A DNA stretch of 64,000 bases, taken from Elsinoe ampelina (taxonomy: Eukaryota). The notes beneath the pieces are model-generated. The model was not told the origin of the DNA. It saw nothing but the letters and a program-made list of their open reading frames with translations, and did not search any database. Location: positions 2,483,320 through 2,547,319 of the forward strand of contig ML992501.1 of NCBI GenBank assembly GCA_010093995.1. The letters run 5' to 3'. The position numbers and the translations under genes were made by a program. Positions 1 through 64,000 of this stretch are shown here, piece after piece; within the stretch, counting starts at the first letter, position 1; the number at the start of each line of letters is the position of its first letter.

Positions 1-2231
1 CAAGGCTTCGGTCTTGGTTGTGATAATCCACAAATGGGCAAGCGATATTTTCAGCTCGTCAAGATGGTTTGGATAGCCTGAAGCCATGCCAATATTCATG
101 TCGGAAATAGCGGGACATCTCGACCGAACTGTCAACAAGGCGATCTTCCTCTTCCGGAGGATGAGCAAAGTATACAGTAGCGGGCACCATCATCCGTGCT
201 TCAGAATTTGATGGATGCAGGTCCAGCGATCCGGCCGAGGTGCGTCTTGCTTGCATAACCAAAGTCTGTCCATGAGTCGCGACAAGTTCCCTGGTTCGCA
301 ACAGACAAGGGTGGGTAAAGCTTAAAGCGGATATCCCGCCCTGCAGCATGCGTGTGATGCGACTCGAAAGGAAATCTGGGAGAGCAAGCGGCTGATGCGT
401 AGATCTTCCGTCCCCGCCTTGCCTCAGGTGAAGCACAAGGACATCCATCTCGCAGCTTTCCTTTGTTCTCTCGTGGGCAGCTGAACACAACCCACGCGCC
501 ACCTTGCGAGTACAGACAATTGCTCACGAGGATCGAGGCCCAGAAACTCAGGTTGCCCACCATCAATTGATCTTCCGTCCAAGACGGATACCTATTACTC
601 CATTCGTGCAACCGAGCGGGATGTGCATAGCCTACGAGTCAACACCTGCCACGTAGAATGCTCTGCCTCGCACGCCATGCTGAATCCGACCAGTAGCGCA
701 AGCCACACTCTTCGCAGGACAAAGTCCAAGACTAGGGCGTAGCTTGCAACGCCGACCAGTCGCGGCCCTCCAAAAACAAACTTCAACGACAGGGATGAGA
801 CGGAAGAAATCCAGCTCGGCGGAGTACTTGATGACCTGTAGACTTTTCCCACCATCGCAACCGGGACGGACTATCACCCAATTGCGGGCCCCACAGCCCA
901 CCGTGTCATGTCCGTTGATTGGATCTTCCCTGATCCTCCTTTACCACTCTGTCGGGATTCTAGTAGCGCCAAAATTGCCTTTTTCTCACCGCTCCTTATT
1001 GCAATATCGTCTCGGAGCCTCATTCCCTCCCAAATCGACACCCCCATCGAGCAAGAAAAGGGCCGAGGACTTGCCAAATCTACCCCGAGCCGATGGACAG
1101 GGGGAGCCAGTGACGACTTCTCGTTGAGGCGAACACTGGCCCAACCAACTCCTCTCGCTAGCCGGGATCACGCAAGGGTCGTGGGAGCCCGTGACACATG
1201 ATTCTGCTTCCCGGTCCGACAAAGCAAACATGGGAAGAACTCGATTGATCACGGAAAGGGGGTCAAGTTGAAGCGAAGCAATCGATGGGCGGAAAAGACG
1301 AAGCTATCATCAATGGCGCTCCATCATGTCGCCAGTCTGTACGTAAGCGTCGACGGTTCGTGAAATTGGGGCCCTATATGTCCACTGAAAATCCTGCATC
1401 TTCCCTTGTCATGGTCCGCTACGCAGGTGTGCTGGAAGCTGCAGGCAGAGTAGTGGTTCGGCACGGTGCGAGATGCAGGCAGACTTGCATTGTGCAGCCC
1501 CGGCCTTTTGGAGGTGTGGGAAATCCATGGGCTGCTAGGCTGGTTGCGCCCCGAGAGGTTTCCACCGCCCAGGTCGAGACGGTCTTTTTGCTTGCCTTGT
1601 GATTGCCCCCTTTGTGGTCTTGGGTCGTGGCGGTCTGCATGAGTTGTGGTCGGGCGGTCTGCAATGCACGTTTGCTGGAGTCCCTTGCCATGTTCGAAAC
1701 ATCATGCATGTTTCAGATCGATGTCTCGGGGTGCTGGTTCGTCCCTTGCGGCGGCCGCCAGCGTTACTCGTGCAGCGGTTTGACATGTGTCAGATGCGTG
1801 GTCGTGAAGATGATCGGCATCTGGCGGTGGACGAGTCAAGGACTATCTGAAACGATGTCTTGCATATATCACGCTTGACACAAAACGAATGGCAACGTCA
1901 TTTGCCTATAGTGATGAGTGACGGCCCGGTATAGCACGTGTAGGTACAGCTGCGCATTTCATTATATGGCTATTCATAGGGCCTTTTGCTCGAATAGGTG
2001 TGTCCAAGAGTCGACTCGATCATGATATGTTGTCTTCGAATATTGCCCGGTCCTTCAAGGAGAAGATCCAGAGGGTTTCTAAAGCACAAAAGACATTCAA
2101 TCTTCGCTGTCCGAGTGAGTCGAGGGCATTACGGAGCACAAGGCCATGCCTGACGCAAAGAAGACGGCGTATGTATCACTCTATATCTATACATGCACAA
2201 GCCTGCGTGGCTGCAGATCACCTACCAGCAT

Positions 2232-2684
2232 CTATGGTACTTTGACATACTTGGTATGCGAGCCCGTTGCGACTGCTTTGCCTCTCTTGCCATGCTCGAC
2301 CTTGAAAACGTTGATCTTGGTGAAAGCAAGGCTGCCACCTACGCGCTCGGCGATGCCCTCGATCTCGACCTCGTCACCTTCCTTGACAGAGCTTTGATAC
2401 GTGACGTGGATGTCAATGCTGGCTCCAGTGGTGTTGCGCAGGTCCCACGAGGCGATCGCGAGTCCGCCGGCCCAGTCAACAATGGTAGCAGATACCGACC
2501 CATGTATGCCGCCTTTCGAGTTCATATGTGCCTTCTCCATCTTCAGGCGGAAGACCACATGGCCCTTCGTGACAGACTGGATGCGGACGTCGGACAGTAG
2601 CAGCTCGTAAATCGGGTTCGCCGGAACGTTTTTGGCAATGTAGTCCTCAACGTGAGTGTACTCTGCAGACTTTTCGCTAACCAT
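2232..2684 (-). CDS. PaaI/ACOT13-like hotdog-fold acyl-CoA thioesterase
   Basis: Single-exon 150-aa ORF with the HMNSKGGIHGSVSATIVD motif (N-x-x-G-x-x-H-G...D), plus GASIDIHVTY and VATGSHTKY, typical of the 4HBT/THEM2 family. Confidence 0.88.
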   Translation of the reverse strand: MVSEKSAEYTHVEDYIAKNVPANPIYELLLSDVRIQSVTKGHVVFRLKMEKAHMNSKGGIHGSVSATIVDWAGGLAIASWDLRNTTGASIDIHVTYQSSVKEGDEVEIEGIAERVGGSLAFTKINVFKVEHGKRGKAVATGSHTKYVKVP

Positions 2685-3216
2685 GATGATAGGTCGACAA
2701 GGTAAAAGGCAGGCGAATATGCACGAATGGGGGGAAATACTGTCATTATTAGCGACCGATCATGTACCTCAGCAACGTGCATGCGACTCACATCTTCAAT
2801 GGCTGGTTTTAGATGAGAAGGTGTAGCAAATTTTGCGGTGTGGGAGACGCGGACGTGCCTGCCAAGCGTTGACGTCATGCGGCTCCGGCGGTATTGAGCA
2901 TGTGTTCTCAGCAGCCGGGCCCTACCTTACCTAGGTACCTTAGATCCCGGATGGACACCTGACTGTATCAGCACTATCTTCTTGTCAATCCTTTGGACCA
3001 GCTCACCTCTTCCGCGGCTTGTAGTCCGTGTGATCGTCCGAGTTGATCTTGAGTTGAAACGTTGTTACTTTCCTGCCTTGTGCAACCTCCAAATTGGCAA
3101 CCATTCGCTCCCTCCTTTCTACACTTGGTCGTAGAGGACAGGCACTTGCCAATGTGATTGAAAGCCCAAATCTCCAGAAAATCTGGCCGACTGCTCCTCG
3201 GACAAATCATGCTGAT

Positions 3217-6200
3217 ATGCCGGACTCTCCTACAAACCCTACGGCTTCGAAATCTTCTACGAACTCATCATTAGGTGTCACTCGTGGGTCTACCTCCGGA
3301 CCCAGCGGCGATGATGGCGATATCTCTAGCCTCGGTCTCCAACCACAGAGAGGCGGCGACCATAGAATCAGTCATCGTAGAGGTCTGAGCCTAAGATCAT
3401 ACCCTAAAGACTGCCCTCCTCTGCATGTGCAGTGGTTTTTCGCTGTCGACGTGCCAAAACGCAAGCCCAAACTGCTGGGCGGAGCCCCTACCGAGAATGA
3501 AGAGACCAAGGTCCAACCCAAGAAGTATGCTCCTTTCTCAAAGCATGACTCCAAATCAATCGAGGCTGCTTTCCAACAGCTCATGGAGAATGACGACAAC
3601 GTCGATCGAGGAAAGCTAGGCCAACCCGGCATTAACGACCATGGCGACATTGGGGCATCGAGAAACATGAATTCAGGAGGAGATGAAAACGATGCTCCAT
3701 CGACCAAGGTACCGGTGAATGAGGACTTCCTCTTCGATGTGGACATCGAGAAACGGGAGCTAGAACCGGCGTACTGGCTAGGTCCCGTGTATGAAGTCAG
3801 ACGAGGGTCGTGGTTCCATCAAGGTATGACTGTGCAAACATCGTCCGAAAACAACTCACTGACCAACGACACAGAGGGCAGTGTACAAAGGCCAGCAGAT
3901 GAGAATCTGGCACACCAACTTGAAGAAGGCTACTTGAAACTTGCTCCCTGGAAGTTCCCTGCTCAACGATCGGCTTCGCAACCTAGGTCGTCCTCGAAGC
4001 CTGGTGCACGACCAAAGAGCTTGATAGAAGCAGCAAAACCGGCCGCTTCGACTCCTGGTAGTCCCAAAATACCACCCGCTGACACAGACAACGATGAGGC
4101 GGGGAAGGACAATCACATAGAGAACCGCTCGCGCCAGCTCTCAGATCCGTTCAACAGGACTCATAGGCTGTTTGGACCCTACTCGAACTCGGTAGTCACC
4201 TACCAAGATGCTACTACTGCGTACATCTTAACCGATGACTTCATGTCTCGCATGAGCAGTACCGTTTACGGTCGCTTTGCTGGTGGTAGTCACTTTGCTG
4301 GCATGAAGGTCACAAGAGGACATGTGGACACAGCCAAGAAGGTGGAGGTCAAAGACACGAAAGCAGAGAGCGATAAGAAAGATGTCAAGGACGAGAAAGA
4401 GGACAGGCATCTCAAAGTTACTGCCCCAGACTCAGGTGATGATCAGCAACCCATGAGTGCATCTATTCTCAGTCCGGCCTCAGAAGAGAAACGACGCACC
4501 CTGGAACGTCACATGTCCTCGCTAGTAAGTTCTAGTACAGCGCAGGATGCAGCGCAACAAGAGGAAGAAGTGCGCAAGCGGGATGAACGAGAGATCCAAG
4601 ACGACTACAAGGATACCGAAGGCGATGAGCAGAATCGGCCTATCGAGCATTTGCTACTGGTCACCCATGGAATTGGACAACGACTTGGTCTCCGACTGGA
4701 GACTGTCAACTTTGTTCACGATGTGAACTCTTTGAGAAAGACTCTGAAGTCAGTCTACAGCAACTCGCCGGATTTGCAGGCACTGAACGCTGAAGTCGAC
4801 TCCCTGCCAAAGAATTGTCGCGTACAAGTCCTTCCTATCAACTGGCGCCACAAGCTTGACTTTCCGAAGACAAGTCTGAAGCACAACAAGAAGGAGCTAG
4901 ACCTTGGAGACGTTTTCGAGGAGGACGAGTACCCCAATCTGGAAAACATCACTGTTGAAGGGGTTCCAGCAGTGCGAGGACTAATCACAGATCTTGCACT
5001 CGACATCTTGCTATACCAAAGTCCAATTTACCGCGACCACATTACAAAGATTGTGGTTGAAGAATGCAACAGGATTTATGGTCTTTTCAGTCAACGCAAT
5101 CCTGGCTTCAAAGGTCGAATCAGCCTGGTCGGTCATTCACTCGGCAGCGCATTGATGTGGGATATCTTATGCCAGCAAGCTCCGGAGTCAAGCCTATCTC
5201 GATCGAGTGTCTCACGCCAAAAGGGTTCGTACAACGTCCAGCTTGATTTCAAGGTCGAGGACTTCTATGCTCTGGGTTCCCCGATCGGACTCTTTCAGAT
5301 GCTTCAAGGTCGGACAATCGCAGCACGAAAGTCGCTCACCAAGACTGCACCACTGGACGAACCCAACGTGGATCCCTTCTTGGACGAACCTCCTACGGGA
5401 AGATCTGGGAGGACGGTTGAAGGAGTAACAGCATCCGACATGCACGTGTCGGCGCCAAAGTGCAAGCAAGTCTTCAACATCTTCCACCCTACCGATCCGA
5501 TTAGTTATCGAATTGAACCACTGATCTCACCCGCCATGTCTACTCTCAAACCACAGCCCTTGCCTTACACGAAACGAGGGATTTTTGGAGCGAACATGGG
5601 TCAAGGTCTCTCCGGCATCGGTACCAGAGTTGGTCAGAGTGTCTCTGGCTTCTGGAGCAGCTTCAGCTCCGGAATCGCGAGCAGCCTGCTCAACCGAAGT
5701 CTGGGCATCTCAGCGGATGATGAGAGCAAGATGCGAGCTCAAGCCTCAGCTTCGAAGTCGAGTGCGCCACTAGGCATGTCAAATGCGAACGATGCTGGTA
5801 GTAATACTCCACCGAAGGATAGCAAGCGGCCAGTGTCGTATGGTGGGGATAAGACGATGACAGATCTGAGCCAGGCTATTGTCAGACCAGGGGAGGATGG
5901 TGAGCACCCGCCAACACTGATTGATACGGAACTGGAAACACTCTATGCCGGCTTTCAGCGTCGTAGGAAGAGTGTTCAGAGCGATGGCGGGAGGGATCTG
6001 GGCCAAAGTGCTGAATGGGAGGAAGCTGAAAGGAGGGCGAGGAAGCTCAAGCAGGAAGAGCTCAAGGTCAGGGCACTCAATAGCAATGGGAGGGTGGACT
6101 ACAGTATTCAGGAGTGAGTCATGATGATCATTTGCACTGTCGGATATGCTAATTCTCTTTAGGGGAGCATTCGACATTTCGCTCATCGCCGCCGTGGCTT

Positions 6201-6298
6201 CGCATTTGTCGTATTGGGCTGACGAGGATGTGAGCCATTTCATCATATCCCAACTCCTCTCGCGACACAGGGTCCTTAAGCGGCCAAACACATCCTGA
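3217..6298 (+). CDS. DDL1: DDHD-domain intracellular phospholipase A1 (Ddl1/YOR022C-like)
   Basis: VTHGIG, lipase GHSLGS, FYALGSPIG, NIFHPTDPISYRIEP, GRVDYSIQEG and SHLSYW motifs. Introns 3824-3874 (51 nt, in frame, no stop) and 6114-6162; last exon ends ...KRPNTS-TGA at 6298. First ATG is 3217, and the frame is open upstream to 3058. Confidence 0.9.
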
Positions 6299-6347
6299 TT
6301 GGCATTCTGGGTACCCAGGCGGCAGCGACAATCTCATGACCACCAGC

Positions 6348-7262
6348 TTAATCTGCGAGAGGCACCAGTCTACGGCTTGATATCCAGGTCCTCCATTCGC
6401 CACCTTTCTCCTGGGCAATCTGCAGCGGCACACGCCCTTGACCGTCTCTTAAGGCACGAATGTCAACGAGGTTCTCCTGATCTTGTCTCTGGAGTCCTAA
6501 TCGCTGCACCTCGCCGAACATGACCGCTGGAAACTCGTGAGAGTTGAGCTTGGTCCCGAGGTAGAGCAGTAGCCAGGCGACATCATGGTTGTCGTTTGCG
6601 ATGGCAGCATGAAGACCGGATTCCATGTCACCGAGAGTGTCTTGATACCGTATTACCTCAGCGGCAGAGGGTACAGGAATTTCATCGTCATCTTCATCAT
6701 CGTCCTCGTCGTCATCGTCCTCTGGAGCATCTGGTAGTTCGTCGCTGGCTCCGGCCTCGGCTCTCGCGCGCCGGGCGGCAAATCTTCGATCACACTGTAG
6801 CAACAGCCTAGCGATGTCTGCGATATCGCTACTCTCCTCGCGACATAGCTCCAGAAAGGAACGACAGATCCGCTCTTGAGGGTGAACCCGAAGGTAGTTC
6901 TCTTCTTGGATAAGGGGATAGATGTTCTCGCTCTCCTGGGCACCGCCCTCATTCTCGATATTGACAAGGACCTGGACGCCGGCAGCCGTCGGAATGGAAA
7001 TCTCCCATCCACATTTTGGGCAATGGGTATCGTTGTTGTTGTCCATGAAGCATTGCCTACAGGAAGGTCAGTAGTGGCGTGACAGAAGGGGTAGACGACT
7101 TTGAACCTACCAGTGGTAGTGGCAATTACACGAGAGCTCAAGATCATCGGGGACGTAGTGAGAGTGGCCATTGGCATAGGCAGAGGTCGGCACACCAGGT
7201 TCATCGGCTTCTTCCTCGACTGGGACCATCAAGGGGTCGTTGCACCAGACACAGGTTGCCAT
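6348..7262 (-). CDS. RING-type zinc finger + ankyrin-like repeat protein
   Basis: Exon 1 (7262-7111) MATCVWCNDP...LSCNCHYHW splices via intron 7110-7057 (GTAGGT...CTGAC...TAG) to QCFMD...CPKC, giving a C-x2-C...C-x-C-H-x-H-x2-C...C-x2-C array. The C-terminal SGLHAAIANDNHDVAWLLL and DGQGRVPLQIA are ankyrin-like. Confidence 0.75.
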
Positions 7263-7750
7263 TTTTATGACCGTGACGAAAAGACTTGTTTGATGAGCTG
7301 GAGAAACGGACAGATTATTGGGTAGACCACTGCAAATTTATAACCTTTCCTCTTGCCCTTGATTCGTTTGGTGCGACATTACACAGCTGAACACATGGTC
7401 GCATGGTAAAATCTGGTCGTATTTTCCTATGAGGTACGACAGTACCAGAATTTCAGCCGGAAAAGTGACGTCGGCAGGGTCTTCCCTCGTTCGCCTTTCA
7501 CAGCTCAAAAAGTGCACGTGGCCCGAGCTCCTCGTCGCCTAAAGCCCGCTCTCTGTTTATTTGCCCTCCACCTCACTCTTTTCCTTCTGTCGCAAAGCTG
7601 TTCACGCCACTCGTCGCATCCTGGTCATCCAGAGGCGCACTTCCCTCACTCACTATGCGCACGCAGCAGCTTTGAGTACATCTTTCCTAAGACGTCACTC
7701 CGGCTTCATCTCTCCCTTCTTATCTATCTCCCCACTCACCCACCGTCGCA

Positions 7751-9865
7751 ATGGCTGACGATGGCTACGAATACCTGGAGCCTGGCTTTGATCCCGCCTC
7801 GTTCACAGTCCCGAAGCTGCGATCCATCCTGGTAACTCACGACGTCTCATATCCAGCATCGGCAAAGAAGCCTGACCTTATCAATCTCTTTAACGAGAAC
7901 ATCCTACCACAAGCGAAGAAGCTGCGCGAGCAACAAATCAGGATCAGGCGCACTTCTAAAGGAATCGTCAGCGTCTCTCCAGGTGGCAACGCGATCGACA
8001 AACGTCATGAGTACGTGGAAGAGGATGAGCTGCCTCCGCTGGAAACGCCTGCACGAAAATCCTCAAGGAGGAGTGGGCGCGCATCCACGGAAGACATGGT
8101 AGCTGCTACACCTCGCACCTCGCGATCCACACGACAGAGTACGGCACCTCCGACAGGGATACGCGGGTCCGTGAAGCCGGTGAGTTCCTATGACGGAACC
8201 GCGGAAGGACTTGAGGTGCCTAAGCCTCGCACCACCAGAAAAAGTGTTTCGCCCGCCGCAGAAGACACCAAAGCCGACGAATCACCATTCACACAGGACA
8301 ATCCGTTCCAGAAAGGTTCTCCGCCACCTACCGCTCGGAGCAAGAGTGGAACAAGACGGAGGACGACAATGGGTCAGACGTACGACGAGGATCGCCACAA
8401 GTCACGCGATAGTCGTCGTAAGACCGAGGGATACACCAACGGCACTTTGCAGAAGGCTTCGACCAAGTCCAACACTCCAGCTCCTGGGTTCAAGCAAGAG
8501 TCGGATGACGATATCCAGCCGGGTGAAGAGTTCACGCCAGATCAGCAACTCGAGCTCGATACAGCACTCGCAGGAGATCGCGCCTTGGTTCGCCGACCAC
8601 AGAAGCGCCGCTCCGGGGCCGCGAAAGCTGCACCCTGGAGCATTTTTGTTGCGCTTCTTGGCGGCGTTGCAACTGTGTGGAGGCAAGAGAAATTGGCGGT
8701 TGGATACTGCGGCATCGGGTCACCAAGTCCTGCTGTCGGGGGCGTCGAAATCCCAGAATGGGCGTCGGCCATACGTCCTCAGTGCGAGCCTTGCCCTCAG
8801 CACGCGTACTGCTATGCGGATCTCAAGACTGTTTGCGAACCAGACTTTGTCCTCACCCCTCACCCGCTGAGCTTGGGAGGAGTGATACCCTTACCACCGA
8901 CATGCGAGCCGGACGGAGAGAAGGCGAGGCGCGTAAAGGCTGTTGCGGACTTTGCTGTTGAGAAAGAGCTTAGGGAGCACAATGCGAAGTACGAGTGTGG
9001 AGAGGTGAAGAGTGCAGAAGTTCCAGTTGAGGAACTGAAGACTGCGGTGTCGAGTAAGCGCAGCAGGAAGATGAGCGATCGCGAATTCGATGAATTGTGG
9101 GAGAGTGCTCTTGGAGAGATTGTAGGCAGAGAGGAGGTCGTGAGCGGAAGCGATGGGTAAGTCTTTCTGTTTTCCATTTCCTTACACATTACTTCTTTAT
9201 CGTATACCTTTAAAAGCTTACACTAACAGTCTTGCCCTTACTCCAGCTCCCGAGCCCTCCTCCGCTCCACCAGTCTCGCAAGAGTCCCCTTCTCCTGCGC
9301 CGTCAGAAGATCACTTCATGCAGCGCTTAGACAGCATCTTCCGAAGCTTGTAGCTGTCATCTTCCTTTCATTATCAGCAGTTTATGGCAAGCATGCTTTG
9401 ACAGTCAGGAAGTCTACATCGTCGCGCGCGAAAATACTCGCTGGATCGGCACTGGAGAAACTCGCCTGGCAAGCCAGTGTACATGCAGAAGACCCAGTCG
9501 CATATCCGGAATCGTACATATCCATGGTGGCTTTACGGGATGATGTTTTGAGGCAGGAATTCAACGTCAAGGAACGCGGTCGCCTTTGGGAGGTCGTCAA
9601 GGGACTGGTAGAAGGAAATGCCAATGTCAGGTCTATGGTCCGAGAGGGCAGAGCAGGCGAAGTCAGCAGGGTATGGGAATGGATCGGGGCTGTTCAGAGG
9701 ATCGAGAGTCCTGATGGCAGGAGAGGGAGTACAAGATTCAGTCTTGGAGGACCTGGTAGGATTACGGGGCCGAGCACACCCCAGGCTGGGTATACCACTG
9801 ATCAGGGAGAAAAGAGCGATTTCGAAGTGAGCAGGTGGACGGAGGGGAATACTTCGTACTTTTGA
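7751..9865 (+). CDS. SRC1: Inner nuclear membrane LEM/HeH-MSC protein Src1/Heh1 (Man1-like)
   Basis: N-terminal HeH/LEM (YLEPGFDPASFTVPKLRSIL..YP..AKK.DLI.LF), TM segment, Cys-rich luminal domain (GYCG, CEPCP.HAYC, CEPD), second TM and C-terminal LRDDVL...VWEWIG. Intron 9157-9246. Confidence 0.9.
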
Positions 9866-10187
9866 TAGGAAGGCTTGAAGACACCACGCAGCGCTGTCAT
9901 GCCCTTGCTTATCATTCATGACTCCAATGCCTCCAAATAGAAACTTGCATGCTGGTATCCACACTTCACGTCCAAGAACGAACTTATGTAGAAATGCCAG
10001 TCCGAATTCAAACAATTCATGACAATATTTCCAAACTCCCTTCCTTGCGCTCTCTGTTTGCGATCTCCCCGCAAAAGTCTCTGCACGTGACGCCAAGACT
10101 CACGCACCACATACCAAAATTCAAACGACAATTTCAAGCTGGTCACCATCACGCCAATTTCCATCAACGCCAACCAATACCGCCAAA

Positions 10188-10902
10188 ATGGTAAGTTTCA
10201 AGCACTCGGACATATCGTCGGCGACTCTCGTATCCATAGAATCACTGCGCACTCATCGAACTGGACATTCGACACTTCCGCAAGACCGACAAGAGAATTC
10301 GACTTTGTGCGCCCCACCAAGCGACGATGAGCAACAGAATTCAACGCAAAGAGCGAGGAAACGGATGTATAAGCTGGCATGCGTCTTGTCGCTAGATTCT
10401 GGATTATTTACAGCGCAGACAATGAATCGATGGATACCAGAGCCGACACGCCTCGACCAATACAACAGAACGCTTTACAGAATCAGATGACACAAGAAGC
10501 TAACTCCTCTCCCCCAGGTCAACGTCCCCAAAACTCGCCGCACCTACTGCAAGGGCAAGGACTGCAAGAAGCACACCCAACACAAAGTCACACAATACAA
10601 AGCCGGCAAGGTACACATCCACCCAACCCAACCCCCCCTTCCCTGCAGTCCAGCATTCTAACCCTCTCCCTTTCCAGGCCTCGCTCTTCGCCCAGGGAAA
10701 GCGCCGTTACGACCGCAAGCAGTCCGGATACGGAGGACAGACCAAGCCTGTGTTCCACAAGAAGGCCAAGACGACCAAGAAGGTGGTGTTGCGTCTCGAG
10801 TGCACCGCCTGCAAGACGAAGGCGCAGTTGGCGTTGAAGCGATGCAAGCACTTTGAGTTGGGAGGTGATAAGAAGACGAAGGGTGCGGCGCTGGTTTTCT
10901 AG
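10188..10902 (+). CDS. RPL42: 60S ribosomal protein eL42 (L42/L44/L36a)
   Basis: ATG-only exon 10188-10190, intron 10191-10517, exon 10518-10610, intron 10611-10677, exon 10678-10902. Spliced protein [61 protein letters not shown]...LVF. Missed by the ORF track. Confidence 0.97.
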
Positions 10903-11227
10903 ATGGGTGGATCTTGAGAATGGATGGATGGGAGGATGGAGGGGGGTATACATGCATGGGATGGCTGGTTACCCGTCGGACTCGTCATGGGTCATGTGGC
11001 GGTTTGATGGCTGTAGAGGTGTGTTGAGGATGAATACCACGATGCATCTTTGAAGAATCACATCATGTGCGATGAGTGCATCATCTTTATGTGATTGAGT
11101 GAAACCATTTTGCCCTTATCCATGCTGAAGTCTTATATTGATACATGGCTTGCCCCTCCCAGCGAGCAAATGAAACCGAAATCTTGCGACACGTTCTCAA
11201 TCGTCCCCTCACTCAACCCTTTTGCTT

Positions 11228-13823
11228 CTACCCTCTCGCATAAGGATGAAACCCCCTATGCCCCCCCCTCCCACCACCACGATACCCCCTCCCCCCTCCC
11301 CCCGCATTCCTCGGTCCCGTCGGCGCATTCGCAGGCGCATTAGGCGGCTGCCCACCACCCTGCTGCAAAGGCCCACCCCCACCCCGTCCTCGCCCACGGA
11401 ACCCACCCCTACCTCGCCCTCTAAAACCTCCTCCCTGCCCACCGTCATCCATCCCCATCGGCGCCGGCACATCCTCATACATGCCCTCCCAACTACTCCC
11501 CCCGGGGCCCCCTCCCGCGGCACCACCAAACGGACTCCCCGCCCCCTGTCCCTGCGCTTGCCTCTCGTACTTCTGCTGCTCAAACGCCATCTGCTCCTGG
11601 GGCGAGAAGTTCTGCCTGCCGCCCTGGCCCTGGCCGTGTCCCTGCCCACCCCCGCCCCCGCCCTGCTGCATGGCCTGCATCTGCTGCTGCATCATCCTCT
11701 GATCCATCCCCCCGCCTCCTCCCCCTCCCCCGCCACCGTTCTGCTGCATCATGGCCATCATCTGCTGCTGCATCATCGGGTTCATCCCGGCCCCGCCCGC
11801 CATCATCTGCTGCTGCATCGCGTTGAAGTAGTTCTGCATGCGATGCCAGTACGCCGCCATCATGCTGGGCGTCATGTTGGGGCCGCCTCCGCCGGACCCA
11901 CCCGCGCCGCCGCCCATCCCGCCCATGCCGCCGCCCATGGACATGTCTTGGTTGCCCATTCCGCCGCCGCCGCCGCCACCTGTGAAGCCGCCTCGTCCGC
12001 GACCCCGGCCTCGTCCCGCCCCGCCGTCGTCTTCGTTGATCATGTTGCCCCGTGGCTGGGCTTTCTTGACCTCGATGCTCTTGCCGAGAATCTCCAGCGG
12101 GCCCTGCAGGGTGCGGTCCACGGCGGCTTCGCTGTCGAACGTGACGAAGCCGAACCCGCGGGGACGGCCGGTGTCTTTGTCCATCATGAGGGTGGCGTCG
12201 AGGACGCGGCCGAATTGTTGGAAAAAGGTCTTGAAGTCGTGCTCGGTGGCTTCTTGGGAGACGCCGCCGACGAAGATCTTCGAGGTGCGTTCTTGTTCTT
12301 CGCGCGGGATGGCGCGTTTCGGGTCGATGATCTTGCCGTCGAGTTGGTGCTCTTTTACCATGACTGTGTTGACGCATTTGGGGTCGCGGAAGGTGAGGAA
12401 GCCGAAGCCGCGTGAGCGTCCGGAGGCGGAGTCGCGCATGACGGTGCATTCGGAGACTTCGCCGAACTGCGAGAAGTAGTCGCGGAGGGATTCTAGGGCG
12501 GTTAGAGAGGGTAGGGGGGAAGGGTGGGAGAAGGCTCACGGTCTGTGGTTTCCCAGTTGAGGCCGCCTATGAACATTTTGCTGGTCGAGAGTTAGTTGAT
12601 CGCCCTGTACTACACGTGAATGTTCGAAGCGAGGGTGGCGATTGGCGATCCAGTGAGGCATGATCGTTGACAAGATGGCTTGCAGTCTGGCGAACTGATA
12701 AGAGTGTTTTGGGTTTTGACGCAAGCTGAAGAGTCCAGTGTGGAAGGCGAGATTGTGGCATGATCGAATGCTTCATTGGCGGTCGATGGTCATGTGTTTC
12801 GGGAGTAGCTTTTGACGGCAAGTCTTGGTGGCGTCCAACAAATTTGCCCTCCGGACACAAGCTCTCGCCAACACAACCGCAAATGAGGAAGAGACCAGAA
12901 TAGTAACCATGATATCTCGTTTGATGTCTGCTACGAAGGCGTAGTCAACGTTCAATGTGGCTTTATAAAAGCATACCAATCATTGATCTGTCCTGACTCG
13001 CTGCTTCTATCCGGAGCTGAGCTAATCGCTATGATGTGTTTACATCGTCTTATAGCTATTTGCTTGTCCCAGCTGGGGAGCATGTATCGTCGGCTTTGCT
13101 AGGTTCCTGATCGGCTTAGACTGTCCTGGCTCGGTCAACAGACCTTATGCCCGCCATCATGACCTTGTCCCAAAAGACTTGCATGTCAAGACCGCCTCTT
13201 GATTTTCTCGTGCTGTTGCAGGCAGCGAAAGATAACGGTATGCTATAACCTCGACAGCAATTCTGCATTTGCCGCAGCCATGTCCACAGCCTCGACTTCA
13301 CCACCAATTGACCTCTCCAGAGTATCGCGTGTCCAGCAAAGCCTAGATCCAGCCACATTGATCGCCGTGGATGTGTACGTACGGTATGTAGAGTTACTTC
13401 ATAGACAACAAGACTTACCCATCTTCTTTTGTGCCTATCGGCCGCTCTTCATCTTGATGATTGTTCCCGCTGTACGATCCTCCACCGTAGCCTTGACCCT
13501 GATTCGACCAATCTTGACCACCGTGTCCATTCTGTCCATCGTCCTGCTCATAATCACCTTGACCGTTTGCAGTCGCATCATAGGATTGATTGTAATCCTC
13601 GGCTGACTCGGCCTGAACAGCGCTAGGCTCTGCTTGTTGAGCGGGCGCATCTTGTGTCTCTATTGGAGCAGTGGCTTGAGCTGGGGCAGGTTTTGCAGGA
13701 GGTGGTACGTCAACCGCATCGTCATCGGCATAGCTGTCGGACATCAGGATGGTGTTCATCAGAATCATATCATACTCACAGATCTGCGAAGATATCCTCT
13801 TCTGCCTCTGGGCCGTCAGCCAT
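11228..13823 (-). CDS. HRP1: Tandem-RRM hnRNP A/Musashi-like protein (Hrp1/Nab4-like) with Q/M/G-rich and RGG tail
   Basis: Exons 13823-13780, 13733-13419, 12580-12540 and 12492-11228. RRM1 KMFIGGLNWETT...RGFGFLTF, RRM2 KIFVGGV...RGFGFVTF, C-terminal PY-NLS-like RGFHPY. Confidence 0.9.
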
Positions 13824-14225
13824 TGTGAGTCTAAAAAGTGAGTTGCGTGAGATCGCCGGAATGCGCTCTCGCGCGCACAGGTCTGATGACCTCGAACGAA
13901 AACTCGGTCAATCGATTTCGATCGACGAATGTTTGAAGGCTGTAGAGTTTCAAGGGATTGATTGCGACAAGAAAGGAACGATGTTGGAATTGTGCGACAG
14001 GTCTTGAGAAGGAAGTAATGTCAAAGCATGGGAAAGGCCAACAGACAATGTCGAGCGAAGAAGTCAACCTCGAGCTTGGACCCCTCGACGGCCTCGGCGC
14101 AACCTCGGCTGAATGCGGCGCTATTCAAGACATGTCAAGCAACCAACGACATCATTCCTCAAACACCCCACATTCAAGCAATGACTCGGTAACAAGTTGC
14201 TGTCGCAAGGCAGCCCAAGACAAGC

Positions 14226-16273
14226 ATGGCATCCAAGAAAGTACAAGTAAGCCTCAGAAAGCCATATAACGCGAGCAGAGCTAATCAATACTCAGGAGAT
14301 GGTCCAGGTTAGTACCCTTAGAGTGCTGTGCGACGTCGCAGAAGGCTGATGGAGCGTGTCTTGCGTCCAGACCGATCGCAGTGGGTATGGATACGCTTCT
14401 ACGATCTTTATTGGCACAGAAGAGTCCAATTGACCGGGAGACAGCTCTGTTTCACCATTCTGGAGGACAACTTCAAACAGTAGCAAGAAGGGGACCTCAA
14501 GCGGAACGCAGAAAGTCATTGGCGCATCCTACTCTCATGCCGACATTCTGAAGTTCGACCAGTTGTCAGTCAGGGATCGGCGTGATTATAGATCTGGAAA
14601 CTAAACGCAACTAGGAGTGTCTCACGATCCAATTCTACCTCGAATCGCGATTCTGGAGGACGGCCATCGAGTGCGGCATCCAACAGATCACCAGAGAAGA
14701 AGCGAGGAGGGTATCAGAGCTTTGAGCCGGGACAGGACAGCGACTGGCTCGCGGCAGACGATGAGGACGATGAGGACGACGAAGATGTACTTGCGTTGGA
14801 TGAGGATGAAGACGAATTTGGACTTCCCAGCATAGCGAGCATGCGGCGCAAGGGCAAGCGGAATGTGAACAAGAAGAACATAGATCCGGGTGGCTTCCGG
14901 AATACCACCCTCAGCGCGTCAAGCTACAGTCCGAGTCTCGGGACTTGGGCTTTGGACAATGGAGATATCTCAGAGGAGAGAAGTATACCGAACTACCCAA
15001 CTGCCAAGAAGAGCGAGGGGAAGATACTCCGACCGCAGTACAAGGATATTCTGCGAGATCCGGCAAACTCATTACATCTGATCAGTCACCCACCAATACC
15101 TCCCAACGCAACGGCGAAAGAGCGTGAAGCGCATTCGGCGCGAATAGGCAGAATCAATCGCTTCAAGCGACTACTACAATCGACGAATGTTCCGATCGCA
15201 GAGATGAGAGACTCGGCCTGGTCTGGAATTCCCGAGGAAGTTCGCGCCATGTCCTGGCAGATCTTGCTTGGATACCTACCCACGAACAGCGAGCGCAGAG
15301 TCGCGACACTGGAGCGGAAACGCAGAGAATACATGGACGGCGTACGGCAGGCTTTCGAACGAGGCACTGCTGGAAGCGATGCGCCAGTCGAGACGAGCTT
15401 GATGGGCGGAAGACCTTCCACCCAATCTTACAGGGCTAAAGGGCGAGGTCTGGACGAAGCTATTTGGCACCAAATTAGCATTGACGTCCCAAGGACGAAT
15501 CCGCATCTTGAGCTGTACGGGTATGAAGCGACACAACGATCTCTTGAACGGATACTGTATGTTTGGGCTATTCGACACCCAGCTAGTGGCTATGTTCAGG
15601 GTATCAACGATCTGGTGACTCCATTCTGGCAAGTGTTTCTGGCCAGCTACATCACAGATTCGGACGTGGAATCCGGCATGGATCCTGGACAATTACCAAA
15701 GCAAGTCCTGGATGCTGTAGAGGCGGACTCGTACTGGTGTTTGACCAAGCTTCTGGATGACATACAGGATAATTACATTGCGGCACAACCAGGCATACAG
15801 CGGCAGGTAGCTGCTCTCCGCGACTTGACGACCAGGATAGACGAAAGACTGGCGAAGCACTTGGAAGCAGAAGGGGTTGAGTTTATCCAATTCAGCTTCC
15901 GATGGATGAATTGTCTACTCATGCGGGAGATCAGTGTCAAAAACACTGTCCGCATGTGGGACACGTATCTCGTACTTGACCCTCCAAGTCGTATTCATGG
16001 CTCGCGCTAACCAACTCCCAGGCTGAAGACCAAGGCTTCTCCCACTTCCACCTCTACGTCTGCGCAGCATTCCTCGTCAAGTGGTCCGACAAGTTGCTAC
16101 GAATGGACTTTTCACAAATCATGATGTTTCTCCAGGCCCTGCCCACACGGGACTGGACGGAGAAAGACATCGAACTACTTTTAAGCGAGGCGTTTATTTG
16201 GCAGAGCTTGTTTCGTGGGTCCAAGGCGCATATCCAAAAGTCGGCGTCAGGGAACGGGCCCTTGACGTTATAA
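14226..16273 (+). CDS. GYP1: Rab GTPase-activating TBC protein Gyp1 (TBC1D22-like)
   Basis: WSGIPEEVR, QISIDVPRT (arginine finger), GYVQGINDL (glutamine finger), EADSYWC and FRWMNCLL. Introns 14247-14295, 14308-14370, 14385-14444, 14565-14614 and 15972-16021 keep the frame. The 5' exon structure is less certain than the core. Confidence 0.92.
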
Positions 16274-16307
16274 GATGGCATAGCAAGAAATGTAATGAAG
16301 ATCATGA

Positions 16308-17443
16308 TCATGCGTGGCCGTTTGTCTGCTTTGGCGTGTCCGTGAGAGTGATGAGTCCTTCCGCTGGCTGCGACATGTTAGCTCGCCACTCCCACCACGA
16401 AAGTCTAGTACTTACTGGTGAGAACTGCCGCAATTTGACACCAGCCTGCTGGAACAACCTCGCGATCTCAGTGTCCATGTAATAGCTCTTGTTGAAGACC
16501 ACCTCCCTGATACCCACCTGCACAATCTTTATACAGCACGTCAAGCACGGACATGTATTGCAGTATAGCGTGGCATCCGAACCCACCCTCTCCCTCCCTG
16601 CCTCCAGCAAACAGTTTTCTTCAGCATGGATGCAAGCGCATAAACTCAGGGCCGTCCCACCGCCGCCGCCTCCATTGCACCTCGGACACCCACCCTCGTT
16701 GCAGTTCGTGAGGTTGCGGGGCGTCCCATTATACCCCGTGGAGATGACACGCTTCCCCCGCACCAGTACACAGCCTACTTGGCGCCGCATACAATTCGAC
16801 CGCCGAGCAGCGAGGGAGGCGAGTGTCATGAAGTACTGATCCCAAGACGGACGAAGACGGTTCTCATCCGTGAGGTTAAGGGCGTCAAGACACCGGTTCA
16901 GCTTCGCCAACGACGAGGTGGAGTTGAGCAGCTTGATACGAGCCTGTGACGGGAGCGCAGCGAGACCATAGTTCGGGTCGTACATGTGTTGGTCGTCGCG
17001 GAGGACGAATTGCTCCAGTGTTGGCGGCGGTTGGGATAGGGCGACGCAGCGGGTCCGGAAGCGGGTCCAGCGGAGGGAGATGGGGGCGTCGACGGAGATG
17101 AGGATGAAGAAGGGTCGGTGCGAGAGGATGTCGAGGATGTGTTGCGACCAGATGCTGGTGGTGACGAAGTGGGTTGTCCAGGAGGTGGTCACGTGGTCGA
17201 GGAGGGCTTCAGGGGTGGAGAAGGCGCGGGGTGGTGGGGAGGAGGACCGGAGAGTTGCGTCAGAGGCGGACTTTTCTACGGACGGCGTGGATGCTGGTAG
17301 GTCGATTGCGAGAGGTGTGAAGCCATGTTGGTCCACCAGGTAGTCTGCTACGGAATGCTTCCCTGCACAGAGACCTGAGAGAAGGGTGAGGGGGTGAACG
17401 AGATCTGGGTGAAGAGCTTACCTCCACAGATACCGATAAGCAT
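16308..17443 (-). CDS. DCD1: dCMP deaminase with N-terminal P-loop-like domain
   Basis: RPSWDQYFM, RSNCMRRQVG, TGYNGTP, HAEEN and PCLTC zinc-deaminase motifs. Exon 1 17443-17422, introns 17421-17375 and 16415-16368 (48 nt, in frame). Confidence 0.93.
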
Positions 17444-17554
17444 GATTGCAAGGATCGAATTGTCCAAAGAGTCTGAAAATTGGTCTGAAAAATATTATAA
17501 CTGCTGGAGAGAACAGTCCTACCGGCATACCATGATATTGCTCGAGGTGGACCC

Positions 17555-17590
17555 CGCAAAACGCGCGACGTGAATCCACTTTACGCGTGC
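17555..17590. promoter_or_regulatory. MCB-like elements (ACGCGT at 17583-17588, ACGCGCG at 17561) in the DCD1/ATG7 divergent promoter
   Basis: Perfect MluI box about 140 nt upstream of DCD1. MCB boxes are established G1/S elements of fungal DNA-synthesis genes; function here is inferred. Confidence 0.45.
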
Positions 17591-17850
17591 GGTGGACTGG
17601 CGGCCCGCTCTTCCGTTCGACGTCGTCACATGTGTTTCTTGACCGTGCCTGACCTGCCCTGTCCTTGTCATGCGCATAGGTAGTGTCACGGTCATTCACT
17701 CCGACCTCGTGCATGTCAAGTCAGTGAGACTGTAGCTATCTCGACGTTCAGTCTTACTCTTCCGAAAATCACGAAGCGCCTGAATGTGATTTTATCTCAT
17801 CTCACATTCCCCTGCCACCGTAGCGACCCCGCATGCGCAGCTCACCAAAC

Positions 17851-20238
17851 ATGGCTTCAACCACTTCAAACCTGCAATATGCTCCTTGGACGACAGAGAT
17901 CGACCTAGGCTTCTATTCAGCGCTTGCGAAACTCAAGCTTGAAAATGACAAGCTCGAGTCGCCCGTACGAAAGGTTCTGGGAACGTATGAACTCAGACCA
18001 CGAGATGCGCCTGAGCGATCCACATCAATGCAGATTCACACAAGCGCTTTGACCGAAGCCAAGTAAGTCAGGTACTGTGGTATGGTGTGTACAAGCTGAC
18101 ATTCCGCTAGAGTCCCGCTCAACAATTGTCGAAGTGAGGGCATGATACGCAACTTCAACACGTTGGAGGAGTTCAGAGAGTACGACAGATCTGCACATAT
18201 GGAGAGAGCAGGCAGGATGGTGAGTGGAAGCGATGTCTTTGTGTGGCTATCCATTAACCTTAGTTCACAGATCTGGGATGCGATCAATGATGGCTCCATC
18301 TTCTCATGCCCTTCCTTACTTTCTTCATTCTCCGCCATCTGCTTTGCGAATCTCAAGAAGTATACTTTCAATTATCATTTCGCATACCCAGCACTTCATT
18401 CCGATCCGCAATGGAAGCGTCAGACATCGTCCAAGGTACGACAACTATCCTCGAGTGAGACGACACAATTGGTCAGTCGAGTGGGAACCTACCAATACGG
18501 CGTAGACGAACGTCAACGAGGCTTCTTTCTGGTCAAGAGGACTCGACCAGGCTCATCAGCGACGTCTCAGGAGACAGAGGCTTCAAAGCTGCGGGCAGGG
18601 AATGAGGCCAGTGGCAAGCAGGAGACTTCAGCCGATGATGCCGATGCAGAAGAATCCTTCGACAACTCATCAAATCCTTTCCAAGTTGCATCACTAGCAG
18701 CATACGAGAATGGCTTCTTCGATGGTGTGGCAACTGACGATCAGTATGTCTGCTTTGTCGATCCCTCGACGTATCCCGACAATCCTGGCTGGATGTTACG
18801 CAATCTGTTGGTCCTCGTGAGGCAACGGTTCAAGCTCAACAAAGTCCAGATTCTGTGTTATCGCGACACCAATAGCCGCAGAGAGCATCCCACCAGTATC
18901 ATTCTCAACCTCGAATGTGGTGATCAAGCCACACCAATTGAGCCGGCGCAGCAATCACCAAAGGTGACTGGCTGGGAGCGGAATGAGAATGGCAAGGTTA
19001 GTGCACGCACAGTAGACCTGAGTGCCTATCTGGATCCGACTCGGCTTGCAGACCAGGCTGTAGACCTGAATCTCAAGTTAATCAAATGGCGAATCGCACC
19101 TTCAATTGACCTGGACATCATTAAAAACACTTCTTGTCTATTGCTGGGCGCTGGAACTCTCGGATCGTATGTTGCACGGAATCTCATGGGTTGGGGTGTG
19201 AGAAACATCACATTTGTGGACAACGCCAAAGTCAGCTACTCGAATCCTGTCCGACAGCCACTCTACACATTCTCGGACTGTTTAGATGGGGGCGCAAAGA
19301 AGGCAGAGAGGGCGGCCGAGGCTCTGAAGCAGATCTATCCAGGCGTCAACGCTCGAGGCATCATGATGTCTGTACCCATGGCTGGTCATCCGATCACGGA
19401 CGAAGCAGCATCAAAGCGAGATTATGAGCAGTTGTACGAGCTGATCTCGAGCCATGACGCTCTATTTCTGCTCATGGATACACGAGAGTCGCGCTGGCTA
19501 CCCACAGTCATGGCCAAGTCGCTGGGGAAAATTGTCATCAATGCTGCTCTTGGCTTCGACACATACATGGTAATGCGGCACGGTCTACGCACGCCAAAGA
19601 AGCGACGGACATCCTCTTCTTCGTCCGGTCTGCCCATTTCGCATCGCTCACAGGAATCTCATTCAAGACCGACATCACCTACCGAAACGAGGGACCCGCC
19701 ACAGCTCGACGAGTTGGGGTGTTATTTCTGCTCCGACGTCGTTGCTCCCAAAGACAGTCTCAAATCCGCCACTCTCGACCAGCAATGCACAGTCACTCGT
19801 CCTGGAGTCGCGCCAATCGCCTCTGCCCTGGCAGTCGAGCTCCTGGTCTCCATTCTACAAGCACCAGAAAAGGGTGCTGTAGCCGCCCCCGATCCATCAT
19901 CAAAGTCACAAGAGACACCACTTAAGCCGGGAGAAAAGCCTCATCCTCTCGGCACCGTCCCACATCAGCTCCGAGGTTTCATGTCAAACTGGAGCACGAT
20001 GACCATCAAAGGACGGGCATACGACTGCTGCTCGGCATGCAGTCCGAAGATCGTAGGCGCATACGAGCACGACGGGTGGGCGTTCGTCAAGAGAGCGATC
20101 AGTGAGCAAGGCTACGTCGAGGAAGTAAGCGGTCTGGCAGAGGTGCAGAGGCGTGCAGACGAGGTTGCTGATGATGTCGACTGGGATGACGAAGAGGGTG
20201 AGCTCGAGGAGATTGGGGCTGAAGGGGAGCTCATCTAG
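17851..20238 (+). CDS. ATG7: Autophagy E1-like enzyme Atg7
   Basis: [19 protein letters not shown]...[47 protein letters not shown] and catalytic [11 protein letters not shown]. Introns 18063-18110 and 18220-18270. Confidence 0.97.
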
Positions 20239-20380
20239 TCGGTGTCTCGCAGCATTCACATTCCCGCACTCATCAACCACCCCGGGAAACTCTTTTAGTG
20301 ATATGATACATTAAGGTTCAGCCAGGCGTTCAGGTCATCCCATAGCTCTCTCTCCGAACCCCACAACCTCACACTCATGC

Positions 20381-22117
20381 CTACCTCCCCTCCCTCCTCC
20401 TCATAACCTCCAAAACATCCTTCGCACCATCCTTATCCCCCTTGCGTCCCCCCTTATTCCGCGTCCTCTTCCTCTTCTCCCTCCCCTTCCCCCCTCCTCG
20501 CCCCTCCTCATCCCCGTCTCCATCCTTCCCCCACTCAGACAACTTCACCTTCCCCCCTTCCTCCCCGTCATCATCCTCATCAAACCTCCCCCCACCAAAA
20601 CCGAGATCCAGATCCTCGTCGTCGCGCCCCATGCTGGCCATTAGCTCTGCGCGTTTCTTCTTCAGCCGGGCTTCTTTCTCGAGACGCTCGAGGCGGGTGT
20701 CTGCGTCTTCTTCATTGTCGTCGTCGGCGTCGGGTTTCGCCTTGTCACTAGCGTCTGCGGCGGAGGGGTCGGTGGAGTCGCCATCGCCCAGGTGCATTTT
20801 GAATTTTGCCATGTTGCCCGCGCGGGAGATGGCGGAGAGGAAGGAGGGGTCTTGGAAGGGGTTGGCGGTTGGGGCGGGGGTGAGGGTTTCGTCGGTGGAT
20901 GGGGCGGGGCGGGTGGTGGAGAAGTAGTTGCGTGGTTGGGAGGGGTGGGGGGAGGGGAGTGCGGGAGGGGTTGAGGCGTGGGTAGGGTCAGGGGCGCGGT
21001 CGGTGGTAGCTTGAGCTGGGGCAGAGGCTGCTGGGGGCTTGGGCTCGTTGATCTCGCCGTCTTCCGCGTCCGAGTCGCTGGAGTTGCTGGAGGAGGAGTC
21101 GTCTCCGACTAGGCCGGCGAGGGGATCGTAGTCGTCGGCTACGTCGTCGAACATATTGTCAAGAGTATCTTCTTCGGGTGCTGCTGGTGAAGCTTCCTTG
21201 AGCTTCGGCATGACCACGTCTTCGTCCAGGAACTTGACTGATCTGTTCGCCTCCTCGATGAGTTTGTCTGGTGGTGGCGCCACTTTTCGCACCTTCTTCT
21301 TGATCTTGCCGTTCTCGTCCCTTGTGATGATCACCTCGCGGCCTTTGCTGTCGATCATAGTCCGTGGCTTCTCCTTTCGCTCCTCGATCTTCCTGAACTT
21401 GTCTCCTAGATCCGGCCGTGCTTGTAATCTTGCTTGTGCTTCCTGTGCCCTCTTCGCCTTTAGCTCCGCCAGTATCGCGTCTCGGTTTCTCTTCGCTCCA
21501 GTCGCAGCGGTCGCCTCGCTGTTCAGCTCTCCCTTCTTTTCAATCTTCTCCTTCTCCCTGGTCTGCACCTCCTTCGCTTCTAGTTCCTCAAAGTCCTCGT
21601 CTACCGGCTCGTCCGACTTCTCCTCCTCGCCTTCACCGGTCATGACATCCTCCCCTTTCCTCACCCTCTCCAGCAATTTTCGATCCAGTCCTCTCACAAG
21701 ATGCGTGCTCTCCACATCTCCCCCCGCGATCTCCTCGCGCAACCTCTCGAACTCCTCTTCCTCGAGCTCCCCTTGGACGACCTTCCGAGCGAGAGCATGG
21801 ATCCTCCGCTCCTTCTCGTCGCGTACGTCCTCGCTGTCATTGTTTAGGCGCTCGAGAGCACGGTTCGTGTAGCCTTTGCCGAGATCCAAAGTTTTGAGCT
21901 TTTTAGCGGGGCGCTCGAGAGTGGAATCCGAGGAGGCAGCAGTCGATTTGAGGTTGTAGCTTGTCTTGGCTGAAGGGCGTATGTTCCGTGGAATGAAGGA
22001 AGATTTGCGCGAGCCGAGAGAGGTAGTGCGTGGTGGGGGAGGGGAGGCAGAGGTGGGCTTGGTGGAGGGGTGGGAGGAGTTCGATAGCAGGAGTGAGCGG
22101 AAGTCGGAATTGTTCAT
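20381..22117 (-). CDS. RED-like (IK/RED_N) spliceosome-associated protein
   Basis: Starts MNNSDFRSLLL and contains GY.NRA.ER and GGDVESTHLVRGLDRKLLERVR (RED_N signature). Single exon. Confidence 0.8.
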   Translation of the reverse strand: MNNSDFRSLLLSNSSHPSTKPTSASPPPPRTTSLGSRKSSFIPRNIRPSAKTSYNLKSTAASSDSTLERPAKKLKTLDLGKGYTNRALERLNNDSEDVRDEKERRIHALARKVVQGELEEEEFERLREEIAGGDVESTHLVRGLDRKLLERVRKGEDVMTGEGEEEKSDEPVDEDFEELEAKEVQTREKEKIEKKGELNSEATAATGAKRNRDAILAELKAKRAQEAQARLQARPDLGDKFRKIEERKEKPRTMIDSKGREVIITRDENGKIKKKVRKVAPPPDKLIEEANRSVKFLDEDVVMPKLKEASPAAPEEDTLDNMFDDVADDYDPLAGLVGDDSSSSNSSDSDAEDGEINEPKPPAASAPAQATTDRAPDPTHASTPPALPSPHPSQPRNYFSTTRPAPSTDETLTPAPTANPFQDPSFLSAISRAGNMAKFKMHLGDGDSTDPSAADASDKAKPDADDDNEEDADTRLERLEKEARLKKKRAELMASMGRDDEDLDLGFGGGRFDEDDDGEEGGKVKLSEWGKDGDGDEEGRGGGKGREKRKRTRNKGGRKGDKDGAKDVLEVMRRREGR

Positions 22118-22365
22118 GGTGAATTTGAGCGCACGAGGCGCTACGTGAAATATACACGCTCCGGAGGTGAGATGCGCGTGTTGTCGTGGAGCGAAATACT
22201 GCACGGCTATGGGTGTAGCATGGTAGGAACAATTTCACGTGATGCTTGGCGCAAATCTTCCCTCCGTCCATCTCAGAGAGGAATTCATTCTTCGCAACCA
22301 TGATATCTATGTTCCTATACAGCATGCAACGCGATAGTGCAGCGTGATACTATGGAGCTGGGCCA

Positions 22366-23169
22366 TCAAGAAGATGTGGTGTGTTCGTTCATACGCATCA
22401 GACCATCCGACAGCGAACCTCCACGGACATGCTCTGGTCCGCCAGGTCTGCCTTTCTCATTGCCGTAGATGAACACGTCCATCTGGAACAAGAACCCGTG
22501 GCCTCCATCGTGGACAGTGTCGCGGAAATTAGCCATGTTGGCGTATATGGATGGATCTTGATGGCGATCGACGGTGTCTGTGAGATCCACGACCTTTCCG
22601 ACCCAGTAGTCACTATCCTTCAGAAGAGCGCTGGCGACACAGGCTTGATGCATTTCCTCATTCCACCAGTCGGGCAGCAAGTATGGCTTCTTCTCAACGT
22701 CGCGAAGCCAGTGACGAAGCCCCTTCTCGGTGTTGTCTTCTTCCTCATACGTGAAGCGTTTGTCGTATGGTCCTTCCATGCCGTCGGAGAAGTAGCATCG
22801 GCGGCGGAAATTGTCGATCAACAGCTTGAAAACATCCTCGGTGGGCCTGTGGTGCAACCAGAGGCCGGATCGTAGGCGAGTGTACGGATAAGGATTGGCG
22901 ACTTTGATACCGCCCTTCAAGATCATCACTCCGGCAGAATTGGTTGGGCAGGGATCCTGAGAGTCAACCTCTGCAGCGCGGCTGGAGAGACGCTCGTTGA
23001 GAAAAGCCGTGTCGGCACACTCAGCTTTGTGAGTCTGCTTCCAATGACTCTTTTGACATGCGTTACTGCAGTACTTGACGCTCTTGCAGCTTGAGCAGCG
23101 GCGAAGATAGGGAGCTGGCCATCTGCCGCATCCGCTACACTCATTGGCCGGCATGTTGGTGGGAAACAT
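22366..23169 (-). CDS. MYND zinc-finger protein
   Basis: CSGC...CSSCKSVKYCSNACQKSHWKQTHKAEC, followed by WLH...KLLIDNFR and LLPDWW segments typical of fungal MYND proteins. Confidence 0.82.
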   Translation of the reverse strand: MFPTNMPANECSGCGRWPAPYLRRCSSCKSVKYCSNACQKSHWKQTHKAECADTAFLNERLSSRAAEVDSQDPCPTNSAGVMILKGGIKVANPYPYTRLRSGLWLHHRPTEDVFKLLIDNFRRRCYFSDGMEGPYDKRFTYEEEDNTEKGLRHWLRDVEKKPYLLPDWWNEEMHQACVASALLKDSDYWVGKVVDLTDTVDRHQDPSIYANMANFRDTVHDGGHGFLFQMDVFIYGNEKGRPGGPEHVRGGSLSDGLMRMNEHTTSS

Positions 23170-23754
23170 GGTGGCTGAGATCGGCTAACAAGTCCTTGGT
23201 GAGATTGTGAAGATGTAACGAGGTGGAGATTAGGAAATGGAAACAGATGATTGCTGAAAGTCACTGACCAACGGAAGGTCTCATGCTAGAAACTTGCCAG
23301 ATTCGGACAACAAACGCCGCCAGAGGCTCCTGACATCGATTGTCAGAAACACGACATCAAAAGTCATCGACAGTATAGGCAACATAAATACTTGCGACAG
23401 TTTACGGCATTCTCGGACTGATCATCTTCCTACAACCGACATGGGGTGTATCAAAACTGTGATCCGCTGCATCATATTGCTCGATCACTTCCCAGCGTGT
23501 TGAGATGGATTAGACGGAGGCGGCACAAGCAAGGGTGGCTGCTCTGTAATTATGTTATAAGATCTTGGTCTCAAGCAAGGTGTCCAGATGGGCAGACTCC
23601 TCTCGGCCGGAAACGTCTCCATTCCAACACGTCGTAAGGACGGAATGCAGCCTATGATTTACTCGAGCGACGGGTCTACGCGTGAGCTTAGCACGCGGTA
23701 TAAAGGGCCAGCAGTTCGAGGACCACGCTAGACCATGGTTCATCGAGGAGAACC

Positions 23755-26700
23755 ATGATCGCCCTGATCGCTGCTGCCGCACTTTGGCTTCCCGCTCTAG
23801 TTCCGGCCGCCTGCGTCCGGGACGATTCAAACATCGCTACTCTACAACGCGAGGTTAGCGACCCTCTCAAATTCTGCAGGTTCTGGATTGATACTGCGGT
23901 AGAGACCGAAGGAAGTCCGCTCTCTGGATTAGCTGCTAGGAACATCTCAGAGTCCTGCAGATGCATTCTTGGCGTGCAGGCATGGGTGTTCACTACAACG
24001 TCTACAGCTCCCTCAGTCGCCAGAGCTACTGGGCCCTGTGGGCGTGAGGAGAAACAAGTCGTCTCGGTCCGCAATGGTTTCTTGCGACCGGCACGTTTCT
24101 GCAGTTACTACAATCTGCGAGTGCGAGAGAACAGTCCGCTACAAGATGTCAGGGCGTCCAGATTCTCCAGCATCTGTTCATGTGCATTGCGATCTCCGAC
24201 TCTTTTCAAGGAAGCTCGCCTGTTACCAACGTCTTCGACCGCAGCCACGACTTCTGCGCCTGCCACCACATCTCTGTCCACGTCTTCATTCACAGCAAGC
24301 AGTGTACGGTCGCCAACCGCCACCAGCACAGCAACTACAAGCACGACCACGCAGTCTTCACGCCTGTCTTCGTCATCGGAAGGACAGACGCTCGCAGTCT
24401 CCTCAGTCTTTAGCTCAAGCTCCAGTGTCAGTTCTGTCTCTAGCTCCGTCTCGTTCACCAGTTCAAGCACGACTTCTAGTACCATATTCACCTTCAATTC
24501 AGTTCCCAGCTCCGCTCCAAGCTTCAGCTCCAGCTCCAGCTCCATCTCGAGGTCTGGCTTGGAAGCAGTATCCACGATATCTCCGTCAGTCAGCTCCGCT
24601 TCAGATAGAACAGCAACGATCTCAACATCCTCGTCCTCCAGCTCTGGTCGCCCGACCGTTTCAGAGCCGACTCCGTCCTCAACCATCGAGCCTTCGTCTG
24701 TGTCCATCCAGCCGTCTTCCATACCCACCTCCACCTCATCGACCACGATTTCTTCTGCACAACAAACCACTACGACATCAGCCAGCTCAATTGCAGCTGC
24801 AACAACCTCGGATACAAGATCCATATCGTCAAGTACGACTTCTCCTTCATCTCTTTTGTCCGTCTCATCTTCTACTTCCTCTACATTACAGGCAACTACC
24901 TCTCCGTTATCTGTCACGATTGCTTCAGACTCGCGCACAGCGTCGTCACTACCGGCTCCTGGATCAGGTACGAGCACGACCACTGGATTGTCTAGCTTAG
25001 CGAGCGGCACTTTTACCACGGCGAGATCAACTTCTTCCTCGGCAGCTCCGAATCCCTTTACATCTGGGTCCGCGTCGGCCTTTCCAACTTCTACTACTAC
25101 TTCGCTCTCATCCAGCTCCATCACTGCAGTCTTTTCTACAACTTCTTCCCTGTCGGCCTCTCCTATCACCTCCGCTGTATCCATCACGTTCTCCACGTCG
25201 TCATCTACAGCGTTCTCTCCGGTTGCCGGAACATCTTCCACTTCATCGTCGTCCGCCATTTTGTCAGTCACAGCGATCTCAACAACGACAGCCCCGTCTT
25301 CTTCGACTTCGTCCGCTTTGTCAGCTTCAATCGCATCGTCACTCTCGTCCTCTCTCACGCCATCGGTGTCTCCTTCTTCAACGGCCGCTCCTGTCTCAAC
25401 AACGTCATTCATCCTATCTACCTCTTCTATCCCTACAACAGCTTTCCTACCGACGTCATCCCCGTCGTCAACATCTTCTGCTCTGCAAGCAACAACTCTT
25501 ATATCTGTATCCTCTTCTCTAACGATATCTTCTACGATTTTGACGTCTTCTCTTTTGCCGACATCTTCGATACTGACAGCCTCTTCCCCTATCTCAAGTC
25601 CTCTCACTCCATCAATCACATCTCTTTTACCAACGTCCCTCACTGTACCGACTTCTCCCAGCTTACCATCTTCACCCGCTCTACCGACTTCTGCCGATTC
25701 ATCGATTCCTTCTCTTCTGCCGTCCTCTCCCACTTTATCGACCACTCTCCTACTGCCAACGTCTCTCTTGTCGTCAACGACTTCTCTTCTATCGACTTCT
25801 CTTCTATCAACTTCTCTTCTATCAACTTCTCTTCTATCAACTTCTCTTCTATCAACTTCTCTTCTATCAACTTCTCTTCTATCGACTTCTCTTCTCTCGT
25901 CATCTTCTTCTGTTCCATCTATTTCACTATCATTACCTACCATCTCGTTGAGCATAGGCTTATCTGTATCAGCAAGCCTGTCTGCATCGGCAAGCTTATC
26001 TGTGTCAGCAAGCTTATCTGTACCAATCACCAGTATACTGAACGTACCATCACCGACTCCGACGCCAACTTCGACAAGTAGCACGACGTCCATATCCCTA
26101 TCATCCTTGTCAAGCACGGTTATACCTCTGTCGTCCACAAGCTTGCTCAATTTACCGACTACCACGACTACCACGACATTGACAAGTAGCACGACGTCTA
26201 TATCCCTACCATCCTTGTCAAGCACGGTTATACCTCTGTCGACCACAAGCTTGCTCAATTTACCGACAACCACGACCATCACGACTTCGAGAACTTCTCC
26301 ATCTTCCTCGAGCAGTTCCTCGTCATCAACATCAACATCGACCAGATCAAGTACAACAACATCCATCACTGTCAGCCCAAGCTGCGGCGTAAACAACAAT
26401 TACACCTACGTCTCCCCAGACGGTCAGCTCTGGCGCCAATCCGACACGCAAGATTACTTGAGCGACCTCAGCACCTTCAAATCAACCAGTATCCGCGCCT
26501 GTATAAACGCTTGTGCCCTAAACCCCGCCTGCCAGGCTGTGGTTTTCGTGGCTGGCGGCGCCAACGATTGCTTCTTCAGCAGCACAGCAGATCGATCACG
26601 CGGCCCATTTCCGTCCAACATCATCGCCTTCTCCGCCGAACGCACACCCGGCCAGTCATGTCTCTCCACCACTACGCCTGTCTGCCCACAATCCGACCTC

Positions 26701-26991
26701 ACGTTCTACCGCGATACCAATGGCGTATCTTACAAGGTATTCTGCGGCGTGGCGTATCAGACGAATGTGCTGCAGGACCTGGGTCTGTATCCTAATGCTC
26801 AGACGTTTGTGTCGTGCATAGAGACATGTGACGCCACGATCAATTGCATAGGTGTATCGTTCGGCTACGGAGGTACTCTCAGCACACCGCAATGTAGACT
26901 GAAAGGGGCGAGGACAGGTCCAACACTAAGTCTGACTCTAGGGTATAGCGTAGATTCTGCATTTTTGGCGAGCGATACTTTGAAGACTTGA
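23755..26991 (+). CDS. Secreted mucin-like Ser/Thr-rich protein with duplicated N-terminal Cys module and two C-terminal PAN/Apple-like domains
   Basis: Signal peptide MIALIAAAALWLPALVPA, about 700 aa S/T stalk, CINACALNPACQAVVF...CFF and CIETCDATINCIGVSF...CRLK. No GPI tail. Confidence 0.85.
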   Translation: MIALIAAAALWLPALVPAACVRDDSNIATLQREVSDPLKFCRFWIDTAVETEGSPLSGLAARNISESCRCILGVQAWVFTTTSTAPSVARATGPCGREEKQVVSVRNGFLRPARFCSYYNLRVRENSPLQDVRASRFSSICSCALRSPTLFKEARLLPTSSTAATTSAPATTSLSTSSFTASSVRSPTATSTATTSTTTQSSRLSSSSEGQTLAVSSVFSSSSSVSSVSSSVSFTSSSTTSSTIFTFNSVPSSAPSFSSSSSSISRSGLEAVSTISPSVSSASDRTATISTSSSSSSGRPTVSEPTPSSTIEPSSVSIQPSSIPTSTSSTTISSAQQTTTTSASSIAAATTSDTRSISSSTTSPSSLLSVSSSTSSTLQATTSPLSVTIASDSRTASSLPAPGSGTSTTTGLSSLASGTFTTARSTSSSAAPNPFTSGSASAFPTSTTTSLSSSSITAVFSTTSSLSASPITSAVSITFSTSSSTAFSPVAGTSSTSSSSAILSVTAISTTTAPSSSTSSALSASIASSLSSSLTPSVSPSSTAAPVSTTSFILSTSSIPTTAFLPTSSPSSTSSALQATTLISVSSSLTISSTILTSSLLPTSSILTASSPISSPLTPSITSLLPTSLTVPTSPSLPSSPALPTSADSSIPSLLPSSPTLSTTLLLPTSLLSSTTSLLSTSLLSTSLLSTSLLSTSLLSTSLLSTSLLSTSLLSSSSSVPSISLSLPTISLSIGLSVSASLSASASLSVSASLSVPITSILNVPSPTPTPTSTSSTTSISLSSLSSTVIPLSSTSLLNLPTTTTTTTLTSSTTSISLPSLSSTVIPLSTTSLLNLPTTTTITTSRTSPSSSSSSSSSTSTSTRSSTTTSITVSPSCGVNNNYTYVSPDGQLWRQSDTQDYLSDLSTFKSTSIRACINACALNPACQAVVFVAGGANDCFFSSTADRSRGPFPSNIIAFSAERTPGQSCLSTTTPVCPQSDLTFYRDTNGVSYKVFCGVAYQTNVLQDLGLYPNAQTFVSCIETCDATINCIGVSFGYGGTLSTPQCRLKGARTGPTLSLTLGYSVDSAFLASDTLKT
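25780..25899 (+). repeat. Coding minisatellite (ACTTCTCTTCTATCA)x8 encoding (TSLLS)8
   Basis: Eight near-identical 15-nt units visible directly. Confidence 0.95.
26073..26278 (+). repeat. 108-nt tandem duplication (36 aa) within the mucin stalk
   Basis: GACAAGTAGCACGACGTC...AAGCTTGCTCAATTTACCGAC occurs at 26073 and 26181. Confidence 0.9.
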
Positions 26992-27092
26992 TGAGCAATG
27001 GAATGTTATTCTTGTAGCAACCAAAAAGGGATCCCGGGAGTCATGTGAGAAACGCAGTATGTCTATCCCGCGTCCGCCGCAAACAAGCTCCG

Positions 27093-27128
27093 ACATGCTT
27101 CACATGCTTCACATGCTTCACATACTTC
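27093..27128 (+). repeat. 9-nt tandem repeat (ACATGCTTC)x3 plus one degenerate copy, followed by a poly-A run
   Basis: Visible directly downstream of the mucin gene. Confidence 0.85.
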
Positions 27129-27991
27129 CTACCCCCTCCCAAATCCCTCCAAAAAAAAAAAGCCAAAAAGGTGAAGCCTCCGTCCTCACCTCGACAAGTC
27201 GAGACTCGAACGGCGGTCGTCATCGCAATCGTGCCGAGGATCCTTGGGCTGTCCAGCAGCGGGTGCAACGGGACTTGACCACTAGACCGACGACTTCACC
27301 TTGGGAATTAGCAGGGTGAGAAGGAATACATACTTACTTGGGTCAGGGAGGGTGCTTTCACATGCTTGCTGGGGGGATGAGCGAACGGTGACTGGGGAGA
27401 GGTTCTTGCGAGGAGCATGTGGAATGTTGTCACTCGTCTTCGTGCGTCTTCTACCCTCTTTATTATGCGATTGGATGGATATACTTCCATGACTTGGTGT
27501 GAGTCTTTTCAGAGAAAACATCGTATCGTTTCGGCCGCAACCAAGCTCATCCTCGTCGAGGCAGCCATGTTTCTCTGGAAAAGGCGAGACCAGAATCTCG
27601 CAAGCTGTGCTGGCGATGAGTAATTGTGTTCTTTGACATCGCTGCGACGCCAATAAAGGTGCGGGCTATTGATTGGGTTATATCGCATCGCACCGGCCGG
27701 CCGGGAGGGTCACATCGCTCTCCAGAAGCAGGTACTAATTAGACCAAGCGTGTTACACGTGGGAGTCTCGAGGTATGCTCACATATATACATGGCCGACG
27801 GAACAGCAGTGTTTGATGCACGCGTCAGGAAGGAAGACGTTGAAGTTGCAAGAGCTTGCGGTGCTCCGGTGGGGGTGGTCCAAGACAAACCCCCTCCCTC
27901 GAGGTCGTTCCCAAACATTTCCTCCTTCATCCTACACGCGTTCCAGCCGCGTAAGTGACGAATGATTCCAGCATCACGATAACACGAGCTG

Positions 27992-30593
27992 ATGAACGAC
28001 TTGACCGTGCAATCGGACCCCACATCAATCGAAACTGAAGCAGGCACTACTGCTGCTAGTCACGAGTCGCATAGCCATCCAATCTCGCGGACCATCACCG
28101 GAAACCTAGAATGTCATATTTGCCATCGAGTATTCAGCAGGAAGTACGCTCTCACAGTATTGACGTGAAGACGAGTGCAGTAAATAACCTACTACCAGAG
28201 ATGCCCTTGATCGTCACGGCAGGGTCCATCTATCGCGAACTCCGCTACGCCGTTTCCGAGCCTGCATACGATGTGCGTCTGCCAGGGTGAGGTGCAGTGG
28301 TGTTTCTCCCTGCGTAAGATGCACCAAGAAGGGCTGGAATTGCATCGTTCCTGATGGAAGTCAACCATCACAGACACCCTCCGGTCTGCGGAACCCCCAT
28401 GGGGATTACACTGTCTTCGCGAAAGCCACTAACACTCCTCCTGGATCTTTGGACCACGATCTGGGAGCACAAGATGGTTCTCAGTCTGCCACGGTCATCG
28501 CCAGCATGACCGAAGACAACTTCCTAGGCCACCCGCTACTACCGGACATGAGCATGCATATGCTTTCCGAGATGAATTGGGTGTCCCCGAATTTTGATCT
28601 GGACGAACTATATTCAAATGACGACTCAGCTCAACATCAGATGACTTGGTCCACAGAGGTTCAGGAGCCACCAATTCCTCAGCATGATACGGCACCACCA
28701 GAAGATCGTGCAAGACAAGAGACAAGCTCGGAGGTACTTCGTCCCGCATCGAATCATGATCTTGACGGTGCCTATTATGTCGAAGATACTGGTGCAAGGA
28801 GACCTCGCAATAGGCATCCCGTCGACCTGTCCTCGCCACAGGCATGGGCTGCTCGATCGATTCCAAGCAATACCGAATCTCCTGCTCGATTTTCCGAGCC
28901 AACGACTTTCGAATTCCCTGTCGAGGACATATTCATACACGAGGAAATAGCGGTACATTCGCCTGCTGAGTTGTTCAACGGAGAAGACTATCAACAACTG
29001 CAGCAGCTCTTCGCTTCTCTCTGCTTAGCAAATGAAAGAGGACATGAGAGCCTTTTCGCGACTTCTACCTTTCCTTCCGTTGTGTCTTTCAACAGCTGTT
29101 GTCGAGTCTATAGACATCAATTGGACCCAGAGGTACTACCGATCATGCATGCTAGTATCTGTTCCCTTTCCCCACTAGCCTGGATTATCAAGCTGGCCAT
29201 GGCAGCCGCTGGAAGCCAGTATGTTCAGGACGCTGATCCGGAGACTAGTGTGGCGATGCACGAGTTCTTGAGGCGTGTCATTCGACACTCAGACTCTAGA
29301 GTTGAAGTAGACGACGACTCCACGGCTCTTCTCTCTCTCGCACAAGCAAGAGTACTCAACTACCTCTGCTGTGCATATTCTGGGTCTGAGAGACTAGTCC
29401 GACACCGATTGGACATCCTGGACGACCTGAGAAGAGACCATCAGCGTCTGTACCGGCTGTGTCACTCACCAGCATTCAAAGATCCTCATCAACAAGGTAC
29501 CAGCATAGACATCCGCACTTCGTGGGTCTTGCACGAGAGTGCCCGCCGCTTGTGCCATGCTATCTGGCTCGTCGACTGTCAATCATACTACCACTTCGGT
29601 ACTCCTGCCGTTCTCCTGCTTGACTTCGCTGACCTACCTCTGCCGTGCGCAGAGAGCTTGTGGGATGCAGGCTCGACCCAAGCACTCCCTGTATCCTCCA
29701 CGCCGACTCTATCTCACGCACTTCTCGTGCTGTATCTGGAGAAAAGACTTCTTCCTGGCATCGGTGACTTTGCTCGAGTCCTGCTCATTCACGGCATCTA
29801 CGCTCAAACTTGGACGATCACCAAACCCTTGATCTCACCACTCCTCCGCTGGACTCCTTCCGCCCACCGTACCGATGCTTCCTCCCCCAGCCTAAACTCT
29901 CCACCCTGGCTTCCCTCTGTATCCACCTACAGCCACTGGCGCAACGCCGCCTGCGACGCCTTCGACGTCCTCCACTGGATCGCCAACAGCGACATCGCCC
30001 AGTCCGGCACAGAAAACACCACCGTCCTCAACCTACACTTCGGCCGGATCGTCCTCCTCACCCCAATGGAAGATATCCGCGCCCTCATCCAGCATCTCCT
30101 CCATCCCACCCCTGCCACCACTCAAGCCATCCTCGACCTGAAGACCCGCATCGCCCGCTGGGTCAACGAGGACCAATTCAAAGCCCGACTCGCCATGGTC
30201 CACTGCGGGGTCTTCTTCTGGCACATCCGCCGCTACTCGACAGACGCCTACTACGAGCCCAGCGACGTCTACATGGCTACACTGACGGTGTGGGCTTACG
30301 CGCGATACGGCACATTCCCGGACAAGCAGACAGTGGCCGGGGAGGACTGGGGAGAAGCGGAGAGTATCCGGCTTGACCGCCCGACGGATGACGAGTTGGT
30401 GCAATTGTTCGTCAAGAAGGGCAGGGGCATGAGGGCGACGATTGCCGGGGTTGGGGACGTGAATGATGCCAGAGCGGCGGGGAGGGTATTGGTTGAGGGA
30501 GCGAGGGTGTTGGAGGGGTTGAGCGGGTGGGGAATCAGGGAGAGATACAGGGAGGAGTTGGTGGCGTTGGGGAACGTGTCTGTCACGAGCTAG
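27992..30593 (+). CDS. Transcription factor with C2H2 finger + Zn(II)2Cys6 cluster + fungal-specific TF domain
   Basis: ATG 27992 and intron 28144-28198 give LECHICHRVFSRKDALDRHGRVH...RACIRCASARVRCSGVSPCVRCTKKGWNC. Middle-homology-like LPIMH, ESARRLCHAIWLVD and LPLPCAESLWDA follow. Confidence 0.88.
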
Positions 30594-30654
30594 AGATCTC
30601 CTGGTCACACAATGTGGAGGTACATGATACATTTCTCCATCTACAAAGCGTGGT

Positions 30655-32991
30655 CTACATCCTCCCAATACCAACCCGCATCTGGCCCCTCCCCTCCCTG
30701 TTCCCGCGGAAGTAGAACGGCACAAACGTCAACTCACGCACTCGTTCCCCATTCGGCGCCACAGCCACCTCCTCCTCCTCGTCCTCCTCCTCCCCCTGAG
30801 CCCCTCCTGCACCACCCCGCTGTCCTACAAACCTGACCTCAAACCCAGCCCCCTCCCTCCGCCACTCCTCCCCGACCCTCATCCCTCCCCTCCTATTCCC
30901 CTCCCAATCCCCATCCTCAAACCCCACCCCACCCATGGCTTTAATCACCACAATCTCCTCCCCCTGCCCCTCCCCCTCCCCCGTCTGGCCCCCCGTCTGG
31001 TCCCCCGCGTGGTCCCCCAACTGGTCCCCCTCCCGGTCCCCCTTCTTGACCCCCCTGACCCTCTCCTCCCACACCCGCGCCCGCCCCGCATCCAGCCTCA
31101 AGCTCCTGAAATGGTCGCACACCCAGGTGTTGTCCACGTCTTCGAGGCAGTAGACCATGGGGCCGCGGGCGAGGGCCAGGGTGCGCCGGGCGGTGGTGGT
31201 GGCGGGGTGGGGGGCGAGGAAGCGGGGGCGCATGGGGAGGGTGAGGGTGAAGGTTGGGGTGGAGAGGAGGTAGGAGGGGGGGAGGTGGAGGTAGGAGGTT
31301 TCTTGGCGGAGGGGGATGGGGAGGGGGGAGATCTGTGGGTTTTTCTTTAGCGGGGGCGGGCGGGTAAGGGGAGGGGAGAGGGGGGGGAGGGGGAGGGGGG
31401 AGGGAGGAGGGGAGTGGGGAAGGGGAAGGGAGACGTACGGTGAAGTTTGAGCTGGCCCAGGGGGGGATGCGGATTGCGAGGGTTGTGCTGACGGAGCTGG
31501 GGCTGTGGAGGGTGAAGTTGATGGTGCCGGAGAGGGGGTAGTCGGAGTCGATGTCCAGTGTGACTGTTTCGTTGTTGACCTTGAGGGTTGTAGTGCCTGC
31601 CGCGGGGATGTGGACGGAAATGTGAGCTGTGTTGGCGTCGTGATCCACATTGGTGGTGCGCAGATAACCTGTCAGGAAGCCCAGTGTTCGAGATAGGGAG
31701 GGAGGGCAGCAGGCGCAGGTGAACCAGGGCTCGAAACGCGCTGGCTTGCCCTCGCTCGATGCGAGTTGGTTGACGTACGTGAAGCGCTTCCCGTCGGTGC
31801 TCATGCAGCAAAGGACGGAGTTGAAGAGGCAAAGTTCCATAATGTCGGAGTATTTGCCGTTCAAATCGATCTGCTCTGCTTAGTACTGTGCGTAGATCTG
31901 AGAGGGATATATCGTACTTGAAGCATCCTTTCTGCCAGCATCATCACCCCGATGGCAGCACAGGTCTCTGCATAGCATCCGCCCTCGTCTGTCCCTTGCG
32001 GGAGAAAATAGTCGATTGAGAATCCTTCCCAATCGGCAATTGCTCCCACTCCTCCGTTGATGTACATCTTCTTCGAAACCATGTTATCCCACAGACGCAC
32101 TAGAGCATCTCTGTATTCCTGCTTTCGTTCGACCCGATATTTGTCCAGTGCGGCGACAGCGGTCAAGAGATACATCGCCCTCACACTGTGGCCTTCTACC
32201 GAGTCCTGCTCCAAGATCGTCTTGTGTGATTGATTGTACCAGAAGCTTTGAGGTTTAGGATAGTAAGACGGCCGCTGGAATGGATGCCAGCCTCTTGCTT
32301 CGGCTTCGGCTGCGAAGAAGTGCTTGCCGTCTCTGATAGCTCCCCTCTCCTCGATGAAGTATTGGGCCAGCGCTAGATGTTCGGGGTTCTTCGTGACCTG
32401 GTGGAGGCGTATAAGCGCAATCTCGATCTCAGGATGTCCAGGGTAGCCATGGAGCTTTCCAGTCTCCGGTCCAATCTTGGCCGCGATCAGCTTGACGTAT
32501 TTGACGAGTGGTTCTAGTAGACGATCGTTCTTGAAGACCTGGTGGTGTGCTACGGCGGCTTCTATAAGATGCCCAGCATTGTAGAGCTCGTGAAGATGCT
32601 CCAAATTGGTGAATCGTTCTTCAGGAGCTACAACAGAAAAGTGGATGTTTAGATAGCCGTCTTCTTTCTGAGCTGATCTAATCATTTCAACAAGCTCATG
32701 TATAGCATCCTCAATGACGCTATTCTTCCTATCGTGAAGAAAGTAGCATGCTGCCTCGATCCATTTGCCTACATCGGAATCCCAGAAAAGATGGTTCGGA
32801 ACAGGCCAGTGGTCAGGAGGATCGCTGTAGGATGGATGCCACTGCAGCCGGAACGCGTCGTATCGTCCAGTCTTCTTCAGTAGCTCCAATTGATGCAGTA
32901 AGGTATGCTCCCAGACGATCTGGCGCTTGCGATCCAAGAAGCTGTTTTTCTTGAGCGTCGTGTTGACGTAGCTAACCTGTGGTTGTGCCAT
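30655..32991 (-). CDS. GH127 beta-L-arabinofuranosidase (DUF1680/HypBA1-like), no signal peptide
   Basis: FWDSDVGKWIEA, HELYNAGHLIEAA, GHPEIEIAL, GHSVRAMYL, WEGF, YAETCA, CACCPP and RGPMVYCLE. Introns 31917-31871 and 31438-31333. Confidence 0.92.
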
Positions 32992-33599
32992 GACAGCAGA
33001 TTTGGGCAATACCTACCACGATTGGGAGAAGAAAAGGGAAATCATATTATCAGCAAGAAACTAGACCCACCTTTGTCACTTTCGCGCAATACTATGCAAC
33101 ACTGGAAAGTGTTTGTCAAGTCGGGAGGCGTGTGTGAGTGTGTCTCGGAGTCGGGTGTGGGTGGACGGCGGAGCCACCACAACTGCTCCGAGCGGTGTCC
33201 GTACGGTGTTCGTGACGGAGGACAGCATAGAGAGTGCTGGTAGTCGCAGGAGGACCTCGAGATGAATACGGGCGGTTGCAGTGGCGCCGTTTGCGCCCCG
33301 TTTTGGAAGTGACGAGTGCGCATTCCGGAGGAGAACGCGAAATCGTGTATAGATCACGTGGTCGGCCTTGATCAGCGCGTTCCATGCAAATGTGCCATCA
33401 TGCACACAACGATCATTCTGGAGTGTCGGATGACAAGTGGGCGAGCATACAAGCAGACGATTACTGAAAGAAGCGTACACATTTGCGGCGGTCAAGGCTG
33501 TAAGCTCAGTGGAACATTCATTGCTGATTTGTTCTATCTCTCATCAATCACTCTACATCTCCTCTGCGACACACCTAGACGTCCTTTCGCTGACTTTGC

Positions 33600-35453
33600 T
33601 TAGATGTGCTCAACTCGAATATCAGCATCATCCTTCTCGTCCATTTGCCCCTTCTTGAAATCGGAGTTGACAGCGAATTCTGGAGACAACTAATCAGTAT
33701 ACTGTCCTTGTAGACAGGTCTAGACAACTTACGATCAACGATAGTCGATTTGAACTTCCTGGCAGGAACACGGCTGTTGAACATGAGATCGATCTCGCCG
33801 AAGCTGCGATCCTTGGTCTCCGGGAGTCTGAACCAGCACCAAATATTGCAGAGGAGATTCGTCCCGGCGTAGAAGAGAGCGGCTTTGGCGCCCCAGTTCC
33901 AAGCTGAGAATTATCAGTATCTATGGAGGCTGGAATTTGTCACAGCAGTACTCACTCAAAGGAGACAGCATCCGAGGGGTGATCGAATTGTTGAAAATGC
34001 CAGTCAAATTGTAGACAAAACGACCAATCGTGATCGTTTTGTACCTCAGCTTGCCAGATGGTGTCTCGGCGACAATGGGATAACACACAGGACCGATGGT
34101 GATCATGTTGCAAAGAGTGGAGATGACCAAGAGAATGCCGATAGCTAGTGAGGCACCCTTGCTGGTCGACCACCCTAGACCGCCGATGGCGATGAGGCAG
34201 AAGAACATGAAAGTCAAGCCGCCCATGTACAGAGTGGCGCGACCAAATCTGGGCATCAGACCCCAGCAGATGATGCCGCCGACGATGTAGCAAGCCGATA
34301 GGGAGATGTTGAGGTTGAAAGATTGAATGTCCGAGAAGCCAGCGGCTTGGAGGAAGACGACGGAGTAGCCTAGAATGGCGTTACCGCAGAGGATCTGGGC
34401 GGCCCATACGACGCAATTCTGTGCAAATGTTAGTGACATGTCTGGTGGCGCTATAGGTACGACTCACAATCTCCGTCCGGCGAAGATTGGTGCCCTTGAA
34501 GCAGTCAATCAACCGCGCATCTGCTGTCTCTTCCCTCTCCAGCTCCGTGATGTAGGTGATGTACGCCAGCGATGACTCGACCTGTTGATCGCGATCGGGA
34601 GTGTCCTTTCGTAGCCGTATCAGATTCTTCCTTGCTTCTTCTGGCTTGCCACGACGGACGGAGTTCCAAGGAGATTCGGGCGCAAGATAAGCTACGATCA
34701 ACAATGGTACTGGCCAAATCCATTGGAGTGCAAAAGGCAACCTCCAAGCAAGGTCACCCGGAATGCTAACCACAGCGCGAACGACGCCAGAAGACAGCAG
34801 AATGCCTGCGCCCCAGCACATGCATACGTAGGCTGTGACGTATGGTCGCAAGACGGTCGGTACCACTTCGGAGGCGTAGGAGGTGGATAGAGTCTGGAAG
34901 ACACCCCATGGAATGCCACACATGGCTTCACCGAAAGCTAGGACCGAGAGCGAAGGCGCGAAGAAGACGATGAAGATGGTGATGACGAGCCAGCCCATGA
35001 AGAACATCATGGTTTGACGACAGCCAAACCTATCCTGAGCATATGTATTGATGACCAAGCCAGCCAGTTGACCGACTACTGCCGAGTTGGAAAGACCTGA
35101 CTGCCATTCAGGGGTAATGAGCTTGTCGCCCGTCGCAGGGTTGACTACGCCGAAGCGATTCTGAAATTGCTTCTGGCCATAGAAGGAGTTGATCTGGTAA
35201 GATGTCGATCAGTTGAGTTCGAGCTCTCCTGCAGATGACTTACAATGACAAGATCGTAGCCTTCCATGATGAGACTGGTAGACAAGATCATTGCCCAGAA
35301 GACTGCCGACTTGTACTTCGCAAGTGCCTCACGAATGGTGAGACTCTTGTCGGCTACATCAGACTCCTCAGCCTGGCGGACCAAAGATGCGACGTCAATG
35401 TCGGCATTCTTGATGATGCCAACGTCGGTAGGGACTACAACACCACCGGCCAT
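33600..35453 (-). CDS. MFS sugar porter, Mal31/Agt1 alpha-glucoside transporter-like
   Basis: SLIMEGYD, DRFGCR, YASEVVP..LR, PESP, GTNLRRTEI, AETPSGKLR and LPETKDRSFGEID. Introns 35243-35194, 34467-34419, 33955-33904 and 33732-33680. Confidence 0.92.
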
Positions 35454-35559
35454 GGTGATTGTGAAGTCTTGTTTCTGCTAATGGTTGGGAAGAAATGCAG
35501 AGAGCTGGCACTACTGTGCCATGAGGGACTTGCTTATGATGATATAGCGTTGCGTGTAC

Positions 35560-35880
35560 CGTCAATTGCGGGGGTGTTTGGAGAAGATCGGCGGAAGGAT
35601 GGCATAAGATATATACACTCGAGTCAAGTGCAGACAAAGGCGTCAATTAGGGCGACCTACATGGTGGTTGCTTCGGGGGATTTCCCCGCGCTGTCGTTTT
35701 CATGCACACGCACGCCCGAGACACGAGCGCTCGTAGCAAGGTCGCTATGAGAGTACGGCGAGATGCAAAGAAAGGCTGGAACGGCGGCACCCCGGACGGG
35801 ATTGTGGTGAAGGTTGCGGCAAGGGGTCCAGGCGACACGTGCTCGGGACCGGAGGGTGTGGGGGTGGATGCGGGGGTGGG
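35560..35880. promoter_or_regulatory. Cluster of CreA/Mig1-type SYGGRG sites and CGG triplets upstream of the sugar porter
   Basis: SYGGRG matches at 35568, 35684 (rev), 35790 (rev), 35858 and 35870; CGGCGG at about 35590 and 35782. Confidence 0.5.
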
Positions 35881-36413
35881 TCCACGCGGCAAAAGCGTCC
35901 GAGCATGAACCATGCCGATCGCTCGTGGAGAGCTGCGAGAGCAATCTTGTCGAGGGATGGATCTGCGAGGGCGGCCAGACACGCGGATGCCGATTCAACC
36001 GCTCGAGGATTCCACGAGTCGAAATGAATTGTTATCCCACCGGAAGGATTATGGGTTGGAGAAGCTGCCGTATGTGGCGCTTCAAGATCTCGTCAGATTA
36101 TGTATACATCTGTATCTGTGAATCTCGTACATGTCTGTTGGAGAGACCGCTACCAAAAGGTAGGCCGGCGGATCTACCACGTTGGTAAGCGGCGTCCCAT
36201 ATTCTGCTCGAGGCTGGTTTGCGGTTGCGAGACGAGCATCGTGGCCTTGCATACGGCCATGTCGGGTTGCGACCGAAGATATGGCATCGTACAGTTCCCA
36301 ACGTAGACCGCGATTTTATTTCAGCGCGTGTCGGCACTGCAGTCAAAGCCATGGTGGCCAAACGAGCAGGCGGTGGATGTTCAGCTCTGGATGTACCTGT
36401 CCAACATCTTTTC

Positions 36414-37151
36414 TCATTTCTTCGCATCTCTCTCTAGCAATCTCTTGACCTTTCTGCCTCTTCCTGTGCCCTTTGTGACCTCTTTTACAGCAATGCCCTC
36501 GGCTTTCACTCGTTGTGCTGCTTCTTCGTCGCCATTTTCTGCTTTTCTCCTCAGCGCTCTTCGTTCCCTTTTAGCGGCCCTGTCTTGCTCCACTCTTGCT
36601 CTGAGGTCGTCAAACGTCGGTATTGGTGGTCGCTCTTGTATGTCTTGGCCAAAAGGTACGAGGATTTCTCGCACTACATGGCTGACTGATTGGCCTTTCG
36701 AAACTGGTATGCGCGAGAATGATATCATATCTCCCGTTCTTAGCGAGTTTGCCGGATCATGGACGAGATAATGTTTCGAGCTCTTGTAGAATTTGCGCAG
36801 GTAATTATGCCACTCCTGCACTGGACGATCGACACGGACAGTCTTGGACATGAGGCCAGCAGAGGTGACCTTGCCAATGAGAGTCTGGTTATCCTCCTTT
36901 GACTGCTTTGACTGCTTTGACTTTGAGGTCTTGATGGATGGCTTCGCTGCTGCGGAAGGTGAAGGGGGCGGTCCATTGGGGAATTGCGCGAGTAATGATG
37001 CTGCCAAAGGTTCAGGTGTTCCGGAGGTGATGTCCGCGGCAGTGGTCTCATATCGTCGTCCGATCCGCCACGCCGCAATGGCTGGCCGTGGGTATTGTGA
37101 TCGGGCCAGTGACAATGCCATTCGGCATGTTGGTATCGATGTGGATGTCAT
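36414..37151 (-). CDS. MRPS17: Mitochondrial ribosomal protein uS17m
   Basis: Arg/Ser-rich presequence and S17 core LIGKVTSAGLMSKTVRV...HYLVHDPANSLRTGDMISF..IPVSK. Confidence 0.85.
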   Translation of the reverse strand: MTSTSIPTCRMALSLARSQYPRPAIAAWRIGRRYETTAADITSGTPEPLAASLLAQFPNGPPPSPSAAAKPSIKTSKSKQSKQSKEDNQTLIGKVTSAGLMSKTVRVDRPVQEWHNYLRKFYKSSKHYLVHDPANSLRTGDMISFSRIPVSKGQSVSHVVREILVPFGQDIQERPPIPTFDDLRARVEQDRAAKRERRALRRKAENGDEEAAQRVKAEGIAVKEVTKGTGRGRKVKRLLERDAKK

Positions 37152-37315
37152 GGTCTGTTGTGATGCATGGAGAGTGAGTCCATCCTCGAGAGCTCCCGAA
37201 AAACCTGGCGTACGACACGTACCCTAACCCTAAGCTGATGACCAAACACAAGGCAGCTGTTGCTCATCATCCAACACCACATTTACCGGCTGCCCCGAGG
37301 AGAGCGAACAGAAAG

Positions 37316-39260
37316 ATGTCTATCTCAGCCGGTAAGCGATCTGAACATATGTATAGCACTGCCATTGGTCTGACGATGTGTCACAGACGGCATCTGGGCT
37401 GCAGCACCAACTACAACTCGAGCACAACCATGTCCAATCTCCGCAGATGCCAAAGGAGAGAGGATAGCTTACGCTGTATGTGACGATATCCATTGTAGCC
37501 TTATTCGACATTTGCTAAGCTTTCTGAAGTCAAATAAATCCATCTTCGTCCGCTCAATCGACCGACCTCATGAGTCGAAGCAGTACACCGAGACCACTTC
37601 CCAGACTACAGTCGCCCGCTTCTCCCCATCAGGATTCTACATTGCCTCTGGGGATGTCAGTGGTACTGTCCGTGTTTGGGACTGTGTTGGTGAAGGCGGC
37701 ACTAAAGGCGAATACCACATCATCGGCGGCCGCATCAACGACATTGCATGGGATGGAGACTCGCAACGCATCATTGCCGTAGGTGACGGAAAGGAGCGAT
37801 TCGGACACTGCATCACAGCCGATAGTGGGAACAGTGTGGGTGAGATTTCGGGACATTCCAGCCAGATCAATTGTGTCAGCATTAGGCAGCAACGGCCACT
37901 CCGGGCTGCTACTGGAAGTGACGACACAAGCATGGTATTCTACCATGGAGCACCATTCAAATTCAATACGAGCGTGAGAGGAAAGCACGATAAGTTCATA
38001 TATGGATGTGGCTTCAGTCCGGACGGAGCCTTTCTTGTCACAGTTGGAAGCGATAGGAAGATTTGGATATACGATGGCAAGACTGGAGAGGCAGTGAAAG
38101 AGATCGGATCAGGTGTACACAAGGGTAGCATATTCGGAGTCAGCTGGAGCAAGGACTCAAAAAGATTTGTGACGGCTAGCGCAGACCAGACAGTACGCGT
38201 ATGGGAGGTCGAGAGCGGTAACAACACGGTGACTTGGAGGTTGGGCGAGGAGGGGAAGGTCAGTGTACCGGATCAGCAAGTCGGTGTTGTCTGGCCGAGG
38301 GATGGGCTGGTCATCAGTGTGGATCTGGAAGGGAATCTAAATTACCTTGAAGAGGGCAAGGACAAGCCATCGAAAGTGGTGAGGGGGCATCAAAAGGCGA
38401 TCACAGCAGCAGGCTTCATTCCCGAACAAAAAACGCTATGGACAGGAAGTTTTGAAGGTAAGATCTGTGCGTGGGATCTGAGCAGCGGCGTCGCAGAGAA
38501 GGCAGATGGAGAAACACATTCCAACTACGTCAGCGGATTTGCACCCTCTTCGGATGGGCGGATATACAGTGTCGGCTGGGACGACACACTCCGTACTCTC
38601 GACACATCAGCACGATCTTTCGTTGGAGGTTCTGTCAAGGCAGATGGGCAACCCAAAGCGGTAGCAGCGACGACTGTCGACGGTAAAGCAGTCTCGCTGG
38701 TCGCCACGCCCCAGGGTATCACGATTTACCTCAACGGCGAGAAAGCCGGCTCCGAACAACTCAAATCTACCCCAACCTGCGTAGCAGCTAGCGGCAGCAC
38801 CGTCGCCATCGGAACCGAAGACAAGCTCGTCCGGCTATACACTCTATCCGGCTCTTCGCTTTCGCCTCTCATAGATCTCAAAGACGGAACCAGCCCACCC
38901 TCCACGCTGTCCTTCTCCTCAGGCTCCTCGCCACTCCTCGCAGCTGGTCTTGCGAATGGCAAAATCCTCGTCTATGGTAAAGAAGGCTCGGACTGGAAAC
39001 TCCTCACGAACCGCTGGTCGGCGCATTCTGCGAGAGTGACGAGTATCAGCTGGGCGCCGGACGGGAAACGGGCGGTCAGTGGCGGCTTGGACACGAATAT
39101 ATTTGCCTGGAGCCTGGCGGATCCGGGGAAGCGGGTGAAGATGCAGAACGCGCACAAAGATGGCGTGGGAGGGGTAGTGTGGGTCGATGATGCAGGGGTG
39201 GTAGTGAGTTGCGGTGCCGACGCGGCCGTGAAGAAATGGAAGGTGACGGGGGTGTCATAG
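37316..39260 (+). CDS. AIP1: Actin-interacting protein 1 (WD40; WDR1)
   Basis: Exons 37316-37331, 37387-37475 and 37530-39260. ARFSPSGFYIASGD.SG.VRVWD, DIAWDGDSQRIIAVGDGKE and RWSAHSARV. Confidence 0.93.
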
Positions 39261-39338
39261 ACTAGACGATGTAGATAGAGGACTCCAAAAGCACAATATC
39301 ATGGCTAATCATTTATCATAATCGGGCTCTGATCACCA

Positions 39339-40481
39339 CTACGTGAAGTGAATCCCCTCCTGATTGAACGCATACAACAGCTTCAAGAAATCCCCCTCAT
39401 CACACTGTCTCGCTCTCCGCTCCGACAATCCCGTCACCTCCTCCAACACCCTCACCACCTTCCCCCTCACCAACTCCGCCACCCTCCCCTTCCTCTTCCT
39501 CTTCGTCCCCATCTTCTCCTTCTCCTTCCGATCCCGCTCCTCCTTGAAAAAATCCGGCAAGTCATCCTCATCCTCCATATCCACATCCATCTCCCCGTCC
39601 TCCTCAATCTCCACCTCCACCATCTCCTCCACCGGCCCGTCATCCAACACCATATCATTCTGCGCCGCCCACGTCCTGTAGTTCCCCTCCAACAAATCCA
39701 TCACGCTCGCGGTGCCGATGAACCCGCTCCTCAACGTACGGTTCTTGCGCACGAAGCAAATCCGCAGTAGCCCGTCCCATTCTTCATAGCTGATCTGCGG
39801 CCGTGGGTTCTTAGGCTCGATGCGCACGACATTCGACTCGACCTGCGGCGGGGGGTTGAAGTTATTCCTCCCCACTTTCATAACGTGGGAGATCTTGGCC
39901 CACATCTGGGCGTTGACGGACAGGCGGGAGTAGAGCTTCTCACCCGGGCGAGCGAAGAGTCGCATGGCGAATTCGCGCTGGAACATGAGGATGCAGGAGC
40001 GAGGGGCGGGGGAGGTGGCGAGGAGTTTGAAGGTCAGCGGGGAGGAGATTTGGTAGGGGGTGTTGGAGATGCAGACGTCGAAGTAGGGGAGTTGGGGTTG
40101 TTTGATTACGTCGCCGAGGATGAGCTCGAGGCGTTTCGCCGCGGGCGTGCCTTGGAATCGTTTGGTCAATTCGGCGGCCATGCGTGGGTCTTGCTCGACG
40201 GCGATGACGCGTTTGGCTCGCTCGAGGATGCGGGTGGTGAGGTTACCGGTTCCGGGACCGACTTCGAGGACGATGTCGGATTGTTTGAGGTCGGCTTTGT
40301 CTACGATGGCTTGAGCTACACCGGGGTTTTTGAGGATGTGTTGGCCTATGTCCGTGTTCATCTTGAAGATGGGGTTCTTCTTGGGAGCGCCAGCGGCGGT
40401 GGCGGATTTCTTGCGAGCAGCAGCGCCGGCGTATGGGTCGGGTTTGGAGATGCCATGGCTTTTACGCCCTGCTTTAGCCAT
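39339..40481 (-). CDS. DIM1: 18S rRNA dimethyladenosine transferase Dim1
   Basis: [44 protein letters not shown] and FNQEGIHF. Likely start is MAKAGRK at 40481. Confidence 0.96.
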
Positions 40482-40896
40482 ATTGAGGTATTTCGAGCCT
40501 CCAAGTGTGCCACGGGAGGGATTTGATATTATTGTTGGTTGATATCGGGTTGTCGGCTTGATATCGTAGAGGGGCAAGGTCTGTTTTTTCTGCACGCAAG
40601 ATTTCCAGCTCAAATCGACTGGAATTGCTCGGTGACAGGTGATATCTTCTCGAATGGCGTTGAATTTCTGCCAGTATATATTTAGGAGAGGTAAGTACCT
40701 GTGCAATCGACTTTCAAGAGGAGATCGGATCCTGTCATTGAGACCGAAAGCCGATGTGCAATTGTCGATAAAGATGCAGATGCGGTCAAAAAAAGGCTTA
40801 TCGATAAGCTCAGCCCTATGAAACCCTACATCAACCCTAAAGATGAAGCATCGAGCTTCACATCGTCGTCTCATCCATTGTCGTGCATTGTGAACG

Positions 40897-42642
40897 ATGG
40901 CGCGCAAACCGGTCAAGCCAGCAGTGACAGACGCGACTCCCGATCTCTTGCCTCCTCTAGAAGCTATTGCTGCTCCCGTTGAGACCACAGCCACGACGAC
41001 GAAGGGTAAGAAACGCAAGCAAGGTAGCAGAGTCAACTCCGCCTCGGCGACGCCAGCAAAAGTCGTGACGGAAATTGAGGCGACAGCTATCAATAGCATC
41101 GCGAGTGTGTCGAAGGAGAAGAATTTTCAAGCCGTGAAATCGAATGGTTCATCCACGAGAGTCGAAGAGGACACGACCACGACCCCCCGAGGATCCCGTA
41201 AACGTAAAGCAGTGACCTATATCGAGGCAGAGGACGATTCAGCCACGGAGACCGCGCCATCGCCTGCTACGAAGAAGTCTCGTACCGAGAAGGTCGTAGT
41301 CAAACAGACCACCGCCTCCGTCACCCCTGCAGACGGTCCAGCAGACGAGCGCATCACGCACCCGATCAAGAAAAAGCGCAAATCAAAAGCAGAACCCGAA
41401 GCCGTCAAAGAAGCCACAACCACCTCCATCCCTGCAGACACCCCAGCATCCCCCACCACCGAACCCGTCAAGAAAAAGCGCAAAACCAAAGCCGAGCTCC
41501 AAGCCGCCAAAGAAGCCGCCATGATCCCCCTCCTCCCACGCACCGCCAACCACGCCTACAAAATCGGCGCCCACGTCTCTGCCTCAGGCGGCATCCACAA
41601 CGCCGTCGTCGCAGCGAACCAAATCGGCGGCAACGCCTTCGCGCTGTTCATGAAGTCGCAACGGAAATGGACCAATCCCCCTCTACTCCCGGACGTGGCG
41701 CAGCAATTTGTGCTGAATTGCGAGAAGCTCTCCTACGAGCAGACGAAGTATGTCGTGCCGCACGGGAGTTATCTTGTGAATCTGGCGCATACGGATCGGG
41801 ATCGGACGCAGCAGGCTTATGAGTCGTTTTTGGATGATCTGAAGCGGTGTGAAGAGGTGGGAATTGGGTTGTATAACTTTCATCCGGGGAATGTGCAGGG
41901 TGTGAGTAGAGGGGAGGCGTTGACGCATTTGGCGAAGAACCTGAACAGGGCGCATAAGGCGACGAGGGGTGTGGTGACTTTGTTGGAGAATATGGCTGCC
42001 GCGGGAGGGAATGTGATTGGGTGTCGGTTCGAGGAGTTGGGTGAGGTGATTGAGCAGGTGGATGACAAGAGCAGGGTGGGTGTTTGTTTGGATACTTGCC
42101 ATGCTTTTGCGGCCGGGTACGATGTTAAGGATAAGGAGGGGTTGACGAAGGTGTTGGATGAGCTGGATGCGAAGGTGGGACTGAAGTACTTGAGGGCTTT
42201 GCATATGAACGACAGTAAAGCGCCTTTGGGGAGTGGGAGGGATCTGCATGCGAACATTGGAACGGGCTTCATTGGGCTGAAAGGCTTTCATGCTATTATG
42301 AACGAGGAGCGTTTGAGGGGCCTACCGATGGTCTTGGAGACGCCAACGGAGATGCTAGACGACGAAGGTAACGCCATCAAAGACAAGGATGGCCTGATGT
42401 CTGGGGAGCAGAAGTCGGTGTGGGCGCAGGAGATCAAGCTGCTGGAGAGTCTGACGGGTATGGACATTGAGAGCGAGGAATTCAAGACCCTGGAGACCAA
42501 GCTGGCGGGAAAGGGCAGGAAAGAGCGAGCTCGAATACAAGATCAGGTCGATCGGAGAGGGGAGAAGAAGACCAAGAGCAAGGGCGGGAAGAAGAAGGGT
42601 AAGAAGGACGCAGAGACGTCTGATGAGGAGTCTGACGCATGA
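40897..42642 (+). CDS. APN1: AP endonuclease 1 (endonuclease IV family) with long Lys/Thr-rich N-terminal extension
   Basis: [60 protein letters not shown] and LETP. Confidence 0.95.
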
Positions 42643-42783
42643 TCTACCATTCGTCCTGTGTACACATTATACCCCACTGGCATGTCTCGCCAGCATATCT
42701 AGCGCTTGTATCATACGCTCTTGACAGGTCGCGTGCCACTCTAGGCTTCCTTCTACTCACTTGTCAGCTCCGTCCTGCCCTTG

Positions 42784-43182
42784 CTACTGTTGATCGCTCA
42801 CCTTGGCTGGCGCCTGCACAACGTTGGTGGCCAGAGTATGTTCCCTTGGCTCCAAGTTCCGTAGATCAACAGCCAACCTGTCCGTCATTCGCGTGAGCAA
42901 CTTGAAGACAGCCATAGCTGGGTTGGGGTCAATGTCGGCGGTCACGTAGAGCTCATTGTTGTTGATGTCGACAATGCTAGCTGCGAAGTTGCTGCCTTCT
43001 TGGACGGAGGAGAGGACGACTTCGAATTGAGGGCCGATGCCAGTCCAGCTATTGGACTTTGATTTAGCGTAGATGAAGTTGGCGTTGGCTATGAGGGGGT
43101 CAGTCAAGCGGTGGGTGTTGAAGGGGTAGTGCTGACCGAGGATTTGCTCGCGAAAGGCGGGGATGTCAGTGACTGTGTACAT
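42784..43182 (-). CDS. Hypothetical 132-aa protein
   Basis: ATG in a strong context (CTCAAAATG), C-ending codon bias and globular-looking composition; no family recognised. Confidence 0.6.
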   Translation of the reverse strand: MYTVTDIPAFREQILGQHYPFNTHRLTDPLIANANFIYAKSKSNSWTGIGPQFEVVLSSVQEGSNFAASIVDINNNELYVTADIDPNPAMAVFKLLTRMTDRLAVDLRNLEPREHTLATNVVQAPAKVSDQQ

Positions 43183-43892
43183 TTTGAGGTTTATGAAGAC
43201 GGTGTAGGCTCAGTGTGCGACGAGGTATTGTGGAATGCGAAGATAAGAAACGGTAGAGTGGGAAACGTCGGGAGGTTATACAATGCTTTTTACGTCCAAC
43301 CATGCCTCACCTGCAGGAATGCGGGCACGTTGGAACTGCCTGGATCTCCCTGTTGTGCCTCGCAGCTTGCCTTGTCCGTGACTGCTCCACCCGGCGCGAC
43401 ACCCGGCGGCACAATCGCATCGCACAACGTCACTGCCAAAGACGCCATCGCTTACGACGCAGTCTGTAAGAGTGACCCAACTATTGAGGCGGACTAGAGC
43501 TCCCTCAGGATGCCAGTGGCTCCGCAGATCCAAGCCAGGAGCAGTCGTTGCACGAGGGAGAGATCCGCCTCTGACGCAAACCAAAGCAAGCTTTCCGTCG
43601 GGGGGAATTAAGGTTGAGGGTTTGTCCGTGTTTTGGGAATTCTTGGATGCGGGGCAGTAAGTGCCAAGCTGTCGGTTCTGGAGGGGCGGAAGAAGTCATC
43701 AATGACCTCGGATGCGACCAATTCTGTCTGTATAGTCATAAAAACATATGGACTGGATTACTGAGGATCGTAGCTAAATATCGATATCACTTTGGAGAGT
43801 GCGCGGCGTCCGTGTCACAAAATAGCGTCTGGAATTCACTTCTTCGATTAATCACTCAGTTACCGCTGCAAAACCCACCCACTCTTCCAACC

Positions 43893-44684
43893 ATGGCCAC
43901 TTCAATCACCAAAGACGACATCAAAGCCCTCACATTCGACATATTCGGCACGTGCGTAGACTGGCGAACATCTGTGACCACCCAGCTCTACAATGCAGCT
44001 CAAAAAGCCACTTCTGCCTCCACTGTCGCCCCCGAAACAGCAGAAAAGGCCAAATCCATGCCCCGCTCCGCATGGGAACAGATCACCAACGAATGGCGCC
44101 AGACATACTACGCATTCACGCGAGAACTAGCCAGTAACCCCAACGCTACGTTCAAGACAGTAGACCAACACCACCACGACGCCCTCATCATTCTCCTCGC
44201 CAACCACGGCCTCACAGGTCTCTGGACCGACGCCGAACTCCACCATCTCGCACAAGCATGGCACCGCCTCGACAGCTGGCCCGACACGAACGAAGGGCTG
44301 GAGATTCTCGGCCGCCACTTCCAGACTGCGACGTTGAGTAATGGTAACGTATCACTGCTCGAAGACATGCAGGCACACAGCGGGATGAGGTTCACGCATA
44401 CTTTCTCGGCGGAGATGTTTGGGACGTATAAGCCTAACCCGAAGGTGTACCTAGGGGCTGCGGAGAAGTTGGGCGTTGAGCCAGGGGAGGTGGCCATGGT
44501 GGCGGCGCATTTGTATGATTTTAGAGCAGCGAAGGGAAATGGGTTGAGGACGATTTATGTGGAAAGGGAAGGGGAGGATACGGTGGACCAGGAGGAGGCG
44601 AGGAGGGAGGGGTACGTAGACTTGTGGATCAAGCTGGGAGACGGAGGGTTCTTGGGGGTCACGAAGGCATTGGGCATTAGTTAG
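43893..44684 (+). CDS. HAD-superfamily haloacid dehalogenase type II
   Basis: KALTFDIFGTCVDW, AWHRLDSWPD, LSNGN, YKPNPKVY and MVAAHLYD. Confidence 0.9.
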   Translation: MATSITKDDIKALTFDIFGTCVDWRTSVTTQLYNAAQKATSASTVAPETAEKAKSMPRSAWEQITNEWRQTYYAFTRELASNPNATFKTVDQHHHDALIILLANHGLTGLWTDAELHHLAQAWHRLDSWPDTNEGLEILGRHFQTATLSNGNVSLLEDMQAHSGMRFTHTFSAEMFGTYKPNPKVYLGAAEKLGVEPGEVAMVAAHLYDFRAAKGNGLRTIYVEREGEDTVDQEEARREGYVDLWIKLGDGGFLGVTKALGIS

Positions 44685-45195
44685 CATGGCAGTGATGGAG
44701 GATGCTTGGGATGGCAATCGATAGTGAAGCTGTTGGCAAACGTCGGCGCATGGAGAGGCATCCGCCCGGCTTCAGCAAGCGCATGGGCCAAGAGAACGAG
44801 CACGCGCAGGGCCACGACAAAGGACACGCGAGGCAAACCACGCGAGGATCACAACAAAGGACGCGTCACGAGACAAAAGACAAAGTGTGAAGTTGGCAAT
44901 TACGGATATCATTCCTTGAGAACTCCCGATACTCGTAGAGAGCCGCTGTCTGGTTTATGATACAAAGCAACCCACGAGCTGCCCAAGCAGCAACTCAGCT
45001 CCAGCCATCCCAAGAAACCCCATGATCTTGACGATCTTGATTGACACCCTTCGCAAATAAAAAGCCTCGTGACCATGATGTGGGTGTCGTCAGTCGAGGC
45101 GCAGCAGTCGTAAACATTCCATGCAGAGAGATGATGTAGAGAAGAGGTTGAAAAGCGGATTGAAGAGTGGTAGAAGGTTGAATGATGAGAGGCGT

Positions 45196-45666
<471 letters not shown>

Positions 45667-46099
45667 CTAGACTGTGTTGAGGAGAAGAAGTCAAGATTAT
45701 AAGTGTCTCTTGCAAAGCAGAGGATCTCACAAGCTCGGGATCAACGCCGCAGCCCGTGATTCTCTTGCTTGATCCCGCTAAACCGGAAAGAGCAGATCAC
45801 GCCGCACGGACGCCAAAAATCATGAGCAAGTCGCCCAAACAGCGCTAACAATTATTCACTTTGAAGTTCCTTACGATTGCACGGATTCCAGCAACCCCAA
45901 ACTTGCGTTGTTGATTCTGGGCTTTGCCTTTGCCGCCTTGTGATTCAAGGTGATCCGTTCACAGCCTGCGCCCGCGGATTCTTCTATATTTACGGCTCCC
46001 CCCACTAACCTTTCCTCTTTCCATCCACTCACAACACAACCTCTTCCGACAACCACTTCATCATCCACCCACATCAACTTCATCAATCAACCATTTACA

Positions 46100-46674
<575 letters not shown>

Positions 46675-47290
46675 GCGACCTCTCTTCTCGACAATAACTC
46701 ATCCGACATCATGACGACTTTTGGTTGATTGATGGAGGCCTTTGGGTGGATCTGGGGATGAATGCAACGGAGTTTCTACAGGGGATGGGTTTCTTTACTG
46801 CTTTATGAATGATCATGGGAATGGGAGCTCTCTAGCTGATGGTACTGCGGTATCCACAACGTTGCATTGTAACATAATGACTATGCAAAGGCCAAGGGCC
46901 GATTTCTGACTTCAATACTGCTTCCTCTTTGTGCCTTGTGACTGTCCTTTTCTGCTTTGTTGTGACTCCTCGCGTCTCGACGCGTCTGCCTGTTCGCCAC
47001 AGATTGCGCCCGGGCACGAGTTCGCCAAGCCTCGAGATACCGAGAACAGCCGGATCGGGACTTGCCCGAGACCCTCGAACTTTTTCGAGCAACCCACTTC
47101 ACATCTGCGTGGAAGTCCAACCGACAGTCCACTCTTTCACCATGATAGCACTTGAATATCCGCCATGATGTGGCACTACGATCTAAGGAACGGCTATACA
47201 TGGACTGCATCTCTTAGCAGTTGACGGCATTTCACAACTACGTTTCCGTCATTCTATTTGTTTGCATGTGGCCAGCAGTCTCCTTCAGCC

Positions 47291-48073
47291 ATGATATTTG
47301 TGCCAGGTCTACCGGCTCTACGGGCACGTCTACAGATACAAAGCCGAACATGGATACAGCAATCACGATCCGCATCATCTAAGCCTCCTCCTCCGCCAGG
47401 ACGAACAATACCTGGTCCTTCATGGGCATGGATTGAGCCATTGGCTGTACCCTTCCGAGCATATGGTCGCATGCAGAATCGCTCGCCATACATGACACAA
47501 CTGTCTTCTTCTTTGGTCATCTACTTCCTTGGAGACCTCTCGGCTCAGCTTGTCGCTTACCACCCACCGACTCCAAGTGAGTCACTCGGCGTCGATCCAC
47601 GACAGGATTACATGTACGCTCCGGAACGTGGTCTTCGTGCCATGCTGATCGGCGGACTCTCCTCAATTCCCTCGTATCACTGGTTTCTATTCCTCGGACG
47701 TTCCTTCAACTACTCATCCCACATCCTCTCCTTGACCGTCAAGATCGTCGTGAACCAGACTTTCTTCACCCCAGTTTTCAACAGCTATTTTTTCGGCATG
47801 CAGAGTATTCTCTCTGGCAAGAGCTGGCAGGAAACTATGAGAAGGATCAAGGATACAGTGCCAACAAGCTGGAAGATGAGCTGGAGGGTATGGCCAGCTG
47901 TTACGGCGTTCAGCTTCACGTTCATCAAGGAGCAATACCGTAGCACGTTCGCTGGTGTGATTGCGATTGGTTGGCAGACGTATCTGAGTTGGCTGAATAG
48001 TCGTGCCGCGAGGATGGAGAAGACGGAGGATACACGAGGTGTCGGGACGACTCGGGGTAAGGTCAAGACATGA
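47291..48073 (+). CDS. Mpv17/PMP22 family membrane protein (Sym1-like), predicted mitochondrial
   Basis: Arg-rich presequence; GDLSAQ, KIVVNQTFFTP, VWPAV and WQTYLSWLN. Confidence 0.85.
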   Translation: MIFVPGLPALRARLQIQSRTWIQQSRSASSKPPPPPGRTIPGPSWAWIEPLAVPFRAYGRMQNRSPYMTQLSSSLVIYFLGDLSAQLVAYHPPTPSESLGVDPRQDYMYAPERGLRAMLIGGLSSIPSYHWFLFLGRSFNYSSHILSLTVKIVVNQTFFTPVFNSYFFGMQSILSGKSWQETMRRIKDTVPTSWKMSWRVWPAVTAFSFTFIKEQYRSTFAGVIAIGWQTYLSWLNSRAARMEKTEDTRGVGTTRGKVKT

Positions 48074-49336
48074 AAGACAGGCGGTGGATGAAAGAGGTAT
48101 GCAGCTTCAGCAAGGATGGCGAGGGAGTCATCGCTCCACCTGCGATCCAAATCGTACCCTTCGACATGTCCGACTTACCTTCGACGCTCCGACTTGGGAG
48201 GACTTATTCGTCGCTCAGGCGAAGTCCGAGCTTACGGCCAATCTTGCAGAAGGCTCCAGAGGGTGTGAGGTAGCAGTCGACCAGCCGAAAGCGGCGGGCC
48301 AGGAGAGCTGGTCCCAGGGCATCTGTCATAGTGCTGGCAAGCCAACGATGGGTCCCATGTGGTCTTCCACAGGATACATCGGTTTAACGTCCATGCCTCA
48401 CTTACTCATTACCAGGCCCGAAAAAGGTCAGTGCTTAAGGATCTACCCAGCCTATGCCCGGCGCGTCAAACCCATCAGTACCCAGCAAGACCATTCGTCT
48501 CCCCTGCCGCACCCGTGGCCAGCCTCTGCTGCAGGTTTCTCAGCCAATTCAGCATCCTAGTCTGAAACTGCTGGTCTTGATCCGACGACTTCTTCAACGC
48601 CGGATCATCGATTGTGGAGGCGCGGCAAGTGCTCCCTAGAGCGAGCCACTGTTAGGAGCCGAATCAAATGATGAGGTGTAGGCACTCGCAGAAAACCGGA
48701 TATACGGGATGGCTTACATATATGAATGATAGATAGACAATAGAGATAGACGAAGCAACAAGTATTTAGGTTATTTGGGTCGTGGCAGCTGTTTTGTGCA
48801 TGAAATGGGACATGACATAGAACCACGTGACTGGACCTCGGCTAACACTTTGACAAATTCAGGCAAAGAGACCCCATTCATCGCCCTCACCGACGTCAAC
48901 CCACCGCTGTCCTAGTCCGTCCGTCACCTGCGATTCAGGCATCTACAGGAATGCCAGTCATACGTCCTAAATTTACCCATGCAGGTGACAACGCCACGGG
49001 CGGATTAGTGACATGCCAAATTCTCCACCTCACAGAGTCACAGGGCAGGAATAAGCTGTCGGCAGAACACATGGCCAAGACGTGTGGCGCCCAATGGGTC
49101 GTGCCCATAAGCGACTTTATGCGAATCGGCAGCGACTGGCAAAGAGGTGAGATTATAGCTTCGCGGACTTTGTTCGCGTGCCTGGCCAGTCGTTCATGAA
49201 GTCCTGCCAGAGTGACACTGGGGCTGGTAGGTGAGTATGGCAATCGTAATAAAAGCAGAGCATGTCGCAGCAGTCGAATGTGTATTTTGGAAGGACCATG
49301 CTCGTCGACTTGATGCTCTAGTCGACCATTTGCAGC

Positions 49337-52016
49337 ATGCGTTACTGTCTTCTCGCACTGATTTCCTTCTCTCTCCGTTGTGCTACCGCTCAGAATGGCA
49401 CTTTCAACTTTTCTAACAGCACAGCGACGTCGGTCTCTGACACGACGACCACCTCCCCGAATGAGAGTGTAAACGGCGACGACATCCCCATAGCCACGCC
49501 GACCTCTTCTTTCCCTAAGCCGACGCGAACCAGGATCGGGCAGGAGACGATCACCGCAGGACCAACATCATGGATAAGCACATCCTTTGACTGGTCTCTT
49601 GATGTTAATCGGTTGTTCCCGACATATCTCCCGGAAGAGAGGGCGAACTTTCAGGCCCAGTGGGACTGTGACCAAAAGATATTCGCATTCACCTCGACCT
49701 ACATCAAGCCGACAGTCCCCTTGGGCAACATTACCTCGATATCCTACAAGACCTTTGGACCGTTCACGACCGAGATCCCAGTGACCTCATTCTTCAACAG
49801 GATCACGTACTCGCATTGTGATGGCGTCCCTCGATATGGCTACAAGGGAGGCGTGCCATCTTACACCGTGAGCACATCAACGTCGACGATTCGTGGCCTT
49901 TCGACTGGCACGTGGACATTGCGAGAAGATGTTACCACGCCGCCTGTCCCTTACCCATGCACGGTGGATGACATACTACCAGAAGGCTATTGTAGTGCCT
50001 TTCTGACTGTGTATACTGACTACACGGCCATGTCCACTTCTGCCTATTCCGCGGGCACTGAATATACTAACACACCGTTCGAGATACCCTCGTCATGCCG
50101 GCTGGGTCTCAGGCGCTTACGAAGGACTTGCGTGGTCCGCGTATCAGAAGCTACGATGCTCTATTGTAAGTGGAGGAAGCAAGTATGTTGTTTCTCTACT
50201 AAATGTCCCAGGGCCACCTACTGCTCGGTCAGGGGACTTTTGCCAATCGACGACCACTCCGCCTACCACTGTCGCTCCCGCTACTGGTGGTAATAGCTCG
50301 TCTCAGATAGTGACGCTGAATGGTACTGAGTACACTTCGCCATGGGTATACATCACCTACCACTCCATTACTTACAAATCGAAATGGATATCGACATATG
50401 GCATCTTGGGGACCAAAATACCAAGCCTTGTCTTATCCTTCCTTCCTCACGAAGTATCTTCCATATGCGGACTTGGTCGAGGAGTAGTGCAGACCAAGCC
50501 GTTCGACTTCAATGATCTCCAAGGAGATGTTCCATGGTCAGCCTACAACTGTTCACTCCAATGCATCGAGCCCAGCGAGTGCCTACCCATGGACCAGCGT
50601 CTCAACCCCTACAATCCATACTTGGCTTGGCCGCAGACATTTCTCGATCTCCTACACAGCTGGAACACCTACGACCCCGACACCTGCTCCTTCGGCTTCG
50701 ACGACTCCGGCATCCCTGACCCACCACAACTGCTGACCACGGCTCTGCACCTCTCAAAACCCGCGGGCAGCCCTGCCGGTAGTACGACAATCATCGGACC
50801 AGTCACGGCATCAGGCCTGAAGCCGACCTTGATACTACCGAAACCAGTCTCAAAAACCACAGTCACCGGTCCATCGCCCTCGTCTCCCGCCCCGACAAAG
50901 TCTGCCGAGCCAGTCAAGCAGCCGAGTATAGGCGACATCATCATAAGCATGATCAACCAGCCTCCCGGCCGGCCTCAAGATACCTCCCCCAAGCCTAACG
51001 CGCAAGGAGAAGACCCCATCCAGGTCCCAACGGTCTCCGGTCGACCAAACGCCAACCAACCACATCCCGAAACCCCAGATCCCACCCCAACACCCCCATC
51101 CCCCCTCGCCCCTCCCCAAGCAGCAACCATCACCATCGGCCCATCCCTCATTCCCATCATTCACCTCCCAAACAACGCCCACGTCCTGGACGGCTTCACA
51201 TTCTGGGCTGGCGATGCCGTGACGACAGCAGGACAGACACTTTCTTTCGCTCAGGACGGGGTGGTCGTCAACGGTATATCCACAGCGACGTACACACCTG
51301 CGCCACTCGTCACCGTGTCTCCCGCCCTTGTCCCCAACTCTGGCTCTGATTCCGACTCCGACTCCGACTCCGACCCCGGCCGTGACTCTGCCCCTGCCCC
51401 TGCCTCTGACCCTGGCACTGGCGTTGGGCCGGGAGGCGGCGGCGGCGGGACAGACGTAGGTGGAGAGTCAGGAGGGTGAGAGGTGGAGGTGCTCGGCGGT
51501 CCGTTGGCGGGAGGCGATCGTGTGCTCCCGGCAGCGTTGATGGTAGGAGGGGAGTGGGTTGTTTTTGGCGGCGAGATCGAAGTGGCCGGGACGAAGGTGA
51601 GGTACGATGCTGGAGGGTTGGTGGTGGGAGGGGAGAGGGTGGGTGTGCCTGTCCGGGGATGGAGGCGGGTGGAGTTGGAAGGGGGGGAGGTTTGGATTGT
51701 TGGTGCTGCTACGGGTGGGGCTGATGGGGGGTCAGATGGAGGGGGAGACCAGAGGGGAAACGGAGGAGGGGAGGGGGGTCAAGAGGGATGGGGAAAGCAG
51801 TTGGGTGTATCGGATGGAGTGGAAGTGGTGGTGTCTACCAGTACGAAGGGAGGATTGTTGAGATCGACTACTGCGTTGCTGCCGTCGTTGAGTACGGAGG
51901 GTAGGGCGGTGGAGACGGCAGTGGGAGGAATAAGTTCTGCTAGCTGCATTCGGGCCAGGTTGGGGAGGGCGTATTTGATCGTCCCGATACTGGCAAGCAT
52001 GGTCTGGTTCTGGTAG
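49337..52016 (+). CDS. Secreted/cell-surface Cys- and Ser/Thr/Pro-rich protein; in-frame TGA at 51477-51479 separates a GPI-like C-terminal segment
   Basis: Signal peptide MRYCLLALISFSLRCATA; intron 50166-50211 gives LYWPP...DFC and TSPWVYITY. The same frame resumes after the TGA and runs to a hydrophobic tail AYLIVPILASMVWFW. Confidence 0.72.
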
Positions 52017-52194
52017 AGGTGAAGCGTGGGCAAACGAAAGGACAGTCCTGGACGTCTGGGTATTATCTTCATTTACTCGTGATGGCTATAATACACCTCT
52101 CATTCACACAAGCCGGGCTTGGTTCTCCAACTACCCGCGTTTCCTCCCTCCTCCCTCCCACCTTCACTCTTACTCTGCCCGCCCCCTCTTCTGA

Positions 52195-53937
52195 TCAAAC
52201 CTCACTCCTCCCCCCACCCCCCTCCCTCTCCTTACGCATCTCCCTCTTCCTCCTCCCCTCCTCCACCTTCTTCTCCCGCCACTCGCACCCCTCGGCAAAA
52301 GCACATATCCTGCACTTGAACGCCTCCTCAATCTCCACGCCCCTCGTCGGTCTCTCCCCTTTCCACCAGGCCATCTCGTCCTTGATGTACTTCTCCAGTC
52401 GCCGCTCATCGTGCACGAACATCTTCCTTCCCAACACGGTGCCGGGACGAACTTCTCCTTGGCTGCGTCGGGATGCGAGGCCTGAGGCGCGGAATTCTGC
52501 TTGTAGCAGAGGGGAGATGGCGGCGGGGGTGCGCGCGGGAAGGGTGGAGAGGTGGAAGGTGAGGCCGAACTCCTGCGTCATGAGGTCCCAGAGGGTGGAG
52601 AGGGTGTTGTGCGCTAGCAACTCGTCCATGGAGTCTTGCGGGGAGGACATGGGAGGTGCGTAGTCTGGGTCTTGTTCTGAGGGAATGGAGGAGGAGAAGT
52701 TGTAGTCTAGACTGCCGATTTGGGCGATGAAGGTGTCTGAGAAAGGGATGATGGGGGAGACGCGGTAGCGGACGAAGACTTGGTCCGAGGGGACTTCGGA
52801 CATGGAGAGTTGGGTGAGGAGGCGCCGGTAGAGCATTAATTGGAGGAAGGTGGGGCGGAGGGAGACTTCATCTGTTGGAAGAGAAGGGGAGGTGCGGGTC
52901 TTGATGTCGGTGATGTAGACTTTGCGGTCTTTCGGTGGGGTGGTCGGGCTGCTAGCAGAGAGGGTTTGGGATTGGGGGGCGGCATTTGTGTTTGTGGTGA
53001 GAAAGGAGCTCAGGGTTGACTGGTTGGGATCGATCTCTGAGGAGGACTTCTTAGGTCTTCCTCGCTTCTTCTTGTCGACCAGGGCGGATTCAAGTGCTGG
53101 GTCCGGGCATTTGAATGAGAGCTCATCGATGACACCGTTCACGACCTGTCCCTCGAGAACCCCCCATACCTCCAATTCGCGTGTCATGCCAGTCGCTCGC
53201 AGAGTTCGCAGTCCTTGTATGATATTCCAGATCCGCAACGCAAACATATCCTCCCGTGTCACTGTCTCGACAGGAATGGCGATGTGTACCTCCTCCTCCA
53301 GCTCCTTATGTACGGAAGAACCTTGCTTCATGGCCGGGGTCTGCTTGACCCTCCCATACTTTGACAAGCTGTACATATACTGCAGCTCACACCACGATGG
53401 CGATACCAGATCCGTGACCGACATGGGCTTCTTGGGCTGGGTCCTGAAGCGTTCCAGAGGAGACTTGGTCTCATCCTGATTCTCTACCGCAAATGGAGCA
53501 AATAGGCGTCGTTGTCGTTCGTCACCTTGTGCTATAAGACGCTACAGTCAGTCAGATATCCTCTCCAGGTACTACAGGCTCCAGAACTTACGTGAAAACG
53601 CGACCCTGTTCCTCTCGTCGTACTCAACTTCCACCGAAGCCTCTCTGAGCGGACCGTCGTTATCCGGAACCTCAAAAGTGATGCCATCTTCGTCGATATA
53701 GGTCTTGGTCCGTCGAGGCCTAGGGGTAGTTTGGTCTGAGACTGGCACGCGGGCGACCTGAGGTAGAGGGTTGTGCTCCTCTATAGACTCGATAGTGATG
53801 GCAAGGAGGGGTTGCGACTCTGCCCTCACGAGCAGGTCGGTGATGGTATCCTCGTCGATGTCAGAGCCATAGTCGCTCTCTCCTGCAGCTACTATGGCGG
53901 CCGATCTGGACGCAGCGGCCCTCGTGGTAGTCGGCAT
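52195..53937 (-). CDS. EXO5: Exonuclease V (Exo5/Dem1), Fe-S cluster nuclease
   Basis: MSVTDLVSPSWCELQY, GSSVHKELE, TRELEVWG...GVIDEL, ITDIKTR, QLMLY and KCRICAFAEGCEWR. Intron 53591-53532. Confidence 0.92.
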
Positions 53938-54220
53938 GATTTCATGGCGTGATGGTGGTTAGTGGGGAGGTGAAGTTGTGATGCGGGAATGATGCTCTCA
54001 CTTCAATACATGCAAGAACACATCGATCACGTAAACTTCCCACAAGTTAATTAGATATGCTATTTGAATTCTACTTAATATTTTCTCTCCATGATTCTGG
54101 ATCGGAATACGAGATCCACAATCTTCTGACTGTCCATGAGCAGGTGCATTGAGGGGGGGGCATTTCTATAGCGCACAGCTGTTGCATGCCTTTACCTCCA
54201 ACACGACGCGCCACCCCTCA

Positions 54221-55049
54221 TCATGCATCCTTGAACTTCTCGAGCATGTCCAAGCAGATCTTCACCGTCTCCTCAGGTCTACTAACAAACGGACTATGCC
54301 CTGTATCCAAATCAGCAATATGCCATTCCGTCTCGGTCATATCCAGCAGGGCCTTTTGGACCTCAAACGGCAGTGCTCTATCTCTCAGACATCTGATATA
54401 CCCTAGCCGACCCTTCATGTTCTCATCAGCCCACACAGACTTCCCAGGCGGCGAAGTGAAAGTCTGCATGCCCTGCGGCTTGATTTGCCCAGCTAGTGCT
54501 CTCGCGGTGTCTTCGTCAACCTCTGGGCCATAGAAGACATCCATGCCGTCTTCGATGCTGACGCTTGAGACACCTTCTCTAGGCTATAACAGACAGTCAG
54601 CACAGGCGGTGAGCACGGTAGACAGATGATTCTACGCTATTCGCATTGACCCAGCCAGCAGCGGCGCCGCCAGCATCTCGTACACTGACACCTTCTTTGC
54701 TGAAGACGGAGGCAATGCAGACGACACCGACCACACCACCTTTCTTCCCTGCTACTTCGACGGCTTTTTTGCTGAGACCGTATGCTCCTGTCGTTCCAAC
54801 TAGGCCGCCGTAAGAATGTGTGATGACCACGACATCTTTGCCTTGGTCGATGAAGCCTGTGATTACATCGTGGACCTGTTGTGCATCATCTTGAATAGTG
54901 ATGTTTTCCGCACGAGGATCCGCTACGCTTCGGTTCGTGATGGCATGGGTCTCATAGCCTGCTTCGGCGAGTTTGTTGAGCATGGGTTGGTACATCGGGC
55001 CAGGGTGCCAGGCGCCGGGTACCAAGAGCCATACTAAGGGATTGGCCAT
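54221..55049 (-). CDS. Alpha/beta hydrolase (Abhydrolase_6, methylesterase-like)
   Basis: VPGAWH, nucleophile THSYGG, D in LRDRAL and GHSPF. Intron 54635-54584. Confidence 0.88.
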
Positions 55050-55734
55050 CGTGTCTGCTTGCTGTATTACCGCTCTATAAAAGTGAAAAGGGTTTGATTT
55101 GGCAGGAAGGGAAAGAATGGGCTTTACATGGACCTTCATAAGGAGTGCTTACAAGGTAGCCGTGTGTATTAGTAATGCAACCAGTGGATGAGGGGTGCTT
55201 GGCCGGTGTTGGTAATACTATGGTTGACCTCGTGCATTACAAAGCGCTTGCTGGTTGTTACGGAAGATATTCCGTGCATGTATATTGTGTGGTCTGGGCA
55301 ATGGGAAGGGTGAGGCACGAAGAAAAGGGTCGGCCACGTGAGCATCTTCAATCCACAAGCCTCGCGACTCATGATGATCCATTTCCAGTCTTCCATGACA
55401 CCCGTGATACATGAATCCAGGGGATATCTAGCAACGTCTGTAAGTCTTCTCTACAATCATTAGTCGCTGGACGAATGAGCTTTTCTGGTGCAATGTGCCT
55501 CTGGCTCCTGCAATAAGTTAATATGGAGAAGGCGTACGAGACCGGGCCGGAGAGAGGCGGCGAGAGCGGCGAAAGTGGTAGCCAGATGCAAAGTTCTGGG
55601 CGAAGATGTACGGTTTGAAGTGACTTGGTAGAAACTTTGACATGTGAAAGGTGGGATAGATATCATGCCACCTCGCTGCCTCTTCACGCCTGCGACAACT
55701 CACGCATCCGATACCTCCCGACACTCAATCCAAC

Positions 55735-56544
55735 ATGTCACCATCGGCGCGCAGTGACAAAGGCAAGGCAGTCCATGCGACGTCTTCCAAGCGGACCGAC
55801 GGAAAAGGGGAGGCCATGACTGAAGGTGAGTGTGAGGGCTCTGATGTACTCGAGTCGGGATTGACAGCCCCAGACGCATCGTCAGACTCCTCGGGGGAAG
55901 GCAAGATCTACGTCGGATCGGTATCGAGCTCTGGCTGCAACAAAGAAGCGGGATACTTACATCAATACCAGGTGATTTCGCAAGAACAGCTTTATATGCT
56001 CGACTGGGAGCAGATCCGTCGTCTCGTCCAACGCTGTGACTACTGGTGGCGTGAATCGATGGATGACGACGATGTCATGATCCGTACGCCTTCTGCGCAA
56101 GCAATCTTGGTATCGGCCGACCTACAAAAGCTGTACACAAGGATCGATCAACACCAGGGGAAGCGCATCGAGTTTGTCAGGCAGCTCGGAGATCACATCT
56201 TGCACAAGATTGAGGGACCGCATGGACTAGGCTCGACGACCAAGGCCGAGTTCGAGGGTACTGTTATGGCCGTTCTCCTCCAGCTGGACATACAGATTGA
56301 AGTCGAAGATTTCGAGTATTTCACAGTGCTACGCGGTATCAACGAAGCCCGGAAGAGAGCCGAGAAGGATCACGAGAAGGACCACGATCGCAGGAAGGAA
56401 AAGAGGACAAATACGGTGATCAAAATCAAGCCATCGTTGAGTTTACTGAGGACGGGCAATCCGAGGTTGATGTCGAACATGGCGGAGGAAGACAGCGAAG
56501 GAGCACGAGCAGGCGCACAGAGCAGTAAAAGGGTCTCTCGGTAA
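55735..56544 (+). CDS. Hypothetical 269-aa protein
   Basis: Long ATG-initiated ORF (CCAACATG) with a helical-looking core and charged tail; no family recognised. Confidence 0.5.
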   Translation: MSPSARSDKGKAVHATSSKRTDGKGEAMTEGECEGSDVLESGLTAPDASSDSSGEGKIYVGSVSSSGCNKEAGYLHQYQVISQEQLYMLDWEQIRRLVQRCDYWWRESMDDDDVMIRTPSAQAILVSADLQKLYTRIDQHQGKRIEFVRQLGDHILHKIEGPHGLGSTTKAEFEGTVMAVLLQLDIQIEVEDFEYFTVLRGINEARKRAEKDHEKDHDRRKEKRTNTVIKIKPSLSLLRTGNPRLMSNMAEEDSEGARAGAQSSKRVSR

Positions 56545-57063
56545 CCGTCGACGTGCTATGAGCTTATCCACGATGATCGAAGGCTATCGCAGAGGTCATT
56601 GCGCACCAGCAAAGGCGCAAAGACCAGGGCGTCTCCATCATGTCTCACGCAGAGACAAAGTCGCAGAATTTAGGAAAAGCATATCCCCTCAACCTGATGA
56701 TCAGATCGTGGATGATGGAGCGCGTTCAGGGCGATTGATGATGGTAATTACGAGTAATAAATCTGAGGACGTTTTTTGATTGCACAAAGCAGGTTGACGT
56801 TTTTGATTAAATCTACCGCGACTTTGCTTGACCGCGATGTGGCGCAACACGTTGATGATTGGCACAGCAACGATAACAGCATTCCTCGTGCAAATGCTGA
56901 AAATAAAATGGGCGATACCCGGCGACCAGAGGGATGGTAGAGACGCGGCCAGGCAATAGTGAATGACGACGAGTCGTGATTCGCGGTTCGTCGTGTGCCT
57001 CTTTGCTCAATGTGGTCTAGTGTCAGGAACAAATGAAGTCGAATGAAGATCCTCTGGCCCTAG

Positions 57064-57103
57064 ACTCTTAGAGCCTACTCTTAGAGCCTACTCTTAGAGC
57101 CTA
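57064..57103 (+). repeat. 13-nt tandem repeat (ACTCTTAGAGCCT)x3
   Basis: Three perfect copies upstream of the SH3 gene; each contains the imperfect palindrome CTCT-T-AGAG. Confidence 0.9.
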
Positions 57104-57630
57104 GAGGCCGCTCCTGTCCAACCAGGCACAGGCCCGGCGAGTGTAAGGTACCTGCGATGGACCTGCGTGTACCTGCAGCCATGCTCTCTCGTGCTCCCGT
57201 TCCTCGCCAGCGCCCGCCCCGTTTCATCGTCTTTCTTTTGTATGCTCCCTCTACGCCCTCACTTCACCCCCCTTCGTTGCTCGTCTCACCTCTCGTGAAG
57301 CACAAACCCCGACCTCTGTCGCTGTTACAGCGCTGCCGTTCCTTACCCGACACTCTTTTACACAAGCTCGTCTCGTCATCTTTACCGCCAACCGTTTGCC
57401 CTTCGCTTCATATCAAACCATTCATCGTTTCAATCACCCCCTTTGAACGTCACCCATTCGCTCACGCTTGTTTGGTCTGGCCAGAATTTCCAATCGCATT
57501 CCTCATCTTGCGCCCGCCCGCTTGGACAAACGTAACCCCACCGTCGACCCGGTGAGCATCTATCACTACCTTCAGCTGCCTATCTTCCCCTCTACCAACT
57601 TCTGCCAATCGATCATACCCGACTATACCG

Positions 57631-59370
57631 ATGGTGCACCTCCACGACTTTCTCCACCGCCGCCAGCTTGGTGAGCGGTTGAGAGAAGAAGCGAGCAAGC
57701 TTGTGAATGGCCCGCTGGCTAGCCCATTGGAACGCGCAAAGCAGGATGAGGGTGTTGCGACTGTCTTCTCGGTCGTGTATGTGACGGCCTCGGCTTCCTT
57801 CACCGGACCTACAGCTGGGTTCATTACACAGACTGCCGGCAATGCACCCTCGAATACGAACAAGGCTACTAGCGATGCTGCAAAACCAACGACCAGCCAA
57901 AGTCAGAATAACAGGGATGGCAGCAACAACAACAACAGCAATGCCGAGCAATCGAGTCGTACCAGCGCTCGCGTGTCTTCTGTGGCTTCGACGGACGCCA
58001 GCACACCTTCAAGGACCGCTGTAGTTGGCACACCTGTGCAGGCTACCCGATCAGCAACCTCTGCAGCCTCCGCTTCAGCTGCCCCAAGTGAGCAAATCAG
58101 TCAGGAAGGAGGAATGAGTGGTGGAGCAAAGGCTGGCGTTGCATTCGGTGTCATCGCTGCCCTTGCCCTGGTAGCTGGTATCATCTTCCTCGTCATCCGT
58201 AAGAAGAAGCAGCAAAAGGAGGAACAACAGGAGTCCCACAACCTTGACAATGAGAAGGCAGGCTTTGGCTTCGCAGCCATGAACCACACCCCTCGTAATG
58301 ACAACAACACCAGCAGCCGTGCGCCTCGACTCAGTCTTCGTCCCGTCACCCAATTCTTGCCTGGTATTGGAGAGCCCAAGGTCCAGGAAATGACCAGCGC
58401 GACCGGTGGGCTCAACAGCTTCCTCCCACCACCTCCTCAACAGCAGCATAAGAACTCGTGGGACCAGCCAAGAGAGACAGCCGCCAACGATGCCGCGAAC
58501 CCATTCGGCAGCGGGGCCGTGAGAGTCAACAGCCCGGCAGCAGAGAGAGCAGCAGAGAATGCTCCCATCCCTGTGCCAGCTCCTGTCCCTGCCGCTCCTG
58601 CCGCCAACCCATTCGCCGACCGACCTTCAACAAGCCGCTCAATCTCACCTATCGAAGACTCACCTCTTGCCACCGCTCCCAACTCACCACCCAAGGCCGA
58701 GATCGGCACCGCTGCGGCAGTAGCTGTTGGCGCCGCTGGCGTCTCTGGTAGCCCACCCAAGGGTCCTAACAACGTTCACCGCGTTCAGCTTGACTTCAAA
58801 CCCTCCATGGAGGACGAGATCGAGCTTCGCGCTGGCGATGTCGTTCGCATTCTCCACGAATACGACGACGGCTGGGTGAGCACCACCCTATCATCCCTAT
58901 TCGATCCACAGACTAACATCTTCCAGGCACTCTGCTCCCGTATGGACCGCTCCAAGCAAGGTGTCGCCCCCCGTACCTGCCTCTCCAAGCTCCCCCTCAA
59001 GCCCCGCCCTGCCGGTCCACCACCCGGAATGCGTCCTCTGAACGGCCGCCCGGAGTCACCTGGCATGCGCAACTTCTCCGGGCCCCCCGCGCCCGGCCAC
59101 GGGAATATGTACCCCGCCCCTCTCTCCCCCAGTATGCCCAACATGAGCATGACACATGGTCCCCAAGGACGCGCCCGCGCTCACTCCCACTCACAATCCC
59201 AATCGATGGACAACGGCAACCGCCAGAGTCCGCAGATGATGCAGTCTGCTGGTTTCGGAGCGTCGCCGCCGAGAGATCACAGGCGGTCGGCGAGTATGGG
59301 CCAGCTCGGGCTGGGTGGCAGTCCGAGTAGGGTGCCGGCGAGGAAGCCAGTGCCGGGGATGGCGATCTAG
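57631..59370 (+). CDS. Single-pass membrane protein with Ser/Thr ectodomain and cytoplasmic SH3 (Fus1-like)
   Basis: TM GAKAGVAFGVIAALALVAGIIFLVIRKKK; SH3 VHRVQLDFKPSMEDEIELRAG...EYDDGW|ALC...QGVAPRTCL. Intron 58876-58926 (51 nt, in frame). Confidence 0.82.
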   Translation: MVHLHDFLHRRQLGERLREEASKLVNGPLASPLERAKQDEGVATVFSVVYVTASASFTGPTAGFITQTAGNAPSNTNKATSDAAKPTTSQSQNNRDGSNNNNSNAEQSSRTSARVSSVASTDASTPSRTAVVGTPVQATRSATSAASASAAPSEQISQEGGMSGGAKAGVAFGVIAALALVAGIIFLVIRKKKQQKEEQQESHNLDNEKAGFGFAAMNHTPRNDNNTSSRAPRLSLRPVTQFLPGIGEPKVQEMTSATGGLNSFLPPPPQQQHKNSWDQPRETAANDAANPFGSGAVRVNSPAAERAAENAPIPVPAPVPAAPAANPFADRPSTSRSISPIEDSPLATAPNSPPKAEIGTAAAVAVGAAGVSGSPPKGPNNVHRVQLDFKPSMEDEIELRAGDVVRILHEYDDGWVSTTLSSLFDPQTNIFQALCSRMDRSKQGVAPRTCLSKLPLKPRPAGPPPGMRPLNGRPESPGMRNFSGPPAPGHGNMYPAPLSPSMPNMSMTHGPQGRARAHSHSQSQSMDNGNRQSPQMMQSAGFGASPPRDHRRSASMGQLGLGGSPSRVPARKPVPGMAI

Positions 59371-60269
59371 GTTCGCCGTCACGGAGGTGAAGCAGGGTGC
59401 ACATAGCAGAGATGTGGTGCGATGGTAACGACTGATGGCCGGCTGGCGTTGATGGATCCGAGTCGCTTTGGCTCGGATCTTTGCTTATACCCTTTTTTTT
59501 TCTCGATCCAGATGCTGTCTACAGTGGGGCTAATAGTTCCGCTGGGGACGATTTTGATTCTTTAAAGCTGTTGGTCGAGGACCGATGGTCGATCTATCTT
59601 ATTCACGAAGAGGGGAGAGGAGATGGACGACGAGAGGAGAGTACGGACAGAAAGAGGGGGGATGGGAGGAAGGACGTGAGGAGGTGGGAAGTCAGAGGAG
59701 GGGGGAGCCAGGAGGAATGTGTATCTATGCTGATTACCTTTCTCCATGAATTGTATTTAGATCCAATAAGATGTTAAGAACCATATCCATCGTCCGTAAC
59801 GAGGTGTCTGGCAGTATGTCTGTTTTCCTGGTAGAATCTCCGTGATTGACACTGGTGGCGAAGGTCACGTGCTTGGGCTCCGGAACCTCACCACTTCCCG
59901 GTCGACCACAAAACCATCAACACACCTTCCAGTACCATCATGACGTAGACCATGCCATTAATACCATACTGCATCTGTCTCGTCCGATGGACCACCTCCG
60001 TCGCACCCAACCCCCAACCCAACCCCGGCCCCAAGCTCCGGGCATGAGGGGCCGAAGCCCACCCACCCCGATGCTTACATGTTTACACGCGGGCACATAC
60101 CGCCTCAACTTGACAAGATGATTATAGACCTGCACGCCCCCGGAGTCGCGCGCAGGACTAACCTCTCCTCTACTGCATTCACACGGGTCCCCCGTCTCTA
60201 CCTCGTCTTCCCATCTCCGTTTGAAGACACCAGGACCGTCGAGACAAGAGGCAGAAGACAGAAAACACC

Positions 60270-61932
60270 ATGGCTGCGCTCAACGGGGATTTCTACCTCC
60301 AGTCTCGCTTCCAGGAGAAGGCGGCGCATCACGAGAGTTTCGGGAAACTGTGGGAAAGGAAGTGGAAGGCACCTGTGAGTTCGCGCTATCTTGTCATCTG
60401 CCCCAGAGGCAGGTGTGGGCTGAGGGGGAGTGTGGCTGCTGCTCATGTAGCTGGCATGTGCTAGAGACCCAAGGGGCGTGCTGCAGACCTTCCAATCTCC
60501 TGGCTGGGCCTCTGCGTGCTCTGCCTTGTATTCTGCCGCCTCCGATCCCTGCCTCGGATGTCCAGCTCTAGCCTTGCCGTATCTTTGCCGCCGCCGTCGC
60601 CGTCGCAGCTACTCCCGCTACTTGTCGTGCACGTGCGGCGCCAGCCCGTGAGAATAGCGCTGATTGCCCCAGTGCGCTATGGGTGTCTACCCCTTCATGT
60701 TTGGGCACATTGGCGACTTCCAGCCCATCGTGGACCGGCTCATCGAAGAGGACCAGAAAGAGCCCTATGATTTTGACGCTTACGCTGCTGCTTTTGCGCC
60801 CAAGGGGGATGAGTTGGTGCGGAGGGCTGAAGAGGCGGAAGCTGCGGGCAGGGGGGAGGAGGCGGGGGAGTTGTTCCTGTATGTTGCCTTCTTCTCATCA
60901 ACTCTTTCAAGTTGTTATTCCGTGGTAGGAGGAACAAGCCGGTTGTGGTTGGATCTACGATTGGGAGCTGATAGTGGCAGTCGTGCATCCGCTGTGTTTC
61001 GTATCTCGCGCTTCCCGTACCCGGTGGCCGCGCAGCAGCTGCAAGCGTGGGAGAGGAACAAGTACGCCGCCAGGAAGGGGCTGGCGCTGCTTCCTCATCC
61101 GGTGGTGGAGGTGGAGATTCCACACACGTACGCCTTGAAGCATGAGGGCAAGATCGTCCCTGCTTTCCACCACTTGCCGGAGTGTGCGAGTACGACCAGT
61201 CCAGTGCCGCTAGTGCTGATTCTGACTGGGCTGGACGGTTACCGGACTGAGCTCGCGGTGTGGTCGCGTGGCTGGGCTGAGGCAGGGGTCGCGACGCTGA
61301 TCATGGAAATCCCCGGGACGGGTGACTGTCCTGCTGACTCGACGGATCCGATTGGGGCAGAGAGGTTGTTTGATAGTGTGCTTGAGTGGATTCGAGGACA
61401 GGAGGGAATCGACAACAAGAAGATGGTGGTTTGGGGCTTCTCGACTGGTGGATATCAGACAATCAGACTGGCGCATACGCATCCAGATAATTTTTCGGGC
61501 TTCGTAGCTCATGGTGGTGGGTGCCACTACATGTTCAAGCCGGAGTGGCTTGATGCTAGTCAGGGTGCTGAGTACCCGTTTCCCCTTGGTAGTACTTTGG
61601 CGAGAAAGTTCGGGTATGGTGATGACTTTGAGACGTTCAAGAAGGAAGGAATGGGAAAGTGGAGTTTGCTGGAGGATGGAACGCTAGAGAAGCGGTGTGG
61701 TCGATTGCTCTTGGTTAACGGGTATGAGGATGGCATCTTTCCAGTTGACGACTATTTGCTTGCGTGCGAAGTTGGTGGGCCGAAAGAGTTGAGGCTGGTA
61801 AGAGGGAAGGGCCACATGGGCGAGCCGGAGAGCTTCGGTGTTATCCTCGAGTGGATCTATGGCTTGTTCGAAATCCAGAGAGATCCGCGAGAACAGTTGA
61901 AGACCCTGCCTTTCAAGGCCAAATATAATTAA
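60270..61932 (+). CDS. Ayg1-like alpha/beta hydrolase (polyketide-shortening hydrolase family)
   Basis: LWERKWKAP|CAMGVYPF, FRISRFPY, LTGLDGYR, EIPGTGDCPAD, VWGFSTGGY, HGGGCH, EYPF and HMG match recalled Ayg1 motifs. Introns 60375-60672 and 60879-60980. Confidence 0.85.
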
Positions 61933-62205
61933 GCCTGCCAATCAGAGAGATGGAGCGGTACAACTCCGAGAACAACCAGAATTCGAGAGTGCCATGGTAG
62001 ATACACCATCGTGAGTATATTATCGCCTTTTTGGGCCTGTTAGTATATCGAAAAGTACTGCCACATGTGGGATATACTATGGTCGAATATGTTACGTGCA
62101 TACACAGTGTGTGGTACTACGTGGCAGCTCCATGTTGCGGCTCTTTTCATTACGAGCGTGGCTCGACAGTGTTGGTACAATGGTAGACCAGGCTTGTGCT
62201 AATGT

Positions 62206-62712
62206 TCAAGCTGCAGGGCGGGTATATACAGTGTCGCTGGAATAGTCCTTCTCGGGTCCCTTGACCAGATGCTTCAGTCCCCACATGGTGAGCTTGTCGC
62301 CGTCTATTCGAAAGTCGTAGAAAGCCCAATACATATCGTTGACGCACAGATGGTCACCCCTGGCGACCCACCGATCGTGTTCCAGATCAAATTCGAGTTC
62401 ATGGTAGAGATAGTCTACATCATCCTTGCCGTCAACCTCTTTCACGAACCAGGCAGAGATCTTTTCGTCGTCCGGAGAGAGCCGATATATGTACTTACGG
62501 TTCGCATTGAGTTGGAAGCCTTGGTCAGTCACCAGAGTGCCGACTTCGTGGTAGAGGTATGCCGACTTGTTGAATGCTTCTGAAGGGCTGAAGGTTGCTG
62601 TGCCCTCGAATGTGCCAGACGGGTAACCTGGTAGTTTGGAGGTCAAGGTTCGTCGAAGATTCCATTTGCCGGCCAGGCCGTTGAAGATGACCTTCAAAGG
62701 TGCTTTGCTCAT
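62206..62712 (-). CDS. DUF6314-like protein
   Basis: GKWNLRR...FEGTATF...YHEVG...HLCVNDMY...VKGPEKDY.S.T.Y.R pattern recalled for DUF6314. Confidence 0.75.
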   Translation of the reverse strand: MSKAPLKVIFNGLAGKWNLRRTLTSKLPGYPSGTFEGTATFSPSEAFNKSAYLYHEVGTLVTDQGFQLNANRKYIYRLSPDDEKISAWFVKEVDGKDDVDYLYHELEFDLEHDRWVARGDHLCVNDMYWAFYDFRIDGDKLTMWGLKHLVKGPEKDYSSDTVYTRPAA

Positions 62713-62721
62713 TTTGCGACA

Positions 62722-62985
62722 GGATCAGCCTGGTATTTTGCCTGAAGATCCTACCAGCCTGGTAGTTTGGTTGGAGATTCTACCAGCCTGGTAGTTCGAT
62801 TTGAGATGTCACCAGCTTGGTACCGGTCGGAAACACTACAAGTCTGGTATGGGTCGGGAATACTACCAGACCGGTTGATCAGTGGAAGAAACTACCAGCG
62901 ATGGTACGCCCAGGGATGACACTTGGAAGCTCTTATGGGTACTTGGTGTTCACCCTGGTAGTAAAGGAGGAATGCTACCACCTAG
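62722..62985. repeat. Degenerate array of palindromic 15-mers (CTACCAGCCTGGTAG), period 27-29 nt
   Basis: Units start at about 62722, 62751, 62780, 62809, 62836, 62863 and 62892; a further TGGTAG...CTACCA pair lies at 62956-62980. Confidence 0.85.
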
Positions 62986-63301
62986 AGGTCATACTTGTTC
63001 AGTTCCTAATTCTTGGATATTGGCTCCGGTAATATGCAATCATCTCGCGAGTGTGTTGTCATTGTTGAGGCTTTTCCAGTGCGCCGCATGAAGCATTCCT
63101 TCGGTGGTCCGTGCATCCGGTCTCGAGTTTGTGGTCTTTGGCTGGGATGAGCTGCACAGTCAAGTTGCGGAATGAGCTGAGTTCATTGTTGGAAGTGCTA
63201 TAGCTATGGACACTGTTATCAAGTCTCTCTTCGTCGCCAGTCATCGTCAGGCCTGCAATCTTATCGCGATGTACGAGACCTCCACACCTTACGCGATTCG
63301 T

Positions 63302-63592
63302 CTATTTGCCCTCCAAATCCTTGAGGTCCTTCTCGTCCTTGGCCAATTGCTCCTTTGATGAAGCAATCTTTGCCTTGAGCTGTTTGAGCTTCTCCTGCTC
63401 CTGCTGCTTGATATAAAGGTTCTCCGAAGCTTCCTCGCGCTTGGTGAAGGCATCGCCCTGCGAAGCACCCCCCGATCGTGGCGCACCGGCGTCACCACCA
63501 GCCATTCTTCGAGCTGCTACTGAGAAGGATGCGGTCTGAAGTCGTGGAGCGGAGGAGCGGACGGTGCGGAATGTCCTGAGGGCGGCAGTCAT
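63302..63592 (-). CDS. INH1: Mitochondrial F1Fo-ATPase inhibitor (IF1/Inh1/Stf1 family)
   Basis: Presequence, then GDAGAPRSGG...DAFTKREEASENLYIKQQEQEKLKQLK. Probable 5'-UTR intron 63642-63595. Confidence 0.9.
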   Translation of the reverse strand: MTAALRTFRTVRSSAPRLQTASFSVAARRMAGGDAGAPRSGGASQGDAFTKREEASENLYIKQQEQEKLKQLKAKIASSKEQLAKDEKDLKDLEGK

Positions 63593-64000
63593 GACTGGAT
63601 GTGTCAGCTATGGTCGACCCCTGGCCGTGTGTAGTTTCGCACTTGTGGATGAGCTTGTGAGCGAGATCTGTGCTTGTTGGAAATATGCTTGCGTGATATT
63701 CTCGAGTTTTCAGGTTGATATGGAGCTGTGGGAAAAGTTATCCTCGTCCAAACTCGAACGAAGAGCTCAGGTACGCACCTCAGCAACGTCAGAGCGGGTC
63801 TAGCCGTGATATTCTTGTGCCCAAAAATCGCGGGATAAGCTTGGCGTTTTAGATAGCTGCACCCACCAAAATCCACCAATATTTGCCCATTTCGTGAATT
63901 ATTCATCCATCTCGCATCCATTTGAAGCCGAACTGGTCTATACTATTAATCCATCTCGGAGGCCAAGTTAGACATCTATCTAGCGCAAATTGGACCCTAT

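Follow-up and report, generated by a model that had tools for sequence, protein, structure and literature searches.

GC-skew switches in a 64-kb segment of Elsinoe ampelina nuclear DNA follow genes and their sense strand

Along a 64,000-nucleotide stretch of nuclear DNA from the filamentous ascomycete Elsinoe ampelina (contig ML992501.1 of assembly GCA_010093995.1, positions 2,483,320 to 2,547,319; hereafter the window), the + strand passes repeatedly from a strongly C-rich block to a strongly G-rich one. An earlier note on this DNA listed 13 such pairs, held them to be independent of gene orientation and proposed that mutation or repair acts locally and in both directions from the flip points. 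Are these blocks real, can proteins or codon usage account for them, and to what are the flips anchored?

A C block followed by a G block was found on the + strand at 13/13 listed pairs. GC skew ranges from -0.27 to -0.82 in the 13 C blocks (z -3.6 to -10.9) and from +0.27 to +0.71 in the 13 G blocks (z +2.9 to +11.9), so that every pair is confirmed. G+C content is 0.53-0.70 in skew blocks versus about 0.52 in neutral stretches. Absolute skew exceeds 0.3 in 24.4% of 200-nt windows, as compared with a mean of 0.17% and a maximum of 0.54% in 30 first-order Markov simulations, and it exceeds 0.5 in 7.3% of them, a level reached by 0% in the simulations. The C-to-G flips are sharp and number 13 in 49 kb, about one per gene. 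Coordinates are given in Table 1; 32 genes of the window were examined.

Table 1. Skew blocks and flips in the window (blocks are given on the sense strand of each gene; flips are C-to-G unless stated)
Feature	Position	Strand	C-rich block	G-rich block	Flip	Stop	Remarks
Ribosomal protein L44 gene, last exon and 3' flank	10423..11131	+	10423-10751	10725-11131	near 10693	10902	Pfam PF00935; split p=0.002 (codon shuffle), 0.012 (synonymous shuffle)
RRM protein gene	11068..12855	-	12314-12855 (5' part)	11068-11879 (3' part and 3' flank)			four-fold skew -0.81 to +1.00 along the gene; z=+8.6; 0/500 shuffles match
dCMP deaminase gene	16308..17436	-	16892-17436 (over 5' UTR or promoter)		near start codon, not 3' end		coding sequence weakly G-rich; split within CDS not significant, p=0.51
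RED-like gene	20207..22267	-			near 21832 and 20680		two C-to-G cycles; internal G-to-C flip near 21192; four-fold skew per 50-codon bin: -0.68 -0.65 +0.33 +0.27 +0.80 +0.17 -0.62 -0.91 -0.86 -0.53 +0.86 +0.71
Zn-cluster transcription factor gene, 3' part	29661..30681	+	29661-30292	30280-30681	30282	30593	
GH127 gene, 3' part	30572..31749	-	31071-31749 (holds intron 31333-31438)	30572-31179	31124	30655	G block holds a low-complexity insertion, repeated units of ~12 nt
WD40 gene, 3' part	38716..39359	+	38716-38972	38993-39359	38939	39260	
DIM1 rRNA dimethylase gene	39250..40264	-	39843-40264	39250-39821	39785	39339	
APN1 AP-endonuclease gene	41255..42672	+	41255-41663	41690-42672 (long)	41690	42642	
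HAD hydrolase gene	43800..44812	+	43800-44309	44335-44812	44287	44684	
Gene of unknown family	50512..52100	+	50512-51301	51376-52100	51412		in-frame stop at 51477-51479, hence the G block may be partly non-coding
EXO5 gene	52008..53145	-	52410-53145	52008-52486	52437	52195	
SH3-domain gene	58544..59867	+	58544-59224	59465-59867 (mostly past the stop, non-coding 3' flank)		59370	
G-to-C flip between convergent stops of transcription factor and GH127 genes	30594..30654	.					
Further G-to-C flips at convergent stops	near 11101, 20229, 39281, 52060						
G-to-C flips at tandem gene ends	near 9880, 59877						
G-to-C flip at divergent H4/H3 promoter	near 45723						

The skew is at least as strong at four-fold degenerate sites as elsewhere. 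At these sites A, C, G and T account for.20,.47,.13 and.19 in C blocks,.225,.32,.25 and.21 in neutral stretches, and.15,.13,.55 and.17 in G blocks, with a GC content of 0.605, 0.567 and 0.676, respectively. Only G and C swap, the four-fold AT skew being close to zero in both block types (+0.03 and -0.05), a combination that fits neither single-strand damage of the deamination type nor classical replication skew. Over whole blocks, sense-strand A exceeds T in both types (A.236 and T.185 in G blocks; A.232 and T.171 in C blocks), and this mildly positive AT skew does not flip with the GC skew. When the 19 window ORFs of at least 300 aa are pooled, four-fold skew rises from -0.40 to +0.42 along genes. 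The mid-gene change from C-ending to G-ending codons that had been noticed in the APN1, DIM1, EXO5, HAD and Zn-cluster transcription factor genes is real: four-fold skew, at first about -0.7 to -1.0, ends at about +0.7 to +1.0, and in each of the five the contrast is matched by 0/500 codon shuffles and 0/500 synonymous-codon shuffles.

These figures leave hardly any credit to the idea that protein composition, low-complexity expansion or codon optimisation yields the skew. Amino-acid usage does differ strongly between blocks: Pro, Ser and Thr make up 10.9, 20.7 and 14.6% of residues in C blocks versus 2.0, 3.9 and 3.1% in G blocks (46% versus 9% together), whereas Gly and Glu make up 1.8 and 1.9% versus 17.0 and 12.2%, and Gly+Glu+Arg 7% versus 38%, the C-block figures being inflated by the Ser/Thr stretch of a PAN-domain gene. 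The repeat-bearing insertion of the GH127 gene also speaks for such an origin. However, the skew is as strong or stronger at silent sites, and it survives synonymous shuffling with the protein held fixed, 12 ORF pieces lying beyond all 500 shuffles. In a small sample, the replacements peculiar to the window's DIM1 gene lean with the local skew (12 to C-rich codons versus 6 in the C half, 17 to G-rich codons versus 10 in the G half), which suggests that composition drives the protein and not the reverse. The four-fold-site and shuffle tests refute protein composition and codon optimisation for the 13 listed pairs, in agreement with the earlier argument that gene-wide codon optimisation cannot explain the pattern. 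The two observations that the note had named as fatal to its proposal, loss of the skew at synonymous sites and equally frequent flips in shuffled controls, were both looked for: the skew stays, and the controls do not match it.

A C-rich stretch at 24300-26541 in the PAN-domain gene, absent from the 13 pairs, is a different thing. Its skew lies in codon positions 1-2 (-0.6 to -1.0), with four-fold sites near zero or positive, and it therefore reflects a Ser/Thr/Pro-rich protein sequence; here the amino-acid explanation applies.

Non-coding sequence is skewed as well, which again counts against protein composition. The expectation of skew in introns is borne out in one intron, that of the GH127 gene, and is joined by several non-coding spacers. 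This 106-nt intron (GTACGT...ACAG), the only one within strong blocks checked for reading-frame fit, contains 13 A, 67 C, 7 G and 19 T and, on our reading, joins the reading frames with no base left over; introns of fungi may in any case be rich in pyrimidines. The 3' flank of the L44 gene (10903-11065) has a skew of +0.47. The spacer behind the SH3-domain gene (59371-59870) has +0.31, and the next 500 nt, upstream of an FrsA-like gene, have -0.22.

The claimed independence from gene orientation fails. The sense strand runs from C-rich to G-rich up to the stop codon and, since this profile is indeed its own reverse complement, as the note had remarked, genes on both strands look alike on the + strand. 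Sense skew is positive over the last 150 nt of the CDS in 28/32 genes (mean +0.30) and in the bin 750 to 600 nt before the stop in 6/31 (mean -0.15). The resulting gene-end contrast of 0.41 was matched by none of 2000 circular shifts of the annotation, the highest shifted value being 0.24. Two-segment splits of third-position skew were positive (sense C to G) in 25/30 ORF pieces; 14 of the 30 exceeded all 500 codon shuffles, all 14 in the C-to-G sense, and none of the five negative splits was significant. All 13 C-to-G flips fall within CDS spans, as opposed to G-to-C flips, of which 6/10 are intergenic and two more lie at gene edges (Fisher p=0.002). The 14 significant splits precede the stop by 141-999 nt, which places the flips towards gene 3' ends as had been noted, and many flips adjoin close convergent gene pairs, also as noted; the strongest blocks of the window flank convergent stop codons 60-330 nt apart. 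At the other end of genes, the 150 nt preceding the ATG have a mean skew of -0.17 (positive in 4/21 genes) and the opening 150 nt of the CDS one of -0.10 (positive in 5/21), start codons being taken from ORFs and less certain than stops. G blocks extend 30-500 nt beyond the stop codon in the window, mostly lying within the CDS, and in long genes the C-rich trough adjoins the G block in the 3' part of the gene, not the promoter. The pattern is missing from the H3, H4, u49322, TBC, ATG7 (weak) and MYND (C-rich throughout) genes, and a single rule anchored at the 3' end leaves the additional internal cycle of the RED-like and HeH genes unaccounted for.

These anchoring tests largely refute a process that is centred on the C-to-G flips and ignores genes, such as a replication origin, and we consider it very improbable. 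The sharpness of the flips, the apparent symmetry of the trough-peak doublet around them and the polarity of the jump on one strand, which is that of a replication origin, would suit it. It conflicts, however, with the position of every flip in a coding span, with their adherence to the sense strand and to stop codons at about one per gene, and with a four-fold AT skew that does not mirror the GC skew. Replication origins in yeasts lie tens of kb apart, and 13 flips in 49 kb are far denser, which counts against the origin reading. Orthologues in other fungi, moreover, flip near their own 3' ends at different codons.

Loci from other fungi display the same profile with lower amplitude. The last 150 nt are G-skewed in 82% of 242 ORFs from 59 non-redundant fungal loci, and the trough lies below the plateau in 52/80 ORFs of at least 500 aa from these loci (p=3e-4), the 80 being those with usable values in both bins. 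Along DIM1 orthologues, mean third-position skew rises from -0.37 to +0.24, and WD40 and APN1 orthologues show a trough, then a peak; the flip position differs among orthologues. In these loci the peak sits inside the CDS, and skew is about zero (+0.03) in the first 150 nt past the stop, which fits a cause linked to coding sequence or mRNA better than one linked to termination.

McLean and Tirosh described this pattern, a GC skew anchored to fungal genes, in 2011 (BMC Genomics 12:638, PMC3315797); it is already known and no new discovery. We favour, with a probability of roughly 0.6, a transcription-coupled, strand-asymmetric G/C substitution bias as its cause, the pointer to transcription being the geometry of the blocks. 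The sense strand is mildly C-biased along the gene body and around the start codon, passes through a C-rich trough about 300-900 nt before the stop, and switches abruptly to a G-rich block running to the stop and, in the window, some 30-500 nt past it, with compensating G-to-C flips between genes. On this reading, such a profile would reflect a bias in G:C to C:G substitution that reverses its sign close to the 3' end, and not selection on protein or translation. For the G-rich 3' block, a candidate route is documented in budding yeast (PMC6063437). There, abasic sites of the non-transcribed strand evade transcription-coupled repair, Rev1/Pol zeta place a C opposite them during bypass, and whichever base was lost is replaced by G on the non-transcribed strand, an effect enhanced by R-loops. 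The switch point might be fixed by RNA polymerase II transcribing antisense, or reading through, at the 3' ends of genes, and a link of the pattern to R-loops or termination at gene 3' ends is possible. The Rev1 route predicts sense G-richness along the whole gene, opposite to the observed C bias of gene bodies, and no established route explains the C-rich trough.

Composition at equilibrium cannot tell mutation from selection, and the same gene-anchored pattern might be kept by selection on the transcript or on transcription, although we think this rather unlikely. A C-rich and then C-poor template could pace RNA polymerase II (the CTP limitation of McLean and Tirosh), a G-rich sense 3' end could promote R-loop-dependent pausing or termination, which would matter for tightly convergent genes, or the C-rich and G-rich segments of an mRNA could pair over long range. 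The strongest window blocks at narrowly spaced convergent stops agree with selection, as does the G peak ending near the stop codon in other fungal loci, also remarked in PMC3315797. Across those loci, though, the peak reaches much the same height with tandem neighbours (+0.15, n=30; +0.20, n=20) and with convergent ones (+0.24, n=49; +0.22, n=53). Also in favour of selection, predicted folds pair the two blocks of a gene heavily (105-268 inter-block pairs), by composition alone: against within-block shuffles there is no sequence-specific complementarity between blocks in 7/7 pairs (z -1.6 to +0.6). The window holds 29 G-quadruplex motifs, versus 1.1 expected, and every one lies in a skew block, which would suit selection; in C blocks, however, they fall on the template strand, and in G blocks on the sense strand. 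To hold four-fold sites almost fixed for G or C across hundreds of nucleotides, selection would also have to be strong at every site, and the flip position varies between orthologues.

Alternatively, the active centres might be the intergenic gaps, with double-strand breaks in nucleosome-depleted promoters and terminators being resected, the 3' single-stranded tails gaining G (for instance through abasic sites and Rev1) and GC-biased gene conversion raising G+C. Each intergenic region would then be G-rich on its left and C-rich on its right, the intragenic flips being the meeting points of such zones. We judge this improbable. It accords with the G-to-C flips at gene ends (8/10, counting the two edge cases), with the raised G+C of blocks, overall (0.56-0.70) and at four-fold sites, and with a polarity expected if the 3'-ended strand gains G; at 300-800 nt, the blocks also resemble meiotic resection tracts of yeast in length. 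Yet it does not predict the trough of long genes beside the G block in the 3' part, nor an internal cycle, as in the RED-like and HeH genes, that has no intergenic centre. Skew in other loci peaks in the CDS and has dwindled just past the stop, nearer the supposed break. Biased gene conversion by itself would predict no strand asymmetry.

Returning to transcription-coupled bias, we tentatively put forward a more specific and, on balance, doubtful version, in which the feature would not be just a smooth gradient from 5' to 3' but a discrete 3'-anchored doublet, a C-rich trough and then a G-rich peak, marking the meeting of sense polymerase II with antisense or read-through polymerase from downstream. 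Both polymerases would leave one and the same bias on the non-template strand of each, scaled by dwell time. If true, a single rule would cover the 'opposite' skews at the two gene ends, and the process would in this lineage saturate silent sites and rewrite protein tails.

Whatever its cause, the skew alters codon choice and amino-acid composition within single genes, gathers G-quadruplex motifs in its blocks and opens long false reading frames on the opposite strand, such as 11246-12415 opposite the RRM gene. In such fungi, the assumption of a single composition per gene would mislead the gene finders, measures of codon usage and selection tests that build on it. With its near-saturated silent sites, a lineage like this one would be a sensitive system for telling mutational from adaptive explanations.

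Among known systems, replication-associated skew jumps at origins (PMC3459929, for example) share with the window an upward GC-skew jump along one strand. Unlike these, the flips described here are spaced like genes and not like replicons, lie inside genes, follow the sense strand and lack a matching AT skew at silent sites. Human CpG-island promoters and terminators, with their GC skew and R-loops (Ginno et al. 2012 and 2013, as summarized in PMC4911931), offer a parallel at 3' ends, where the non-template strand is G-rich as in the window and is linked in human to R-loops and termination. The sign of the skew at 5' ends is nevertheless opposite in human and fungal genes, and the G block of the window lies mostly upstream of the stop, in the CDS; the summary in PMC4911931 gives budding yeast R-loop sites as lacking a GC-skew pattern. 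The C excess near the start of fungal genes in a 2005 paper, as cited in PMC3315797, resembles the C bias before the ATG in the window (-0.17), but that citation concerns the 5' end only, whereas the striking blocks of the window lie in the 3' parts of genes.

The closest match is PMC3315797 itself, whose data sets include many filamentous ascomycetes and which reports GC skews of opposite sign at the two ends of fungal genes, with C bias of the coding strand at the 5' end and through the body and G bias at the 3' end. There the skew involves four-fold sites, extends into promoters and UTRs and shifts amino-acid usage, AT skew is flat and positive, and C-to-T deamination is argued not to be the main cause. 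The window shares the 3' G bias, the C bias of 5' ends and promoters, the involvement of four-fold sites and non-coding flanks, the flat, mildly positive AT skew and the amino-acid shift. It differs in strength: PMC3315797 averages over each species and finds 33% of Candida albicans genes significant on their own, whereas in single genes of the window four-fold skew goes as far as -1.0 and +1.0, in blocks 300-1000 nt long, which is unusually strong. It differs also in shape, the main text of that paper using a three-line model with a flat middle and no C-rich trough directly before the G peak, which in the window is where the trough of long genes lies.

The observation of recurring C-to-G blocks in the window is confirmed. 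All 13 pairs listed in the earlier note, each a C-rich stretch of the + strand followed by a G-rich one, were recovered with GC skews of -0.27 to -0.82 and then +0.27 to +0.71 (|z| = 2.9-11.9), and with a G+C content of 0.53-0.70 against about 0.52 in neutral stretches. Among 200-nt windows, 24.4% exceeded an absolute skew of 0.3 and 7.3% exceeded 0.5; in 30 first-order Markov simulations, a mean of 0.17% (maximum 0.54%) lay above 0.3 and none above 0.5. The sequences concerned are ordinary. Pfam searches of long reading frames gave a housekeeping set typical of a filamentous ascomycete: a DDHD lipase, a HeH/Src1 protein, ribosomal protein L44, an RRM protein, a TBC GTPase activator, dCMP deaminase, ATG7, a RED-like protein, a MYND-finger protein, a PAN-domain protein, a Zn-cluster transcription factor, a GH127 glycosidase, a sugar transporter, mitochondrial S17, a WD40 protein, DIM1, APN1, a HAD hydrolase, a divergent H4/H3 pair, Mpv17, EXO5, an SH3 protein and others. 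The window has short introns bearing fungal splice signals; a regex scan for them returned a mixture of true and false introns and is used descriptively only, and tblastn alignment gaps in related loci yielded 2 intron candidates, too few for use.

Within genes, sense-strand skew at four-fold degenerate sites moves from about -0.7 to -1.0 up to about +0.7 to +1.0, as seen in APN1, DIM1, EXO5, the HAD gene, the transcription factor, GH127, and the RRM, RED-like, WD40 and SH3 genes. For 30 ORF pieces, third-position skew was cut into two segments and compared with 500 shuffles of each of two kinds. The split exceeded all 500 codon shuffles in 14 of the 30 pieces, and all 500 synonymous-codon permutations preserving the protein in 12. 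The skew thus persists at synonymous sites and shuffled controls fall short of the observed flips, the two points on which the earlier note had staked its case.

The same note had described the blocks as independent of gene orientation and had attributed them to a bidirectional process acting without regard to genes. Neither view is supported, as the skew depends on gene orientation. The C-then-G profile of the sense strand is its own reverse complement, so that genes of both orientations look alike when read on the + strand. Read along transcription, the split ran from C to G in 25 of 30 ORF pieces and in 14/14 of the significant ones, the 5 negative splits being non-significant (p >= 0.116). 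Of 32 genes anchored on their stop codons, 28 had a sense-strand G skew over the final 150 nt of coding sequence (mean +0.30), whereas the bin lying 750-600 nt upstream of the stop had one in just 6 of 31 (mean -0.15). Genes whose 3' end showed no positive skew were H3, H4, one gene of unknown family and DUF6314 (0.00). When the whole annotation was slid round the window 2000 times, a procedure that preserves both block structure and gene layout, none of the shifts reached the observed contrast (0.41, against a shifted maximum of 0.24). Flip positions, called automatically, gave the same picture: all 13 C-to-G flips fell within coding spans, which make up 70% of the window, whereas 6 of the 10 G-to-C flips were intergenic (Fisher p=0.002). 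Of the remaining four, one preceded the ATG7 stop by 9 nt, one lay at the 5' edge of H4, one where the HeH intron starts and one within the RED-like gene. Return flips occur at gene ends and are sharpest between convergent stop codons 60-330 nt apart. The reported bias of flips towards the 3' parts of genes was upheld.

Neither the protein nor its translation accounts for the skew. Codon optimisation had been dismissed as an explanation in the earlier note; silent sites, shuffles, an intron and non-coding flanks bear this out and extend it to amino-acid composition. At four-fold sites, base frequencies (A, C, G, T) were.20,.47,.13 and.19 in C blocks,.225,.32,.25 and.21 in neutral stretches, and.15,.13,.55 and.17 in G blocks. 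At two-fold sites, C/(C+T) fell from.87 in C blocks to.63 in neutral stretches and.42 in G blocks, and G/(A+G) rose from.35 to.61 and.87. The GH127 intron, which by our reading connects two frames with no base left over, lies in a sense C block and contains 67 C and 7 G. Non-coding 3' flanks had skews of +0.47 after the RPL44 stop and +0.31 after the SH3 stop; the 500 nt upstream of the gene following SH3 had a skew of -0.22, and the 150 nt ahead of start codons averaged -0.17, with positive values in 4 of 21 genes. Amino-acid usage tracks the local skew: Pro, Ser and Thr make up 46% of residues in C blocks vs 9% in G blocks, and Gly, Glu and Arg 7% vs 38%. In DIM1, window-specific replacements went towards C-rich codons 12 times vs 6 in the C half and towards G-rich codons 17 times vs 10 in the G half, both small samples.

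The large C-rich stretch of the PAN-domain gene is of another kind: its four-fold sites are near 0 or positive, with no excess of C, and its skew resides in codon positions 1-2 (-0.6 to -1.0). Several blocks have a skewed, stop-poor composition that yields long false antisense frames. Separately, the C-terminal domain of GH127 carries about 115 additional residues. Coordinates are collected in the table.

Positions in the window of genes, reading frames and skew features
Feature	Coordinates	Strand	Remark
HeH/Src1 gene	7751-9865	+	two C-to-G cycles
Internal G-to-C flip, HeH/Src1 gene	near 9161		at intron start
389-aa ORF	11246-12415	+	opposite RRM gene; no Pfam match
RED-like gene	20381-22117	-	two C-to-G cycles
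Internal G-to-C flip, RED-like gene	near 21192
PAN-domain gene	23755-26991
752-aa ORF	24108-26366		opposite strand of PAN gene; probably a stop-poor artefact
C-rich stretch in PAN-domain gene	24300-26541	+	2.2 kb; encodes Ser/Thr/Pro-rich region
GH127 C-terminal Pfam domain (71 positions)	30655-31130	-	stretched across ORF residues 142-326
Repeated units of ~12 nt in insert of GH127 C-terminal domain	around 30990-31060		insert is G-rich and of low complexity
GH127 intron	31333-31438		106 nt; GTACGT...ACAG
WD40, DIM1, APN1	37374-42642		WD40 convergent with DIM1, APN1 divergent from it
H4/H3 pair	45196-46596		divergent
Upstream ORF at 51 kb	50007-51479		no Pfam match
G block at 51 kb	51376-52100
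In-frame stop at 51 kb	51477-51479		parts the two ORFs
Downstream ORF at 51 kb	51480-52016		no Pfam match; same frame as upstream ORF

Some genes depart from the rule. A single 3'-anchored rule does not explain the extra cycle in the RED-like and HeH/Src1 genes. The two histone genes are C-rich on their sense strands throughout and have no 3' G peak, the skews of their last 150 nt being -0.19 and -0.25. In a gene of unknown family located at 50-52 kb, the in-frame stop precedes most of the G block, so that the block may be non-coding; it may represent a long non-coding 3' region, or else an intron removing the stop would be needed.

Only G and C are exchanged between the two block types. A and T remain nearly constant, with four-fold AT skews of +0.03 and -0.05, and A outnumbers T on the sense strand in both; C and G blocks are therefore G/C swaps and not mirror images of each other. 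Cytosine deamination of an exposed strand would add T, and the exchange thus speaks against it as the chief driver. It likewise argues against classical replication skew. Formation of a specific hairpin by a gene's C and G blocks was rejected, predicted folding energies being no better than those of within-block shuffles for all 7 pairs examined (z from -1.6 to +0.6). G and C homopolymer runs are concentrated in the blocks; the window as a whole showed no excess of them (e.g. for lengths of 5 nt or more, 54 G and 68 C runs, vs 57 and 51 expected under a first-order Markov model). G-quadruplex motifs number 29 in the window, 12 of them on the + strand and 17 on the - strand, vs 1.1 expected from Markov simulations. 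They lie within skew blocks, most densely in the RRM gene, the RED-like gene, GH127 and the gene at 51 kb. Since they occupy the sense strand where blocks are G-rich and the template strand where blocks are C-rich, these motifs look like a by-product of the skew.

We extended the analysis to public metagenome contigs by scanning them with the DIM1 protein of the window, which gave 80 fungal loci, including a non-redundant set of 59 (684 kb). Among DIM1 orthologues with enough aligned codons, mean third-position skew was -0.37 over the first 60 codons and had risen to +0.24 over the final 60. The DIM1 of the window is the extreme case among them (-0.58, -0.64, -0.81, -0.12, +0.17, +0.79, +0.84 along the gene). 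These loci contributed 242 ORFs of 250 aa or more; 82% of them were G-skewed over their final 150 nt (mean +0.19), and four-fold skew climbed from -0.20 to +0.08. The block content of the window (24% of windows, skew SD 0.27) tops the range of the other loci without being an isolated outlier, three of them having a skew SD of 0.255-0.263. WD40 and APN1 are neighbours of DIM1 in 17 and 22 of the 80 loci, respectively, and the order of the three genes in the window is conserved in many (L002-L008, L011, L018, L034, L036, L037, L044, L047 and others). In the orthologues of all three genes, a C-rich trough is followed by a rise close to the gene's own 3' end. These orthologues flip at other codons than the genes of the window, hence the flip is not tied to protein features. 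A need for a convergent neighbour was not clearly seen for the G peak in these loci, where neighbours were called roughly from ORFs. Some of the loci form close pairs (e.g. L077/L078, 90.6%; L044/L046, 88.9%). At compositional equilibrium, substitution fluxes balance.

The C bias of long genes is not flat, and deepens about 100-250 codons ahead of the stop into a trough immediately preceding the G peak. In the 9 window ORFs of at least 500 aa, skew was -0.17 on the plateau, -0.35 in the trough and +0.66 in the last 50 codons; the trough was the lower in 6 of 9 (p=0.5), too few genes for a test. In 85 long ORFs from the other loci, the corresponding values were -0.12, -0.25 and +0.06, and in 52 of 80 the trough was lower than the plateau (Wilcoxon p=3e-4).

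Orientation along the sense strand, anchoring at the 3' end, independence from coding and exchange restricted to G and C are thus demonstrated. We infer a transcription-coupled, strand-asymmetric substitution bias that changes sign a few hundred nt before the end of the transcript, and lean somewhat towards a mutational as opposed to an adaptive cause. For the G-rich end, budding yeast offers a documented route (PMC6063437), with bypass of abasic sites by Rev1/Pol zeta that inserts mostly C, so that the lost base becomes G, clearing of the transcribed strand by transcription-coupled repair, and a rise in non-transcribed-strand mutations caused by R-loops. Acting together, these processes would convert sense-strand A, C and T to G, with a gain in G+C. 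This route matches the changes at four-fold sites of G blocks (G +30 points, C -19, A -7, T -4); it nevertheless leaves the C bias of gene bodies and the trough unexplained. An antisense or read-through polymerase arriving from the 3' side is a candidate for setting the switch point.

With a probability of roughly nine in ten, the blocks are the gene-anchored skew already known from fungal genes. McLean and Tirosh 2011 (PMC3315797) reported for most fungi, many filamentous ascomycetes among them, a coding strand with C bias at its 5' end and G bias at its 3' end. In their description, the pattern is present at four-fold sites, extends to promoters and UTRs and alters amino-acid usage, and AT skew is flat and positive. 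They rejected C-to-T deamination as the main cause and left two hypotheses standing, one mutational and one adaptive. Our full-text literature search found no later paper explaining the fungal gene-anchored skew; a budding yeast R-loop study (PMC4911931) cites McLean and Tirosh merely for the little GC skew of yeast genes. The phenomenon is already in print and the window is a strong example of it; the trough before the G peak is a detail beyond the text of McLean and Tirosh.
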